Source: Calditrichia bacterium (lineage in GTDB: Bacteria > Calditrichota > Calditrichia > JAJRVZ01). Taken from it: a stretch of DNA of 64,000 nt. Position 1 is the first letter of the stretch. Every line of letters begins with the position of its first letter. A program made the translations under genes and the position numbers. Under the pieces are notes generated by a model that worked only from the letters and a program-made list of their open reading frames with translations, was not told where the DNA came from and searched no databases. The stretch spans positions 576,001 through 640,000 of the forward strand of contig CAVZSQ010000022.1 of the NCBI GenBank assembly GCA_963777955.1. Direction: 5' to 3'. This document shows, in pieces, positions 1-64,000 of this stretch.

Positions 1-254
1 CAGTGAATGGAAGTAATCACTATCCAGGGCACAATTTTCCAGACAATCAATCCTGCCTTTTGAAAATGAAAGGTATTCAGGCTGGTTACCAGGAATATCG
101 TGGCCAGGCTGGTGGCTACTGCTTCAATATGCGAGTAAGGTAAAATCAGAGTTAACACCGGAACCATGACGATACCCCCGCCCACGCCGAATACGGTTGA
201 GAGTATTCCCACGAGAACCCCGGTGAACAAAACGACTATATAAGTTGAGAGCAT
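1..254 (-). CDS. Sulfite exporter TauE/SafE family membrane protein (5' part; runs off the window)
   Basis: Not in the ORF track. Manual translation from ATG 254 gives MLSTYIVVLFTGVLVGILSTVFGVGGGIVMVPVL..., the TauE GxGGGxxxVP motif. The start overlaps the cold-shock gene stop (TAATG). Confidence 0.85.
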   Translation of the reverse strand, partial: MLSTYIVVLFTGVLVGILSTVFGVGGGIVMVPVLTLILPYSHIEAVATSLATIFLVTSLNTFHFQKAGLIVWKIVPWIVITSIH

Positions 255-475
255 TACTCTTGGTTTTCAACGACCTGTAAATTTTTTGCTTCCAGGCCTT
301 TTCGTCCCTGAATTACTTCAAACTCCACTTTCTGCCCGTCCTTGAGTTCACGATAGCCCTGGCCCTGAATCGCGCTATAATGGACAAAAATTTCACCGCC
401 ATCAGGGGCGGTAATAAATCCGTATCCTTTCTTTGCATCAAACCACTTGACGCTTCCGCTCAGACGTTCTGCCAT
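254..475 (-). CDS. Cold-shock protein (CspA family)
   Basis: GSVKWFDAKKGYGFI and EIFVHYSAI (RNP1/RNP2 motifs); GGAGG RBS upstream. Confidence 0.97.
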   Translation of the reverse strand: MAERLSGSVKWFDAKKGYGFITAPDGGEIFVHYSAIQGQGYRELKDGQKVEFEVIQGRKGLEAKNLQVVENQE

Positions 476-612
476 GTAGAAAACCTCCAGAAAATTTAAT
501 CTGTTTAAATGTTAGAATAATTAAAGAGAACAAACTGCCATACTCAAAATGATATCTAAAGATTTTGATCTAGTAATTCCGTCAAAAGTAAAATCTTAAT
601 AAAAATATTTTT

Positions 613-1401
613 CTAATGCAATGATTTATTCGGATTAAGAAATGATTGCAGCGCCGCTATAACCGCTGCCGGATTCTCGGCCGGCAGCCAGTGGGTTGTA
701 TTCTCAACCGTCATGATCTCAGCCTGAGAAAATAACTTTTTTATAGAAGGCTCGTCAGCAGTCCTGACATAATCCGATAAAGCACCGCGGATAAAAAGGC
801 ACGGCCGGCCGAAGGACTGCTGCTCAGACTGAATTCCTGCTCCCAGTCCGGCCAGATTCAGGGCGATAACCGGCAGATTCAGCCGCCAGGAATATTTTCC
901 AGCGGTGGTTCGATAAAGATTTTTCAATAAAAATTGACGAAGCGCGGGGTGCTGAATAGACAGGGATAACTGATCATCCGCCTGCTCCCGGTTCTTAAGT
1001 TGATTGAGATTAATGGCTAATAGACTGGTGATGATCTCCTGGTGGTGAATCGGATACGGTCGCGGAGCGATATCGATGACCACCAGTCGGTCAACCCGGT
1101 GGGGATAATTCAGTGCAAATTTCATGGCAGTCACGCCGCCCATGGAATGCCCGACCAATGATACCTGACGAAGGTTAAGGTCAGCCAGAAATTCATAGAT
1201 ATCTTCGACCATCACTTCATAGTTAAAAATTTTACTATGCGGTGAACGGCCATGATTACGCATATCCAGTAAATAAAGCTGGCCTGCATCCTTCAGATCC
1301 TTGGCGATGGTCAGCCAGTTATCGGCGGAACCGAAAAGACCGTGCAGGAACAATACGGGATTTCCGTTACCGGTTTTACGATAGAATAATTTCATATACA
1401 A
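613..1401 (-). CDS. Alpha/beta hydrolase, YbfF-like esterase (start may be ATG 1395)
   Basis: LHGLFGS, DMRNHGRS, GHSMGG nucleophile elbow, C-terminal HW. Confidence 0.9.
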   Translation of the reverse strand: MYMKLFYRKTGNGNPVLFLHGLFGSADNWLTIAKDLKDAGQLYLLDMRNHGRSPHSKIFNYEVMVEDIYEFLADLNLRQVSLVGHSMGGVTAMKFALNYPHRVDRLVVIDIAPRPYPIHHQEIITSLLAINLNQLKNREQADDQLSLSIQHPALRQFLLKNLYRTTAGKYSWRLNLPVIALNLAGLGAGIQSEQQSFGRPCLFIRGALSDYVRTADEPSIKKLFSQAEIMTVENTTHWLPAENPAAVIAALQSFLNPNKSLH

Positions 1402-1481
1402 AGCAAATCTGTGTCTGTAATCTAATCATAAAACTGATCGTGACCCAAATTTTTCCCGGATTTTCCGGTAAAACGCTCCTA

Positions 1482-1928
1482 TTATTCCTTAACAATTTCA
1501 AATAAGTATTCGGAATCTATGACAAATTCATAGTCACCCTGCAGTAACCAGCCGAAAGTTTCAGGATCATCCAGATAGAGACCGGTGAAGTAGGCCAGAA
1601 AACGTAAACTTTGGTTTGAACCGTGCTTGGCTAAAAACCGTAATTGATCGATTATTTGACGGTAATCCAGATCAGGATAACGATATTTCATCCTGATCAG
1701 ATTGATCATGGCCGATTCCACCAGGCCATCATTCTGCTGGTGCAGGGCCTGCAAATAGTTTGCTGTCCCTTTTTCCAACTGCTGTATATTCCGCAGGGCC
1801 GAGATCGAATCTCCGGCCGCCATAACTGCGGAACTGAAATACTTGCTGGCAGTGCTATCCTGGGCTTGGCCTAAATTAGAACCCAGCCAGCAATAAATAA
1901 TTAAACTGAGTAATTTAAATTTTTTCAT
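1482..1928 (-). CDS. Hypothetical exported protein
   Basis: AGGAGG RBS; Sec signal peptide ending AQA; divergent from the sensor kinase. Confidence 0.7.
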   Translation of the reverse strand: MKKFKLLSLIIYCWLGSNLGQAQDSTASKYFSSAVMAAGDSISALRNIQQLEKGTANYLQALHQQNDGLVESAMINLIRMKYRYPDLDYRQIIDQLRFLAKHGSNQSLRFLAYFTGLYLDDPETFGWLLQGDYEFVIDSEYLFEIVKE

Positions 1929-1984
1929 ACTTGCCTCCTGGCTTTTTAATTCTGAATATAGTTACGAAATCCTTGCGGGCAGGA

Positions 1985-2020
1985 TGTCACCGGCCGGTCA
2001 ATTCTTGTAAAAAATCGTCA
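1985..2020 (-). promoter_or_regulatory. Putative OmpR-family binding box (four T(T/G)ACN pentamers)
   Basis: Minus strand TGACG, TTACA, TGACC, TGACA at 10/10/11 nt spacing; the same pattern occurs at 4461-4496. Confidence 0.45.
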
Positions 2021-2125
2021 TCACTGCGGAGGGCATTAGAATTTATTGAAAAACTTGATTATCTTAATACTGAAAAGATTGGCGCCGCAGCAAAGCCGTT
2101 GAAACTTTGGCAGCACAGGAAGCAG

Positions 2126-3716
2126 ATGGTCATGAAAAGTTCAATTTATAAACTCAGCTTGATCCTGGTGGGGATTATTTTCTTTCCTGCAATTTTTTAT
2201 TCTGTTTATGAGATAGCTACAATTAATAAAAATGAAAAGATGATCAAGCAAATTTATGAGCAGCAACTGGATGTCATTCTGTTTTCAGTGAATCAATATT
2301 TGTGGGATAATCTTACCTCCTGGCAATCAAGAATTAACAGAATCCGTACTCAGAGCGAGGCATATGCAGAAGCGGTCAAGGAAACCGAGTACAGTAAGTT
2401 AATAGAAGAGTTACCGGTGCTGCAAATGCTGGCATTTTCGGACACCGCACTGGGTCGCTGGCGGTTCTTTTTCAGGTCTGATTATAATGGTAATGCCGAT
2501 CTCCTGCGCCGGACGATAACAGACAGGCTTGAAAAAAAATCCGCATTTGCTGAGCAGACTGGGAAAATTCAGCAAAGCCAACTACAGCAAAATTGAAAGT
2601 ATCATGTTTGTTGATCCTGTGGATAGTGGACAGGAAAAATTGATTCTGTATTACATTAGCGCTAATGATAGCGGAAAAAGCCGACTCATTTATTTTGGAA
2701 TTAATCTTAACCAGTTTGTCCAGGCTATTCTTGCCCCCAAACTTGAAGAGATTGCCGGCGATCAGTTTATTGTCGGTGTATTTTCAAAAACTCGTCGACG
2801 TTTAATATATCAGAATATCCCGGTACAAATAGAAGAACTGAAACAAACCAGGGCGTTATGGTTGTTACCGGACTATGAACTGGGTATACGTTTAAAAGGC
2901 GAAAGTATTGAAGATCTTGCCCGTAGCCGTTTTTATATTAACCTGATGATGATATTAGGTATTGATCTGATCCTGCTGCTGGGAGCCTGGCTCGTTTTTA
3001 AAATGATTCGCCAGCAGACAAAACTGGCGCAGATGAAATCGGATTTTGTTTCGAATGTATCTCACGAACTGCGTACGCCGCTGGCCTTGATCAGAATGTA
3101 TGCTGAAACTCTGGAGTTGGGCCGCATCAAAGATAAACAAAAACAGAATGATTATTTTCGCATTATCGGGCAAGAATCCGAACGATTGACACATCTGATC
3201 AACAACATTCTGAACTTTTCCAGAATTGAATCGGGCAAGAAGGAGTATCATTATCAGCAGGTTGATCTGAATAAGACGATCCAGAAGTTGCTGGAGATGT
3301 ACAGTTACCATATTCAAAATGAGGGATTTAAACTAGCCACGGTGCTGGATCCGGTTCTGCCCATGGTTGAGGCAGATGAGGAATCAGTAACGGAAGCCCT
3401 GCTTAATTTACTGGACAATGCGATTAAGTATAGTGAACAGGATAAATTTATTGCGGTGCGTACCCTGCAACAGGATCGCCAGGTGTGTATTCAGGTCGAA
3501 GATCATGGGATCGGTATCGCTGCCACACAGGCCGGACTCATCTTTGAAAAATTTTACCGTGTATCCGGAGGACTGGTCCAGCGTACCAAAGGCAGCGGTT
3601 TGGGTCTGACCCTGGTGAAGCATATCATGGAGGCTCATCAGGGCAGGGTAGAGGTTAAAAGCACGCCCGGGGAAGGGAGTTGCTTCACTTTAATATTTCC
3701 TGTCAGAATTTCATAG
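2126..3716 (+). CDS. Membrane sensor histidine kinase (one apparent frameshift at the A8 run 2532-2539)
   Basis: Two TM helices; HisKA motif FVSNVSHELRTPL; HATPase NLLDNAIKYS, DHGIG, GSGLGL. Two ORFs join if one A is removed. Confidence 0.93.
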
Positions 3717-3741
3717 AGTAACTAATAGCAGTGGAGGAAAA

Positions 3742-4422
3742 ATGGCACGTATCCTGATCGTTGAAGATGAAATCCGGATGCGCAAAGGATTGCAGGATAA
3801 CCTGGAATATGAAGGATACGATGTGGATTTCGCCAGGGACGGTGAAGAAGGGCAAAAGAAGATTTTAGAAAATGTATACGATTTGATCTTGCTCGATGTG
3901 ATGCTGCCCGGGAAATCCGGTTTCGATATCTGTAAAGATGTCCGCTCCAGAGGGGTGACTTGTCCAATCCTGATGTTGACTGCTAAAGGGGAAGAAATTG
4001 ACCGGGTGCTGGGCCTGGAATTGGGGGCTGATGATTATATCACCAAACCGTTCAGTTTAAGGGAATTGCTGGCCCGTATCAAGGCTGCCCTGCGCCGCAG
4101 CAGTGGTACTATTAAGGATGGAGCACTGGTTACGATGGGCAAGTTACAGATCAATTTTAACAGCTATGAGGCTTATACCGGAGACCAGAATATAAATATG
4201 ACCCATAAGGAATATGATATACTAAAATATTTTTGGCAGCACAGGAATGAAACGGTCAGTCGTGATCAATTATTGAATGAGGTCTGGGGGTATGACCAAA
4301 GCACTACTACCCGTACGGTCGATAATTTTATTCTAAAGTTGAGACAGAAAATTGAAATTGATCCGGTTAATCCCAGGCATATCCTGACCGTGTACGGTCT
4401 AGGTTATAAATATATAGATTAA
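3742..4422 (+). CDS. OmpR/PhoB-family response regulator
   Basis: Receiver domain (VEDE, LLDVMLP, GADDYITKPF) plus winged helix (TRTVDNFILKLRQKIE, VYGLGYK). Confidence 0.97.
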   Translation: MARILIVEDEIRMRKGLQDNLEYEGYDVDFARDGEEGQKKILENVYDLILLDVMLPGKSGFDICKDVRSRGVTCPILMLTAKGEEIDRVLGLELGADDYITKPFSLRELLARIKAALRRSSGTIKDGALVTMGKLQINFNSYEAYTGDQNINMTHKEYDILKYFWQHRNETVSRDQLLNEVWGYDQSTTTRTVDNFILKLRQKIEIDPVNPRHILTVYGLGYKYID

Positions 4423-4460
4423 CTATCGTTCCCAGCCGAATATGAGCCTTCCGGTTATAT

Positions 4461-4496
4461 TTACATTTGTTTACAAACTTTTACTTCGTTTTGACA
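4461..4496 (+). promoter_or_regulatory. Putative OmpR-family binding box
   Basis: TTACA(4461), TTACA(4471), TTACT(4481), TGACA(4492) upstream of the 4529 gene. Confidence 0.5.
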
Positions 4497-4528
4497 CCTG
4501 ATAACGGGGGATTCAGTAGTTTTACAAT

Positions 4529-5620
4529 ATGAAAAAACAGATTCTAAAAAGGAATATAAATATGGTTTTAATGGCCGGTTTATTCCTGGCCAGTCTGCAA
4601 TTATTACCGGCCCAGGACTGGCAACGGGTCGCGGATCTGCGCGGAATCTGGAAATTTTCCATTGGCGACAATGCGGAGTGGGTCCGCTATGATTATAATG
4701 ATAGCGACTGGGATAGCATCTTTGTCCCGGCATCCTGGGAAGATGAAGGTTTTCCCGGCTACGATGGATATGCCTGGTATCGAAAGCACTTTCGATTAGC
4801 ATCCATTGACCGTGATAAGAATTTATACGTTAATTTGGGCTTTATTGATGATGTGGATGAAGTATATTTTAACGGCCATTTCATCGGCTTCTTCGGATTA
4901 TTTCCTCCCCTGTATTTTACTGCTTATAATTTCGAGCGGATTTATCGTATACCTGGTGAATTTCTGAATCTCCGCAGTGACAATGTGCTCAGCGTGCGGG
5001 TTTATGATGAACAGCAAGCGGGCGGCATCATCCGCGGCCAGGTCGGTATCTACGCGAAAAGGAATGATTTGAAGTTGTTATTATCTTTGGAAGGACCATG
5101 GAAATTCGCCCTGGGCAACGATATGAATCGTAAGCGGGTTGATTATGACGATTCCCAGTGGAAAAATGTTATGGTTCCCGCTTACTGGGAAACACAGGGC
5201 TACCGTAATTATGATGGTCTGGCCTGGTACCGCAAAGAATTCTTTATCCCTGAAAAATTGCGTAATGAACGACTGGTACTGCTGCTGGGTAAAATTGATG
5301 ATCTGGACGAAACTTATCTGAATGGCAAACTGATCGGCAGAACCGGAAATATGAAGAATCTTTCCTGGCAAACTCCGTCGAATGAGTGGTTGGAATTACG
5401 AGTCTACGAACTCTCGCTGAATGATATTCAATTTGGACAGATGAATATTTTGGCCGTGCGTGTCTTCGATGGCCTGGTACAGGGGGGTATCTATGAGGGT
5501 CCGGTAGGAATAGCCCTTTATCAGGATTATAAAGTGTGGTTAAAAGAATTGCAGAAACCAAAAAAAGGCATAATAGACAGACTTTTCGGAAAAGACGATG
5601 CAGAATCCATTCATTTTTAG
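4529..5620 (+). CDS. Secreted protein with tandem beta-galactosidase jelly-roll (sugar-binding) domains
   Basis: Signal peptide; two copies of WKF...YDGxAWYRKxF...LGxIDDxDExYxNG...VRVxD...GGI. Confidence 0.85.
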   Translation: MKKQILKRNINMVLMAGLFLASLQLLPAQDWQRVADLRGIWKFSIGDNAEWVRYDYNDSDWDSIFVPASWEDEGFPGYDGYAWYRKHFRLASIDRDKNLYVNLGFIDDVDEVYFNGHFIGFFGLFPPLYFTAYNFERIYRIPGEFLNLRSDNVLSVRVYDEQQAGGIIRGQVGIYAKRNDLKLLLSLEGPWKFALGNDMNRKRVDYDDSQWKNVMVPAYWETQGYRNYDGLAWYRKEFFIPEKLRNERLVLLLGKIDDLDETYLNGKLIGRTGNMKNLSWQTPSNEWLELRVYELSLNDIQFGQMNILAVRVFDGLVQGGIYEGPVGIALYQDYKVWLKELQKPKKGIIDRLFGKDDAESIHF

Positions 5621-5698
5621 TTGTACTTGTATTTCAGAATAAATTAATTTATTTTATCCTAAACGCGTTAATCATTCACGTAACAATAAGGAGGATTT

Positions 5699-6287
5699 AT
5701 GCGCTTAGTGAAGATTAGTATGCTGGTCCTTTTTATGATCTTATTTGCCGGTATGGCCCAGGCCCAGTTGATGTTCGGTGTTCAGGGCGGAATCGGAGGT
5801 TCAGTATTTGAAGATCAGAAAGAAGGGGCCAGCAGTGTTCCGATCGGCATATTCGCAGGTACCAATGCTCTGCCGTTGTTTGATCTCGGGGTGGAGTACA
5901 ATATGCTGGTTGTACCGTTTAAATTCGAAGGAGAAGTTCTGACCCAAAAAGTCGAAACGGAATACACCCAATCTTATTACGGTGCGTTTATCAGATGGTA
6001 TGTATTACCGCTGCCGGTGATTGAACCGTATGTTCGGGCAGGCGCTGCCTATTACACTGGCAAAGCTGACGGTAAAAGTAGCCGGAGAGAGTGAAGATTT
6101 TAAGTTTAAGAATACCCTCGGTTTCAATATTGGCGCCGGTGTAAAAACCATGACCGGGCTGTACGGTGAGTTTATATTCCATTTACTATCACGTGAGCTC
6201 GATACTGAATCTGTCGATCCTGCAACAGCCAAAGATGCTGCCTATAATAACTGGATGTTAATGGTTGGTTTTCAGTTTGAGTTATAA
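5699..6287 (+). CDS. Outer-membrane beta-barrel (porin-like) protein; frameshift near the GA repeat ~6085
   Basis: Signal peptide ending AQA; amphipathic strands; PYVRAG, GFNIGAG; C-terminal GFQFEL. Two ORFs join. Confidence 0.8.
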
Positions 6288-6304
6288 GAGTTATAAACAT
6301 ATTT

Positions 6305-6342
6305 AATAAAAAAGCCACTTCAGCGGAAGTGGCTTTTTTATT
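6305..6342. terminator. Bidirectional intrinsic terminator
   Basis: AATAAAAAAGCCACTTC-AGCG-GAAGTGGCTTTTTTATT, a perfect inverted repeat between convergent genes. Confidence 0.9.
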
Positions 6343-6375
6343 TATGAATGATCGATTTATAGCAGAAAAATTTTA

Positions 6376-7410
6376 TTAAAAGTTTGCATTGAGAATCGGC
6401 AGAATTTTCAAAAGCGGCGGATTATCCCGCACGTAGTTGATCAAACCAATCTGCACCCCTTTTAATTGCCAGCTGTAATTGACGATACCGATCGAAACTC
6501 CGATCTGTTCACCTTTGATGTAGTTAAAAGCACTGGCAGCCAACCCCGTGTGCGAGCCATTTTCCTGAATCCTGATATTAGCCAGCGCGATGGTCACACC
6601 GGTAATATCTTCCCCTCCGGCGCCCAGACCGGCGAGCGTGATTCCTTCAATACGGGGTGCTCCGGCCCCCAGTCCGGCAATAGTAATTCCGGTTATTTTT
6701 TCTCCAGATCCGGCGCCCAGACCGGCGATGGTCAGCCCGCTCATGCTCTTTGAGCAGCCAACCCCTAATCCGGCTAAGGTCAGCCATTTGAGGTTTCCAC
6801 CGGCTCCGACTCCCCCTAATGCGAAGTTGATACCCGACACGTTTCCACCAGCGCCCAGACCAAGACCGCCAATGCTGATTCCGGTCAGATTTTCGCCGGC
6901 CCCGGCCCCCAATCCACCGATCAGGATCCCGGTTATGTTTCCACCGCTGCCTGCCCCCAGGCCGCCGATAAAAACGCCCTGCATGGATCCGCCGGCGCCC
7001 ACACCCAGTCCGCCGATGGCAATACCGCTGATTGAGCCGCCGCAACCGGCACCCAATAATCCCAGCGAGATACCTTTAATCTTATGTTTAGCCCCGACAC
7101 CGGCAATTCCTAACTGTACTCCCGATAAATATCCGGCTTCGGGGAGAGTCCCGAATGAAAAGCCCTGCACGCTGGCCTGCTCATTATCGTAGGCACTCCA
7201 CAGGGTTAGATTGATGCCGTTTATCTTCTCAACATCATGATCGCGGTAATTAAAACGGATTCCGGTAAATTTTTTTGAATTTCCAAAACTGATACCGGCC
7301 TGGTGAGCAGGAAGGTCAAGACTCTGTGCCCGGGCAGATGACCAGGGCAGGTATATGAGTACAAAAAGCAAAAAGGATGAGATGTAAAATTTCTGGCCGT
7401 TGCGAAACAT
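6376..7410 (-). CDS. Exported glycine-rich 15-aa repeat protein (LA_2272-like surface repeat)
   Basis: Signal peptide; about 12 tandem repeats like GISIGGLGLGAGGNV; C-terminal GVQIGLINY...LPILNANF. Confidence 0.75.
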   Translation of the reverse strand: MFRNGQKFYISSFLLFVLIYLPWSSARAQSLDLPAHQAGISFGNSKKFTGIRFNYRDHDVEKINGINLTLWSAYDNEQASVQGFSFGTLPEAGYLSGVQLGIAGVGAKHKIKGISLGLLGAGCGGSISGIAIGGLGVGAGGSMQGVFIGGLGAGSGGNITGILIGGLGAGAGENLTGISIGGLGLGAGGNVSGINFALGGVGAGGNLKWLTLAGLGVGCSKSMSGLTIAGLGAGSGEKITGITIAGLGAGAPRIEGITLAGLGAGGEDITGVTIALANIRIQENGSHTGLAASAFNYIKGEQIGVSIGIVNYSWQLKGVQIGLINYVRDNPPLLKILPILNANF

Positions 7411-7456
7411 ATTTCATCTCCTGTGAAGTTAAATGGAAAAGCAGTTTTGCTTTTAG

Positions 7457-7483
7457 TACGTAGTGCGGTTTAGAATAGTTACA
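7457..7483 (-). promoter_or_regulatory. Putative ECF-sigma promoter
   Basis: Minus strand TGTAAC-N17-CGTA, about 47 nt upstream of the 7410 start; fits the AAC/CGT ECF consensus. Confidence 0.45.
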
Positions 7484-7539
7484 CTTATGACAAAAGAAAC
7501 AGGCAGCAGTTTTGAGTACTTTAATAATCCACCCCTTTT

Positions 7540-7910
7540 ATCTACAAATCTATGATGCCTGCGGCATCAGGGCACCAGATTAATAAATTAAATGCCGCAA
7601 CTCAAGAGTTGCGGCTACCACCCTTTCACTCGATTCAATCCCCGCAATCTGAAGATTGCGGTTACCAGCTATCTTCTGTTCTATTAATGCTTTTTCCTAT
7701 CAATTCAAAGATTCCCGCCAACATACGATCAAATGTGCTGTGCGCTCAGCGGGAATGACCCTATATTGTTTTTTTCTCTCAGGTACTCAGGGACTCAATG
7801 GGCAGGTCGCGACCTGCCCCTACTATGTGCCTCAGTGCCTTATCTTTACCCTTTTCCTCTGCCTTACGGCAGATCTACGGCCTGGCTTACGCCATGCCTC
7901 CGACTTTATC
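7540..7910 (-). repeat. Mosaic array of REP-like repeats downstream of trxB
   Basis: GTCGGAG module (7859-7904), GGCAC 8-mers, GTAGGGGC REP (7800-7823), ATTCCC..GGGAAT element (7710-7759), two GGTA(G/A)CCGCAA palindromes (7642-7666, 7595-7619), TGATGCC..GGCATCA (7553-7569); all recur elsewhere in the window. Confidence 0.85.
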
Positions 7911-7912
7911 CT

Positions 7913-8842
7913 TTACTCTTCTAGATATCTCTCCGCATCAATGGCTGCCATACAGCCGCTGCCGGCGGCAGTGATGGCCTGCCGGTAAATCCGGTCCTGG
8001 ACATCACCGCAGGCGAATACCCCTGCAATACTGGTGCGGGTTGAGCCGGCCTGTGTTTGAATATAGCCATCCGGATCAAGCGTTAGCAGGTCCTGGAAGA
8101 TACCTGTGTTGGGAGTATGACCGATAGCCATAAAAACACCGTCTATTTTCTGTTCAGTCAAAGCGCCGGTTTTAGTGTCCTGCAACACGACTGCCTGAAC
8201 CACTTTATCACCTCTGATCTCAGTGATGGTCTTATTCAGCAGGAATTCGATTTTTTTGTTTGTTTTAGCTTTTTCGAGCATGATTTTTGAGGCGCGGAAT
8301 CCTTCGCGGCGGTGCACAATATAAACCTTGCTGGCAAATTTAGTCAGGAAGACGGCCTCTTCCATAGCTGAATCACCGCCCCCCACGATCATCACCTCTT
8401 TCTCCTTAAAAAAGAAACCATCACAGGTGGCACATGCTGAAATGCCGTAACCCATATATTTTTGTTCCGAGGGAATACCCAGCCAGCGGGCTGAGGCACC
8501 GGTGGCAATGATCACCGCATCGCTGGTGTATATCTGATCTTCGCTGGTGACAGTAAACGGCCTGTGCCGGGTAAAATCGACCGCAGTTACCAGCTCAAAC
8601 TTGCAGGTGGCGCCGAAGCGGACAGCCTGTTTACGCATATCGTCCATTAACTGCGGTCCCATGATACCGCCGGGAAATCCGGGATAATTCTCCACCTCGG
8701 TGGTGATCATAAGTTGTCCGCCCGGCTGATTTCCTTCCAGAACCAAAGGTGCCAGATTAGCCCGGGCGCTGTAGATGGCGGCAGTTAAGCCGGCTGGCCC
8801 ACTGCCGATGATTATCAGTTTAAAATGTTCACTTTTTTTCAT
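7913..8842 (-). CDS. trxB: Thioredoxin-disulfide reductase
   Basis: IIGSGPAGLTAA, CATCDG active site, GGGDSAMEEA, GDVQD..RQAITAAGSG. Confidence 0.98.
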   Translation of the reverse strand: MKKSEHFKLIIIGSGPAGLTAAIYSARANLAPLVLEGNQPGGQLMITTEVENYPGFPGGIMGPQLMDDMRKQAVRFGATCKFELVTAVDFTRHRPFTVTSEDQIYTSDAVIIATGASARWLGIPSEQKYMGYGISACATCDGFFFKEKEVMIVGGGDSAMEEAVFLTKFASKVYIVHRREGFRASKIMLEKAKTNKKIEFLLNKTITEIRGDKVVQAVVLQDTKTGALTEQKIDGVFMAIGHTPNTGIFQDLLTLDPDGYIQTQAGSTRTSIAGVFACGDVQDRIYRQAITAAGSGCMAAIDAERYLEE

Positions 8843-8948
8843 TTCCTGCTCCACTCGACATGATTAGTTATTTCCGCTATAATTTTAATTTAATAATTAT
8901 TCTCACTACAGACTAATTAGATTATTTAAATGGGATAAAGTTACATGT

Positions 8949-9032
8949 TAAAGGTTAAAGGCCAAAGGCAAAAGGATAAAGAACACGTCTATACTATGTT
9001 TTTCTCCCTTTATCCTTTTACCTTTAACCTTT
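8949..9032. repeat. Inverted pair of AAAGGNN heptamer tandem repeats
   Basis: Left TAAAGGTTAAAGGCCAAAGGCAAAAGGATAAAG, right CCCTTTATCCTTTTACCTTTAACCTTT; 25 nt of the left arm are identical at 41963. Confidence 0.8.
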
Positions 9033-9180
9033 GTCCCCTGGTCTCATTGTACTACTGAGATATTTTCAAAATCTCACCCCTATCGCTGTGCTTGTCTATG
9101 GATTTTTAGTATATTTGAGAATATAAAATACAAAGCAATCCTGCGGAATTTAATATCCTTTTATGCCGGAGAGCACATCG

Positions 9181-9663
9181 ATGGAATTAAAAATAATTAA
9201 AATTGAAAAACCGGATGAAATGAATTTTATACTGGGCCAGTCCCATTTCATTAAAACAGTGGAAGACATTCATGAGGCGATAGTGAATGTCAATCCCGGT
9301 ATTAAATTCGGCCTGGCTTTTTGTGAATCTTCGGGAAAAGCACTGGTGCGCTCCAGTGGCACTGACCGGGACTTAATCAAACTGGCAGAGCAGAATGCGC
9401 TCAAACTGAGTTGCGGACACATTTTCATCCTGTTCCTGGGTAACGCCTTTCCGCTAAATATTTTAAATACGATTAAAATGGTGCCGGAGATTGTTTCCAT
9501 TTATTGCGCCACGGCAAATGAGACTGAAGTGGTTATTGCGGAAACCGAAAGCGGCCGGGGAATACTGGGGGTAATCGATGGAATCAAAAGCCAGGGGGTG
9601 GAGCAGGAAGAGGATGTCAGGGAAAGGAAAAATCTTTTACGTAAAATCGGTTATAAATTCTGA
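9181..9663 (+). CDS. Adenosine-specific kinase family protein (DUF355)
   Basis: NFILGQSHFIKTVEDIHE, FGLAFCESSG, GRGILGVIDG, LLRKIGYK family motifs. Confidence 0.9.
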   Translation: MELKIIKIEKPDEMNFILGQSHFIKTVEDIHEAIVNVNPGIKFGLAFCESSGKALVRSSGTDRDLIKLAEQNALKLSCGHIFILFLGNAFPLNILNTIKMVPEIVSIYCATANETEVVIAETESGRGILGVIDGIKSQGVEQEEDVRERKNLLRKIGYKF

Positions 9664-9688
9664 GAAGAGTGATAGCGGGTAATACTAC

Positions 9689-10336
9689 ATGAGAAATCTG
9701 CAAGAATTATTTGATGCATACTTACGAACGGAACCGACCGCTGAAAAAATAAAATCGGCAACCTCAATGTTGATCCACATCGGCAAAGCCCTAAATGTAC
9801 CGACCCAGGAAGAGATCGATCGGGAATACTATGCCGATATCACCCGCTCCCTTGATGACTATTTTTCCAAGACACCTGCCAAGGCACGGCTGGACAAGGC
9901 TATCCTGGCGGAAATGATCAGCCGGGTGGGATTAAAACCTTCACTAAAACCGATTCTCGCAGAACTGCTCAGCGACCAGGATGAAAATGTTCGCCAGTTT
10001 ACGTTGCAGAGCCTCGAATATCATGGATGCAAAAATCCCAGGGCCATTTTACCCGTGATCGATAAATACCGTAAATCGGATGATGATGTGATGGTATCGT
10101 CTACTGCTTATCTGACTGCAAAACTGGTCTGCTCAGATTTTTCCCAACTGATGCTGGACCGGCTGGCTCGCTGGTATAAACAGGGATCACAAGTTTTTGT
10201 CACTGATGTCCTGAAACGGACAATTTATCTGCTCAACAAGGGCAATTGCGGAAACGGCAGTCTGGATCTGACTAAATTAAAAGACTGGACCCGGAAAAAT
10301 TGTCCGGAGGCAGTTAAAGTTTTTTCGCATCATTAA
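9689..10336 (+). CDS. HEAT-repeat-like hypothetical protein
   Basis: All-helical; LLSDQDENVRQ is HEAT-like. Confidence 0.55.
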   Translation: MRNLQELFDAYLRTEPTAEKIKSATSMLIHIGKALNVPTQEEIDREYYADITRSLDDYFSKTPAKARLDKAILAEMISRVGLKPSLKPILAELLSDQDENVRQFTLQSLEYHGCKNPRAILPVIDKYRKSDDDVMVSSTAYLTAKLVCSDFSQLMLDRLARWYKQGSQVFVTDVLKRTIYLLNKGNCGNGSLDLTKLKDWTRKNCPEAVKVFSHH

Positions 10337-10436
10337 TCTGGCGGCAGTGATCCGGTTTATCAGGGTTAATTAATCCTGAGTAAAAAAGGTTGTTATTATT
10401 TCTATTAACCGTTCACATTTAACTCAAGATGGCCTC

Positions 10437-11441
10437 ATGTTAAAATTTAAAATCTTCAGAATATTTTTGCTGGCCAGTCTGGGTTTACTGCTGAGCTGTG
10501 CTCCATATTCTTTGCCTGAACCAAAAGTATACTCGAACAAGGATGCCGCCCTGACTGTTTACATGCAAAGCCAGGATCTTTATCAGGCCAATGAATATGC
10601 GCAGGCATTACAACTGATCGATTCGGCACTGGCCATCAATCAGAATGTTGCTCAATTTTATCAGTTGAAAGGCGATATTCTGAGAAAATTAGCACGGTAT
10701 GATTCCGCTTTAGTGTCCTATCTGGCCGCTATCAGTCAACGATCCAACTATACGGAAGTATATATCAATATAGCGGAAATTTATCATCAGCAAAATCACT
10801 TTCATGAATCCGTCCGTTATTATCGTAAGGCACTGGCAGTCGATACAACTCTAACTCCGCTTTACCTGGAAATTGTCAATAACTATATTTCGCTGCAGGA
10901 ATGGGAAGTCGGATTAAATATGCTGGATGATTATGGCAGACTTGTACAGACACGAGGCCAGCCGTTCAATCAGGACTATTATTATTTAAAAGGTAAAATT
11001 CTGTTCAATCAAAAAAATTATCCCCAGGCTATCCGGGAACTATTGCAGTACAGGCCGGAAACGGCATCCAGCCAGGCGGTGCTGGCTCTGTTGGGCCGGA
11101 GTTATTATAATCTGGCAAATTATGAGAGCGGCATTCCCTATTTTAATAAACTGGTACGGATGAATGCGAAAAAAGGAGAATGGTACTATTACCGGGGGAT
11201 CTATTTTTTCCAGAAAAATAATCTGGCGGATGCGGAAAATCAATTTGAGGTTGCTTTAAGTTCCGACAGTACCCTGTACAATTGTCATTATTATCTGGGC
11301 AAAATATATGAATTACAGGGTGAGGTCCGCAGGGCTTTGGAAGAATTTCGTTTATACCGGGAGAGTATGCACTCGATGCAGAGCCTGGGTAGCCAGGGGG
11401 ATGAACTCCGGGAGCTTAAAAGTTATACCGAGGATCAATAA
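10437..11441 (+). CDS. Tetratricopeptide-repeat lipoprotein
   Basis: Lipobox LLSC; multiple TPR motifs (YYLKGKI, ALLGRSYY, YYLGKIY). Confidence 0.85.
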   Translation: MLKFKIFRIFLLASLGLLLSCAPYSLPEPKVYSNKDAALTVYMQSQDLYQANEYAQALQLIDSALAINQNVAQFYQLKGDILRKLARYDSALVSYLAAISQRSNYTEVYINIAEIYHQQNHFHESVRYYRKALAVDTTLTPLYLEIVNNYISLQEWEVGLNMLDDYGRLVQTRGQPFNQDYYYLKGKILFNQKNYPQAIRELLQYRPETASSQAVLALLGRSYYNLANYESGIPYFNKLVRMNAKKGEWYYYRGIYFFQKNNLADAENQFEVALSSDSTLYNCHYYLGKIYELQGEVRRALEEFRLYRESMHSMQSLGSQGDELRELKSYTEDQ

Positions 11442-11465
11442 GGATTCCGGGTAAGGCTGGAATAT

Positions 11466-11846
11466 ATGTTCCATGAAATCGATCCGGAGTTAATAAAACA
11501 ATCGAGTCCTCATTCAATAAAACGATGGTTTCGGGATGCGGAAGCGGAATGCGATTTATTTCTGTGGCAGGATGGAAAAAATAAGTTACAGCGTTTCCAA
11601 TTCAGGTATCAGGATGCCTTGATCGAATGGGATCAGCTGAAAGGAATACGCACCGGTCATATTGATGCCCTCAGCGGCTCCTTTATTCATTATCAAAGTA
11701 AATTATTCCGTTTGCATCAAAACCTGGATCTGGAAATTATTCAGGGTGTCAGACAATTGCTGGATAATAAAGAAGATGATTTACAGGACGGGATGCGTCA
11801 AATACATAAAATCCTTTATGAAATTGCTGCCCGATCCCATAAATGA
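11466..11846 (+). CDS. Hypothetical protein
   Basis: Fills the gap in a co-directional gene run; RWF...DLFLW motif; no family recognised. Confidence 0.6.
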   Translation: MFHEIDPELIKQSSPHSIKRWFRDAEAECDLFLWQDGKNKLQRFQFRYQDALIEWDQLKGIRTGHIDALSGSFIHYQSKLFRLHQNLDLEIIQGVRQLLDNKEDDLQDGMRQIHKILYEIAARSHK

Positions 11847-11868
11847 TCGCTACTTTTAGAGATAGGTT

Positions 11869-12681
11869 ATGCCGGAACTGCCTGAAGTTGAAGTGATCGT
11901 ACGCGAATTGCGTCAAAAAGTACTGAACGAAGAAATCGTGAATATCAAAGTCCACTGGCCAAAAAGTCTGGTAACGGATGGCCGGGCGCGGCGATCAGCC
12001 TGCGGTACAATCAAGGCGGTCAGGCGCTACGGAAAGTTTATTATATTTCAACTGGATCATCTCTATCTGCTGGTGCATCTGCGCATGACCGGCCGGTTGA
12101 TTGTCAGTAGTGCAGAGAGATTTGATAAAGCGCAATTGCGGGTTCATTTTAAATTCAGATCCGGCAAATCACTCTTGTTTTATGACACCCGTAAATTCGG
12201 CCGGGTATATCTGACGGCAGATGCAAATAAGTTTTTAGGGTCCCTGGGTGTTGATGCCCTCGATGCAAAGTTCGCGTTAAAGAATTTCAAAGTATTACTG
12301 AGCAATAAAACAGGTATAATAAAACCGTTCCTGCTGGATCAGCGTCAATTGGCCGGGTTGGGTAATATCTATGCTGACGAAAGTTTATTCCGGTCCGGTA
12401 TTCATCCGCAGCGGCGGATCAGCAGTCTGTCCGAAAAAGAACTGGGAAGATTATACCGGGCCATCCGCAGAATTCTGCCGGAAGCCATAAAGCATATGGG
12501 CACGACCCTGGCAGACTATAGAACAACTGACGGTGAGTCCGGCCGGAATCAAAAATATTTAAAGGTATACGGACGGGAACAGAATCCCTGTATCCGCTGT
12601 AAAAATCCTGTCGAGAAAAAATGGATCGGCGGCAGGGGTACACATTATTGTCCGGTCTGTCAGCCACTGAAAACAGCATGA
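11869..12681 (+). CDS. mutM: Formamidopyrimidine-DNA glycosylase
   Basis: N-terminal PELPEVE, HLRMTG, GLGNIYADE, C-terminal CxxC...CxxCQ zinc finger. Confidence 0.97.
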   Translation: MPELPEVEVIVRELRQKVLNEEIVNIKVHWPKSLVTDGRARRSACGTIKAVRRYGKFIIFQLDHLYLLVHLRMTGRLIVSSAERFDKAQLRVHFKFRSGKSLLFYDTRKFGRVYLTADANKFLGSLGVDALDAKFALKNFKVLLSNKTGIIKPFLLDQRQLAGLGNIYADESLFRSGIHPQRRISSLSEKELGRLYRAIRRILPEAIKHMGTTLADYRTTDGESGRNQKYLKVYGREQNPCIRCKNPVEKKWIGGRGTHYCPVCQPLKTA

Positions 12682-13493
12682 GCATGAATCTGATAACATT
12701 TCTCAGCGATTTTGGACAGCAGGACGGCTATGCCGGCTGTGTAAAAGGGATTATGTTATCAATTAATCCTAAAGCACAGGTTGTGGACATATCCCATGCT
12801 GTTCAACCTTTCCAGATTGAACAGGGGGCGTATATCCTGGCCAGTTATTATAATGAATTTCCCCGCAAGACTGTGCACCTGGCGGTGGTGGATCCGGGTG
12901 TAGGGGGTAGCCGCATTCCCCTGATCCTGAAAACATCGCGATATTTTTTTGTAGGACCTGACAACGGCATTTTTACTTATATCATGCACAAAGAAGCATA
13001 TCAGGCTTACCGGATCGATCCGCTGCGACTAAGACAACAGCGGTTAGGTTTGCAGAGTAGTTCGACTTTTCAGGCCCGGGATATTTTTGGGCCGGCAGCT
13101 GCTTTATTATCCAAGGGGCAAAATGATTTGCTGTCCCGGCTCACCGATCCGCTTGAGCATGTCCCGCAATTGCTGGCTGATCCGCTCCGCCGCGATCAAC
13201 AGACTTTCCGCGCCAGGGTGATACTTATTGATCATTTCGGAAATATTATCATTGCCTGTACCCAGAATCAATTAGCTGCCAACAAGACCGGAAAGATTCA
13301 TTCGATTAAAATAAAAGACAGGATTTTATCTTCTGTTCACCACACCTACGGCGATGTCACATCAGGATCTCTGCTGGCCCTGTGGAACAGCGCCGGTTTT
13401 CTGGAAATTGCGGTAAATCAGGGTAATGCGGCGGAAGTGTTAGGCGGCGGCGCCGGCGCCGGATTGGATTATGTCGATATTGTACTGGAATAA
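12678..13493 (+). CDS. SAM hydroxide adenosyltransferase / halogenase family protein (DUF62)
   Basis: LSDFG, VVDPGVG..R, GPDNG, STFQARDIF, DHFGNI, LEIAVNQGNAA; ATGA overlap with the mutM stop. Confidence 0.93.
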   Translation: MSMNLITFLSDFGQQDGYAGCVKGIMLSINPKAQVVDISHAVQPFQIEQGAYILASYYNEFPRKTVHLAVVDPGVGGSRIPLILKTSRYFFVGPDNGIFTYIMHKEAYQAYRIDPLRLRQQRLGLQSSSTFQARDIFGPAAALLSKGQNDLLSRLTDPLEHVPQLLADPLRRDQQTFRARVILIDHFGNIIIACTQNQLAANKTGKIHSIKIKDRILSSVHHTYGDVTSGSLLALWNSAGFLEIAVNQGNAAEVLGGGAGAGLDYVDIVLE

Positions 13494-13510
13494 AACACGC
13501 AGGTCAGCTT

Positions 13511-14440
13511 ATGTTTAAATCAATCCGTAATAATTTTAAATCGATCCTTCTGGCAATCGTACTGGCCTCTGCGATCTGGCTGCTGGTCAAGACCGAGGAT
13601 CTTTATCTTTATACATTTAAGGTACCTGTCCGGGTCACCCGGCTGGCCAAAGGTAAGACACTGGCCAGTCCTATTCCCCAAAAAGCGACGATTGAAGTGG
13701 AGGCCAAGGGCAGAGCCTTGCTGGCATTCTATTTTTATGATGCCGGTTTTAACCTGGAATTTCCGGAAGTGAAATCCGAACGCAGGATTGAACTTGATAA
13801 ATACCTGCAGTTTTTGGATGTCCCCAAAACATTTCACATCGAAGTCAGGGAAATTATTGAACCGAAATTTTTTGATCTGAAGGTGGAAGATCTGGTGCAT
13901 ACTGCCAAGAAGATCCATTTTGCCGGATCGATAACACCTGCTGATGGCTATGTGCTGATTGCACATCATTTCCAGCCGGATTCGGTCATCCTGGATGGAC
14001 CTAAATCCCTGATCAGGGCACTGGAATATATTCAAACCGAATCCCTGTATGTAGCCGGGCAGAAGAATAATTTCCAGCATACACTCCGGCTTAAAGAACC
14101 GGCACTCGGCCTGATCACCATGGTGCCCAAACAAGTCGAAGCAGCTTTTGATATTCAACGGCTGGTGGAACGCATTGTTTATGATATACCGGTAAAAGTC
14201 ATCGACGTTCCGGCGAATCTGGCGGTAGAAACCATCCCGCCTTTCCTGGCCTTGCGGATTAAAGGCGGTGAAAAGATTGTTGCGAATGTGCAGGCAGCGG
14301 ACATTCGGGTAGAGATTAATTTTGCCCGCAGTTTCCGGCCTGATAAAGATGAATACAGCGCGTTAATCACTACACCGGCGTCGATCAGCTGGACCGAATC
14401 GATCCCCGGAACATTCAAACTGAAAATCAAGAGGAAGTAA
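13511..14440 (+). CDS. YbbR/CdaR-like domain membrane protein
   Basis: N-terminal TM ([13 protein letters not shown]); repeated P..V...G P/G beta-domains typical of YbbR. Confidence 0.75.
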
Positions 14441-14442
14441 TA

Positions 14443-15457
14443 TTGCATTTCCAGATCCTGGGCATCGAGACTTCCTGTGATGAAACTTCAGCCGCTGTGA
14501 TCTCCGCCGATGCCGTTTTGGCCAATATCGTTTCTTCCCAGGCAGTGCACGCACAATTCGGCGGGGTAGTGCCGGAACTCGCTTCACGGGCTCATATCCG
14601 CTTGATCGTGCCGATCGTAGAACAGGCCTTACGGGAAGCTGAACATATCAAAAACCGAATTAAGCGGAATTGCCGTGACCGCAGGCCCGGGCCTGGTGGG
14701 TGCCTTGCTGGTGGGATTAAATTTTGCCAAAGGGATGGCCCAGGCGCTTAAGATTCCAATGGTTGGAATCAATCATATCGAAGGACATATTTATGGAAAT
14801 TTCCTGGCCAATCCGGAAATACCCTTTCCACATTTAAGCCTGGTAGTTTCGGGCGGTCACACGCAACTGGTGCTGATGAGGAATCATCTGCACTACCAGG
14901 TTATCGGCCGGACCCGCGATGACGCTGCCGGTGAAGCTTTCGATAAAGGTGCTAAACTGTTAGGGCTGGGTTACCCGGGAGGTCCGCTGATCGATCAGAA
15001 AGCCGCTGAAGGTAATGCGGAATTTTTCCGCTTTCCCCGAGCTTACCTGAGGGGCATAAATTTTGATTTTAGTTACAGCGGTTTGAAAACGGCCCTGCTG
15101 ATCTATTTACGGTCAAAAGATAAGCAATATATTGCGGAGCAAATGAATCATATCTGTGCCAGTTACCAGCAGGCCGCTGTGGAAGTGCTGGTGCGCAAGA
15201 CGCTTATGGCGGCAAAAAAACATAAAGTAAAATCGGTTGGCGTGGTGGGCGGAGTAGCTGCCAATTCCCTGTTACGAAAGTGGCTGCAATCAGAAATCAT
15301 AAACAGCGGTGCTCAGTTTTATCTGCCGCCGCTGAATTTCTGCACCGATAATGCCGCCATGATAGCCCGGGCCGGTCTGGAAAGAATCAGGCGCGGATTA
15401 GATTCGGCACTGGATATCAATGCCTACCCCTCCTGGCAACTGGATGATAAAAAATAG
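14443..15457 (+). CDS. tsaD: tRNA N6-adenosine threonylcarbamoyltransferase TsaD (apparent frameshift ~14644)
   Basis: [57 protein letters not shown] across two ORFs. Confidence 0.95.
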
Positions 15458-15469
15458 ACGTGTCCGGAT

Positions 15470-17632
15470 ATGTTTGATACAATTCCATCCTTTTTACGCA
15501 CCAATATTTCTCCGTTCATTATCTTAGGCGTATTTCTGGTCGCTGCTATTTTCTCTTATTTACTTTACCGCCGCACCATACCGCCGCTGGCGAACAGTTG
15601 GCGGATAACCCTGTCCATTATTCGCGGCCTGGCTGTGGCCCTGATCCTGTTGCTGCTTTTTACGCCGCAGTTGACCCTGGTCTGGCAGCAGCGGGTCACC
15701 GATAAAATTGCCCTGGTCATCGATCGCTCCGCATCAATGGGTCTGCTGGAAAAGGGGGCCAGCCGGTTAAGCCGGGAGGGAAAAATTGGCGCAGATTTAC
15801 TGGCGGCGGTTCACGGGCCTGTTGAAGTTTCACTTTATGCTTTTAATACCGATACAGTGAGTCTGAAGAGTCCGCAGATCGATTCGGCACAGTTTGCCAC
15901 GGACATCGATGCCGCTCTAACGCATATAATTGCTAAAGAAAAAGATCTGACTGCGCTGATTCTGCTCAGTGATGGTAATTTCACCAGCGGTCGTAATCCG
16001 CTTTATTCCGATGCTTTATTGCGCTGCAGGATACATACCGTGGGTCTAGGCGATACGGTTGATATTCCCGATCTGCTGATAGCCGATGTGCAGGCAAATA
16101 AAATTGTATATCAAAATAAAATTACCCCGGTACAGGTAAATCTGATCGCACGCGGATTCACTGGTAAAGAAACGTTACTGCAGATCAAAGCAGAGGGTAA
16201 AGTTTTAGCAGCTCAGCAGGTGAAGATCAGCACTGCAGGGGGCATTATTCCGGTTTCTCTGAACATTAAACCGGAACAGGCAGGTCTGCGTCACTTTGAA
16301 ATCAGTGTCGATAAGCTGCCCGGTGAAGTTTTACTGGCTAATAACAGGCACCTGCTGGTCGTAGAGGTACTGAAATCAAAAATCAAAGCAACAATGCTGG
16401 CGTCACAACCGGATTTTGACGTCAAGTTTTTGCATCTGTTACTGGCAGCCAATCCTGATCTGGATGTAGAACTGGCAGTCCTGGATCAGGGAATCAAAAG
16501 TCCGGCCGAAGGGTTGCTGAATCGTGTTTTGGATAGTCTGGATGTACTGATTTTGCATGATTTTCCGGCATTGAGTACCAGCCGGGAAAATCTGGGTATT
16601 ATGGAAGAGTTATTAACCAGGCAGAAAGTGCCCTCGTTATTGCTATTCGGGGTTAATTCGTCGACAGTTGACTGGGATTTTATTAACCGGTTTTATTCAC
16701 TGCCGGCGCCAAAGTTTCTCAATCCGGTCTTAAAGACGCAGGTGCTGCTCACGGATTTCGGCAAAACTCTGCCGCTGTTAAATATTTTCAGCTCCGACCA
16801 GGAGAACCTGGATTTCTGGCAGAAATGTCCGCCCATTGAATATCCTTTTGAAAAAGTGGAGGCAGGTAATTCGCAGCGGATTGCTCTGGAGACAGCGGCC
16901 CAGGCCGGTAAAGAAAATATCCGGGTACCGGTACTGATAATTGAACAGAATGCCGGACGCAGGAATGCTTATTTACTTGGTTCCGGTTTCTGGCGCTGGC
17001 ATTTCATGCTGGCCGAAGACCGGGTGTTCCGGGACGGGTGGCAGAGTATTATTAAAAATATGATACGCTGGCTGAGCAGCAGCGGGGGCAGCAACAATGT
17101 ATTACTGAGCACCAATAAAAGAAGTTATCAGGTCGGTGAAACGGTACGGATCAGTACGGAGGTATATGACGGTGATTATAAGCCTGTCGATGACGGGATG
17201 GTTCAACTTAAGGTTTCGGGTCCCGCCGGTGTTTTTGAACTGGATGGAGGATTAATTACAGCGGGAACTTATGCATCCGATTTTCAACTATTGAGCGAAG
17301 GGGATTATACCATAGAGGCGCAGGCGTTCCGGCAGGGCAATGATGTGCCTCTTGGACAGACTTCGACCCGAATTGTGTGTACACCGGTCAATATCGAGTT
17401 TCTGTATACCCGTCAGGATGAACAGTTACTGCGCAAACTGGCTGACAAGAGCGGCGGCCGGTATGTCAGCGAAGATAATTACCGTGATTTATTCAGCGAA
17501 CTGAATTTTCCGGTACGCTACCAGGAAGTGACCAGGACTTTTGAGATCTGGCAGAAAGCGGCTTTGTTATTATTGATTATTTTTTTGTTGAGTATGGAGT
17601 GGTTTGTACGGAAGCGGTTGGGGTTGGCTTGA
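15470..17632 (+). CDS. vWA-domain membrane protein with C-terminal anchor
   Basis: Two N-terminal TMs; MIDAS DRSASM...LSDG; GFWRW; C-terminal EWFVRKRLGL. Confidence 0.85.
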   Translation: MFDTIPSFLRTNISPFIILGVFLVAAIFSYLLYRRTIPPLANSWRITLSIIRGLAVALILLLLFTPQLTLVWQQRVTDKIALVIDRSASMGLLEKGASRLSREGKIGADLLAAVHGPVEVSLYAFNTDTVSLKSPQIDSAQFATDIDAALTHIIAKEKDLTALILLSDGNFTSGRNPLYSDALLRCRIHTVGLGDTVDIPDLLIADVQANKIVYQNKITPVQVNLIARGFTGKETLLQIKAEGKVLAAQQVKISTAGGIIPVSLNIKPEQAGLRHFEISVDKLPGEVLLANNRHLLVVEVLKSKIKATMLASQPDFDVKFLHLLLAANPDLDVELAVLDQGIKSPAEGLLNRVLDSLDVLILHDFPALSTSRENLGIMEELLTRQKVPSLLLFGVNSSTVDWDFINRFYSLPAPKFLNPVLKTQVLLTDFGKTLPLLNIFSSDQENLDFWQKCPPIEYPFEKVEAGNSQRIALETAAQAGKENIRVPVLIIEQNAGRRNAYLLGSGFWRWHFMLAEDRVFRDGWQSIIKNMIRWLSSSGGSNNVLLSTNKRSYQVGETVRISTEVYDGDYKPVDDGMVQLKVSGPAGVFELDGGLITAGTYASDFQLLSEGDYTIEAQAFRQGNDVPLGQTSTRIVCTPVNIEFLYTRQDEQLLRKLADKSGGRYVSEDNYRDLFSELNFPVRYQEVTRTFEIWQKAALLLLIIFLLSMEWFVRKRLGLA

Positions 17633-17635
17633 ACA

Positions 17636-17920
17636 AGGCACAAAGGCACACAGGCACAGAGTAGGGGCGCATTGAATATGCGCCCTTATACAAAATAAGA
17701 TTGTCATCCCAGGAATGTCGGAGACCTGGTGCAGACAGGTCGAAGATCTGCCGACAGGCAGGGTGGTAAGGGGGCTGTTTTAAAGGCCAAAGGGAAAAGG
17801 ATAAAGGGAAAAGGTTTGTAGGCAGCGCTTCGCAGCGCCGAAAAGATGGTAGTCGCGACCTTCAGGTTGCGCTTGATATTTAATATTTGAATGCTGGTAG
17901 CCGCAACTCTTGAGTTGCGG
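17636..17920 (+). repeat. Mosaic array of REP-like repeats downstream of the vWA gene
   Basis: GGCAC 8-mers, GTAGGGGCGCAT REP (17661-17685), GTCGGAG module (17717-17761), AAAGG heptamers, GCGCTTC..GCGCCGA (17818-17841), GGTAG palindromes (17848-17871, 17896-17920). Confidence 0.85.
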
Positions 17921-18125
17921 AATGATTCCCATAAAGGTTTTAATTGAATTTGCCTTCCATTTTATTATATTTATATAGTTAGAAATAGTTAGGCTATCAT
18001 AGATATTGTGGATTCTAAGAATTCTCTTACAGATTCTTATATTTATTAAATATTGTAATTAAATTGCGGTTAATGGAATACATGTTAATACTGATATTCT
18101 TATCAATAATGAAGGAAGGTGCTGT

Positions 18126-19244
18126 ATGAAAAGGAATATTGTCCTCTTACTTTCCTGTATTTTATTGTTTATCTCAAATTGTAAAGAAAATCCACAAGCG
18201 ACAGATGAAACCTATTCCGTAAGCGGTTCCGTTGAATATGCCGGTTTTTACAAAGAAAATGTCAGTGTGGTGATCGATAACAAGATTAATTGGACCACTA
18301 CTACCGACAATAGCGGATACTTTAATATTCAAAATGTATCAGCCGGAAATCATACGCTCGTCATTTCAAAGGAAAACGAAGATGGAAGTTTCGGTGAAAG
18401 ATCAAATGCAATTGCAGTATACGATGACATTGTAGTAGATAACCTGAAATTACCTAATCCGGTATTCATGTATGATCCGGCGGAAGTTACGGCTAATTCT
18501 GTGTCATTAAAATGGTCACCTTCTATAGCCGCAGATTTTCGCGAGTATAAAATATATCGCCATAACACGTCGGGCCTGGATGAAACTACCGGTACGCTCG
18601 CCCATGTGTCTACCGATATCGATGATACATTATTTGTCGATACAAATTTAAATCCCCTGCAGACCTATTTTTACCGTGTATATGTTATGAACGAGTACGG
18701 CCGGCTGGGCGGCAGTAATATTATGCAGGCCACCACCGGGAATTTTAATGCCATTGCTAACGGCAGTTTTGAAATTCCGGATACTTATACTCAATTCCCG
18801 GCAGAATGGGCCATCGGTTCTGTATTAGCGAGTACCTGCATTGAATATGACTCGACAGTATCTTTCGAAGGCAAATATTCATTGCATTTTTATGCCCTGG
18901 CGGAAGAATATGCCTTTTCCATGGTAGAACAAATAATCGATACGGATAAATTGATTGCCGGCGCGCGCTATGAAGTATCATACTGGGCAAAACATGATTC
19001 GTTATACTCGTATCACGGAAGTTTCACAGAACTTTACCCGGTAGCATATCATATGTGCGAATTTACCGGACCGAGGGACAGTTCCGATTGGGTGCGACAT
19101 TCAGAAACGCTGACCATCCCCGCTGATGCCAATCCCACACATTATTCTTTTCAGCTCTCTGCATTCCAGATTTACAACGTTACCGTGCCGGTTTATCCTT
19201 TAAATTTCTGGGTTGACAATGTTGAATTAAGTAGAATTGAGTAA
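18126..19244 (+). CDS. Lipoprotein with carboxypeptidase-regulatory-like, FN3 and CBM-like domains
   Basis: Lipobox ISNC; TTTDNSGYFNIQNVSAG; VSLKWS..YKIYR..YFYRVY; NGSFE...FWVDNV. Confidence 0.75.
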   Translation: MKRNIVLLLSCILLFISNCKENPQATDETYSVSGSVEYAGFYKENVSVVIDNKINWTTTTDNSGYFNIQNVSAGNHTLVISKENEDGSFGERSNAIAVYDDIVVDNLKLPNPVFMYDPAEVTANSVSLKWSPSIAADFREYKIYRHNTSGLDETTGTLAHVSTDIDDTLFVDTNLNPLQTYFYRVYVMNEYGRLGGSNIMQATTGNFNAIANGSFEIPDTYTQFPAEWAIGSVLASTCIEYDSTVSFEGKYSLHFYALAEEYAFSMVEQIIDTDKLIAGARYEVSYWAKHDSLYSYHGSFTELYPVAYHMCEFTGPRDSSDWVRHSETLTIPADANPTHYSFQLSAFQIYNVTVPVYPLNFWVDNVELSRIE

Positions 19245-19378
19245 CTCGTAGGTGTTTTAATTAAATCAATATATAGACTATGAATATTAATTATCAAGCA
19301 CTCCTTGGTGCCCGTAAAGAGATATTTATACAAGTATTACCGGATGCAGTCTGGAAATAGTATAAGGTAAGATACTGT

Positions 19379-20542
19379 ATGAAAAAGATTATTTTTCTAT
19401 TAGTACTATGTAATCTTATATATGCCGGGGATCTTGATCGGGTCGGGACTTCAACATTGTGGGTAACCCAGGGTTATGTTTTTGAATCGATCAGCGGAAC
19501 GGGATTCACCAGAAGTATTTATAACCATGTGGCCAATCTGAACGGCACCAATCCGGCAGCGATGTATACCGGAAATAATATTTATATGGGTATCTCCTAT
19601 CAATTGGAGTCGGTGATCAAGCCGGCCTGGGTTGCCAACATCAGTCATGAAAGAGGGCACCTTTATCTGCCACAGTCACTTGGAATTGTATATCCATTAC
19701 GATCATTCCGGATCGGGATTGGTTTCAGTCAGCGCTATAATTCATTTCTTGATCTGGGTAAATTCGAAATAACCACTGTAGAAAATCCTGACGGAACAGG
19801 AGAATTTTGGACCGCTGATAAGAACAATTTAGTGATTTGTTATTCCGGCTTACTCTCTTATTCCATGGCTAATTTGCTACGCACTAATGATGAGTTATGT
19901 CTGGGCATACGATTAAATTACAATACCCTGGATTATACAGAACGTATGTACCTTCTTGAGGCTAAGGGACAGGGGGGAGCCATCGGCTGGGCAGCGGGAG
20001 TGCGGTATGACTTAGCGGATAAATTTCAGATCGGTTTATTTTATGAACGGAATCCCTATTTTAATGAAAAAATTAAAATTACCAACGGTATAATAGAAAT
20101 TGATCCTGATACTTCAGGCATAGGTCGTGATACGCTTATAAATGTCCATATGCCGAAGAATAAATTTCCGGATAGACTGAATTTTGGGGTATTTTACAGG
20201 ATTAATAAATCAATGGAGATGACGCTGGAAATCAGTAATATTTATTGGCAGCAGCTGGATGACAATTCAATCAATTCAATCGATATCTCAGGCACTTTGC
20301 TCGGCCACCTTACGGAACAGCTGTCTTTATGTGCCAGTTTGCTGTCAACCGGTCGTAAATATAGTCAGGAGTTCAATTACGATTATGGTGCTAGCGATAA
20401 TCTAGACGCTCTTTTTTTACTGCTGGGAATGAATTTACGTTATGGTTCTTTTGATTTTGATATTGCTCTGACCACAGCCGCTGTATATGGCGACTGGCGT
20501 GAGCAAATGATAGGTAAATTTGCTTTAGGTTATCATTTATAA
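19379..20542 (+). CDS. Outer-membrane beta-barrel (FadL/PorV-like)
   Basis: Signal peptide; N-terminal NPAA motif; amphipathic strands; C-terminal LGYHL. Confidence 0.65.
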   Translation: MKKIIFLLVLCNLIYAGDLDRVGTSTLWVTQGYVFESISGTGFTRSIYNHVANLNGTNPAAMYTGNNIYMGISYQLESVIKPAWVANISHERGHLYLPQSLGIVYPLRSFRIGIGFSQRYNSFLDLGKFEITTVENPDGTGEFWTADKNNLVICYSGLLSYSMANLLRTNDELCLGIRLNYNTLDYTERMYLLEAKGQGGAIGWAAGVRYDLADKFQIGLFYERNPYFNEKIKITNGIIEIDPDTSGIGRDTLINVHMPKNKFPDRLNFGVFYRINKSMEMTLEISNIYWQQLDDNSINSIDISGTLLGHLTEQLSLCASLLSTGRKYSQEFNYDYGASDNLDALFLLLGMNLRYGSFDFDIALTTAAVYGDWREQMIGKFALGYHL

Positions 20543-20665
20543 TGACCTTGGACCCGATATAATTCGGGCCAAAGCAGACCATTGATCTGTAATTATGATT
20601 CAATCTGATACTGCCAACCTCGATATAAAAAAATATCTAGCATAAACATAATATTTACACTTGTG

Positions 20666-20687
20666 TTTACACATAATTATGTGTAAA
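20666..20687. promoter_or_regulatory. Probable VapBC operator
   Basis: Perfect 22-bp palindrome TTTACACATAA-TTATGTGTAAA ending 22 nt upstream of the antitoxin start. Confidence 0.7.
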
Positions 20688-20709
20688 ATAAGAAAAAAAT
20701 GGAGCGAAA

Positions 20710-20911
20710 ATGCCGACTAATTTAGCTATCGATGACAAATTACTCGAAACGGCCAAGCGTATCGGTAAACATAAAACTAAAAAAGACTGTAGTGACCGAA
20801 GCTTTGATTGAATACATCCACAGAAGAGAACAATTGAAAATAATAAAGCTTTTTGGGTCAATCGACTACGAGGCTGATTACGATTACAAACGGCAAAGAA
20901 GTAAAAATTGA
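20710..20911 (+). CDS. vapB: Type II antitoxin, VapB/DUF2191 family (apparent frameshift ~20780-20786)
   Basis: Not in the ORF track. MPTNLAIDDKLLETAKRIGKHKTKK continues in another frame as TVVTEALIEYIHRREQLKIIKLFGSIDY...; TTGA overlap with the toxin. Confidence 0.85.
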
Positions 20912-21333
20912 AAGTGCTGGTCGATACCTGTATCTGGTCGTTAGCCTTGAGACGCCGCGGGCCTAAGACGGCGGTGTCCTCAACTGATCAGACAAATATT
21001 GCCGAACTCGGTAATCTGATAAAAGATGTGCGTGTGCAGTTGATCGGTCCGATCCGCCAGGAGATTCTTTCCGGTATTAAATCAAACAAGCAATTCGAAA
21101 TTCTGCGGGCCTATCTACGTTCTTTCCCGGATTATTATATACAACGTGAGGATTATGAACAGGCAGCGGATTTTTTTAATACTTGCAGAAATAGAGGCTT
21201 TTCGGGATCAAACACAGACTTTTTAATTTGTGCAATAGCCTTTAATAATAATTGGCCGATATTCACTGTGGATGAAGATTTCTCACACTTCAGTAAAGTA
21301 GTTCCGGTAAGAATCTATAAACAAAAAGAATAG
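20908..21333 (+). CDS. vapC: PIN-domain toxin VapC
   Basis: VLVDTCIWS, QEILSG, TDFLICA, TVDEDF acidic PIN residues. Confidence 0.92.
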   Translation: MKVLVDTCIWSLALRRRGPKTAVSSTDQTNIAELGNLIKDVRVQLIGPIRQEILSGIKSNKQFEILRAYLRSFPDYYIQREDYEQAADFFNTCRNRGFSGSNTDFLICAIAFNNNWPIFTVDEDFSHFSKVVPVRIYKQKE

Positions 21334-21425
21334 TTATTCTATGTCTTTACTCACTGAAATTGGCTAGACTTATTTTGTGTTCATAAAAATAATTATTAAC
21401 CGGGAAAACAACCAAGGAACCAACC

Positions 21426-22478
21426 ATGCACAAATTCAAGCAGATCACGCTTATATATTTCACCCTTCTAAGTTTCACATACACCTTCGCCCAGGAAATT
21501 CTTGAATATCAGGTTAATAAAATAAATACTCCTTTGGTTATTGACGGTAATCTCGATGAACAGGAATGGATATCGGCAGAGCCGACCGCTGATTTTGTCA
21601 TATTAGGATCCTCTGCAATTCCACTGACCCAGACCTGGGCTAAATTATTATGGGATAATACTTATATCTATGTCGGATTTTATTGCCAGGATACGACGAT
21701 CTGGGCAACCTATAATCATCGTGATAACGAGTTATGGCAGGAGGATGCCGTGGAGATATATTTCGATCCGGACGGGGACGGGCTGAATTATATCGAACTG
21801 GAAGTCAATCCGCTGAACGCCATCTTCGATTTATGGATGAACAAACCATGGGGTCAACCGGGGGTGATTTCACACAAAGAATGGAATTTCAATGATATTT
21901 CGACCGCGGTAACGGTGCAGGGTACCGTGGCCTACAATTCCGATCGTGACACCGCCTGGGTTTGTGAAATGGCCTTGCCATTTGCCGAGATGCAATTCTG
22001 CGCACCAACCATGAATTTCCCTCCGGCAGTGAATGATGTCTGGCGTTCCAACCTGTACCGCTTCGATCGGAAATCAACCAACGATCCGAATGGCGAGCCA
22101 ACCGGTTGGAATCAAACCAGCGGGGGACAACATGAACCTGATAAGTTCGGTAGAATTGTCTTTGCCGACAGCACTGCCAGTGATATTATAGTGTCTTATA
22201 ACGAACATTCCCCTGGACAATTTATTCTGTATCAGAATTACCCGAATCCGTTTAATCCCGGCACTGCAATTAAATTTTACCTGCCAAAATCCGCGAATGT
22301 AAATCTGAAAATATACAATCTGCTTGGTCAGGAAATCACATCTGTCATGGCAGGCTATCAAACTGCGGGCGAACATGAAATTCACTGGACAGCTGAAAGC
22401 CTGCCGAGCGGTGTCTACCTGTACCGGTTAACCGCAGGTGAATTTTCGGCGGTTAAAAAATTGATATTGCAGAAGTAA
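21426..22478 (+). CDS. Secreted CBM9-like sugar-binding protein with T9SS-type C-terminal sorting domain
   Basis: IDGNLDEQEW, LWDNTYIY, LWQEDAVEIYFDP; LYQNYPNPFNP...SGVYLYRL...KKLILQK. Confidence 0.85.
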   Translation: MHKFKQITLIYFTLLSFTYTFAQEILEYQVNKINTPLVIDGNLDEQEWISAEPTADFVILGSSAIPLTQTWAKLLWDNTYIYVGFYCQDTTIWATYNHRDNELWQEDAVEIYFDPDGDGLNYIELEVNPLNAIFDLWMNKPWGQPGVISHKEWNFNDISTAVTVQGTVAYNSDRDTAWVCEMALPFAEMQFCAPTMNFPPAVNDVWRSNLYRFDRKSTNDPNGEPTGWNQTSGGQHEPDKFGRIVFADSTASDIIVSYNEHSPGQFILYQNYPNPFNPGTAIKFYLPKSANVNLKIYNLLGQEITSVMAGYQTAGEHEIHWTAESLPSGVYLYRLTAGEFSAVKKLILQK

Positions 22479-22769
22479 AATAGCGTCCTTTCTTCCCTGC
22501 CTGACAAATCTATGAATGTTAGCAATATCACAGATTTTACAATCTTTTATCCGTATCTTGGATATGATTTGAAAAAATGTATCTATCCGGGCAATAATTA
22601 TTCCAGGGATGTTATAACTGGATTGAGTCGCAGAAATTTTGTATCTTAAAAAGTTAAGTTGGTTTTATTATTCTGAAAATTTAACAGCAGGGGGAATCAA
22701 TAATCAAAAATCTAGGTCGATAATAAATTTGATGTTCAATTCAGATTATTAAATAAAGGAAGGTATTTT

Positions 22770-24688
22770 ATGAAGAAGATTTTTCGGAACTTATTGTTCC
22801 CGTTTATTGGTATCATGTCGCTTATCTGGTTTCTGGTCCGGGTTATTCCCAAGCCAAGCCGGGCCGCTTATCCCTGCATGCGGGTTGCCGCACCTATGGC
22901 ATCCACTTTTGTCATCTATTTAATAGGGCTTACTTCCTCGCTGTTTTTTCTGAAGAAAGCCAAAAAATACTTTCATGAAACAAGATACGTATTATTCCTG
23001 CTTATGCTGTTTTTCGGAATAAGTATATTCTTCTTCACCTCGGTGCATTCCGATAAGCAGGCCTATGCAATCAATCAGTCGACTCTGGAAGGTCCGAACG
23101 AGCCAATGGGTACAGGCAAAGGAATATATCCCGGCCGGGTAGTCTGGATCCATGATACCGATGCCACGGATGCAACCTGCGCTAATACCACCAATGATTA
23201 CTGGTATCAGGATAGCAATACCGATCAAACGGTGGTTAATACCATGCTGTCCGAAGGTTTGCAGAGAATGACCGACCAGACCTCCGATGCCGCCGCCTGG
23301 GATGCGATTTTTCATTATTATAATCAATCCCACGGTAAAGGGGATGTCGGGTATACAGCCGGTGAGAAAATCGTCATTAAAATTAATCTAAACGGTACAC
23401 CCGGTTCCGGCTGGCCGGCTGATAAAAATGTCAACACCTCTCCGCAGGTTTGTTATGCCATATTAGATCAACTGGTAAACGCGGCCGGGGTGGCCCAGGC
23501 CGACATCACTATCGGTGATCCGAATAAAAATCCAAACGATGCGACGTATAATAAAATTCACAATACATTCGCCAGTGTAAAAGTATGGGGCCGGGGAACA
23601 AGTCCTGTGCAGCCGGCCAGCAAAGTATTATACAGATCCGACGGGGGAGGTTCCGATTATGTACCCCAGGCGTACCTGGATGCGGCCTATATGATCAATA
23701 TCCCGGTGTTAAAGAAACACCATCGCGCCGGAATCTCGCTCACCGCTAAAAACCATTTTGGTTCCATAACACCATTCAGCGGCGATGCTTTTCATATGCA
23801 TTACAGTTTGCCCATGCCCGATCCGACCCTGGGCAGTGAAGGCTGGCAGCATCCCAATGGCGATTACGGTGTTTACCGCTGTTTTGTGGATATTACCGGG
23901 CATAAAGATCTGGGCGGCAAGACGATTCTCTATCTCATCGATGGATTGTGGGGATCCATCAACTGGGGACATCCGCCAATCAAATGGCGTATGACACCGT
24001 TTAATAATGACTGGCCCAATTCGCTGTTCCTCTCGCAGGACGCGGTGGCCATCGAATCAGTGGGCTATGATTTCCTGATCTATGAATTTGATGAAAGCCA
24101 TCCTACCGAAGGTACATTGGATCCAATGGATGATGCGCATGGACCTTTCCCGCAATTTTCGGCCACGGAAGACTATTTACATCAAATGGCTGACTCATTG
24201 AATTGGCCGACAGGTTTAACCTATGATCCGGAAAACGATGGTGTAAATCTGCAGCGCAGTCTGGGTACCCATGAGCACTGGAATAATGCCGAAGAGAAAA
24301 AATACACCAGAAATCTGGGCGGGGATACCGGTATCGAACTGGTGACCAACATTGTTGACGCCATTGCTGATGACGCCACAGCAGGTCAGGTGATCACGGA
24401 TTTCGCCCTTTATCAGAATTATCCGAATCCTTTCAATGCCACTACCAATATATATTACACACTGGCAAAACCTGCCCAGGTTAATCTGAGTCTGCTATAA
24501 CGCCAGCGGACAGACTGGTCAGAATACTGGTCGATGGATACCAATCTGCCGGATCTCATCTGCAGAAATGGAACGGTTTAACCTCCAGCGGCGTATCGGC
24601 TGCCAGCGGAATCTATTTTTATAAAATTACGGTGCGCAACGATAACGGTTCGACCGAACAGGTCAAGAAGATGATCCTGAGTAAATAA
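22770..24688 (+). CDS. DUF362-domain protein with N-terminal TMs and C-terminal sorting domain (frameshift ~24495)
   Basis: IKINLN, INIPVLKKH..AGISLTAKNHFG, QDAVAIES; LYQNYPNPFN, continuing in another frame to SGIYFYK...KKMILSK* at 24688. Confidence 0.8.
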
Positions 24689-24790
24689 GATTTGAATTAA
24701 GTGCATTATAAATGAGGTAATGAGAACGTCAGAATAGCGAGACGTTCTCATTCTTCTTTTTCAGCAATATAGAATCCGCCGGGAGAACAG

Positions 24791-25507
24791 ATGGCAAAAA
24801 TAAAACAAGTGATTTCCATATACCCTGTAACCTTATACCTTATACCATTACTATTGCTATTCCTATTTACATCATGCGACAAGTCGACAGATCCGAAAGA
24901 AACCAAAGGCAGTATTACGGGTAAGGTCAGGTATGGCCAGACAGCCATACACCCTGCTTTCATTTTTTGCGGAGATAGTCTTTGGGCTACCACGGATGAA
25001 TCGGGATCATATTCGATCACCTCTGTCGATGAAGGCAGTATAAGTTTACTCTGCTCGGCGATAAATTACCGGGATACAACCAGCCAGGTACAGGTAAGCG
25101 GCGGCCAGACAGTCACACATGACTTTTATATGACCCCCGATACTTCTACCGGCTATGTTCGCGGAGAATTTCAGGATATAATTCTTTTTAATGACAGTCT
25201 GTTGCATCACCCCTCTATGGCCAACTGGGATGCCCAGCAGATCTGGCAGTCTTCCACCGGGGCTACCCTGATCAGCAAGTTTTTACAGTACGACGTGCCC
25301 AGAGCAAAGATATACCTGGACGGTACTCAGATATCCATAACCGACGATTGGGCTCAGTTTGCGTTTAAACTGCAAAGTGGTACATACCGGATTACCGGTA
25401 CCTGTGATGGATATTACGATGCATCTGAAACGGTTACGGTTTTGCCAGGGAAACTCGCTGATGCCGTTTATGTCACTTTTTTCATGATGCGTATATCGGA
25501 CACCTAA
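24791..25507 (+). CDS. Lipoprotein with carboxypeptidase-regulatory-like domains
   Basis: Lipobox FTSC; GSITGKV, TTDESGSYSI, GTYRIT...GYY. Confidence 0.7.
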   Translation: MAKIKQVISIYPVTLYLIPLLLLFLFTSCDKSTDPKETKGSITGKVRYGQTAIHPAFIFCGDSLWATTDESGSYSITSVDEGSISLLCSAINYRDTTSQVQVSGGQTVTHDFYMTPDTSTGYVRGEFQDIILFNDSLLHHPSMANWDAQQIWQSSTGATLISKFLQYDVPRAKIYLDGTQISITDDWAQFAFKLQSGTYRITGTCDGYYDASETVTVLPGKLADAVYVTFFMMRISDT

Positions 25508-25549
25508 ATTAGTAATGAAATAATAGAAGTATTTTGGTTATATTTTATT

Positions 25550-25649
25550 AACGCAAAGGACGCAAAGGTAAACGCAAAGAGCGCAAAGTATATAAAATAA
25601 TGATTTTCTTTGCGCCCTCTGCGTTTATTACCTTAGCGTCCTTTGCGTT
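25550..25649. repeat. Inverted pair of CGCAAAG tandem repeats
   Basis: Left AACGCAAAGGACGCAAAGGTAAACGCAAAGAGCGCAAAG; right arm is a near reverse complement; 19-nt AT-rich centre. Confidence 0.85.
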
Positions 25650-25806
25650 TTGTTTTTTTATCTATCCATTCGCTCCATATCCCTCTGTTCTTCAAGCCTT
25701 CAATTTCCACTCCTATCCAGTGTTCAAACCGTATTGGCATTATAATTGAACAGTACCAGTATTGGTTTTATAAATAATGCCGGTTAACAGGCAGGAGAGA
25801 GACAAA

Positions 25807-27525
25807 ATGAAGCCGTTGTATATGATAATCATTTATATTTTCACACATTCCCTCGCTTTTGCCCAGATTACTTTTTCTGAAATCATGTTCGATGTAGCCA
25901 CCGATGAAAACCATGATGAATTCGTGGAGATATATAATCTTTCCGATCTTGATTCAATTGATATCTCCGGCTGGCAGTTCAGCGACAGCAGCGACAGCGA
26001 TCTGATCCTTCCTTGCAGTAATGGCACAAAAATTCCCCCGCATTCATTTGCAGTTATCCTGGATGGAAGTTATTTCAATAATTCCAGCAGCTATGATGAC
26101 ATTATTCCTGACAGCGTCATGCTGCTGACCATCGATAATAGTACTTTTGGCAGCAGTGGCTTGTCCAATTCGAAGGGGGAATTACTTTCACTGACCGATG
26201 CCGCGGGCAATGTGCTGACCAGCTGTCGCTACAGCCCCGGTAATAAACCGGGTTATTCAGATGAAAAGGTATTGCTGGAGGGGGAAAATAGTACAGATAA
26301 CTGGCAGGATAGCCAGGTACCCGGCGGTACGCCGGGTTTCCATAATTCGGTATCACCCTGGTCGATAGATCTGGGTTTGCAGGAAGGTTCGCTAAAGATT
26401 CCGGACCTGTTGTTCGAAGAGGATTCAGTCACGATGGAAATTGAGATCTTTAACCTGGGACTGAAACCGGTGGAGGATACGATTAGTCGTATATCTTTTT
26501 ATCGATCAAAATGAAAATAATCTGCGTGATGCAGCTGATCGGCAGATTACTGAAAAAGTATTTTTTTATTCATCGATTAATAGTTCTACTGTACAGGTTA
26601 ACCTGGTACAATTTACCGGCCGGACAGCAGCACCTGGGAGTCGAAATCGCTTATGCAGCAGATGAAAATAAGAGTAATAATCTGCTGTTCCGTGATCTTG
26701 TAGTTTTAATGCAGCAGAATGTGCTGCACTTAAATGAAATCAAATTTCTGACCTTCGACGGGGAAGCAGAGTGGATTGAAATAATTAATACCGGACTAAA
26801 TCCAGTCTCGGTTGAATGGGTGGTGCCTGGCTGATCAACAGGATACCATCGAAATTGATTCTCTGGTCAATTTATATCCGCAGCAAATGAAAGTGCTGTG
26901 TTCCGGATTTATTTCAGACAGGTATGATCTGGCTGATAGCCTGGTAATTGTTTTACCGAAATTTCTGAATTTGAATAATGATGAGGATGATCTGACTCTA
27001 CTGGAACCGGGCGGGAGGTGGCTGGAACGGTTGCATTACGAGGCAGAGTGGCTGCAGGATGAAGATCTGCGGCGGCAGGTGAGTTTAGAGCGAATCAATC
27101 CTTTATTATCTGAAAATAAACAGGAGAACTGGGGGCCCTCGGTTGCGGTCGAGGGTGCAACTCCGGCGGCAATCAATAGTATTTATTCGCCGGTAAAACG
27201 CGGCCGGCAGCAGATTACAGTATCTCCCAATCCATTTTCTCCGGACGAGGATGGTTATCAGGATGTGGCCATAATCAGCGGGGAACTACCCGAAACCAGC
27301 GCCCGGATCCGGGTACAGATTTTTGATCTGAAAGGCCGACTGATCCGGACCCTGCAGGAAAATCGTTTCAGCGGACGCTATTTCAACCTGGCCTGGGATG
27401 GCAAAGACGGTTCAGGCCGCCTGGCCCGGATCGGCATCTATATAATTTTCATGCAGATGTTTAATGAAGGAGCCGGCGTGCTGCGGGAAATGAAGACAAC
27501 TGTAGTGTTAGCGCATAAGTTATAG
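25807..27525 (+). CDS. Secreted lamin-tail-domain protein with FlgD-Ig/sorting C-terminus (several frameshifts)
   Basis: FSEIMFD..EFVEIYN..ISGWQF..GTPG; LNEI..EWIEIIN..GWCLAD..ATPA; PNPFSPDEDG, WDGKD..GIYI across three ORFs. Confidence 0.85.
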
Positions 27526-28064
27526 GGACAAAGGTCGGAGGTCAGAGACCGGAGACCTGCCGTAAGGCAGGGACAAAGGGACAAAGGGACAAAGGGACAA
27601 AGGGACAAAGAGGTGACAAAGGGACAAAGGGACAAAGGGACAAATAAAAGATTATATCAAAAGTAATTAATAATCAAGAACGATTTTGTAGGGGCGCATG
27701 GCCATGCGCCCATGATGCCGGAGGCATCAAATATTTGTAGTAATGGAGAAATCTCCAATAATATGGAGACCCCGGAGGGGTCGAACAAGTTTGAGAATGG
27801 CTTACAAGATTTATCCCGGTATTAAAAATCAGTAACCCCAATCTTTAGATTGCGTGAATCGCATAACAATCGAAGCCGGTAGCCGCATTCTTCAGATTGC
27901 GTGGTTTTTAATGTCAGCAGAATATCGGTAGCCGCAACTCTTGAGTTGCGGGTTATTTTTACATTACTGGCAGATGTATATCCGCCTTTTAGTTTCTTGC
28001 TCACTAGCCACTATCTTCAGATAGTGGAGTATGGAATCACCTAATATCCTATGGCTTTAGCCAT
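27525..28064 (+). repeat. Mosaic array of REP-like repeats downstream of the LTD gene
   Basis: GTCGGAG module, octamers, GTAGGGGCGCATG REP (27688-27711), TGATGCC..GGCATCA, GACCCC..GGGGTC, three GTA(G/A)CC palindromes (27831, 27878, 27927), ACTAGCCACTAT element (28003-28064). Confidence 0.85.
27570..27644 (+). repeat. GGGACAAA octamer tandem repeat
   Basis: 5 perfect copies, one degenerate unit, 3 perfect copies; one further copy overlaps the stop codon at 27525. Confidence 0.95.
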
Positions 28065-28141
28065 CAACATTGCTTTTGAACAAAGCACATGCTAAATTTT
28101 TGACAGTCGATTTGACATTTGTATCATCAGGAGACCAGATC

Positions 28142-29773
28142 ATGAGTAATGCCTACTTTAAAGTGCCCGTTCCTTACAATGAACCGATTAAATCTTATCT
28201 CCCGGGATCTCCGGAGCGAACCGAATTAAAAAAGAAATTGACGAAAATGCAGGCCGAGACTGTTGAAATTCCGCTGATCATCGGCGGGCAGGAGGTCAGG
28301 AGCGGTAATACCGCCGAAATCCGCGCACCGCACAATCATAAAATAAAACTGGGTATCTATCATAAGGCCGCTGACAAAGAAGTTAAAATGGCTGTCGCTG
28401 CAGCGTTAAGTGCCCGCAAGGCCTGGTCAGAAATGCCCTGGGAACAGCGTGTGGCTATTTTCCTGAAAGCAGCCGATCTGCTGGCGGGAGTCCTGGCGCA
28501 GTACTCTGAATGCCGCGACCATGCTGGGTCAGTCGAAAACCGTGTACCAGGCGGAAATTGATTCGGCCGCGGAATTGATCGATTTCTGGCGTTATAATTC
28601 ATACTATCTGACCCAACTGATCAGCGACCAACCTTACTCGCCGCCGGGGACCTGGAATCGCCTGGAATACAGGGCCCTGGAAGGATTTATTTTCGCCGTT
28701 ACTCCATTCAATTTCACTTCCATTGCCGGCAATCTGCCAACGGCACCAGCCATGGCAGGAAATGTCGTATTGTGGAAGCCGGCCTCCAGTGCAGTTTATT
28801 CGGCGTACTTCTTAATGAAATTATGGGCTGAAGCAGGTTTGCCTGCCGGGGTGATCAATTTCATACCCGGCGCAGGGGGACAGGTTGGCAACCCGGTGCT
28901 GAGCAGCCCCGATCTGGCCGGGATTCATTTTACCGGTTCCACAGAGGTTTTTCAGAATATGTGGAAAACTGTCGGAAATAATATATCCAAAATGAAATAC
29001 TATCCCCGTATTGTCGGTGAAACCGGTGGCAAGGATTTCATTTTCGCCCATCCCTCGGCTGACCTGCCGGCACTGGTGGTGGCCGTATTGCGCGGAGCCT
29101 TCGAGTATCAGGGACAAAAATGCTCAGCAGCTTCCCGCGCATACATTCCCCAGTCCCTATGGCCGCAGTTTAAAAAAATGTATGTAGCCGAAGTAAAGAA
29201 AATTAAAATGGGGGATATCAGCGATTTTAAAAATTTCATGGGCGCGGTCATCGACCGGGAGCTTATGACAGTATAAAAGCCTATATAGATTTTGCCAGGA
29301 ACTCCCGGGAAGCAGAAATTATTACCGGCGGTAAATGCGCTGCCAGCAAAGGATTTTTCATCGAACCGACCACGATTGTCACCACCAATCCGAAATTCAA
29401 AACCATGCAGGAGGAGATCTTCGGGCCGGTTATGACCATCTATGTGTATGAAGATGATAAACTGCCGGAAACGATTAAACTGTGTGATGAAACCTCCCCG
29501 TATGCTTTAACCGGAGCGATATTTGCCCAGGATCGTGCGGCGATTAATATGTTATCGAATGCGCTGCGCGATGCTGCCGGTAATTTTTATATCAATGATA
29601 AACCGACCGGTGCGGTGGTCGGGCAGCAACCCTTCGGCGGTGCCCGCGCTTCCGGCACTAATGACAAAGCCGGTAGCGCCATGAACATCCTGCGCTGGAT
29701 GTCGGCCCGGGCCATCAAGGAAAATATGGTCCCGCCCCACGATTGGACGTATCCGTTTATGAAATCACAATAA
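28142..29773 (+). CDS. pruA: L-glutamate gamma-semialdehyde (P5C) dehydrogenase (frameshifts ~28490 and ~29260)
   Basis: NEPIKSYLPGSPER, TPFNFTSIAGNL, FTGST, GETGGKDF, FEYQGQKCSA, EEIFGP, QQPFGGARASGTNDKAG. Confidence 0.95.
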
Positions 29774-29782
29774 TATCCGGGT

Positions 29783-29830
29783 TGTGGTAGGGGCGCGGTA
29801 ACCGCACCCCTACCACATCGCGTCTCTACG
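29783..29830. repeat. GTAG-type REP hairpin after pruA (may act as terminator)
   Basis: TGTGGTAGGGGCGCGGT-A-ACCGCACCCCTACCACA followed by a reversed GTAGAGACGCGA half-site. Confidence 0.75.
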
Positions 29831-30110
29831 ACATCACCAAAAATCCCCACGATTAAAATAATAATTAAATCGTATAACAATAAAATTTTCAATATGTTAT
29901 ACCAGGGTATAATTATAAATTAATCTGTATATTTAAGAACGACTGTAATTCTCATAAATACAATTAGTTAAGACCTAAAATATTTCCATCTTTCAAGTTG
30001 CTTTTACATTTGGCCAAACCTAAATTCTAATTTGGTCTTAACAAGGGTATGTGACTGTTTTTACAATGAATATGGATCTTAAAAATTATAGATAAATCAA
30101 GGAGGAATAG

Positions 30111-31424
30111 ATGGAACCGGTAAAAATAATAATTATGGGTGCAGCCGGGCGTGATTTTCATAATTTTAATGTACATTTTCGGAAAAATAAATTGTACCGG
30201 GTCGTAGCTTTCACGGCCACCCAGATTCCGAATATCAATGACCGCAAGTACCCGGCCGAGCTGGCGGGTGAATTATATCCCAATGGTATTCCTATTTTTG
30301 ATGAGCGTGAATTAGTCAATCTGATTAAACAACATGATATAGATGAAGTGGTTTTCTGTTACAGTGATGTACCGTATGAGTATGTGATGAGCCGTTCGGC
30401 GATGGTCAACGCGGCCGGAGCCGATTTTAAATTTATGGGTCCAAAGCAGACCATGCTGAAAAGCCGCAAACCGGTGATAGCTATTTGCGCCGTACGCACC
30501 GGCAGCGGTAAAAGTCAGACTACCCGCCGGATCAGCGGTCTGTTGCGGAAAGCAGGCAAGAGGGTGGCTGCGGTACGGCACCCTATGCCTTACGGCGACC
30601 TGGTAGAACAAAAGGTACAGAAATTTTCCCGCCTGGAAGATCTGGATTTTTATAAATGCACCATCGAAGAACGGGAAGAATATGAACCGCACATCGTCAG
30701 CGGTACGACGGTCTTTGCCGGTGTGGATTATGAAGCCATTCTGCGTGAAGCCGAAAAGGAATCAGACTTTATTTTATGGGATGGCGGGAATAATGATCTG
30801 CCTTTTTATAAGCCGGATTTGCATGTGGTAGTGGTAGATCCGCACCGCCCCGGGGATGAATTATCTTATTATCCTGGTGAAACTAATCTGCGCATGGCCG
30901 ATGTGGTGATCATCAATAAAATAGATACGGCTGATCTGCAAAATATCCAGCAGGTGCGCGACAATATCCGCCTGGTTAATCCGGGAGCGATGATCATTGA
31001 CGCTGCTTCCCCTATCTTTGTAGAAAATTATGAAACCATTCGCGGCAAACGGGTACTGGTGGTCGAGGATGGACCGACACTGACCCATGGGGAAATGACC
31101 TATGGAGCCGGCGTGGTAGCAGCATGGAAATTCGGCGCCAGTGAATTAATTGATCCCCGTCCGTTTATCGTCGGTACAATTAAAGATACTTTCAAGCAGT
31201 ATCCCGATATCGGGACACTGTTACCGGCAATGGGTTACGGCAATAAACAGGTTCGTGATCTGGAAAAGACAATTAATAACTCCGATGCCGAGGTGGTGAT
31301 TATCGGTACCCCGATCGATTTGCGTAAGATCCTGAACATCAATAAACCGGCGGTACGGGTCTATTATGAATTAGAGGAAATTGGCAGACCAGACCTGAAT
31401 GATGCCTTGAAAAAATTAATATAA
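30111..31424 (+). CDS. arcE: COG2403 P-loop NTPase (cDPG synthetase-related); probable arginine synthetase ArcE
   Basis: IMGAAGRDFHNFN, VAFTATQIP, AVRTGSGKS P-loop, RHPMPYG, TIEEREEYE, WDGGNND, VEDGPTLTHG, LPAMGY; directly upstream of carbamate kinase. Confidence 0.75.
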   Translation: MEPVKIIIMGAAGRDFHNFNVHFRKNKLYRVVAFTATQIPNINDRKYPAELAGELYPNGIPIFDERELVNLIKQHDIDEVVFCYSDVPYEYVMSRSAMVNAAGADFKFMGPKQTMLKSRKPVIAICAVRTGSGKSQTTRRISGLLRKAGKRVAAVRHPMPYGDLVEQKVQKFSRLEDLDFYKCTIEEREEYEPHIVSGTTVFAGVDYEAILREAEKESDFILWDGGNNDLPFYKPDLHVVVVDPHRPGDELSYYPGETNLRMADVVIINKIDTADLQNIQQVRDNIRLVNPGAMIIDAASPIFVENYETIRGKRVLVVEDGPTLTHGEMTYGAGVVAAWKFGASELIDPRPFIVGTIKDTFKQYPDIGTLLPAMGYGNKQVRDLEKTINNSDAEVVIIGTPIDLRKILNINKPAVRVYYELEEIGRPDLNDALKKLI

Positions 31425-31464
31425 ATACATAAATTCAAATTTCAGGTATCCATGACGGAGTGAA

Positions 31465-32412
31465 ATGTCCAGTAAAACGGTGGTGGTGGCGCTTGGCGGT
31501 AATGCAATTAGCCGTGAATTTGAAGAAGGTAGTATTACCCAGCAATTTGCCAATACCCGCCGTAGCCTGACCAGTGTTGTTGAATTGATTGCCCGCGGTG
31601 ATCACGTCGTGATCAGCCATGGCAATGGACCGCAAGTTGGTAATGCTCTGCTGCGTGTTGAAGAAACCCGCCATCTGGTTCCGCCTCTGCCGCTGGGGGT
31701 TATCGTAGCCGATCTCGAAGGCGGGATGGGCTATATGATCGAACAGTGCCTGCAGAATAAATTAAACGAACGCCAGTTGTACAAACCGATCGTTACTATT
31801 GTCACCCAGGTATTGGTGGATAAAGACGATCCTTCAATTGCGAATCCCACTAAGTTTGTCGGTCCATTCTTTAAACAGGAACAAATCAAAGAACTGGAAA
31901 CCAAACGCGGCTGGACGGTCAAAGAAGACCCGGGTCGCGGCTACCGGCGGGTCGTACCTTCACCGATGCCCAGATCAATCATCTCCAAAGAAATTATTAA
32001 GAATCTGATAAATCAGGATGTAGTGGTTGTGGCAGCCGGCGGCGGCGGAATCCCGGTTTACCGGGAAGAATCCGGCTGGCTGGAAGGGGTGGACGGGGTA
32101 ATCGACAAAGATCTGGCCGCTGCCATCCTGGCGCATGATATCGATGCTGAGGAATTGTTTATTTTAACCGCAGTCGACAAAGTGGCTATCAATTATAAAA
32201 AAGCAGACCAACGCAATCTGGATCATCTGACTGTCAGCGAAGCTAAAATCCTGTTGCAGGCAGGGCACTTCCCCGGGGGTAGTATGGGGCCCAAGATCGA
32301 GGCAGCGATACTGTTCCTGGAACAAGGGGGCAAAAGGGTGGTTATTACTTCTATTGAAAATGCCGCCAGAGTAGTCACCTCCGGCGGCGGCACGGTGCTG
32401 ACCCTGAATTAG
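31465..32412 (+). CDS. arcC: Carbamate kinase
   Basis: VALGGNA, SHGNGPQVG, PTKFVG, RRVVPSP, GGGGIPV, VIDKD, GSMGPK. Confidence 0.97.
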   Translation: MSSKTVVVALGGNAISREFEEGSITQQFANTRRSLTSVVELIARGDHVVISHGNGPQVGNALLRVEETRHLVPPLPLGVIVADLEGGMGYMIEQCLQNKLNERQLYKPIVTIVTQVLVDKDDPSIANPTKFVGPFFKQEQIKELETKRGWTVKEDPGRGYRRVVPSPMPRSIISKEIIKNLINQDVVVVAAGGGGIPVYREESGWLEGVDGVIDKDLAAAILAHDIDAEELFILTAVDKVAINYKKADQRNLDHLTVSEAKILLQAGHFPGGSMGPKIEAAILFLEQGGKRVVITSIENAARVVTSGGGTVLTLN

Positions 32413-32428
32413 GTAAAAGTTACCAGAT

Positions 32429-33610
32429 ATGAAAATCCATGAATTTCAGGCCAAAGAGATCCTGCGCCGGTACGGGGTGGCGGTGCCGCGGGGCAAAGTT
32501 GCCTGGACCGTTGATGAAGCAGTCCGGAATGCCAGAGAATTGGCCAGTAAAGTTATTGTATTGAAAGCGCAGATCCATGCCGGCGGCCGCGGTAAAGGCG
32601 GTGGGGTCAAACTGGCTAAAAATTTGCATGAGGTAGAAGAAATTGCCAGTCAGATGCTCGGCATGCGTCTGGTCACTCACCAAACAGGTGCTGAAGGGCG
32701 GCTGGTAAAAAAATTACTGATTGAGGAAGGTCTGCCGATTGCCCGTGAATTATATCTCGGAATCGTGCTGGACCGCTCACTCTCACAACTGGTGGTTATG
32801 GCCAGTACAGCAGGGGGGGTCGAGATTGAAAAAGTTGCCGCTGAGACACCTGAGCAGATATTGAAAGTATGGATTGATCCGCTGCTGGGTTTTTCTCCTT
32901 TTCAGGCCAGGGAATTGGCTTTTGGTCTTGATTTACAGGGTCAGCAGGTCCAGAAAGCGGTTGAATTCATGATCCGCTTATACCGCGCGTTCATTGAAAG
33001 TGATGCCTCCCTGGCCGAAATAAATCCCCTGATCGTCACTACCGGCGGTGAAGTGCTGGCCCTGGATGCCAAGATTAATTTTGATGATAATGCCTTGTTC
33101 CGTCATCCTGAATATAAGGAGTTAAGGGATCTGGATGAGGAGGAGCCGTTAGAAGTCGAAGCATCGAAGTACAATCTTAATTATATCAAACTGGATGGAA
33201 ATGTCGGCTGCATGGTCAACGGAGCGGGTCTGGCCATGTCGACCATGGATATAATAAAACTGGCCGGAGGAGTACCGGCTAATTTTCTGGATGTCGGCGG
33301 GGGCGCCAGTCCGGAAACCGTGATGCATGGATTTCAGATAATCCTGGCCGATCCGAAAGTTGAAGCGATCCTGATCAACATTTTCGGAGGCATTGTCCGC
33401 TGCGACCGCGTGGCCCAGGGTGTGATCGATGCTGCCCGGAAAATAAAAATTAATATACCGGTCATTATCCGCCTGGAAGGAACTAATGCGCGCGAGGCCG
33501 CCGAACTATTGCAGCAGGCCAAAATGGATTTTATTGTAGCCAATTCGCTGCAGCAGGCGGCAGAAAAAGTGGTTGGTGTGTTGAATCAGGAAACAGGGAA
33601 GCGTCAATGA
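32429..33610 (+). CDS. sucC: Succinyl-CoA synthetase beta subunit
   Basis: [46 protein letters not shown]. Confidence 0.97.
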
Positions 33611-34479
33611 GTATTTTAATCGACCAGCACACCCGTGTACTTGTTCAGGGCATCACCGGTGCCGAAGGTACCTTTCATACAACACAGATGCTGGAGTATG
33701 GAACGAAGATTGTCGGAGGAGTCACGCCCGGTAAAGGGGGCCAGTCGTTTATGGGCAGCGTTCCTGTATTTAATACGGTGCACGAGGCGGTTAAACAGAC
33801 AGCTGCCGATGCCAGTGTTATTTTTGTTCCGGCTGCCTTTGCTGCCGATGCCATTCTGGAAGCGGCTCAGGCCGGACTGGCTGTAATCGTCTGCATCAGT
33901 GAAGGAATTCCGACCCTTGATATGCTGAAAGTCTATCCGTATGTGACCGGGAAAAATATCCATCTGATCGGCCCAAATTGTCCGGGTATCATTTCACCCG
34001 GTAAAGCCAAAATGGGTATCATGCCGGGATTTATTCATCAGCCCGGCCAGGTGGGAGTAATCAGCCGCTCGGGCACCTTAACTTATGAAGCGGTGGGACA
34101 ACTGACGGCCCTGGGCATTGGCCAGTCTACCTGCATCGGTATCGGCGGTGATCCGGTTATCGGTACACGTTTTATCGATGCCCTGGAATTATTTGCTGAA
34201 GATGAAGATACCAGGGCTGTGGTGATCATTGGCGAAATCGGCGGTACGGCGGAAGAAGAAGCAGCTGCCTGGATCGGGAAAAATTTTGACAAGCCGGTAG
34301 TCTGTTTTATTGCCGGCCAGACCGCTCCGGCCGGCAGGCGCATGGGTCATGCCGGAGCCATCATCAGCGGCGGGAAAGGTACTGCTGCTGAAAAAATGAA
34401 CGCCATGCGCGATGCCGGTATTCACGTTTGTGCGAGTCCGGCGGAAATCGGCAGGACGATGCAAAAAGTTTTATACTAA
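33607..34479 (+). CDS. sucD: Succinyl-CoA synthetase alpha subunit
   Basis: [32 protein letters not shown]. Confidence 0.97.
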
Positions 34480-34491
34480 TTGGAGGATGGT

Positions 34492-34923
34492 GTGCTTGAA
34501 CGGACCCTGGCTATTCTGAAGCCCGATTGTGTACAAAAGAAATTAGTTGGTAAAGTGCTGGATCATCTGCTTGGCGAAGGATTCAGGATTGTTTCCATGA
34601 AAATGGTTAAATTAACTCCGGCGACGGCAGGCGAGTTTTATGCAGTACACCGGGATCGCCCCTTTTTTAAGAATCTGGTAAATTTTATGACCGAGTGTGA
34701 AATAGTTCCGCTGGTGCTGGAAAAGGAAAATGCGATCAATGAATTGCGCCGGGTGATCGGGGCCACCGATCCGTCGGAAGCCGCTGCGGGAACTATCCGT
34801 AAAATGTACGCGCAGAATAAACAGAATAATATTATCCATGCTTCGGACGGAGCGGAAACAGCAAAAACTGAAGTCGCCTTTTTTTTCTCGCTAAAAGAAC
34901 TTTTGGAAAATAAAATATTATGA
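34492..34923 (+). CDS. ndk: Nucleoside-diphosphate kinase
   Basis: ERTLAILKPD, FYAVH..RPFF, GATDP..A..GTIR, NIIHASD; GTG start after GGAGG. Confidence 0.96.
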   Translation: MLERTLAILKPDCVQKKLVGKVLDHLLGEGFRIVSMKMVKLTPATAGEFYAVHRDRPFFKNLVNFMTECEIVPLVLEKENAINELRRVIGATDPSEAAAGTIRKMYAQNKQNNIIHASDGAETAKTEVAFFFSLKELLENKIL

Positions 34924-34962
34924 ATAAATTATGAATAAATTTATCTAATCTCAGGAGAAGTC

Positions 34963-35892
34963 ATGCCAGATAAAAAAGAAGTAAAGAGTATAGGAATCCT
35001 GAGCCGGGATACATTGGAATCCGCCAATAAAGAACATGCCATCAAGAAAGTTGTGGTTCTGGGAGCCGGCACCATGGGTCAGGGAATCTCGCAACTGATT
35101 GCTTCCAAAGGTATGGATGTAATTCTAATCGAGAGGACCGATGCGCTGGCTCAGCAGGGCTTAAAAAAAATGGAAGCGGGGATGGATGCCGAAATTGCCC
35201 GCTGGACTATGACAGTCTCGGAGAAAAAAGCAATTCTTTCCCGCGTAACGGTTACCAGTGATATTAACATTGCGGCACAGGGCGACCTGGTCATTGAGGC
35301 GATCAATGAAAATTTGCTGATTAAACAGAATATTTTAAAAAAGATCGACACTATTTGTGACCGGGACGTGATCTTTGTAACCAACACTTCCACGCTGAGT
35401 ATAACTGAAATCGCTGCAGTAACTCAGCGCCAGGATAAAGTCATCGGTATGCATTTCCTTAATCCGGTGCCCAAAATTCCGGTGACGGAAATTGTGCGGG
35501 GATTGAAAACGTCGGATGAAACGGTTATACTGGCCAAGGCCTTTGCTGAAACGCTGGATAAAACGGCGGTCGAAGTATTTGAATATCCGGGTTATATTAC
35601 TACCCGGGTTATTGTACCGATGCTCAATGAAGCCATGTACATATTAATGGAAGGGGTGGCCTCGGCCGAAGATATCGATACGGCTATTAAACTTGGCTAT
35701 AATTTTTCCAAAGGACCTCTTTCCATTGCCGATATGATCGGCCTGGATGAGTTGATGGCCTGGATGGAAACATTGTTCAGAGAATTGGGCGAGGCCAAAT
35801 ACCGGCCCTGCCCGCTGCTGCGTAAACTGGTGCGTGCCGGACATCTGGGAGTAAAAACCGGCAAAGGTTTCTTTGATTATAAGAAGCATTAG
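34963..35892 (+). CDS. hbd: 3-hydroxybutyryl-CoA dehydrogenase
   Basis: [46 protein letters not shown]. Confidence 0.9.
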
Positions 35893-35943
35893 CAATAATT
35901 TTGTCATTTAGGAGCGACTTATCAACGAATTCGAGGCAGATTC

Positions 35944-37149
35944 ATGAAAATCTTAGTGTTGAACAGCGGGAGTTCATCGGTTAAATATCAGATGTTTGAT
36001 GTTGAACAGCAGTTCCTGTTGGCCAAGGGTCTGGTGGACCGCATCGGTATGGCCGGAGCCATGCTGACTCATAAACCGCATGACCGCGAGGAAGTGCGTC
36101 TCAGCGGTGAAATTCTCGATCACACGGTGGCCATTGAGTATGTTCTGAGTATTCTGCTCAGCAAAAATCATGGCGTAATAAAGGATAAAAATGAAATTGC
36201 AGCCGTCGGTCACCGCGTGGTACATGGCGGCGAGGCCTTCAGCGGTTCCATGCTGATTACACCGGAGGTAATCAAGGAGATCGCCCGCTGTATGGATTTT
36301 GCACCTTTGCATAATCCGGCCAATTTAAAGGGTATCCGGGCTATCCAGGAACTGCTGCCGAATGTTCCCCAGGTCAGCGTATTCGATACGGCTTTTCATC
36401 AAACCATGCCTGATTATGCCTACATTTATGGATTGCCGTATGTGCTGTATCAGCGGCATGGAATCCGGCGTTATGGTTTTCATGGCACCTCTCATTTGTA
36501 CGTGTCGGACCGCGCGGCGATCATGCTGCAGAAGCCCAAAGACCAGTTAAAAATCGTGACCTGCCATCTGGGTAACGGCTGTTCAATTGCCGCCATCAAG
36601 CACGGCAAGTCCATAGATACTTCCATGGGCTTTACTCCCTTGGAAGGTTTGTTGATGGGAACCCGCAGCGGCGATCTGGATCCGGCGGTGGTTTTACATG
36701 TCATGCAAAAAGAGGAATTGTCCATGCATGAAGCCAATACCATGCTCAATAAACACAGCGGTATACTGGGCTTGAGCGGGGTCAGCAGTGACATGCGTGA
36801 AATAGAAAAGTATTATGACAGTAATGACCGGGCGCGTTTAGCCCATCAGGTATTTTGTTACCGCCTGAAAAAATATATCGGTGCCTATGCCGCAGCAATG
36901 GGGGGGCTGGATACCGTGGTATTTACCGGTGGAATCGGGGAAAATTCCATTGTAGTACGCCGTGATTCGCTCAACAATATGCAATTTTATGGGATTGAAC
37001 TGGATGAAGCCAAGAATCAGGCTGCTGACAAAGGGGAACGGAACATCAGTTCGGCTAAATCAAAGGTGCAGGTACTGGTCATCCCGACCAACGAGGAACT
37101 GGTCATTGCTATAGATACCATGCGGATTGTCAAGGAACTTAAAAAATAG
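35944..37149 (+). CDS. ackA: Acetate kinase
   Basis: LVLNSGSSSVKY, GHRVVHGG, APLHNP, FDTAFH, RRYGFHGTSH, HLGNG, TGGIGEN, TNEE. Confidence 0.98.
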   Translation: MKILVLNSGSSSVKYQMFDVEQQFLLAKGLVDRIGMAGAMLTHKPHDREEVRLSGEILDHTVAIEYVLSILLSKNHGVIKDKNEIAAVGHRVVHGGEAFSGSMLITPEVIKEIARCMDFAPLHNPANLKGIRAIQELLPNVPQVSVFDTAFHQTMPDYAYIYGLPYVLYQRHGIRRYGFHGTSHLYVSDRAAIMLQKPKDQLKIVTCHLGNGCSIAAIKHGKSIDTSMGFTPLEGLLMGTRSGDLDPAVVLHVMQKEELSMHEANTMLNKHSGILGLSGVSSDMREIEKYYDSNDRARLAHQVFCYRLKKYIGAYAAAMGGLDTVVFTGGIGENSIVVRRDSLNNMQFYGIELDEAKNQAADKGERNISSAKSKVQVLVIPTNEELVIAIDTMRIVKELKK

Positions 37150-37220
37150 CATAAACCTGCGCTAAAAATTTCCCCGGGCATTGTTGATATTCGAAAATTC
37201 ATTGCTTATATTAATTGCTT

Positions 37221-37718
37221 ATGGAGAAAATTTTTATCCATGACCTCAGCGAGGGAATTCATGAATTTGATCTGGAAGTAAAAGCTGAGGAGATTGAATT
37301 ATGCAATAAAGAATTTTATCCGGATCCGCTTTCACTAAAAATTATGGTGGATAAAATTCATGATGTGTTCCGGCTTAAAATTGATATCCAAACCCGGGCT
37401 CGCTATATATGCGACCGTTGCCTGGATGAATATGATACTGAATTTGACGAAAAAATAGAACAGATATATCAACTCGGGCATAGCGAACTGGATGAAGATG
37501 AGGAGATCGTAATTTTACCCGAAGGCACCCGGGAAATTGATATCAGCAAAGCGATTCAGGATACTTTTTTTATGAGCCGGCCTTTGCAGTTACTGTGCAG
37601 GGAAGATTGCAAGGGTTTATGTGCTCAATGCGGCGCCAATTGGAATCACCAGAGTTGTTCCTGTACAACCCGGCAAATTGATCCCCGGTTGGAAAAACTG
37701 AAAATGTTAATAAAGTAG
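37221..37718 (+). CDS. yceD: DUF177/YceD family protein
   Basis: CDRCL, LCREDCKGLCAQCG, DPRL; upstream of rpmF. Confidence 0.92.
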   Translation: MEKIFIHDLSEGIHEFDLEVKAEEIELCNKEFYPDPLSLKIMVDKIHDVFRLKIDIQTRARYICDRCLDEYDTEFDEKIEQIYQLGHSELDEDEEIVILPEGTREIDISKAIQDTFFMSRPLQLLCREDCKGLCAQCGANWNHQSCSCTTRQIDPRLEKLKMLIK

Positions 37719-37726
37719 GAGCATAT

Positions 37727-37918
37727 ATGCCAAATCCAAAACGCAGAATCTCGCGCTCCAAGCGTGATAAACGACGGGCCAGCTGGTCTGCACGCTTAAA
37801 AGCGGAAAATTTGTCGCGTTGTGATCATTGTGGTGAAATGAAATTGCCGCATCATGTTTGTCCGCATTGCGGGTACTACAAGGGCAAAGCGATATACACA
37901 CCAAAAACAACAAGTTAA
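37727..37918 (+). CDS. rpmF: 50S ribosomal protein L32
   Basis: PKRRISRSKRDKRR, CxxC...HHVCPHCGYY. Confidence 0.97.
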   Translation: MPNPKRRISRSKRDKRRASWSARLKAENLSRCDHCGEMKLPHHVCPHCGYYKGKAIYTPKTTS

Positions 37919-37949
37919 CCACTGTTTCAATTATTCCGGAAGTCACTCC

Positions 37950-38963
37950 ATGCGTATTGCTTTAGATGCGATGGGTGGTGATTATGCCCCTCAGGCTCCT
38001 GTCGAAGGGGCTTATTTATATCAAAAGGAAACTGCTGCCCGCAACGAACTGGTGCTGATCGGCTCCCAGGAGAGAATCGAACAGGAATTTGCGCAGCACC
38101 ATGACTGGCAGGACCTGAAGATTAAAATCGTTCATACTGCTGAAGAGATCAGTATGAATGAATCACCAACCGAGGCTTTAAAGACCAAAAAGAACGCCTC
38201 CATGCTGGTAGGAATCGATCAGCACAAGCGTGGGGAGGTGGAGGCATTTGTCAGTGCCGGGAATACCGGTGCGCAAATGGCTGCCAGCCTGCTGTATCTG
38301 GGCCGGATTGAAGGGGTGCAGCGCCCGGCGATCGGATCGTTTATACCGAGCGAAACCGGTGTGGTATTCCTGATCGACGTCGGCGCCAATGCCGATTGTA
38401 AACCGGTGAACCTGATGCAGTTCGGTGTGATGGCCGGAATTTATGTTGATCACCTGTACAGTAATGCGAATTTACGTATCGGTTTACTGAATATCGGTGA
38501 GGAAGAAAAAAAAGGGAATGAATTATACCAGGCTGCGCATCAATTGATGAAACAAAATTTGCGCGGTTTCTGCGGAAATGTCGAAGGCAAGGATATCCTG
38601 AAGGGTAAGGTCGATATAGTCGTATGTGATGGATTCGTCGGCAACATCGTTTTAAAGTTCGCCGAGAGTGTAATGGGTGTACTGACCAAGGGCTTTAAAC
38701 GTGTTTTAGGCAGCAATCTGTTTATTAACCTGGGAGCGCTGCTGGTCAAGCCGGCCTTCCTGGAATTACGCCGGAACTACGATTACCAGGAATATGGCGG
38801 AGTGCCTTTACTGGGAGTAAACGGTATCTCGGTCATCTGTCATGGCCGTTCAACGTCGAAAGCAATTAAAAATGCCATCGCCGTGGCCGAACGGATGAGT
38901 TTGAAAAAAGTGAACGAACATATTGCCGATACATTCAAACACAGAGGAGATAACGAAGAGTGA
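37950..38963 (+). CDS. plsX: Phosphate acyltransferase PlsX
   Basis: IALDAMGGD, SAGNTGA, DVGAN, LNIGEE..KG, DGFVGN, ICHGRS. Confidence 0.97.
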   Translation: MRIALDAMGGDYAPQAPVEGAYLYQKETAARNELVLIGSQERIEQEFAQHHDWQDLKIKIVHTAEEISMNESPTEALKTKKNASMLVGIDQHKRGEVEAFVSAGNTGAQMAASLLYLGRIEGVQRPAIGSFIPSETGVVFLIDVGANADCKPVNLMQFGVMAGIYVDHLYSNANLRIGLLNIGEEEKKGNELYQAAHQLMKQNLRGFCGNVEGKDILKGKVDIVVCDGFVGNIVLKFAESVMGVLTKGFKRVLGSNLFINLGALLVKPAFLELRRNYDYQEYGGVPLLGVNGISVICHGRSTSKAIKNAIAVAERMSLKKVNEHIADTFKHRGDNEE

Positions 38964-39967
38964 AGAAACGTGCGTATATTTCTGCCATCAGTCACTGGGT
39001 CCCCGATAAAATATTGAGTAACGCTGACCTGGAAAAGATGGTCGATACCACCGATGAGTGGATCCGCACCAGAACCGGTATCAAAGAGCGCCGGATACTC
39101 GAGGGTGATAAAGCTTCCTCGGATATGGGGGCAGAAGCGGTAAAGAAAGTTTTAGCCCAACGGGGCATAAGCGCAGAAGAGCTCGATATTATTATCGTAG
39201 CCACCATTACTCCGGATATGTTTTTTCCCAGCACTGCCAATCTGATCCAGCAAAAAATCGGTGCCCGCAAGGCATTTTCTTTTGATATTTCGGCAGCCTG
39301 TTCGGGTTTTGTTTATGCTTTGTCCATTGGTGCCCAATTTATCGAAAACAACCGCTATGCCAAAGTGATGGTAGTGGGTGCGGATAAAATGACTTCGATT
39401 ACCAACTATAAGGACCGCAACACCTGTATTCTGTTTGGCGATGCAGCCGGTGCGGTGCTGCTGGAACCTGCCCCGGATGAACAGACCGGATTGCTGGATT
39501 ATATTATGTACGCCGATGGTGCCGGAGTGGATTATTTATATCTGAAAGCAGGGGGCAGCAAATATCCTGCTTCGATAGAAACCGTAGAAAATGAATGGCA
39601 TTATATATATCAGGATGGAAAAACAGTATTCAAATATGCCGTACAGGGGATGGCCGATGTTTCGCAAGAGATCCTGGAAAAAAATGGCCTGACCGGCAAT
39701 GATGTTACCTTGTTTGTTCCGCATCAGGCCAATTTGCGTATCATCGATGCAGCGGCAAAACGGATGGGACTGAGTCCGGAGAAAGTATGCATCAATATTG
39801 ACCGCTATGGCAACACCACGGCGGCTACCATACCGTTAGCGCTCTCCGAAGCGTATCAGCAAGGACGTTTAAAACAGGGGGATCTGGTAGTGCTGGCGAC
39901 TTTTGGCGCCGGATTCACCTGGGCCAGTTGCCTGGTACGCTGGGGATTAAATCCACCTAAAAAATGA
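38960..39967 (+). CDS. fabH: Beta-ketoacyl-ACP synthase III
   Basis: WIRTRTGI, AACSGF, PHQANLRII, GNTTAA, FGAGFTW. Confidence 0.97.
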   Translation: MKKRAYISAISHWVPDKILSNADLEKMVDTTDEWIRTRTGIKERRILEGDKASSDMGAEAVKKVLAQRGISAEELDIIIVATITPDMFFPSTANLIQQKIGARKAFSFDISAACSGFVYALSIGAQFIENNRYAKVMVVGADKMTSITNYKDRNTCILFGDAAGAVLLEPAPDEQTGLLDYIMYADGAGVDYLYLKAGGSKYPASIETVENEWHYIYQDGKTVFKYAVQGMADVSQEILEKNGLTGNDVTLFVPHQANLRIIDAAAKRMGLSPEKVCINIDRYGNTTAATIPLALSEAYQQGRLKQGDLVVLATFGAGFTWASCLVRWGLNPPKK

Positions 39968-41000
39968 AGAGGGACTTTATGCGTGCAGCAGGTATTCTTC
40001 TTCTGGCCGGATTGTTCATCAGTGCCTGTACCAAGTCGGCCATAATCGAAATTACCAAACCGGCGGAATATAATGTTTCTGACCTTAAACGGCTGGCAGT
40101 AGTCAATTTCACCGGTCCGGGCAATGTCGGTGACATCGTTGCCGATAAATTCACCAATCAACTGTGGGCTACGAATTATTTTTCAGTGCTGGAACGGAAA
40201 GAATTACAGAAAATACTGGAAGAACATGCCCTGCAGATGAGCGGTGTGGTTAATGATTCCACTATCGTGGAGTTTGGCAGGATTCTTGGTGTGGACGCAC
40301 TGGTTGTCGGTTCGGTCACGGCTTATCAGGTTGAGGATAAGAAGGGCAAAGAAAAAGTGAAGGAAAAGGTCTGGAAGGGAGAATACGAGAAAGACGAAAA
40401 AGGGAATTTTATTTACGAGAAGACCGCTTCAGGAAAAAGGAGCGAAAGAAAAAGTACCGTGAGGAGCTGGTCGATAAAGAATTTATCAACCGTGAAGCAG
40501 CCGTAGGGCTTTCCTTCCGGTTAGTCAGCGTCCAGACAGCAGAGATCAGAGCCAGTGGTGCGCAAACGGAGTCTTTTTCCAAGAAATATTATCCCCAGAG
40601 CGATAATATGCCTGCCAGAGAGGCTTTGCTGAGTGACCTGACCGACAGGACGATCAAGAAATTCATACCCACGATTTCGCCGTATAAGGTCACGGTCAGC
40701 AGGAAGTTCGAAAAGGGCAACGAAGCGGTGAATGCCGGGATTGGGATGGCCCAGAATAATCTGTGGGATAAAGCCACCTTCGTCTGGGAAAAGGAAATAG
40801 AGAAAGATCCACGCAATGCCCCGGCTTTTTATAATCTGGGTATTGCCTACGAAGTGGCCGGCGATTTAGACCGGGCGGAACAGGCTTTTGATACAGCCTT
40901 AAAAATAAAGAGCAAAGAAATGTATATGAGAGCCCTGGCCCAGATACGGCAGCGTAAAATTGAACAGGAAAAATTAAAACAGCAATTACGCCAGGAATAG
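39964..41000 (+). CDS. CsgG-like plus TPR lipoprotein (frameshift ~40440)
   Basis: Lipobox ISAC; RLAVVNF...VLERKELQKILEEH...GRILGVDALVVGSV; C-terminal AFYNLGIAYE TPR. Confidence 0.75.
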
Positions 41001-41011
41001 CAGAAATAAAA

Positions 41012-41953
41012 GTGTTACAGCAATTGGATAAAAACGCCTTTATATTTCCCGGACAGGGATCGCAGTATGTCGGTATGGGTCAGGATCTGTTTGAAAATTT
41101 CGCCGAAGCAAAACAGATTTTTGGACGGGCCAATGAGATAATGGGTTTTGATTTAGCCGGTATATGTTTCCATGGTCCTGAGCAAGAGTTAAAACAGACC
41201 CGCATTACGCAGCCGGCAATATTTGTACACAGTGTAGCCGTGCTGGAATTACTGAAGAAGAAAGGTCTGCGACGACTTCGGCCGGCAACCGCGGCCGGTC
41301 ATAGTCTGGGCGAGTACAGTGCACTGGTGGCAGCGGGCGCTTTAAGTTTTGAGCATGGCCTGCGGCTGGTAAAAATCCGCGGGGAACTGATGCAGCAGGT
41401 TTCACAAAAAAAGGCCGGCACAATGGCCGCAATTATCGGTCTGGACTTCGACCAGGTCCGGCAGGTGTGTGAACAGGTAAAAGACAGCGGTGTGGTTTGC
41501 ACTGCCAATTTAAACTCGCCCGGACAGGTGGTGATATCGGGAGAGATCCCGGCGGTCAAAGCAGCCATGGCTGAAGCTAAAAAAAGCGGTGCTAAAAAGG
41601 TAATGGAACTGGTGGTCAGCGGCGCTTTTCATTCACCCTTAATGGAGGAGGCCCAGCAGGGCTTAGCGGCGGCTTTGCGGGAAATTGAAATTAAAGACGC
41701 CGGGATTCCCGTGTATACCAATGTACAGGCTGTGGCCTGCCAGGATAAAGATCAGCTCCGGGATCTGTTATACAAACAACTGACTCATCCTGTACGCTGG
41801 GTGGAGATAATACAGAATATGGTTGCCGATGGTTTTACGCAGTTTTATGAACTCGGCCCGGGTAAAGTTCTGAGCGGTTTAGTGAAACGGATTGACGGTT
41901 CGGTAAACTGTCAGGCAGTTGGGGATGTGAGTAGTCTTGCGGCGCTGGGATAA
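41012..41953 (+). CDS. fabD: Malonyl-CoA:ACP transacylase
   Basis: FPGQGSQ, TQPAI, GHSLGEY, VSGAFHS, ELGPG. Confidence 0.97.
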   Translation: MLQQLDKNAFIFPGQGSQYVGMGQDLFENFAEAKQIFGRANEIMGFDLAGICFHGPEQELKQTRITQPAIFVHSVAVLELLKKKGLRRLRPATAAGHSLGEYSALVAAGALSFEHGLRLVKIRGELMQQVSQKKAGTMAAIIGLDFDQVRQVCEQVKDSGVVCTANLNSPGQVVISGEIPAVKAAMAEAKKSGAKKVMELVVSGAFHSPLMEEAQQGLAAALREIEIKDAGIPVYTNVQAVACQDKDQLRDLLYKQLTHPVRWVEIIQNMVADGFTQFYELGPGKVLSGLVKRIDGSVNCQAVGDVSSLAALG

Positions 41954-41962
41954 TATTGAGGC

Positions 41963-42129
41963 TAAAGGTTAAAGGCCAAAGGCAAAAAGGTAAAAAGATT
42001 AAAAGGTCAAAAGTAAAAAAAATGTGGGAGGCGCTTCCTAGCGCCGATTAGTTACTGACCCACCCCAAACCCCTCCCTTTCAGTCCGGCGGTTGCCGGAC
42101 TGAAAGGGAGGGGCAGGGGGAGGGTTATT
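41963..42129 (+). repeat. Repeat mosaic after fabD
   Basis: AAAGG heptamers, GGAGGCGCTTCCTAGCGCCGA (42024-42047), 77-bp CCCCTCCC hairpin element (42053-42129). Confidence 0.85.
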
Positions 42130-42152
42130 TAAGGGTAAAGGATTAACGAAAA

Positions 42153-42893
42153 ATGGAACTCAAAGACAAAATCGCCATCGTTACCGGCTCAGCCCGTGGA
42201 ATTGGCCGGATGATTGCACTGGAATTGGCCGCAGCGGGAGCCAATCTGGTGGTATCCGACGTCCTGGAGCAGGATGGCCAGAATGTCGTAGCAGAGATCA
42301 AAAAACTGGGACGTGAGGCAATCTGGTTCAAGGCTGATGTGAGCAAGAGTGCCGAAGCAGCTCAACTGATTCAAGCTGCGCTGGATAAATTTACGCGCAT
42401 CGATATTCTGGTCAATAATGCCGGCATCACCCGTGACAATCTGCTTTTACGGATGAGCGAGGCGGAATGGGATAGTGTCATTGCGGTTAATCTTAAAGGT
42501 ACGTATAATTGCATCCAGGCTGCCACTAAAACTTTAATGAAACAGCGTACGGGCAAGATTATCAATATTGCCTCGGTAGTCGGGCAGATCGGCAATGCCG
42601 GTCAGGCCAATTACGCTGCTTCCAAGGCGGGAATAATCGGCCTGACCAAAGCAGTTGCAAAAGAATTAGCAGCTCGTAATATATGTGTTAATGCTATCGC
42701 ACCGGGATTTATTCAGACCGCCATGACTGATAATTTACCCGAGAAAGCAAAAGAGGCCTTGCAGAGCGTAATCCCGTTAGCCCGGTTGGGTCAGCCGGAA
42801 GATGTGGCCAGGGCCGTGCGGTTTTTAAGCAGCGCTGCCGCGAACTATATCACCGGCCAGGTGTTGAATGTGGATGGCGGGATGGTCATGTAA
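42153..42893 (+). CDS. fabG: 3-oxoacyl-ACP reductase
   Basis: TGSARGIG, NNAGITRD, NYAASKAG, VDGGM. Confidence 0.97.
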   Translation: MELKDKIAIVTGSARGIGRMIALELAAAGANLVVSDVLEQDGQNVVAEIKKLGREAIWFKADVSKSAEAAQLIQAALDKFTRIDILVNNAGITRDNLLLRMSEAEWDSVIAVNLKGTYNCIQAATKTLMKQRTGKIINIASVVGQIGNAGQANYAASKAGIIGLTKAVAKELAARNICVNAIAPGFIQTAMTDNLPEKAKEALQSVIPLARLGQPEDVARAVRFLSSAAANYITGQVLNVDGGMVM

Positions 42894-42895
42894 AG

Positions 42896-43261
42896 TACTG
42901 ACCCACCCCTAACCCCTCCCTTTCAGTCCGGCGGTTGCCGGACTGAAAGGGAGGGGCAGGGGGAGGGTTATTGAAGGGAAAAAGGCAAAGAAGTTTATAG
43001 GTCAAATGATTTCTGGAGGCGCTTCCTGCGCCGATGGAACACTCAACGCCCGGCAGACTAGCCACTATATTTCAGATAGTGGTTGAGAAAATAAATGTAA
43101 ATACTGTGGCTTTGGCCACAAAAAGAGCAAGAGATTTATAATAGGATAATGAAATTATCTGACCCTCCCTATGTCCCCTCCCTTTGCCCCTCGACTTCGC
43201 TCGGGGACCAGGGAGGGGATAAGGGGTGGGTTACTAAGGTACTCAGGAACTAAGGGACTAA
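42896..43261 (+). repeat. Repeat mosaic after fabG
   Basis: 77-bp hairpin element (42896-42972; 76/77 identical to 42053), GGAGGCGCTTCC palindrome (43015), ACTAGCCACTAT element (43057-43120), reversed CCCCTCCC element (43160-43233), GGNACTNA octamers. Confidence 0.85.
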
Positions 43262-43315
43262 TAATATTAAACAATACAAACGAAAAATCTATTTTACTAA
43301 ACAGGAGGATTAAAG

Positions 43316-43552
43316 ATGGATATTCAAGCTAAAGTTAAAGAGATCATTGTAGAGCAACTAGGCGTTGATGAAGCACAGGTTAAGCCGGAAGCGTCATTTA
43401 TCGATGATCTGGGCGCCGATTCTCTGGATACAGTTGAACTGGTCATGGCCTTCGAAGAGAAATTCGACATTGAAATTCCCGATGAAGATGCCGAAAAAAT
43501 GCGTACCGTCGGTGATGCTATGGCCTATCTGAGCACCAAGCTCGCCAAGTAA
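43316..43552 (+). CDS. acpP: Acyl carrier protein
   Basis: [14 protein letters not shown] phosphopantetheine site; AGGAGG RBS. Confidence 0.98.
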
Positions 43553-43592
43553 ATCTTGTTGAATCTTAAAACCATAGAATGATTGAGTAATT

Positions 43593-44843
43593 ATGCGACG
43601 AAGAGTTGTTATTACCGGTATGGGCAGTCTCACGCCGCTGGGACTGAATACCAGTGAATTCTGGCAGGGACTGCTGGCAGGGAAGAGCGGAGTTGGTCCG
43701 ATTACCTATTTTGATGTCAGTGAATATCCAACCAGGATTGCCGCGCAGGTACAGGGATTGAAACCGGAAGAGCACTTTGATAAAAAAGAAGTGCGGCGGC
43801 TGGATTCATTTGCCCAGTACGCCATTATTGCAGCACGTGAAGCGATTAAACAATCGGGCCTGGACCTGGAAAAAATAGATAAGAACCGTGTAGGGGTCAT
43901 TGTCGGATCGGGTATCGGCGGCATCCTGTCTTTTGAGCAGGAGGTACGCAAACTGGTTGCACAGGGACCCAAACGCGTCAGTCCCTTTTTCATTCCGCAA
44001 ATGATCTCTAACATTGCCGCCGGGCATATTTCGATGGAATTTGGATTTAAGGGACCCAATTATGCCACCGTTTCTGCCTGTGCCACCTCGGGTCATGCCG
44101 TTGGCGTAGCGCTGATGGCGATTCAGCGGGGGGATACGGAGATTGTGATCAGCGGTGGATCTGAGGCTGCCATTACCCCCATGGGTATCAGCGGATTCAC
44201 TTCCATGAAAGCAATGTCCACCCGCAATGATGATCCGGCCAGAGCCAGCCGGCCGTTTGATCTGAACCGTGACGGTTTTGTAATGGGCGAAGGCGCCGGG
44301 ATTCTGGTCCTGGAGGAACATGATCACGCTTTAAGCCGCGGCGCAAAAATAATTGCCGAGTTAAGCGGTGTCGGCTTTACCGCTGATGCCTATCATTTAA
44401 CCGCGCCGGCGCCGGGTGGTGAAGGTGCAGCCAGGGCTATGCAGCAGTGTCTTAATGATGGTGCATTATCGGTTGAGGATATCGATTATATAAACGCGCA
44501 TGGCACCAGTACCCCTCATAACGATAAGACTGAAACAGCGGCCATTAAAACTGTTTTTGGTGAACGTGCCTATGAGCTTTCAATCAGCTCGACTAAATCG
44601 ATGACCGGGCACATGTTGGGCGCTGCCGGAGCGGTCGAATTGATTGTTTCGGCGCTGGCGGTCAGCGAAAATAAAATCCCGCCGACCATCAATTATGAAA
44701 CACCCGATCCGGAGTGTGATCTCGATTATACCCCGAATGAAGCAATTGAGCGGGAAGTGCGGGCAGCCATCAGCAACACTTTTGGTTTTGGCGGACACAA
44801 TGCCTGCATCAGTCTTAAAAAGTATGTAAACGGTAAGGGCTGA
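43593..44843 (+). CDS. fabF: Beta-ketoacyl-ACP synthase II
   Basis: RRVVITG, SACATS, GFVMGEGAG, INAHGTST, KSMTGHMLGAAG, FGFGGHN. Confidence 0.97.
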   Translation: MRRRVVITGMGSLTPLGLNTSEFWQGLLAGKSGVGPITYFDVSEYPTRIAAQVQGLKPEEHFDKKEVRRLDSFAQYAIIAAREAIKQSGLDLEKIDKNRVGVIVGSGIGGILSFEQEVRKLVAQGPKRVSPFFIPQMISNIAAGHISMEFGFKGPNYATVSACATSGHAVGVALMAIQRGDTEIVISGGSEAAITPMGISGFTSMKAMSTRNDDPARASRPFDLNRDGFVMGEGAGILVLEEHDHALSRGAKIIAELSGVGFTADAYHLTAPAPGGEGAARAMQQCLNDGALSVEDIDYINAHGTSTPHNDKTETAAIKTVFGERAYELSISSTKSMTGHMLGAAGAVELIVSALAVSENKIPPTINYETPDPECDLDYTPNEAIEREVRAAISNTFGFGGHNACISLKKYVNGKG

Positions 44844-44870
44844 TCATTCTGATCGGCCCGCTGGCCTGAA

Positions 44871-45674
44871 ATGTTAAAACAAAGCATCCAATTTTTATCC
44901 AGGTTATTCAAAAAAAAGGACCAGCCGCGGGAAATCAATTTTTCCGCCATTGAACGAATCCTGAATTATTCTTTTGTAAACAAATCGTTACTGACGCAGT
45001 CCTTTAAACACCGTTCTTATCTTTCGATCACCCGGGAATCTTCGCTGGAATCCAACGAACGCCTGGAATTCCTGGGGGATGCCATTCTAGAGTTGGTGGT
45101 AACAGAATTTTTATACCGCAAATTCCCGGAGCATGATGAAGGGTATTTATCAAAGTTGAAATCAGTGCTGGTATCCCGGAAGGTGCTGGCCGAGCTGGTG
45201 ATCCGCAAAGGATTGGGCAAGCATTTATTGCTGGATCGCGGCGAAGAAAAAACGGGGGGTAAAACACGCAGTTCCAATCTGGCCAATCTCTATGAAGCGG
45301 TTATCGGCGCCGTATATCTGGACAGCGGCCTGGAACCTGCGGCCCGCTTTATTGAGCAGACGCTTTTAACGCGCTACCATGCTTTAATTAAAGATGAAAA
45401 GTTTATCAATTATAAAAGCATACTGCTGGAATATGTACAGGGGAATAAATCTGGCGAAGGGGGTGAAACGGGTGAAGCGGGCGAAGCGGGCGAAGCCCGT
45501 CTGCCCGTTTATGAACTGTTGCAGCAGACCGGACCCGATCATGACCGGCAATTTGTCATGCAGGTCAGCATTCCCGGGGGTCTGAGTGCGCTGGGGGAAG
45601 GGAAGAGCAAGAAAGTAGCCGAGCAGCGCTGTGCGCAGAATTTGTTGAACAAGATTGCGCCGGAGTTGTTATAA
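44871..45674 (+). CDS. rnc: Ribonuclease III
   Basis: NERLEFLGDAIL, EAVIGAVYLD, dsRBD GPDH...SKKVAEQ. Confidence 0.97.
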   Translation: MLKQSIQFLSRLFKKKDQPREINFSAIERILNYSFVNKSLLTQSFKHRSYLSITRESSLESNERLEFLGDAILELVVTEFLYRKFPEHDEGYLSKLKSVLVSRKVLAELVIRKGLGKHLLLDRGEEKTGGKTRSSNLANLYEAVIGAVYLDSGLEPAARFIEQTLLTRYHALIKDEKFINYKSILLEYVQGNKSGEGGETGEAGEAGEARLPVYELLQQTGPDHDRQFVMQVSIPGGLSALGEGKSKKVAEQRCAQNLLNKIAPELL

Positions 45675-45675
45675 G

Positions 45676-45952
45676 TACTGACCCACCCCAAACCCCTCCC
45701 TTTCAGCCCAAGGGCTGAAAGGGAGGGGCCGGGGGAGGGTTAGTTCATTCCCGCTGAGCGAATGGCACGCTTGATCATATGTAGGCGGGAATCTATAATC
45801 GAAAAGGGTAATGGATAAAGGGTAAAGTAAAAAGGTATGCAGGTGTTTTATACTTAGTGCCAGAGTGCCTCAGTGCCTAAGTGCCTTTTTTTTATCTCTA
45901 CCTGACGGTAGATCTCCGACTTGTCTGCGCCAGGTCTCCGACCTTTACCCTT
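45676..45952. repeat. Head-to-head repeat mosaics between convergent genes
   Basis: Plus-oriented: CCCCTCCC element (45676-45742), ATTCCC..GGGAAT element (45745-45793), heptamers. Minus-oriented: GGCAC octamers (45857-45886), GTCGGAG module (45898-45942). Confidence 0.85.
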
Positions 45953-45997
45953 AAAAGCAGGAGTTACTTCCCATACGAACTAATCCAACCTATAGAT

Positions 45998-47227
45998 TTA
46001 TCTAAGCAAAATAAGTTTCTTCGTCTCCATATAATTGCCAGCCTGCAGACGGTAAAAATAAATACCACTGGCATAATCAGCAGCATTCCACTGCCGGGAA
46101 TGCCTGCCGGCAGGTAACTCTTCAGAAATAAGAGTTGATATTTCTTTTCCTCTTAAATCAAATACTTTTAATGATACGTATGATTTTGTCGGAAGATCAA
46201 ATAAGATCATCGTCGTTGGATTAAACGGATTCGGGTAGTTCTGACCAAGCCTGAAATGTGATGGTAAGCCGGTCGATGCCGGTTCCAATGCTGCTGGTTC
46301 CGTTACAGCGGTTATTTCTGATAGAGGTCTGCGCCAGATGCCCTTGCGATCAGTTCCTGCATAAAGAAATGTATCTACGACAGCGAGACTTAAGACAGCG
46401 GTGCTGGTTAATCCTAAGTTAACAGCATACCAACTTTCTCCATGGTCGCCGGAAATTAAGACACCCCTACCCTCGGATCCTGCATATACATTGGTATCGT
46501 TGATGGCCAGACTTAGAACGTGGTCTGGGCCTGAGTCCACCATAGTCCAGATTTCTCCATTATCCTCAGAAAGGTAAGTACCACTCCAGGTACCTGCAAT
46601 TAAATTGGATCCACTTGCAGCAAAGGCATAGGCCATGGTAATAGTCGAGTCGAGACGAGTCCAGTTATCCCCTTGGTCAATCGAAGCAAAAATACCACTA
46701 AAAGCCCCGGTATAAATACTTATACCAAGAGGGGTAATGCATTGGATACAACGGAGATTGTCATAGATGAAACCCGAATTTACGGCGGTCCAAATTTTCC
46801 CGTCTCTGGTGGCGCGAAAAATGCCCCCGCCGCAGGTACCCGCTAAGATAATCGTGTCACTGACGGCGAGACAATAGACTCCTGAATCCGTCAGACCATA
46901 GTTTACAGTTGTCCAGTTTTCTTCATTTAGAGGGAGAACAAAAATTCCTCCGCCCATGGTTCCTGCAAAGAGACTGGTATCACACATAACGAGGGAGGTA
47001 ACCCAGTTATTTGTTAGTCCAGAGTTTATAGGAGTCCAGTTTAGCCCGTTGTCAGTCGAAAGAAAAACACCATCGTCGGTTCCTGCAAACAGATTGGTAC
47101 CACTGAATGCAAACGCATTGACACGATTACTATCAGGTCCATTGGTTTTACTCCATTGAGCAAAACATGGCTGGATAGCCCCAAGAATGAGAAACATTGA
47201 TATGTATATATATAATAATTTCTTCAT
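45998..47227 (-). CDS. Secreted beta-propeller (Asp-box-like repeats) protein with T9SS-type C-terminal domain
   Basis: Signal peptide; repeated LFAGT..G.F.S.D.G.NW; LGQNYPNPFNP...SGIYFYRL...KKLILLR. Confidence 0.85.
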   Translation of the reverse strand: MKKLLYIYISMFLILGAIQPCFAQWSKTNGPDSNRVNAFAFSGTNLFAGTDDGVFLSTDNGLNWTPINSGLTNNWVTSLVMCDTSLFAGTMGGGIFVLPLNEENWTTVNYGLTDSGVYCLAVSDTIILAGTCGGGIFRATRDGKIWTAVNSGFIYDNLRCIQCITPLGISIYTGAFSGIFASIDQGDNWTRLDSTITMAYAFAASGSNLIAGTWSGTYLSEDNGEIWTMVDSGPDHVLSLAINDTNVYAGSEGRGVLISGDHGESWYAVNLGLTSTAVLSLAVVDTFLYAGTDRKGIWRRPLSEITAVTEPAALEPASTGLPSHFRLGQNYPNPFNPTTMILFDLPTKSYVSLKVFDLRGKEISTLISEELPAGRHSRQWNAADYASGIYFYRLQAGNYMETKKLILLR

Positions 47228-47552
47228 AATTCCTACCTCTTCTTAATGTATATAGTGAATATAAATGTAATTGATCTAAAAAGGAACCAGTTTATACAAC
47301 TAAATCTATTAGGCTTAATATGGGCTTGAGACATTAGTACATTTAGATTTACTCGTCGGAATAAAAAAAACAGTCTAAAAAATGAACCTGAATTTTTATG
47401 TTTATTGAATTTGCCATCAGGCAGTTATGATCACTTGGAGGATTGAAATGATAATCAAAAAGAAAAGTTTAAAAACAATTATTCGGTATTGTATTACATA
47501 ATTGTAATTAATAAATTCAAATTTTATTGACATTTAACTCCGGAATTTAATC

Positions 47553-48636
47553 GTGAAAATTCTGAATGTTGTCGGTGCCCGGCCGAATTTCATGAAAATC
47601 GCTCCGATTCAGCGGGAGATGAAAAAATATCCGCAGATTGGAGCCGTTCTGATCCATACCGGCCAGCATTATGACGACAAGATGTCGAAACTGTTCTTTG
47701 ACGATCTGGAATTACCACAACCGGATGTATATTTAGGGGTCGGTTCCGGTACTCATGCCCAGCAGACGGCCAGAATCATGCTGGAATTCGAAAAGGTGAT
47801 TGAACAGCATAAACCCGATCTGATTCTGGTGGTAGGGGATGTGAATTCCACTATGGCTTGCAGTATTGTAGCATCCAAAATGGGGGTAAAGATCGGGCAT
47901 GTGGAAGCCGGTTTGCGCAGTTTTGACCGCACCATGCCTGAGGAGATCAATCGCCTGGTTACCGACGCTTTGGCTGATTTTCTTTTTGTGACCGAGAAGA
48001 GCGGATTGGAGAATCTAAAGCGCGAAGGTATTGCCGAGGAGAAGATTTTTTTTACCGGTAATGTGATGATCGATTCGCTAGTCTATTTTATGCAAAAGGC
48101 TCAAAGATCCGATATCTTAAAGCGATTGGATCTGAACGGTTATCCATATGCATTGATCACCCTGCATCGTCCCAGCAATGTGGATGTAAAGGAGAATTTC
48201 GAGAAACTTTTAGATGCTTTTGCGGTTATACAGAAAGACTTAAAAATTGTTTTTCCTATTCATCCCCGGTCACGAAAAATGTTGGACAGTTTTGATTTAA
48301 ACCAGCGTGTTAGTTCGATGAAGAAACCTGATCATGATAGATCCGATCGGTTATCTTGATTTCATGCAGTTGATGCGTCAGGCGAAACTGGTACTTACCG
48401 ATTCCGGCGGGATACAGGAAGAGACAACATATCTTGGTATTCCCTGTCTGACCATGCGTGAGAACACCGAGCGACCGGTGACTGTTGAGGTAGGTACAAA
48501 TATTATTGTAGGTTCGGATACACAGCGGATTATTGACGAGTCGGTAAAGATCATCCAGCATAAAACCAAATCCGGAAAAATTCCCGAATTATGGGATGGT
48601 CATGCTGCGGAGAGGATTGTAAAGATAATTAGTTGA
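47553..48636 (+). CDS. wecB: UDP-N-acetylglucosamine 2-epimerase, non-hydrolysing (frameshift ~48330)
   Basis: VGARPNFMK, HTGQHYD, HVEAGLRS, EEINR, TLHRP, TDSGGIQEE, RENTERP, WDG. Confidence 0.95.
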
Positions 48637-48667
48637 AAATGGGTAAAATTAATTTAATAGGAAATTT

Positions 48668-48701
48668 GTAATTGGTAATTGATAAAAGTAATTGGTAATT
48701 A
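48668..48701 (+). repeat. GTAATTG heptamer repeats after wecB
   Basis: Four copies in two pairs, about 30 nt after the stop codon. Confidence 0.6.
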
Positions 48702-48856
48702 AGCATATATACAGTCAATCAATTTCTTAGAAATAAGGTAATCTGGAAAATATAAATTCGTATTTGTTATTCAATTTTGAAGTGATTTACAGTATCTGTA
48801 TTACGAGAATAAGTAGCAACAGATTAATAAAATATCAGGCAGTCAGGAATGAGATT

Positions 48857-50524
48857 ATGAATGGAATATATCGGAAGCATAATAAAATCTATTTCTTCAA
48901 TCTTAATTTAATAATTGTGTTCTTATTTTTCATGTCTTTTAATTCCATTGCACAGGATTATTCTACAGATGAGACGGATCAGACAAAATTAAAATCGCTG
49001 ATGGGTCTCGGGACTGAACAGAAGGGTTTGACGAATATAACCCAGATTCCCAATACGCATGACTATGGCGGTTGATGAGAATACAGTATTATGTCGATGC
49101 CGGTGATGTCTTTATTTTGAAAATTGATGTCAAGGGTCCATCTTTTAAGTTATTCAATTCAGTGGTTACTCCTGATGGCTACCTTGTTTTACCAGAGGCT
49201 CCTTCGATCCAAATTAAAGATCTGATTCTTAAAGGAGGCCAAAGAAAAAATTTTAATAAATCTAAAGAAAAATTTTCCTGGCGCACAGATTGAGGCTTAT
49301 TTATATCAACTCCATCCGGTTAATGTGGGTATCATGGGTTGCGTACCCATTCCTGGTAAATATCAACTATTTTCGAATAACCGGTTATCCGATGGAATTG
49401 ATTTATCGATTTTATCATTTAAACCTGATTCTCTGCATATTTTTAATTTTGATCGAATATCGTATCGCAATGTTATTTTAAAGCGTAATAACCAGCAAAA
49501 AACTTATGATTTATTAAGGTATAAATTGCATGGCGATCTTGACCAGAATCCATATTTAATGGAAGATGATTTCATTTATGTGGGGTATAAGGATACCTTG
49601 AGTCATAATATTTCTGTCGAGGGTGGTGTTGCGGAGCCGCTGAATTTTGAGTATCAGCGAGGTGATCGATTGATCGATGCTTTAAATTTTGCCGGTGGGC
49701 TGATATCTTCAACTGATTCCGCGCGGATTGAATTGAGCCGGTTTGAGTTAAAAAGCAATATGTTTTCAAATCAGACTTTAAAATTTCCTGAAGACAGCAG
49801 TTTTGCTTTAGATGCAGATGATAGAATATTTGTCAGGAATAAATACAACTATCATAATAAGTTTATGATTGAGATTAAAGGCGAAGTCAAATACCCGGGA
49901 TTCTATGCAATAGATGAGGGTAAGACGAAATTGACCGAAATAATTGAAAGAGCAGGTGGATTTTCTCTCAGGGCTTCCCTACGAAACGCCAAACTTTTAC
50001 GTTTGAAAGAAAAAGTTGAAGATAAGGATCTTAAACGCTTGAGCAAGATGACGACTGATAAAATGAATAAGATTGAAATAAGTTATTTCAGATTGCGCAC
50101 GCGGGAGAATGCGAATCTGGTTTCTTGCGATTTTGAAAAGTTATTCAGGGGCAACAATTTAGCTGAAGATGTTGTATTGTATGATAAAGATATACTATTA
50201 ATACCTTCGTTGAGCAATACGGTATTAGTATCCGGTGGAATAAGAGCACCGGGAAATGTTTTATTTGATTCTGAACGAAATTATCTGGATTATATTAAAA
50301 TGGCTGGAGGATTCAATGAGCGGGCCCGCCAGGGATCAGTAAAAATAATCAAGACCAAGACCGGCACCTGGTTAGATGCCGAAAAAGGAATACCTGTTGA
50401 AGAAGGAGACGTTATCTTTATTCCGGAAAGGGAAGAAGTTAACTGGTACGAGGTATTAAAAGATGGGGTAACTATTGCCGCTCAGGTTGCAACTATTATA
50501 CTAATTATACAAAATTCGAAATAA
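48857..50524 (+). CDS. Polysaccharide export protein with multiple SLBB domains (frameshifted)
   Basis: Y.VDAGD, VTPDG; repeated G.V..PG...AGG SLBB motifs; EGDVIFIPE; spans three ORFs. Confidence 0.85.
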
Positions 50525-50542
50525 TTAGTAATATTATTAAGA

Positions 50543-51523
50543 ATGGAAAATATGGAAGAGCCAAAATATCAATTACTAAAATTCATTTTAAAACATAAAA
50601 AAATAAATATAGTTTGCATTAGCGTTTTGCTTATAGCAATCCTTGTGATTGTATTGTTTGTAATCCCAAAACAATACACATCGCAGGTGTCGATTCTTCC
50701 GGCCGCTGCCAATTTTTCACAGGGACTGGCTTCCAAACTGGGTGGATTAGGTAAAATCGCCGGTTTAGATTTTAGCATCACCTCCGGACAAAGCCAGGAA
50801 ATGTTTATGGGTATTCTTACATCGACCCGTTTACTGGAAAAGGTTGCTTTCTACGACTATGAGTTTCAACATTCCGATCATGAATCAAAAATGAATTTGG
50901 TTGACTTTCTTCGAAATAAAGGGAAATCAGAGAGAGAGATAAAAGAAAAGATATTTAAAGCAGATTCGTGAGGATGTGATCTCCATGTCACTGGACAATC
51001 AAAATGATATTTTATATCTCTCCATTACGACAGCAGAATCCATTTTTATCTGCACAGGTTGCAAACCGAATGGTGCACGATTTTGAATGAAATTGTCAAG
51101 CAAGAGGTTCAAAAGGAATTTCGGTTAAAACTAGCATACCTGAATAAGCGTATTGCTGAGATTCAGGATAGTTTAAAAATTGCTGAAACAGAATTAAAAA
51201 AGTTTTTAGAGACAAACATTGATCCAACCTTACCATCTTTTCAAATTCAACAGTTACGATTGCGTAGGAATGTTGAAATTCAAACCGAACTTTATATTGA
51301 ATTTCGCAAGCAGATTGAGGTTTTTATAGCCGATACGATGATTAATCTTGCCGACATCAAAGTACTCGATTCTGCTGAAGTGCCGTTTCGTAAAAGCCGG
51401 CCCAAGAGAATATTGCTTATTACAGCTTTGGTCGCGCTGGCGGGATTTGTGCAACTGGGTGTCAATGCTTCCATTTTAATATACAAAAACATTAGATCTG
51501 AATTATTTCGGATTCACTCTTGA
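50543..51523 (+). CDS. Wzz/Wzc-type chain-length determinant (frameshifted)
   Basis: N-terminal TM + PKQYTSQVSILP; coiled coil; VLDSAEVPFRKSRPKR + TM. Confidence 0.85.
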
Positions 51524-52818
51524 TCAGTGTTCAAAAAAAAATATACGATATATTCAGTCACCCGGATTTTAAATTACTTTTTGTGAATTTTACCAATTTT
51601 GGTATTTTCCAGCTTGTCTACTACATCGTTCCGCTGGTTACTATCCCTTATATAGTTCGTGTTATTGGTCCGGAAAAATTCGGTGTAGTCAGTTTGGCGC
51701 AAGCTCTGGTCTACTATTTCAGTGTAATAGCCGAGTATGGATATGGAATTTCGGGTGTTCAGTATATTGCTCAACATCAAAATGATAATTTGAAATGTTC
51801 AGAAGTAGTAAAAAATATTTTTATTATCCAGTTTATTCTAATGGTTCTTTGTTATATCATCTTAATAAGTATCATAGAATTGTATTCCCCTTTTACTGTC
51901 TATCGTAATATTTTCCATTATTCTTTTTTGATAGTTCCTGCAAATATATTGTTAGCCTTATGGTTTTATCTAGGTATGGAGAAGGTCAAGTACATAAATT
52001 ATGTGACATTTACCTCGCGCATATTTTATATAATTGCTATTTTTATATTTATTAGAAAGATGGAAGATTATTATTTGATTCCTATCTTAAACAGCCTATC
52101 CTATATTCTCGCTGCTCTATATAGCCTTTTCCTGATGGTCAAAAAATTCCGGATAAGATTCAATGCCAATGTGCCCGTTAAAGTTATCGATTATTTGAAA
52201 AGGGATAAATCGATTTTTATATCGCATTTTTTTATGAATCTATATCGTAACTCAAATATTCTTATTTTAGGCCTGATTGCTTCGGAGGCAGCGGTAGGTT
52301 TTTATAGCGCAGGCGAAAAAATTATTAAAGCAATACAGGGTACCTTCACACCCATCACACAGGTTTTATATCCCTATGTATCAAGAATAAAGGTAACATC
52401 AATAGGCAGAAGTATAAAAATTATTAAGAATCTGACTATAATAATAGCCTGTTGTGGTGCTGCTATCTCACTGCTAATTGTACTATTCTCAAAAAAAATT
52501 ACATTGCTTGCTTTTGGCCCCGATTTTCTTACGACCAGTAAAATAATATCAATTTCCAGTGGTGTTGTATTTTTTGGAGTAATTAATTATGTAATTGGAA
52601 TAATTTATATGACTAATTATTCTTTAAAGCGGGAATTTGCTAAAAGTGTAATAATTACCGGTATAATGAATATTATTTCCTGTTCTTTACTCTCGTATCT
52701 CTGGGATGAAATTGGAACCGCCATATCATTTGCTTCTACCGAGTTGATACTATTATTAGTGATGTCATATTACATTTATAAAAATAAAAGAAGCTGGACT
52801 ACAAATAGTGCCTACTAA
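51520..52818 (+). CDS. wzx: Oligosaccharide flippase
   Basis: Polytopic; PLVTIPYIVRVIGPEKFG, WFYLGMEK, VGFYSAGEK. Confidence 0.9.
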   Translation: MISVQKKIYDIFSHPDFKLLFVNFTNFGIFQLVYYIVPLVTIPYIVRVIGPEKFGVVSLAQALVYYFSVIAEYGYGISGVQYIAQHQNDNLKCSEVVKNIFIIQFILMVLCYIILISIIELYSPFTVYRNIFHYSFLIVPANILLALWFYLGMEKVKYINYVTFTSRIFYIIAIFIFIRKMEDYYLIPILNSLSYILAALYSLFLMVKKFRIRFNANVPVKVIDYLKRDKSIFISHFFMNLYRNSNILILGLIASEAAVGFYSAGEKIIKAIQGTFTPITQVLYPYVSRIKVTSIGRSIKIIKNLTIIIACCGAAISLLIVLFSKKITLLAFGPDFLTTSKIISISSGVVFFGVINYVIGIIYMTNYSLKREFAKSVIITGIMNIISCSLLSYLWDEIGTAISFASTELILLLVMSYYIYKNKRSWTTNSAY

Positions 52819-53866
52819 CATTGAACCTCATGTTTCGATTATCATTTTAAACTGGAATGGCTGGAAAGATACAATAGAGTGTCTGGAAAGTGTCTTAAAA
52901 CTGGATTATCCGAATTTCCATGTAATATTGATTGATAATAATTCAGCGGATGATTCAGCAGATAAGATCAGTTGCTGGGCTGAGGGAAAGAGGCAGGAAC
53001 CCATTGAGACCAGTTATCCCGAGGTCATAAATCCCTTGGAGAAAAAGCCACTAGCTTTTGTAGTGGCAGATTTGTCTGAGTACGGACAGATTGAAATTGC
53101 CAAACAAAATGCGAAACTGCTTTTCTTCAAAAGTAACAGTAATCTGGGTTTCGCCGTGGCCTGCAACCGGGGCATGAAAATAGCAACGAATTATTATCAA
53201 AGTGATTACTTTTTTCTCTTAAATAATGATACAGTTATAAAAAAAGATGTTTTAGCGAATTTAATTACAATTTTGGAGAATGATAAGTCGATTGGTGCGG
53301 CACAGGCAACCATTTATAACTATTTTAATCCCGGGCAAATTGATAATGCCGGGGGTAGGATTTTATTCTGGGGGCAAACTAAATATTACCGGAAGATTGA
53401 TCCAACTGAAGTAAGGGAGATTTCATTTATAAATGGTTGTGCCTTATGCGTAAGAACTGATATTACAACCAAATTGGGACCCCTTTCCGAAAAATATTTT
53501 TTTGGCGAAGAAGATTTTGAATTCAGTTATAGATTAAATAAGTTATCGATTAAAATGGTTTGTGCCGGTAACAGTCAGGTCTTTCACAAGGTGGGCATCT
53601 CCGCGCAGGTTTTACTGAAGAATGTCGAACGCAAAATATTTTTATTTGCTGTAAATCGAATTGTCGACCTGCGTGATTTTTATCCGTATCTGCTCTGGAT
53701 TGTCTGGAAATATTTTGCCTTAATTTATTTTGGTTATTTACTGCATAAGAATAAGATACCATTTAAGCGCACATGCCATGTGCTGCAGGTTATAAATCAT
53801 AATGTAACCATATATCAGATAATGTTCAGAACGATACGTTTCGAGGAACTACTAAGGAAACTATGA
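52808..53866 (+). CDS. Glycosyltransferase family 2
   Basis: IIILNWNG, IDNNSAD, NLGFA..CNRG, LLNND, EDFEFS. Confidence 0.93.
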   Translation: MPTNIEPHVSIIILNWNGWKDTIECLESVLKLDYPNFHVILIDNNSADDSADKISCWAEGKRQEPIETSYPEVINPLEKKPLAFVVADLSEYGQIEIAKQNAKLLFFKSNSNLGFAVACNRGMKIATNYYQSDYFFLLNNDTVIKKDVLANLITILENDKSIGAAQATIYNYFNPGQIDNAGGRILFWGQTKYYRKIDPTEVREISFINGCALCVRTDITTKLGPLSEKYFFGEEDFEFSYRLNKLSIKMVCAGNSQVFHKVGISAQVLLKNVERKIFLFAVNRIVDLRDFYPYLLWIVWKYFALIYFGYLLHKNKIPFKRTCHVLQVINHNVTIYQIMFRTIRFEELLRKL

Positions 53867-55190
53867 TTAATTTAGACCAGTTATATAGCCTTTGTTTGGC
53901 AGGACTTATTATTGCATTAAGTACGTCTCGAAGTCAAACGATTAAATAGCATTATTACGCCATTTAATTTTTCTGCCTGGCCATTCTTAATCATCTGTCT
54001 GGTAAATAATTTTATTCTTATTAATTTTGGTTTTAGGCCCGTCACCGCCAGGGCGCAGGTATTCATTATGATTAATTTAATTATCATCTGGGTAGTCGGT
54101 TATATTATGTCTTTTTTCTTGTACTCCGGTAACAAAAAAGACAATTACTGATCGCTACAAACTGATTTTTAAAGATATTGCTGATTATCAATATTTAATT
54201 ATTATTTATTGCCTGGATTACGATTATATTAAATTTTAATCGTGTCATTACCTTGTTACAACCCATGGTGGTCTGGTTTTCTTTGGAGATCAGCAATATG
54301 AAGACATCATGTCTGGAGGAGGGGGATTGTTGCTCATTTTGTTGAAGTTGGGTAAAATATGTTGCCTGTTGTTAATCTTTACTCTATCATTATGCAAAAA
54401 ATAAATTTTTGTACTATATAACAATTATTGCTCTACTGTTTAGTACAGCTATCATCATGGTAAAGTATCATGTCATGTGGCTTATATTATTTGCCTTCCT
54501 TTCTTTCTTGTCAATAAATCTGTCAGAAAACAGTTGAAAACCATGGTAGTCATAATTCTTCTTTTATTTCTAATGATGAATTTATTTTGGCTTATCCATA
54601 ACTCTTATTTGGGGTACATTCTCCTTTGAAAATAAAGGAGTATGGGATTTTTTTATGAACTTAACTTTTAATTATTTTGTTTCAGGTCCCATTGTTCTTG
54701 ATAAATGGTTGACCTTCGGAGATGTAAAACCGGATTGGGTTCTGTTCATTGTACCAATAAATATAAGAATGTCTTGATGGGTGATCCTGAAAGAATCAGT
54801 TCCAGTACCCTATGTTTGTAATGGATTCTGGGATTCGCTCCCCATAGTTATTCGAATGTTGGAACGAGCTTTGGAGTTTATTATTTAATTGGTGGTTATA
54901 TTTTTACTTTATTTATGGTTACATTGATCTCGATTTTGTCCTATTTTATTTACTATAAAAATATTACATCACGCAGTAAAATATTAATATTTTTGAATTT
55001 GTTATTTCTTACTCTTAGCATATTTAATTTTTTTGCTCAATATTTTACACTCTTTACGATGTACGAGATGACAGGCATATTCATTTTATTTATATTTCTC
55101 TTCAGGTTGCTTAATATAGCGAAGAAGATATCCTTATGCCTAGTAAATAGAAACTTTGTCTATCTTAAGTGCCGTTTAGATATTATTTAA
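53863..55190 (+). CDS. Probable O-antigen polymerase (Wzy-like); fragmented by many indels
   Basis: Continuous hydrophobic coding fragments between two GT genes (e.g. YFVSGP, SNVGTSFG); only the 3' ORF is intact. Confidence 0.55.
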
Positions 55191-55232
55191 TTTGAAAAAT
55201 ATTTAAAAGAAAATTCGGTTTAAAAAAATAAG

Positions 55233-56346
55233 ATGAAATTAATAATATTGGCAGAACCAAGTTCTCCCCACACAATAAAATGGGTGAGGGCTCTCAGCGA
55301 AAAAGAAGTATCAATACTTTCTTTTTTGTTTATTTCCGTATGCAGGGGATGATTACACTGATTGTAAAAATCTGATTATGAAATCTTTTAATCTCAGCCA
55401 GCGATTATATTCTAGACCAGAAGGTAGTTTAATCAAAATAGTGATTTTGCTGGCACTTCCGACTCTAAAAAAAGTTATAAAAAATTTTAATCCGGATATA
55501 TTACATGCACATTATGCAACTAGTTATGGTGCTCTGGCAGCACTGACCCGTTTTCATCCTTTTATTATTTCAGTTTATGGAAATGATATATATGAATTTC
55601 CAAAAAAGTCCTGGCTGCATCGTCAATTGCTTAAGTATAATTTTTTAAAAGCGGATAAAATTCTTTCAACAAGTCATGTAATGGCCAGGCATACTGCAAA
55701 ATTTACTGATAAAAAAATTGCGATTACGCCTTTTGGAATAGATACAACAATATTTAAACCAGAGAGTAAAACAGTTACAGATGATCGTATTTACATTGGT
55801 ACAGTAAAAACATTAGAGGAAAAATACGGAATTAAATATTTGATAGAGGCATTTAAAATTATAACAGATAAGCATCCTGATTTACCTTTACGTCTCCTGA
55901 TTGTCGGTGGTGGTAGCCAGGCAAACATGTTAAAAAACTTAGCGCAAAAATTACAAATACAAGATAAAATAGATTTTACGGGCCGAATTAATTATGATGA
56001 TGTAGTTTTATACCATAATAAATTAACTATTGCAGTGTTCCCGTCCACTATTGACAGCGAAAGTTTTGGCGTGGCAGTTTTGGAGGCAAGTGCATGCGGG
56101 AAACCGGTAATCGTAAGCAATGTGGGCGGTCTTCCTGAAGTCGTAATAAATGGTGAGACGGGTATAATTGTTGAACCTAAAAATCCAGAACTGTTAGCGA
56201 TTGAAATTGAAAAATTGATTTTGAATGAAGAGTTAAGAAATAATATGGGTAAAAAAGGCAGAGAATTTGTTCAAAAGCAGTATAGTCTGGCGGATAATGT
56301 TGAACGAATGCTAACTATTTATAAAGAAATTTTAAAGACCCCATGA
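55233..56346 (+). CDS. Glycosyltransferase family 4 (frameshift ~55320-55370)
   Basis: MKLIILAEPSSPHTIKW at 55233; PDILHAHYATSYG; ESFGVAVLEASACGKPVIVSNVGG. Confidence 0.93.
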
Positions 56347-56773
56347 ACCTCATGGATCGAAAAAGCTTATATTCATCCGGTTTTGGATCGAGTGATTTAG
56401 ATCATAAAAAAGTTGCGATCTGAGGCTTATTTTTATATATTTTGTAAAGTTTATCTGCAATCTCTGGACGATAGATCGTTCAACAGTTTATTAACTTATA
56501 CAGCTATTATACCGAAAATATTTGAGTAATTTATTTTCTTTTGATTTAATTATTATTCATATATGTTTAAATAAAATGGAATTTGTACAAATCCGATTTT
56601 ATGAATAATTCACTGGGAATTTAATAGACATAATATACTCGCTAAAGAAGATCAGGCAACCTTGCACAAATGTGATAGTAAATATAATATTTTATAAATG
56701 AGTGTAAATCTAAGAGGTTATGACCCTTCGTGTAGATGAAAAGTTATTTATTACTTTCAAGAGGTAGAAGTAC

Positions 56774-57891
56774 ATGAGAAACCTAAAATATATTTTTATT
56801 ATAACTATTCTCTGTGTAACTGCTTGTTTGGAAAAAACGGAGTCTTTAATTTCCGATGAACAAATTCCGGATAAGGAAACTCCAGAGCAGGAAGATTCAT
56901 TAAATATTGTTGAACACGACATATATTTTCGCAGTAATCGTGACGGTCAGTATGATATCTATAAGATGAATTTTCAGGGTGAAGAAGTTACCCGGGTAAC
57001 TGAAATCGGGGGTATCTCTGCCTTCAAATTTACACCCGATGGATTAAAGATTATTTATCAGAAAGACCTTGAAAGTATAAATAATTTATACATGATCGAT
57101 AGTGATGGTAGTGGTGAAAATAAATTGACAAATACATCTGCTACATCTGCATCTACTTTAACCTGGGATCTTTCAGCTGATAGTAAAAAATTGATCTATT
57201 GTGTAAGCGCTGCTTCCTTATATCTATTGAACTTGGAGACATTACAGTCAGAAACATTTAGTGATACAATTAGTAGTTTAATACGGTCACCAAAGTTTTT
57301 ACCAGGAGCAGAAAAAATAGTGTACCTTGCCACGGATTATGCACTTAAAGTTTTAAATACAAATGATGGCTCGACCCAATATATCTGCGATCGGTGTATT
57401 TATGAGGAGCATCATTTCCAGGCCTTCCCAAATGAAGAGAAGGTATTGATACAAATGAGTCAATACGGTGAAACATACATATTCACTGTTGATCCGCCTT
57501 CGAAAAACATGTTAGCAGTTTATCCAAAATCTCCACGAGACTAACTCATGATGGAAAAGGATTTGTTTATGTGACATTAACACATGGATGCCCCGATTCT
57601 ATTATGATCTATGATTTAAATACCACAGAAAAAAGATTTTTAAAATCACTTACTTCCGAAGGTTGCGCTGCACTGGAAAGCAGCAATAATGATGATTTTT
57701 CTTTTTCACCGGAAGGTTCTGTAATCTTATGGAATAGTGGCCGAGGTTCGGGCAATTCACGGATTACGACTGATATTTTTATGATTGATATTCAGGGAAA
57801 TAATTATCGCCAATTAACCGATAATCCGGCTGAGGATCGTGATGCAGTATTCCAGCCGATTGAATATCCTACCGGTATTTATGATGATTAA
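56774..57891 (+). CDS. TolB-like (PD40) beta-propeller lipoprotein (frameshift ~57540)
   Basis: Lipobox VTAC; FRSNRDGQYDIYKM, FTPDG, FSPEG, DIFMID..RQLT. Confidence 0.8.
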
Positions 57892-58600
57892 ATGATGGCC
57901 TGGAAATTTACTTTTGAATTAATCTCAAAGGAAAATTTAAATAAAAAAATATATTAGTATATCCAATCTGAATGTTATTTAGAATAATTTATATAAATCA
58001 TACTATGCTAAAGTATGAGGATCCAGAATATTTAAAATGAGAAAAGTTTAATTTAATCCTATACTGATATAAATCCAATATCATAAAAAGTACTGATTAA
58101 GATACATTCATAATAGTAAAAATACTTTCCAATCCAATAAAGAATAGTAAAATTATGATAGTTGTCATTCCCTCCAAATCAGATACCCATCAGTACGATT
58201 ACCTGGCACCTTAGAATTATTCCCCTCTTCAGATTATCAGAATAGATATTATAAGCCGATTGAGTTGCATTAAATACAAGCATATAATTACCCGTCGTTG
58301 AGATATAGGACCTACGCATGAAAAGTATATATTTAATACAAAAATATTCTATTGATATAATTATATATTTTTCAAGGTATGTCGATAATATTTAAATGTC
58401 TCTCCTTCTTCAACTTTACAAGCGATAAATATTACCCTTCTCAAGGCTAATTTCCATCTGTTCATTTACATATTAACAAGGAAACGAACTAAATAAAATA
58501 TAGTGAGGGTAGGTAATATGCCTGGCTAGTTATATTTGGGAATAATTTTCATTCTAAGTGTGCTGGTTGATTTTAAAATATTAAGGAAATAGAAATGAAA

Positions 58601-59620
58601 CTAACATCGGTAGCATAAGGAAGGTATATCTTTATTCATCCATTTTTTCCCGAAAATTTTGAAACTTATCTGAATTTATTACATTAATTAAACCTTCATC
58701 AAATACATTCCCCAGAAATAAATTCCCTGGGAAAGGGAACACCGCAACAAAGGGGTATAAATCCGTTCCAGGAAATATAGAAGTAATTCCAAGGAAAACG
58801 ACACTCTTTCCAGCGGGTGCTATCTTTAAAATTAGGATAGTAATTCTATCTTTTGGTAATTCTGTGCAATACTACGGGCTTTAGTTAATTCATTCATCAA
58901 TCCCGATGAATTATATAGTTTTAAATCACTTGATTTTATATCCGGAATTGCGACCAAATTTATGGGTGTGGCATTAATGTAATGTATCCCTTCCTGATGG
59001 GCAAAACGTATGACATCAGCAATTTGAAAATAATTTTCTTTAACTACTACCATATTCAACATTATATCCGTACGTGTACCTTGAGCCAATTTTACCAAAT
59101 TGTTCGGACGTTCTGATGAAATGTATTAAATTTACCGTTAATTCTGACTTTTTCATACGTTTCATCTAATCCGTCTATAGAAATTTGTATGGTATCTACT
59201 TTGTTAATTAATTGAATAACTTGTTCTTGAAAGTTGTTTGAAATAGCGTTAGTAATAATCGAAATAATAATCCCATTCTTTTTTTGATGTATATAGTCAA
59301 TCGCTTTGATTAAATCTTTGTATAGTAAGGTCTCACCCATTCCTGTAAAGATAACAGTGTCTAAATATGGACTGGCTTCATCGATAATTATTTTATATTG
59401 ATTAAAATTCATCGAACCTCGATCCATTTGTTTTCCGGAAGTTATTGTCGGGGACAGGTAATACAATTCAGGTTACAATAACTTGTCAGTATCAATCATC
59501 AGGGATGAGGGATAAGAAACGATTGTGCTATTTTGTAATCGTAAGATCAGATGACGTAGTTTGTTAGCCCCAATCTGTCATTAAGTTCCAATTAATCGGA
59601 AGGCGTGTGATACGCTTAAT
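58601..59620 (-). CDS. Radical SAM/SPASM protein (multiple frameshifts; start approximate)
   Basis: Manual reading: LTSYCNLNCITCPR (~59450-59489), TGMGETLL, ISIDG; SPASM part C.FPWNYFYISWNG..CC...GNVF...CYRC. Confidence 0.8.
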
Positions 59621-60312
59621 CAATTTTTTTAATCTTCTTTTAGCCAAAGGTGTTCCTCAGAAGTTATATATTCCCCAGAAGGGATTAAATTTTAACTATA
59701 TTTTTCCGGTTCAAACTTATGTGATTATATTTTCAATTTGTATTGGTTTCATATAGTATCAATATGATCAATTCAATATCAAATATATTGTTAACTGGAT
59801 ATCAAATTCATAGGCCGTTAGTAATTAATATAAAATATGCGGGTACACTATTCATAACCATTATTGGTTAAACCATGTTAACGGTCTTTTAATTGCCCGT
59901 TTAGACAACTCGGCTAAGCAATAGCATCGCTATCGATGGATTCTGTTGTACATAAATATACTAGATCTGGATTAAAGGTACCAATAGTTAATAAAGATAT
60001 GATTTTTTATGATGTATGATCTACTGCTATTCGTGTTTTTAATAAAGGAGATGGAATAAATTATTTTCAATATCATTCAACAGTGGCAGTATTTTCTGCT
60101 TAATGGGTTGTAAAAACAAAACTTGACTATGTTAGAGTGCTATCTTAATTTCTTGCCTAGTATAATTTCACCTCACTTGCCAGATGTCAAAATAGGGATT
60201 ACCCGACCTATTGTTGTTTGGGTAATGAATTTGTAGTGTAAAATATTCAGGAAGCGTAGATTTTTTTTACAAAAAATATTTTATATCATTTTCAGCGACT
60301 CAGATTAATACT

Positions 60313-61499
60313 ATGAATGTTTTCATAGATTATATAAAGAGAAGAATTCTGGTTTTATACCTGATGCTGCAGGGCGTTACCTTTCATCGGTTGGTAAATC
60401 TTATCGTATCTTTTATATCCATGATGTTAAAACGACCCACCTCAGGTAGAGTACCTCCTGAACTGATTATAAAGATTACTTCCCGTTGTAATTACTCCTG
60501 TATCATGTGCCCGAAAAGTTCAAGTACCCTAAGCTACTATAGCCATCCCGTTGATATAGACTATGGTCAACTGGAAAAATTGTTAACCAGAAATGCGAAA
60601 TATATTTCATCGGTAAAACTATTTGGCGGTAAACAGTTATATCATCAAAAAATCATCCAGATAATAGAATTACTGGATAACCTGAATCTGAAGTATACTA
60701 TAACCACAAATGCGTATTTGCTTACACCAGAAATCTTTGCCAAAAAATTACAAAAAATTGTGTCAGGATATGTCTATCGATAGATGCGGTAGAAAATGAT
60801 CTTTACTGTCAGATGCGACGCGGTGGAGGTATTTGGGTATAGTAAGTCAGAATATCGGGATGTTAAATCAGATAAAACTCAAGAACAAATCCAGTAATCC
60901 TGTTCTTAAGGTTGTCACGGTATTCGATTAATATTCAAAACAGATGCCCAGAATGGTTGAATTTTGCGCGCAACATCAGATTCCCAACCTTATTTTCCAG
61001 GAAGGGGTTTTTTATGGGAACAATGGTGTGGAAGAAAAAATTTATTAATGGAGAATTTACACCTGACCGAGGAAACTATAAAACGAACCCGAGAAGCAGG
61101 CAAACAGCATCATGTTAAAGTCGAATTTGATCTTCCCTGGTTCAAACAATATAAAAAGAAGTGAAAACTATACCTGGCAATAACACAAGCATGCATAAAA
61201 GGAAACTGCGCCGGTGCTTTTATCTGTATTTTACTATGCTTATTCAACAAAATGAAAAACATACCTATTGTTTTGGCACATATGATAATCTTGAAGATAT
61301 CAATAACCGGGAGATTTCCGATATCTGGAATTCAGCAAATGATGTTTATTATCAAGCACGACAGTTGTTGAAGCAAAATATAATTCCCGGATATTGCAAA
61401 AAAGCATATACCCTGGGTGGAAAATGCGCTCTGACTATGGTAGTGGAAGAAAGTATGTTGTACAGTTCGCCCAAAGAATTACATGTAATCAATGGATGA
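60313..61499 (+). CDS. Radical SAM protein, paralogue 1 (multiple frameshifts)
   Basis: ITSRCNYSCIMCPK, ITTNA, SIDA; C-terminal RCFYLYFTML...IWN...C. Confidence 0.8.
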
Positions 61500-62591
61500 A
61501 TTCTTTAATTATATGAAGCAGAACTATCTCGCCGGTTTCTTAGTCCACAGGCTGTCGCTTAAAAAGTTAATTGTTCTGGTCAGTTCTTTTTGGGCACTGC
61601 TGTGGAAAAAATCGAAATCGGGCAGAGTGCCGCCGATATTAATTATAAAACTAACTTCCCGCTGTAATTTTTCCTGTATCATGTGTCCCAAAACATTTAG
61701 AAGTATTGATTTTTATAAAAATCCTGTAGATATAGATTTTAAAAAACTTAAAGAATTACTGGAAGAAAATGCAAAATATATTACTCTGGTGCAGTTGCAT
61801 GGTGGCGAACCTTTAATGCATAAACAAATCAATGATATTCTGGATCTGCTTAATGATTTGAACCTGATGTACACAATTACTACCAATGGACACTTTTTGA
61901 GCCAGGAAATTATCAGCAAAATTACAAAAAATTGCCTGCGAATTATTGTGTCGATTGATGCCGTTACGCCTGAGTTGTACGCTAAAATACGCAAAGGGGG
62001 GAATTTAACAAATATAGTCAATAATATTGAAATGTTAAATCGAATCAAACAGGATAAAAAAATTTCTCTTCCCGTTGTACAAGTAGTAATGGCTGTTTTT
62101 GCCTACAATATGGTCAATGCAGAAAATGATCAGGTTTGCCCGTGATCTGGGCATTGACCTGGTCATATTCCAGGAGGGCATCTTATATGATAATCCGGAT
62201 ATTGGATCGGCTGATCTGCTTGAGAATAATATCCCGAGATGAACCAGGCTGTCAGCGAGACTAATGATCTTGCCCGTAAATTAAAAGTAGCAGTCCGTTT
62301 TGATTTTCATTCATGGGGCAAACAGTCAATTCAACCGGAAATGGATCCGCAGCTAAAAAGATGTTTTTATTTGTATTTCACCATGCTGTTGCAGGAAAGG
62401 TTTAATGTTACCTATATATTTTCGGCAGTTATGATTATATTTTCCCCCTGACTAAAAATCTGAGAGCTATCTGGAATGAAGAGGGATCCTATTTTTATTC
62501 GACTAGAAATAATTTGAAGAAAAATATTATCCCCTTGTATTGTTCAAAAGCTTACCGGGACAGGATAAATTGTATACTAAACGCAACCTAG
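61492..62591 (+). CDS. Radical SAM protein, paralogue 2 (multiple frameshifts)
   Basis: LTSRCNFSCIMCPK, HGGEPL, TTNG, SIDA..Y..IRKGG; RCFYLYFTML. Confidence 0.85.
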
Positions 62592-62603
62592 TATAATTGA
62601 AAC

Positions 62604-63500
62604 ATGAATTTTATCTACAAATGCTTGCTGCAACATGCATTATCTATTGTGCCCGGAGGTAGTAGTATAAATTACTTGCTGCAGCGGTATGTTACACATA
62701 ATTTTCCACTATCCCTGCATGGATTCAGCGAAAGAGTCAAGTCGACGAAATCTTTTTATGATTGGTATAAAAAATATTCATTAGTTACGCCCGCTGAAAG
62801 CCTTTGTTTTGAGTTCAGTTCCGGAGTTCATCTGCAAAATCCCATCGGGCTCAGTTTATTGGGATTTAAATATATTGTCACAGCGGATGTAGCCAGAATC
62901 GCCCGTTCCTACTTGATTGACGATGTAATTACCAGATACAAATCACTTGCTGACTATACTGTACCCGATCCTATTCCTCGCCTGGACAACAGGAATATTC
63001 AGAACATCCTGAAGACAGTCTTCCGGATTGACTATATTGCACCCATCCGGATTTTTGATATTGCTCTGCCATCAAATTCGGTTGATCTTATTAATTCCAG
63101 AACTACTTTTGAACATATTCCGCGTGAGGATATCCCTGCGATTATCAAACACTGTTATCATCTAATGAAGAAAGCCGGAGTGGCCATTATCAGTATCGAT
63201 TATCGTGATCACTGGTCGTTTTTTGATTCGAAAATATCGATATATAATTTTCTAAAATATCCCGAAAAAATCTGGAAAAGGTATAATCCGCCTATACATC
63301 ACCAGAACCGTTTACGTCATGTTGATTATTTGAGCCTATTTCAGATGCAGGGATTTCAAATTGTAGAGGATTTGAAACAGCTGCCGGATGCGCATGAAAA
63401 TAATCAATTTTCTCAAATTGAGATAGATCATCATTTTATTCAGAATTATAATGAGAGCGATTTAAAAGTGAGCCGGGGTATTTTTGTATTAAAAAAATAG
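62604..63500 (+). CDS. Class I SAM-dependent methyltransferase-like protein
   Basis: NSVDLINSRTTFEHIP, MKKAG, IDYRDH, NRLR motifs. Confidence 0.8.
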   Translation: MNFIYKCLLQHALSIVPGGSSINYLLQRYVTHNFPLSLHGFSERVKSTKSFYDWYKKYSLVTPAESLCFEFSSGVHLQNPIGLSLLGFKYIVTADVARIARSYLIDDVITRYKSLADYTVPDPIPRLDNRNIQNILKTVFRIDYIAPIRIFDIALPSNSVDLINSRTTFEHIPREDIPAIIKHCYHLMKKAGVAIISIDYRDHWSFFDSKISIYNFLKYPEKIWKRYNPPIHHQNRLRHVDYLSLFQMQGFQIVEDLKQLPDAHENNQFSQIEIDHHFIQNYNESDLKVSRGIFVLKK

Positions 63501-63654
63501 AGAGAAAGCCCAAATTATAACATATTGGTATAATTAATGTTGATACGTATAAAGGATGAGCACCTAAGATCGGTATATCATAATGTACCAAGAATATTGT
63601 TTGAATTCTTTCAGGCACATTCATTAAAAGAGAAATATCTCTTTTTCTATTTTA

Positions 63655-64000
63655 ATGAGCCGTATATTTCCGGCAGAAAAATTTCCAGCAAAAATCACAG
63701 TGGAATTCAATAACTACTGCAATTTTCAATGTACTCATTGTCATCGTTATGTAGTAAATCAAAATAGGCCCGCTGGAGAGTTTGATTTTAATCTGTTTAA
63801 AAATATAGTCTTTGAGGTGAGTAGGCATCCTGCTACAATTTTGAAAATCGGAGGTTGGGGAGAACCCGTTCTGCATCCAAAATTTCGGGAAATGATGTTA
63901 TATAGTTCTGAGAATAAAATAGGACATTTTTGTTTACAAACGGTACAGTCTTTAGAAAGCTTATCTTTTATTGATCTGCTGGAATTGTGTAAAACAGTAT
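63655..64000 (+). CDS. Radical SAM protein (partial; true start probably further upstream; runs off the window)
   Basis: Not in the ORF track: FPAKITVEFNNYCNFQCTHCHR...GGWGEPVLHP, then FTNGT after a frameshift. Confidence 0.85.
   Translation, partial: MSRIFPAEKFPAKITVEFNNYCNFQCTHCHRYVVNQNRPAGEFDFNLFKNIVFEVSRHPATILKIGGWGEPVLHPKFREMMLYSSENKIGHFCLQTVQSLESLSFIDLLELCKTV

Follow-up and report, generated by a model that had tools for sequence, protein, structure and literature searches.

Mixed intergenic repeat stacks in a Calditrichia bacterium and their probable relation to the arms of small-gene cassettes

The stacks of the window

The window, the whole stretch of DNA that was analyzed, comprises 64,000 nucleotides from a Calditrichia bacterium. 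Its genome is called G000 below, G001 is that of a sister species and G006 is a genome carrying locus L166. Genes were called by a purpose-written simple caller, which missed some AT-rich genes, and the names trxB, fabD, fabG, acpP, fabF and rnc are backed by NCBIfam. An initial annotation had described six intergenic regions as mosaics built from a shared kit, and all six arrays with all of their named modules were recovered. Five of the six fold strongly as DNA (z -4.3 to -8.4) and the remaining one has z -1.4.

The array behind the minus-strand trxB gene lies on the minus strand and contains a TGATGCC hairpin (7553..7569), which is probably, on indirect evidence, an arm of an IS200-like Y1 gene, two GTAGCCGC REP-type hairpins (7596..7666) with a RAYT-like partner, and a long-loop GTCATTCCCGC hairpin (7709..7759), a CGTC/SRM-like variant. 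These are followed by a two-arm 8-mer relic of the four-helix-bundle type (7781..7840; arms 7781-7794 and 7827-7840) that encloses a GTAGGGGC REP (7798-7823), and by a 7-mer arm directly behind the trxB stop (7840..7910) with a GTCGGAG insert at 7857-7904. Positions 7779-7798, earlier listed as an exception in orientation, are the partner arm of the 8-mer arm 7827-7840, with the GTAGGGGC hairpin between them. A two-arm 7-mer relic (8950..9032) lies between divergent genes, where there is no stop codon, and at this site G001 carries an 8-mer pair instead.

The second array is on the plus strand and starts with an 8-mer arm and, directly adjoining it, a GTAGGGGC REP (17636..17686; REP 17661-17686). 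A truncated GTCATCCC hairpin with a GTCGGAG insert (17702..17763) comes next, and then a 7-mer arm, a GCGCTTC REP-type hairpin (17818-17841) and two GTAGCCGC hairpins (17782..17919). Beyond the six arrays, a two-arm GxxExxY-type relic was found at 25549..25650. The third array, also on the plus strand, opens with an 8-mer array that provides a TAG stop and is split by a GTCGGAG module (27523..27645; module about 27534-27572). It continues with a GTAGGGGC REP fused to a TGATGCC hairpin and a companion GACCCC hairpin (27688..27782), and ends with three GTAGCCGC-type hairpins and a TAGCCACTAT hairpin (27830..28027; the last at 28003-28027).

Two plus-strand stacks lie among the fab genes. Between fabD and fabG (41964..42146) there are a 7-mer arm, a GCGCTTC hairpin (42024-42047), a DUF559 arm with a CCGGC loop insert (42056-42127) and a further 7-mer. 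Between fabG and acpP (42899..43258) a first DUF559 arm (42899-42970) and a 7-mer precede the GCGCTTC (43012-43035) and TAGCCACTAT (43057-43082) modules; distally, a DUF559 arm (43160-43233), whose loop holds a GIY-YIG-type TCGA module (43187-43209), is followed by an 8-mer arm. The rnc stack (45679..45952) consists of a DUF559 arm (45679-45742), a long GTCATTCCCGC-type hairpin (45744-45794), a 7-mer arm (45803-45835) and a reversed part with an 8-mer arm (45856-45886) and a GTCGGAG module (about 45897-45945).

The first module stands 3-11 nt past the stops at 17632, 41953, 42893 and 45674 and about 5-10 nt beyond the trxB stop at 7913, and at 27525 stop and module overlap. On its right side the rnc array ends at 45952, which leaves 46 nt up to the stop of the convergent gene at 45998.

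The genome-wide kit and the genes between its arms

The modules were mapped across the genome, as the initial annotation had proposed. De novo repeat discovery in G000, with Markov-3 sequence as the control, gave 55 families; 40 were retained after the removal of tRNA, CRISPR and 13 chance-looking short seeds, and this kit is present in 520 of 2808 intergenic regions. The families had been counted as about ten unrelated ones. They collapse to about five gene-linked systems plus loop inserts, since the majority of modules correspond to arms found around small genes in G000 or its relatives.

Each gene family is found between inverted arms, and the same arms are also found gene-less. Inverted arms that exceed the 95th percentile found for ordinary genes were seen at 23/26 four-helix bundle genes, which belong to the 7/8-mer arrays and have a 7/8 period upstream in 24/26, at 18/20 DUF559 genes (CCCCTCCC) and at 25/26 GxxExxY genes, as well as at Y1 (16/28), RAYT (10/24) and GIY-YIG (6/18) genes; the controls gave 0/8 for UvrC and long GIY-YIG genes and 14/300 for others. 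Profiles made from G000 lie on both sides of 15 of 24 DUF559 genes (DUF559 type) and flank 7 of 30 four-helix-bundle genes (8-mer type). The PF05635, PF04480 and PF13366 genes are not transposases, and only the Y1 modules have a transposase partner. We know of no enzymatic activity of the four-helix bundle.

GTAG and TAGCCAC hairpins pair with RAYT and IS200-like Y1 genes, and (C/T)GTCA hairpins with Ssn-type GIY-YIG genes. The GTAGGGGC and GTAGCCGC modules are extragenic hairpins with a 5' GT(A/G)G tag at the foot, which is degenerate in GCGCTTC. GTAGGGGC adjoins 4/27 RAYT loci and a RAYT remnant (G000 C13:438185) and GTAGCCGC adjoins L012/L180, which score under the NF047646 cut-off. RAYT accounts for the GTAG modules, as had been supposed. 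The TAGCCACTAT hairpin matches an arm of the IS200-like Y1 gene L166 in G006, TCCCGCAGG-type hairpins flank the Y1 gene L011, and TGATGCC is tied to Y1 only by its companion hairpin at 8/31 Y1 flanks. Among 86 genomes the GCGCTTC pattern is confined to G000 and G001, as is TGATGCC, which had 0 viral hits. A partner gene for GCGCTTC was found at 0/58 Y1/RAYT loci; its three hits in viruses were unrelated, had no cassette gene and were rejected. No partner gene was found for GTCGGAG. Listing the genes enclosed by inverted arms in G000, another proposed check, recovered the known cassette genes and ordinary genes between neighboring stacks, but no new partner family.

The link to GIY-YIG genes extends to other phyla, where tagged hairpins stand upstream of 45/80 and downstream of 40/80 small GIY-YIG genes and on both sides of 24, as against 2 and 1 for far controls. 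For the long pattern the count is 5/120 loci, all of them with the tag pointing inward, although these copies are tandem canonical ones. The GIY-YIG profile matches genes flanked by NTS-like repeats (E 1e-28 to 1e-33). In G000, which is 92% complete, no Ssn-type gene was found though about 90 gaps carry Ssn hairpins.

Growth of the stacks, stop codons and polarity

The modules are often nested. In G000, GTCGGAG is inserted in the loops of 11/29 short-or-filled GTCATCCCGG hairpins, besides which there are 7 regex matches of other kinds. Module order is consistent in 132/172 cases (shuffled maximum 0.72); for G000 only it is 79/107, which did not exceed every shuffle (maximum 0.776). The spacer from the 8-mer arm to GTCATCCCGG measures 17-19 nt in 12/15 cases, the junction of DUF559 arm and 8-mer occurs at 7 sites in G000, and the REP-arm junction of the 7781..7840 relic recurs at two non-orthologous G001 sites. 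Such nesting, preferred order and common junctions at unrelated loci suggest block copying, although fixed junctions could also arise if one family always enters another at the same position. An all-against-all alignment of multi-module gaps, in which 63/85 share a block, was set aside as evidence because neighboring modules are drawn into the alignments and part of the loci lie on duplicated contigs.

One of the questions raised earlier was whether related genomes have filled and empty alleles, and they do: gene-bearing, gene-less and empty alleles are swapped at one site, and the sister species have different stacks at the same sites rather than invariant ones. Out of 1038 orthologous gaps of G000 and G001, 64 are filled in both, with an identical family set in 18, and 32 and 21 in one species only. 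Gene-bearing and relic alleles face each other in both directions (C22:188473, C22:468478, C3:231654 and C19:414621), and at C17:274869 a filled loop is set against a plain hairpin loop with matching flanks. With 96 of the 1038 gaps occupied, 76 of 98 G001-only families sit where G000 has another family. This co-occupancy can alternatively be inheritance followed by loss. No consistent target-site duplication was seen in 14 filled/short pairs at 84% identity, no fixed flank consensus across 60 DUF559-arm matches, and no clean excision in contigs of four sequencing runs, which are short pieces from relatives. Among the matches listed no RNA run carries this genome (best share 0.14).

The mechanism that we favor, and consider fairly probable, is that the stacks are gene-less arms of five or six small-gene cassettes, with four-helix bundle, DUF559, GxxExxY, Ssn-type GIY-YIG, RAYT and IS200-like Y1 genes as the candidates, and that they grew by nested or adjacent landing and by block copying. 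An arm-gene-arm cassette would enter a gap, and loss of the gene at a later time would reduce it to a two-arm relic or a single arm. Many of the supposed single-arm footprints, which had been taken as the rule, are in fact two-arm relics. By analogy, the cassette nucleases may nick their own hairpins in single-stranded DNA, as published in vitro for RAYT and SsnA, and repair off another arm copy would import its loop content and neighbors, which would explain the shared order and junctions. The stop-side bias would be largely a result of selection: promoters and ribosome-binding sites have to survive, and many arms, starting with TAA, TAG or TGA, are able to provide a stop; 62 module hits overlap a stop codon. 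The polarity is likely in part a matter of geometry, because the stop-nearer arm of an inverted pair always reads in the direction of the gene.

Another question is whether gene 3' ends are a true biochemical target common to the unrelated elements, offering for instance single-stranded DNA in the wake of a terminating ribosome or polymerase, into which arms would go one by one in the direction of transcription. In G000, 119/365 same-direction gaps have their first module no more than 10 nt from the stop, where 38-56 are expected, which bears out the earlier remark on stop codons; convergent gaps are occupied twice as often (69/138), GTCGGAG orientation tracks the gene and not GC skew in 7/8 discordant cases, and two further families are polarised 15:0 and 13:0. 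For the other families, discordant cases were too few to separate replication from transcription as the source of polarity. Yet a stop is not needed, as long divergent gaps are occupied about as often (72/297, 24%) as same-direction gaps (339/1257, 27%). The reading of modules with the upstream gene is not near-absolute but holds for a majority (168:84 genome-wide) and depends on the family, being absent from the long ATTCCC module (9:6) and the DUF559 arm (12:9). Many units are two-armed, and host genes are not common to the genera: those adjacent to cassettes in other genera are not significantly enriched for modules in G000 (7/34 vs 12.8%, p=0.19). The occupied divergent gaps and this last result mean that a common biochemical target at 3' ends is not shown; what stands of the shared target is the common sites, the stop-side bias and the mutual targeting. 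We regard a 3'-end integration hotspot as unlikely, and much of the pattern is explained by selection and accretion on older relics.

Selection is also central to a rival explanation, in which insertions are random and independent and purifying selection spares the long tolerant gaps. It fits the avoidance of starts (10/365 within 10 nt; 2/72 divergent gaps within 20 nt) and the findings of PMC3733652, in which REPs lie mostly downstream of genes and between convergent genes. However, 94 gaps in G000 hold at least three families against a maximum of 63 in length-weighted nulls, and ancestrally short gaps have become stacks (fabD-fabG is <=67 bp in four other genera). Loop nesting, repeated junctions and fixed spacers require interaction between families, and we find purely neutral accumulation quite improbable. 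Least probable of all is that the piles serve as terminators or mRNA stabilisers which the host keeps for regulation: they are stop-proximal, partly polarised and strongly folding, and regulatory effects of REPs on 3' UTRs are reported (bioRxiv 10.64898/2026.03.23.713779), but their content is swapped between sister species at one site, they are absent from other genera, and some are located between divergent genes or within the fab operon. They may still affect expression as a side effect.

A further step beyond the cassette reading, which we offer only tentatively, is a converged guild of at least five unrelated one-gene selfish families (HUH, GIY-YIG, Vsr-like DUF559, PD-(D/E)XK GxxExxY and four-helix bundle). 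These would share inverted, stop-initiated arms, often with a sigma-54-like promoter, would home by nick-and-copy into each other's relics, and would move mixed multi-arm trains between loci. If true, it would give the orphan DUF559, GxxExxY and PF05635 genes a common role and the 7/8-mer tandem repeats an origin. The cassette reading already turns a repeat mosaic into a testable parts list, in which every arm points to a candidate enzyme and substrate, and the growth of bacterial intergenic mosaics can be studied directly through nesting and common junctions. Should the DUF559, GxxExxY and four-helix-bundle proteins treat their arms in the manner of RAYT and SsnA, three abundant families of unknown function would acquire a role, and this could lead to new site-specific single-strand nucleases. 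This value is tempered by RAYT/REP and Ssn/SRM being known already.

Comparison with known systems

PMC3116915, PMC6006769 and PMC3733652 describe GTAG-tagged hairpins that flank RAYT genes and scatter downstream of genes, read REP singlets as doublet remnants, and name subclass 2.4 the 'double foot' type. The GTAG-tagged hairpins of the window, including that type, are scattered downstream of genes in the same way. Unlike REP/RAYT systems, they are low in copy number (tens per family), are interleaved or nested with arms of non-HUH genes, and form no regular single-family arrays in this genome. A BIME has one family, regular spacing, alternating orientation and conserved linkers, whereas the stacks mix unrelated families irregularly.

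Ssn GIY-YIG nucleases with NTS/SRM repeats, CGTC-tagged REPs and dRS3 are described in PMC11893778 and PMC3733652; the supplements of PMC11893778 and PMC6006769 may list more motifs of this kind. Here too, small GIY-YIG genes of relatives and of other phyla stand between (C/T)GTCA-tagged hairpins, but in the window the loops are 30-40 nt long or hold inserts, and matches to the published degenerate SRM pattern number 0 in the window and 14 in G000 intergenic DNA (Markov control 3). Members of the class have a partner protein that belongs to CDD cd10448 and cleaves ssDNA site-specifically.

STRR are heptamer tandem repeats, and the ORF-bearing intervening sequences of 23S rRNA carry the same PF05635 gene family as here. 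TAACTGA repeats are oriented intergenic 7-mer arrays able to supply stops, for which PMC4679880 offers no mechanism and, by a term search, contains neither 'four helix' nor 'S23'. Unlike all of these, our arrays are inverted arms of PF05635 genes between protein genes. In the literature searched, which did not cover subscription journals, nothing linked DUF559, GxxExxY or PF05635 to flanking repeats or dealt with even two of the following: four helix bundle, GxxExxY, DUF559, REP-associated tyrosine transposase, heptamer repeats. Of the at least five kinds of cassette, two (REP/RAYT and SRM/Ssn) are already published and three had no match in that literature.

As with the TnpA ends of IS200/IS605, hairpins flank Y1 genes (TAGCCACTAT at L166, the TCCCGCAGG type at L011), but gene-less copies far exceed the genes. 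Terminal inverted repeats around non-coding DNA (25549-25650, 8950-9032 and C22:468478 in G001) resemble MITEs; a MITE has a known transposase as its autonomous partner, which here is the case for the Y1 modules alone. Several repeat families also make up the Neisserial intergenic mosaic elements (NIME), which vary between relatives and for which exchange by recombination has been proposed. The stacks are like these elements, which are mentioned in PMC3184786 and PMC3733652, in being multi-family intergenic mosaics that differ among relatives. They are unlike them in that most modules are tied to separate, autonomous-looking gene cassettes, and in that the 7/8-mer tandem arms form the scaffold.

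Arrays in intergenic gaps and at stop codons

The window corresponds to C22:576001-640000 of the genome, G000. All six arrays of the initial annotation, intergenic mosaics at 7540-7910, 17636-17920, 27525-28064, 41963-42129, 42896-43261 and 45676-45952, are present in the window together with their modules. In the source genome (4.24 Mb, 92% complete), genes were called with our own hexamer-based caller, which missed some AT-rich genes, and those of the window were named with NCBIfam. De novo discovery against a Markov control in 2808 intergenic regions gave 55 families, of which 40 were retained as 24 superfamilies, matching 520 regions. At least three superfamilies occur in 94 gaps (null mean 36-46, maximum 63) and at least five in 15 (null maximum 7), counts somewhat inflated by overlapping 7/8-mer profiles and loop inserts. 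Near-duplicate gene regions on separate contigs (C2/C26 and C12/C13) suggest strain mixing in the assembly, and a few repeats may be counted twice.

A single AATT-type 7-mer array (48656-48680) lies inside a surface-polysaccharide region (47553-63500; wecB, an export protein, glycosyltransferases). An L-glutamate gamma-semialdehyde dehydrogenase gene at 28142-29773 is broken into consecutive ORFs (28142-28561, 28521-29276 and probably 29405-29773), either a pseudogene or an assembly error, and 20908-21333 encodes the VapC-family toxin of a type II toxin-antitoxin pair.

It was suggested that the modules share one target, gene 3' ends or each other. The stop side is indeed favoured: in same-direction gaps 119/365 first modules begin no more than 10 nt from the stop, against 38 expected by a sliding null, or 56 when this null protects 20 nt before the start; 10/365 lie equally close to the next start. 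Stop codons are overlapped by 62 module hits. Among gaps of at least 100 bp, the share occupied is 50% for convergent, 27% for same-direction and 24% for divergent ones, and because divergent gaps also carry modules the stop codon is preferred, not required; we consider a true stop-codon target unlikely.

The suggestion that modules follow the upstream gene holds for the majority, the first oriented module agreeing with it in 168/252 gaps (p=1.3e-7), but depends on the family. The ratios with and against the gene are 23:5 for GTCGGAG, 7:1 for GCGCTTC, 15:5 for GTCATCCCGG, 10:4 for GTAGGGGC, 45:25 for the 8-mer, 28:17 for the 7-mer, 10:6 for GTAGCCGC, 9:6 for long ATTCCC and 12:9 for the DUF559 arm. 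AAAGG 7-mers have a median stop distance of 79 nt in same-direction and 265 nt in reversed copies, the difference that an inverted pair of arms should produce; AATT 7-mers are opposite (96 and 24 nt). The module at 7779-7798, previously taken as a polarity exception, is the partner arm of such a pair. Direct repeats of families 8, 15, 20 and 44, all strongly polarised, lie between small unrelated genes (C17:106-113 kb, C27:95-99 kb, C6:1-2 kb) and look like cassette arrays.

Cassette genes and their arms

In this genome, genes of the PF05635 four-helix bundle are enclosed by inverted 7- or 8-mer arrays beginning at the flanking stops, DUF559 genes by CCCCTCCC hairpins, the GxxExxY gene by arms of its own type and Y1/RAYT-like genes by hairpins. 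In ten genomes of the family (at most the 30 best loci per search, short-flank loci dropped), inverted arms exceeded the control threshold in 18/20 DUF559, 23/26 PF05635, 25/26 GxxExxY, 16/28 Y1, 10/24 RAYT and 6/18 GIY-YIG loci, and in 14/300 ordinary genes. RAYT genes are adjoined by GTAGGGGC, a double-foot REP; an IS200-like gene (L166) terminates in TAGCCACTAT, and the GIY-YIG genes at L138 and L116 are flanked by the TCGA module. TGATGCC is linked to Y1 indirectly, by a companion hairpin found at 8/31 Y1 flanks, 1/27 RAYT flanks and none in the other four families. Searches for a partner gene of GCGCTTC and of GTCGGAG found none.

RAYT-like relatives at one site, L189 (C22:372029-372391) and L174 in the sister species G001, have unlike arms, of CCACCTCCGAGG and CACCTTAAGGG type, both dispersed in G000, the genome under study. 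A second small GIY-YIG subfamily (L115, L118, L120, L122, L127, L129-L132, L135, L136, L144) lies directly behind tRNA genes, followed by decayed tRNA copies with small hairpin inserts. At about 20 places in another genome, G006, short copies cover no more of the GxxExxY profile than its last third, and most contain an internal stop; an element made of gene tail plus arm was probably amplified there.

A sigma-54-like motif, present exclusively on the sense strand, is located in the 200 nt preceding the gene in 45/152 cassette-gene loci of all six families (within L011-L198, a few tallied as both Y1 and RAYT; for example C22:468600), compared with 32/1501 ordinary genes in G000, 13/413 in G001 and only 2/78 GIY-YIG loci from other phyla. 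The rpoN gene is present.

Module order, turnover and a proposed mechanism

The modules are nested: 8-mer pairs enclose REPs and DUF559 arms, DUF559-arm loops contain CCGGC and TCGA modules, and GTCATCCCGG loops contain GTCGGAG. The usual order outward from the stop is 8-mer, GTAGGGGC, reversed 8-mer, GTCATCCC, 7-mer and then GCGCTTC, GTAGCCGC or TGATGCC. With both genomes pooled, order is consistent in 132/172 ordered pairs, above all 1000 shuffles; in G000 alone it is not above all of them. One junction has a spacer fixed at 17-19 nt in 12/15 cases, the DUF559-arm/8-mer junction recurs at seven G000 sites, and the REP/8-mer junction of window position 7790 is repeated at two unrelated loci of G001, one of which is just a 1-bp gap in G000.

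Orthologous sites, whose comparison the initial annotation had proposed, do vary. The G001 sample (120 stretches, 1.54 of ~3.9 Mb, median 84% gene identity) gave 1038 paired gaps, with 64 filled in both, 32 in G000 only and 21 in G001 only; the doubly filled gaps have an identical family set in 18 and no family in common in 13. Orthologues in G001 were available for five window sites (27525, the sixth, lies outside the stretches sampled), and all five carry unlike stacks from the same kit. Gene-bearing and gene-less alleles swap both ways, and at C17:274869 a hairpin whose flanks match between the two species is filled in G000 but plain in the sister species. The fabD-fabG gap is at most 67 bp in four other genera; three have a short fabG-acpP gap (76-126 bp), and in two this gap contains other arm types. 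For host genes that adjoin cassettes in other genera, module enrichment in G000 is not significant (7/34 vs 12.8%).

We infer the movement of these elements in this genome throughout. The most likely mechanism, which we favour with some reserve, combines cassette decay, arm nicking or recombination with repair from other copies, and selection. Cassettes would lose their genes and leave the arms; arms, nicked or recombining, would be repaired from other copies, bringing loops and neighbours along; and selection would bar arms from promoters and tolerate them at stops. That the gaps are a neutral graveyard seems to us improbable, and host regulation by the modules more improbable still.

Comparison with known systems

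Nicking by cassette proteins is described in the literature for RAYT and SsnA only. The (C/T)GTCA-tagged hairpins that flank small GIY-YIG genes of many phyla are the published Ssn/SRM system (PMC11893778). REP/RAYT is likewise published, and several-family repeat mosaics are known as BIME and NIME (PMC3733652, PMC6006769, PMC3116915, PMC3184786). Our literature searches found no paper on arms of DUF559, GxxExxY or PF05635. To these known systems we add the joint assignment of modules to genes within one genome, a survey of filled and empty gaps, limits on polarity and targeting, and evidence of ordered, nested module blocks.

What the first reader, a model, noticed from the sequence alone, without database searches (positions are those of the whole stretch)
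27831..27951. Fixed-period repeat-spacer mini-arrays (24-25 nt palindrome plus 22-25 nt unique spacer) at three loci
Seen: GGTAGCCGCAACTCTTGAGTTGCGG is 25/25 identical at 17896-17920, 27927-27951 and, reversed, 7595-7619. Each copy is the last unit of a direct-repeat series. A TTCAG-loop variant lies 48, 49 and 47 nt upstream (17848, 27878, 7666), and a third, more decayed unit lies 47 nt further up at 27831. Spacers are unrelated, e.g. TGAATCGCATAACAATCGAAGCC, TGGTTTTTAATGTCAGCAGAATATC and CTTGATATTTAATATTTGAATGCT. Inference: constant period, unique spacers and polar decay resemble CRISPR-like or guide-like arrays, or a REP that duplicates at a measured distance. No cas gene is in the window.
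Basis: partly seen in the sequence, partly recalled or inferred. Interest (0 to 1): 0.72.

Follow-up and report, generated by a model that had tools for sequence, protein, structure and literature searches.

The report
Head-to-tail REP hairpin doublets, not CRISPR
The CRISPR-looking mini-arrays are real, but they are pairs of small hairpin repeats of a well-known bacterial selfish-DNA class (REPs, served by a tyrosine transposase found in the same genome), and their "spacers" are inherited linkers that slowly mutate rather than captured foreign DNA.

Summary
The genome has 10 exact copies and 1 one-off copy of the 25-mer, each with a sister hairpin upstream; 15 of 18 curated head-to-tail pairs have a 46-49 nt period. 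The CRISPR/guide reading fails. No Cas1, RAMP, RT or Nop gene and no CRISPR array was found in the 92%-complete genome, and there were no spacer hits in viral contigs (0 of 4). Arrays never exceed 3 units. Spacers are inherited at orthologous loci (6 of 24 and 7 of 29 letters changed, same length) and are related across loci (37% vs 28% shuffled). The units are GTAG-tagged palindromes. A RAYT-like HUH-Y1 transposase in the genome is flanked by the same family, including a 48-nt head-to-tail pair, and its homologues lie among such hairpins in other phyla. Best reading: a REP pair copied as one cassette, whose linker then drifts. Mildly unusual: head-to-tail, polar A-then-B pairs dominate. This scan noted similar doublets in other genomes.

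The parts
27831..27854 (+). Decayed A-type REP unit (tag and stem partly lost)
27855..27877 (+). Linker 1 (23 nt)
   Evidence: no exact match in viral contigs; no match within 4 mismatches elsewhere in the genome
27878..27901 (+). A-type GTAG-tagged REP hairpin
27902..27926 (+). Linker 2 (25 nt)
   Evidence: no exact match in viral contigs
27927..27951 (+). B-type REP: GTAG tag plus 20-nt near-perfect palindrome, identical at 10 genomic loci; about 190 nt upstream of a split pruA-like gene
17818..17840 (+). Different GTAG-tagged hairpin ('C-type') that sits directly upstream of the A unit here and at several other loci
17848..17871 (+). A-type REP hairpin
   Evidence: 1 of 24 letters differs in the orthologous locus L154
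17872..17895 (+). Linker (24 nt), inherited: same length with 6 of 24 letters changed in L154; no change listed in a close-strain contig of run X3
17896..17920 (+). B-type REP (one C>T change at 17901 in the X3 contig)
7643..7666 (-). A-type REP hairpin
7620..7642 (-). Linker (23 nt)
   Evidence: no exact match in viral contigs
7595..7619 (-). B-type REP downstream of trxB (7913-8854, -); the pair is absent at the orthologous locus of congener G001

Best explanation
These are GTAG-family REP elements arranged as head-to-tail pairs (A-type hairpin, 22-26 nt linker, B-type hairpin; sometimes with a third hairpin in front). SHOWN: the unit anatomy; a RAYT-like HUH-Y1 transposase in the same genome flanked by the same hairpin family; related linkers at unlinked loci; inheritance and point-mutational drift of linkers at orthologous loci; presence or absence of whole pairs between congeners. 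INFERRED: the pair with its linker was copied as one cassette to new intergenic sites, most likely by a RAYT acting on single-stranded DNA, and possibly also by recombination between the repeat-mosaic patches in which it sits. Afterwards the hairpins stayed constrained while the linker kept only its length and drifted until it looked unique. The constant period is the inherited length of one ancestral cassette. Any effect on RNA (stabilising 3' ends, attenuation) would be secondary and was not tested.
For: Unit = GTAG tag + 18-20 nt palindrome with a 2-4 nt centre, intergenic. Four Y1_Tnp genes in the genome. The one at G000:C19:415 kb scores best with NCBIfam's REP-associated tyrosine transposase (70.2 bits, cut-off 80), keeps the HUH and catalytic Tyr, and is flanked by 2+2 family hairpins, the downstream two head-to-tail at 48 nt. 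Homologues (32-49% identity) lie in 7 distinct loci of the 124 fetched by the doublet pattern; none matched the IS200 control query. The one protein-found homologue, in G014, is flanked by 5 family hairpins. A G001 pair matches a non-orthologous G000 pair at 86.8% over 68 nt including the linker. 8 of 190 linker pairs reach p<=0.01 against 1.9 expected, and the set-wide identity excess is p=0.0002. In orthologous loci L153 and L154, A units differ at 2 of 48 letters and linkers at 13 of 53, with lengths unchanged. One identical A-linker-B pair recurs twice in L032 and again in another genome, L068. Long arrays of this family elsewhere have near-identical linkers. Literature: fixed spacings with no two spacers identical in P. 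fluorescens REPINs (PMC3337134); head-tail dimers and same-length, different-sequence spacers described (PMC3733652).
Against: The RAYT scores below the curated cut-off. Its four flanking hairpins are not the B-type sequence. No close homologue was found with this query in G001, which has the pairs (590 contigs, 92% complete); only 2 of 86 phylum genomes had one. So this particular enzyme may not be the one that spread the pairs. Most linker pairs are individually unalignable (182 of 190 above p=0.01), and two of the closest linkers (C19:380.3 and 385.3 kb) may stem from a local duplication beside a tRNA end. Canonical REPINs are inverted; head-tail dimers are described as rare. No excision or movement was observed.
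Confidence: 0.85

Rival explanations
1. Sequential insertion: a single B-type REP is repeatedly inserted 22-29 nt downstream of a resident family REP, because the RAYT bound to the resident hairpin picks a nearby cleavage site. Linkers would then be local target DNA.
For: All 11 B copies have an upstream partner and none has a downstream one in this genome. A types are diverse while B is identical at 10 loci. TnpA-REP cleaves at dinucleotides 5' or 3' of a bound REP (PMC8266576 introduction).
Against: Linkers at unlinked loci share ancestry. B is not a recent burst confined to this genome: it occurs at orthologous loci in L153 and L154 and, with one change, in G001. The last two linker letters are mixed (TC 4, CC 4, TT 3, CT 2, GT 2, AC 2, AT 1 of 18), so there is no single junction dinucleotide.
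Confidence: 0.08
2. Domesticated cis-element: whatever its origin, the B palindrome is now kept by selection as a protein-binding site or RNA hairpin for neighbouring genes. This is compatible with a REP origin.
For: B is identical at 10 loci. In the window it lies 185-206 nt upstream of a co-oriented gene at all three loci.
Against: Genome-wide the distance and orientation to the next gene vary widely (87 to over 2500 nt, both orientations; crude ORF calls). The pair is absent at the orthologous trxB locus of G001 and upstream of pruA in four other genera. B is decayed at C22:654.1 kb and in G001 L162. Identity of B in L153 and L154 is by construction, since they were found with that pattern.
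Confidence: 0.05
3. Cas-independent guide or memory mini-arrays: hairpin repeats processed into ~47-nt RNAs whose spacers target foreign or self DNA.
For: Direct-repeat geometry, tight period and spacer lengths of 22-26 nt. The genome is only 92% complete, so an effector could be missing.
Against: No Cas1, RAMP, RVT_1 or Nop family match; no CRISPR array by an exact-20-mer scan; at most 3 units; no shared neighbouring gene; 0 of 4 window spacers found exactly in viral contigs; only E>=1 noise in phage and plasmid BLAST of the 27.8-kb array; spacers inherited and related.
Confidence: 0.02

Closest known systems
GTAG-tagged REPs, head-tail (HT) dimers (Di Nocera et al. 2013, PMC3733652; passages seen)
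   Same: 20-25 nt palindrome with an unpaired GTAG tag, intergenic, partners 20-100 bp apart, spacers that can differ in sequence but keep their length.
   Different: [quoted passage not shown] Copy number is low (a few dozen units). I did not check whether this sequence family is among that paper's numbered families (figures and supplements not seen).
REPIN-RAYT systems (Bertels and Rainey 2011, PMC3116915 passages; PMC3337134 parts 1-2 of 3)
   Same: Doublet as the likely copied unit, discrete spacings, non-identical spacers, REPs better conserved than spacers, single-copy RAYT flanked by the REP family.
   Different: REPINs are two inverted REPs that fold into one long hairpin; these are direct repeats that fold as separate small hairpins (two of three loci; the triplet can also mispair between units).
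REPtron / BIME with TnpA-REP (Corneloup et al. 2021, PMC8266576; abstract, introduction and first part of discussion seen)
   Same: HUH-Y1 gene surrounded by GTAG hairpins; short near-perfect palindromes as in group 3; mosaic clusters of several repeat types.
   Different: BIMEs alternate orientation. The enzyme here was not placed in group 2 or 3, and no activity was tested.
CRISPR arrays and TIGR-type guide arrays (features recalled, not from a call, except the CRISPR definition quoted)
   Same: Direct repeats separated by similar-length, different-looking spacers.
   Different: No cas1, RAMP or Nop gene found, 2-3 units only, dispersed over 17 loci, spacers inherited and homologous, no targets found.

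Membership tests
GTAG-family REP | Short palindrome preceded by an unpaired GTAG tetranucleotide | tested here: met
GTAG-family REP | Dispersed, extragenic, multi-copy | tested here: met
   11 B copies on 4.24 Mb and 17 loci with pairs; intergenic in the window and by crude ORF calls elsewhere; far fewer copies than the hundreds in E. coli or Pseudomonas
GTAG-family REP | RAYT/TnpA-REP gene flanked by the same repeat family | tested here: met
   G000:C19:415 kb; homologues in 7 distinct of 124 pattern-found loci and in G014. NCBIfam score 70.2 is under the cut-off of 80, and the flanking hairpins are family-level, not B-type
GTAG-family REP | Cleavage and strand transfer of the single-stranded REP by the RAYT | not testable with these tools
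   needs an in vitro assay
REPIN (strict) | Two REPs in inverted orientation forming one long hairpin | tested here: not met
   the pairs are head-to-tail
REPIN (strict) | Doublet is the copied unit; spacer length conserved more than sequence | tested here: met
   homologous linkers at non-orthologous loci; same-length drift at orthologous loci; indirect evidence
CRISPR | cas1 or effector cas genes in the genome | tested here: not met
   PF01867 and PF03787 not found in a 92%-complete genome; Cas2, Cas3, Cas9 and Cas12 models were not searched; three short TnpB-like zinc-ribbon hits lie on contigs without pairs
CRISPR | Spacers acquired independently from foreign DNA, with turnover between lineages | tested here: not met
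CRISPR | Array transcribed and processed into unit-length RNAs | not testable with these tools
   no RNA run was listed
TIGR-Tas or RT-linked arrays | Nop-domain or reverse-transcriptase partner gene | tested here: not met
   PF01798 and PF00078 not found; distant Tas-like proteins could escape the Pfam model

The most novel reading that the evidence does not exclude
The mobile unit is a polar head-to-tail heterodimer (A-linker-B, at times C-A-linker-B) that cannot form a REPIN hairpin. The RAYT would use two different direct-repeat hairpins as left and right ends, as IS200/IS605 transposases do, with linker length under selection. Such cassettes stack in a consistent order inside multi-family intergenic mosaics. 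That would make a small, testable non-REPIN substrate for the unresolved question of how REPs spread.
Probability: 0.3. Interest if true: 0.45.

Novelty: new member of a known kind. Interest (0 to 1): 0.2.

Why it matters
As it stands it is an ordinary REP family in a little-studied lineage, and a useful caution: REP pairs with drifting linkers mimic mini-CRISPRs, and comparing orthologous loci separates the two. The remaining interest is mechanistic. REP dissemination by RAYTs is still described as unresolved (PMC8266576), and head-to-tail, polar pairs with a conserved linker length offer a different substrate geometry from REPINs to test in vitro.

Tried and rejected
No RNA holder was listed for window 17640-19200; this is no evidence on expression. 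Laying four DNA runs gave only one contig across a pair (X3, 17849-18043). Rfam at gathering thresholds: 0 matches in the window. BLAST of the 27.8-kb array against phages and plasmids gave only E>=1 hits; the other two arrays were not BLASTed, and only 4 of 18 linkers were scanned against viral contigs. Self-target scan with up to 4 mismatches: only sister linkers and AT-rich chance hits. One search used a pattern one base too long and is disregarded. Orientation against replication strand (GC skew) or upstream gene was inconclusive: same as the upstream ORF at 12 of 18 scorable anchors, with crude ORF calls. The exact B 24-mer was in 0 of 40 relatives and the strict doublet pattern in 1 of 40; both are exact-match tests. 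The other three Y1 transposases were rejected as partners because they sit in other repeat families or none. Literature searches found nothing relevant on polar head-to-tail REP heterodimers; with 21 and 53 that is four searches of an open-access library, so absence from print is not shown. Paper supplements and figures were not read.

Full report
1. Observation. The 25-mer GGTAGCCGCAACTCTTGAGTTGCGG lies at 17896, 27927 and, reversed, 7595-7619, with sister hairpins 48, 49 and 47 nt upstream and a decayed third unit at 27831. The window is G000:C22:576001-640000 of a 4.24-Mb, 27-contig, 92%-complete genome. Genome-wide there are 10 exact copies and 1 with one mismatch, and all 11 have a family unit upstream. 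A fuzzy family pattern gives 29 hits against 0 and 1 in shuffles. I curated 18 adjacent head-to-tail pairs at 17 loci. Their periods are 46 (3), 47 (7), 48 (2), 49 (3), 50, 53 and 65. Left out: one pair 75 nt apart upstream of the transposase, and a few singlets and self-overlapping palindromes. No series exceeds three units.

2. The unit. Each unit is an unpaired GTAG tag, one base, and an 18-20 nt near-perfect palindrome that starts CGC and ends GCG. Upstream ('A') units vary, with changes mirrored on both arms; the downstream ('B') unit is nearly invariant. The genome holds other GTAG-tagged hairpin families: GTAG precedes a hairpin about twice as often as most control tetramers (0.013 vs about 0.006; TAGG, which overlaps it, is also high). 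This is the anatomy of GTAG REPs as given in PMC8266576 (introduction) and PMC3733652 (passages).

3. A partner enzyme. Four Y1_Tnp genes exist. One (L002, C19:415 kb) scores 70.2 bits with NCBIfam's REP-associated tyrosine transposase, below the cut-off of 80 but far above its IS200 score. It retains the metal-binding His pair region and the catalytic Tyr in an alignment of 9 proteins, 8 of them from 164 homologues found. It is flanked by two family hairpins on each side; the downstream two are head-to-tail, 48 nt apart, with a 24-nt linker, the same geometry as the finding. Among these and 2 viral loci, 7 distinct loci hold a homologue of this protein at 32-49% identity, none matched the IS200 control, and 42 had only short flanks. 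The one homologue found by protein search among 85 other phylum genomes (G014, one internal stop) is flanked by five family hairpins. Against a tight link: the hairpins beside the G000 enzyme are not B-type, and G001 has pairs but no close homologue found with this query.

4. The spacers are inherited linkers. Two metagenome contigs found with the B pattern are orthologous loci. L154 matches window 17.4-17.9 kb at about 90% in the upstream gene: A differs at 1 of 24 letters and the linker at 6 of 24, same length. L153 matches C19:454.6 kb at 78%: A differs at 1 of 24 and the linker at 7 of 29. B is identical there by construction. A close-strain contig (run X3, 194 nt, 4 other letters) spans the 17.9-kb pair with no listed change in the linker and one change in B. 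Linkers are also related between loci. A G001 pair matches a non-orthologous G000 pair at 86.8% over 68 nt. 8 of 190 linker pairs reach p<=0.01 (1.9 expected; 3 in reverse orientation). Twelve linkers preceding B show 0.37 ungapped identity against 0.276 shuffled (p=0.0002), which survives trimming and restriction to G000 (p=0.001), while sequence downstream of B does not (p=0.08). The signal is weak per pair: window linkers share at best 10-12 of 22 letters with their nearest relative. In other genomes, long arrays of this family have near-identical linkers and periods from about 34 to 65 nt, and one A-linker-B pair recurs unchanged within L032 and in L068. Whole pairs come and go: the trxB pair is absent at the orthologous G001 locus, G001 has pairs or triplets at sites where G000 has none on my list, and four other genera have none upstream of pruA.

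5. No guide machinery or targets. Cas1, RAMP, RVT_1 and Nop families were not found; three short TnpB-like zinc-ribbon hits are on contigs without pairs. An exact-repeat scan found only the IS200-associated array at C22:305 kb and one other 4-copy repeat. Neighbours of the three window loci are unrelated: trxB, a FlgD/T9SS-like C-terminal-domain protein, pruA and unassigned proteins. 0 of 4 window spacers occur exactly in viral contigs; phage and plasmid BLAST of one array gave E>=1 only. RNA could not be examined.

6. Mechanism. Most likely (0.85) an A-linker-B cassette of a RAYT-associated REP family was copied to intergenic sites and then aged: hairpins constrained, linker length kept, linker sequence drifting. 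Copying as a unit is inferred from linker homology; the role of the RAYT is inferred from family-level association and from established TnpA-REP biochemistry. Rivals: sequential insertion of single B units at a set distance (0.08), present-day selection on B as a cis-element (0.05), guide arrays (0.02).

7. Context. The pairs sit in mosaic intergenic patches. Of 312 clusters of 13 hand-defined motifs, 26 contain three or more motif types, with a largely consistent order and strand (for example the octamer runs precede A in 6 of 6 and A precedes B in 8 of 8; no shuffle control was run). The pair is thus one module of a broader repeat mosaic.

8. Comparison and verdict. It works like a REPIN/BIME doublet and meets the tested features of GTAG REPs; it is not a strict REPIN because the partners are direct, and it fails the tested CRISPR features. 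Fixed spacing with non-identical spacers is documented for REP doublets (PMC3337134; PMC3116915). Head-tail dimers are a named but rare class, so their dominance and polarity here is the only unusual point. Earlier notes of this scan reached similar readings on other genomes (unchecked, read after my own reading was fixed). New member of a known kind; interest 0.2.

Noticed in passing
window 7570-7880, 17630-17920, 27546-28030; 26 patches genome-wide: Intergenic patches are mosaics of many repeat families (octamer runs, several hairpin types) stacked on one strand in a largely consistent order, often starting just after a stop codon; the content differs between congeners at the same locus.
   Followed up: partly
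L001 (G000:C22:304.5-305.8 kb): An IS200/IS605-family transposase preceded by about 7-8 tandem 68-73 nt double-hairpin units; another CRISPR look-alike.
   Followed up: no
window 28070-29276 and possibly to 29773: The pruA-like gene is split over at least two overlapping ORFs; frameshift or assembly error.
   Followed up: no
window 42053-42139, 42896-42982, 45673-45745: Three copies of a long inverted-repeat element with C-rich and G-rich arms, two of them flanking the ORF at 42153-42893.
   Followed up: no
G000:C19:380.3 kb and 385.3 kb: Two pairs 5 kb apart, each downstream of the same tRNA 3'-end-like sequence and with the closest linkers; possibly the ends of a small integrated island.
   Followed up: no
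window 6376-7410 (-): 344-aa protein with 16-residue periodic repeats (48-nt DNA period) and a weak LA_2272-type repeat match; its period coincides with, but is unrelated to, the REP period.
   Followed up: no
L003 (G000:C22:1018.2 kb) and L004 (C22:372.2 kb): Two further Y1 transposase genes, each bracketed by its own short inverted or palindromic motif.
   Followed up: no
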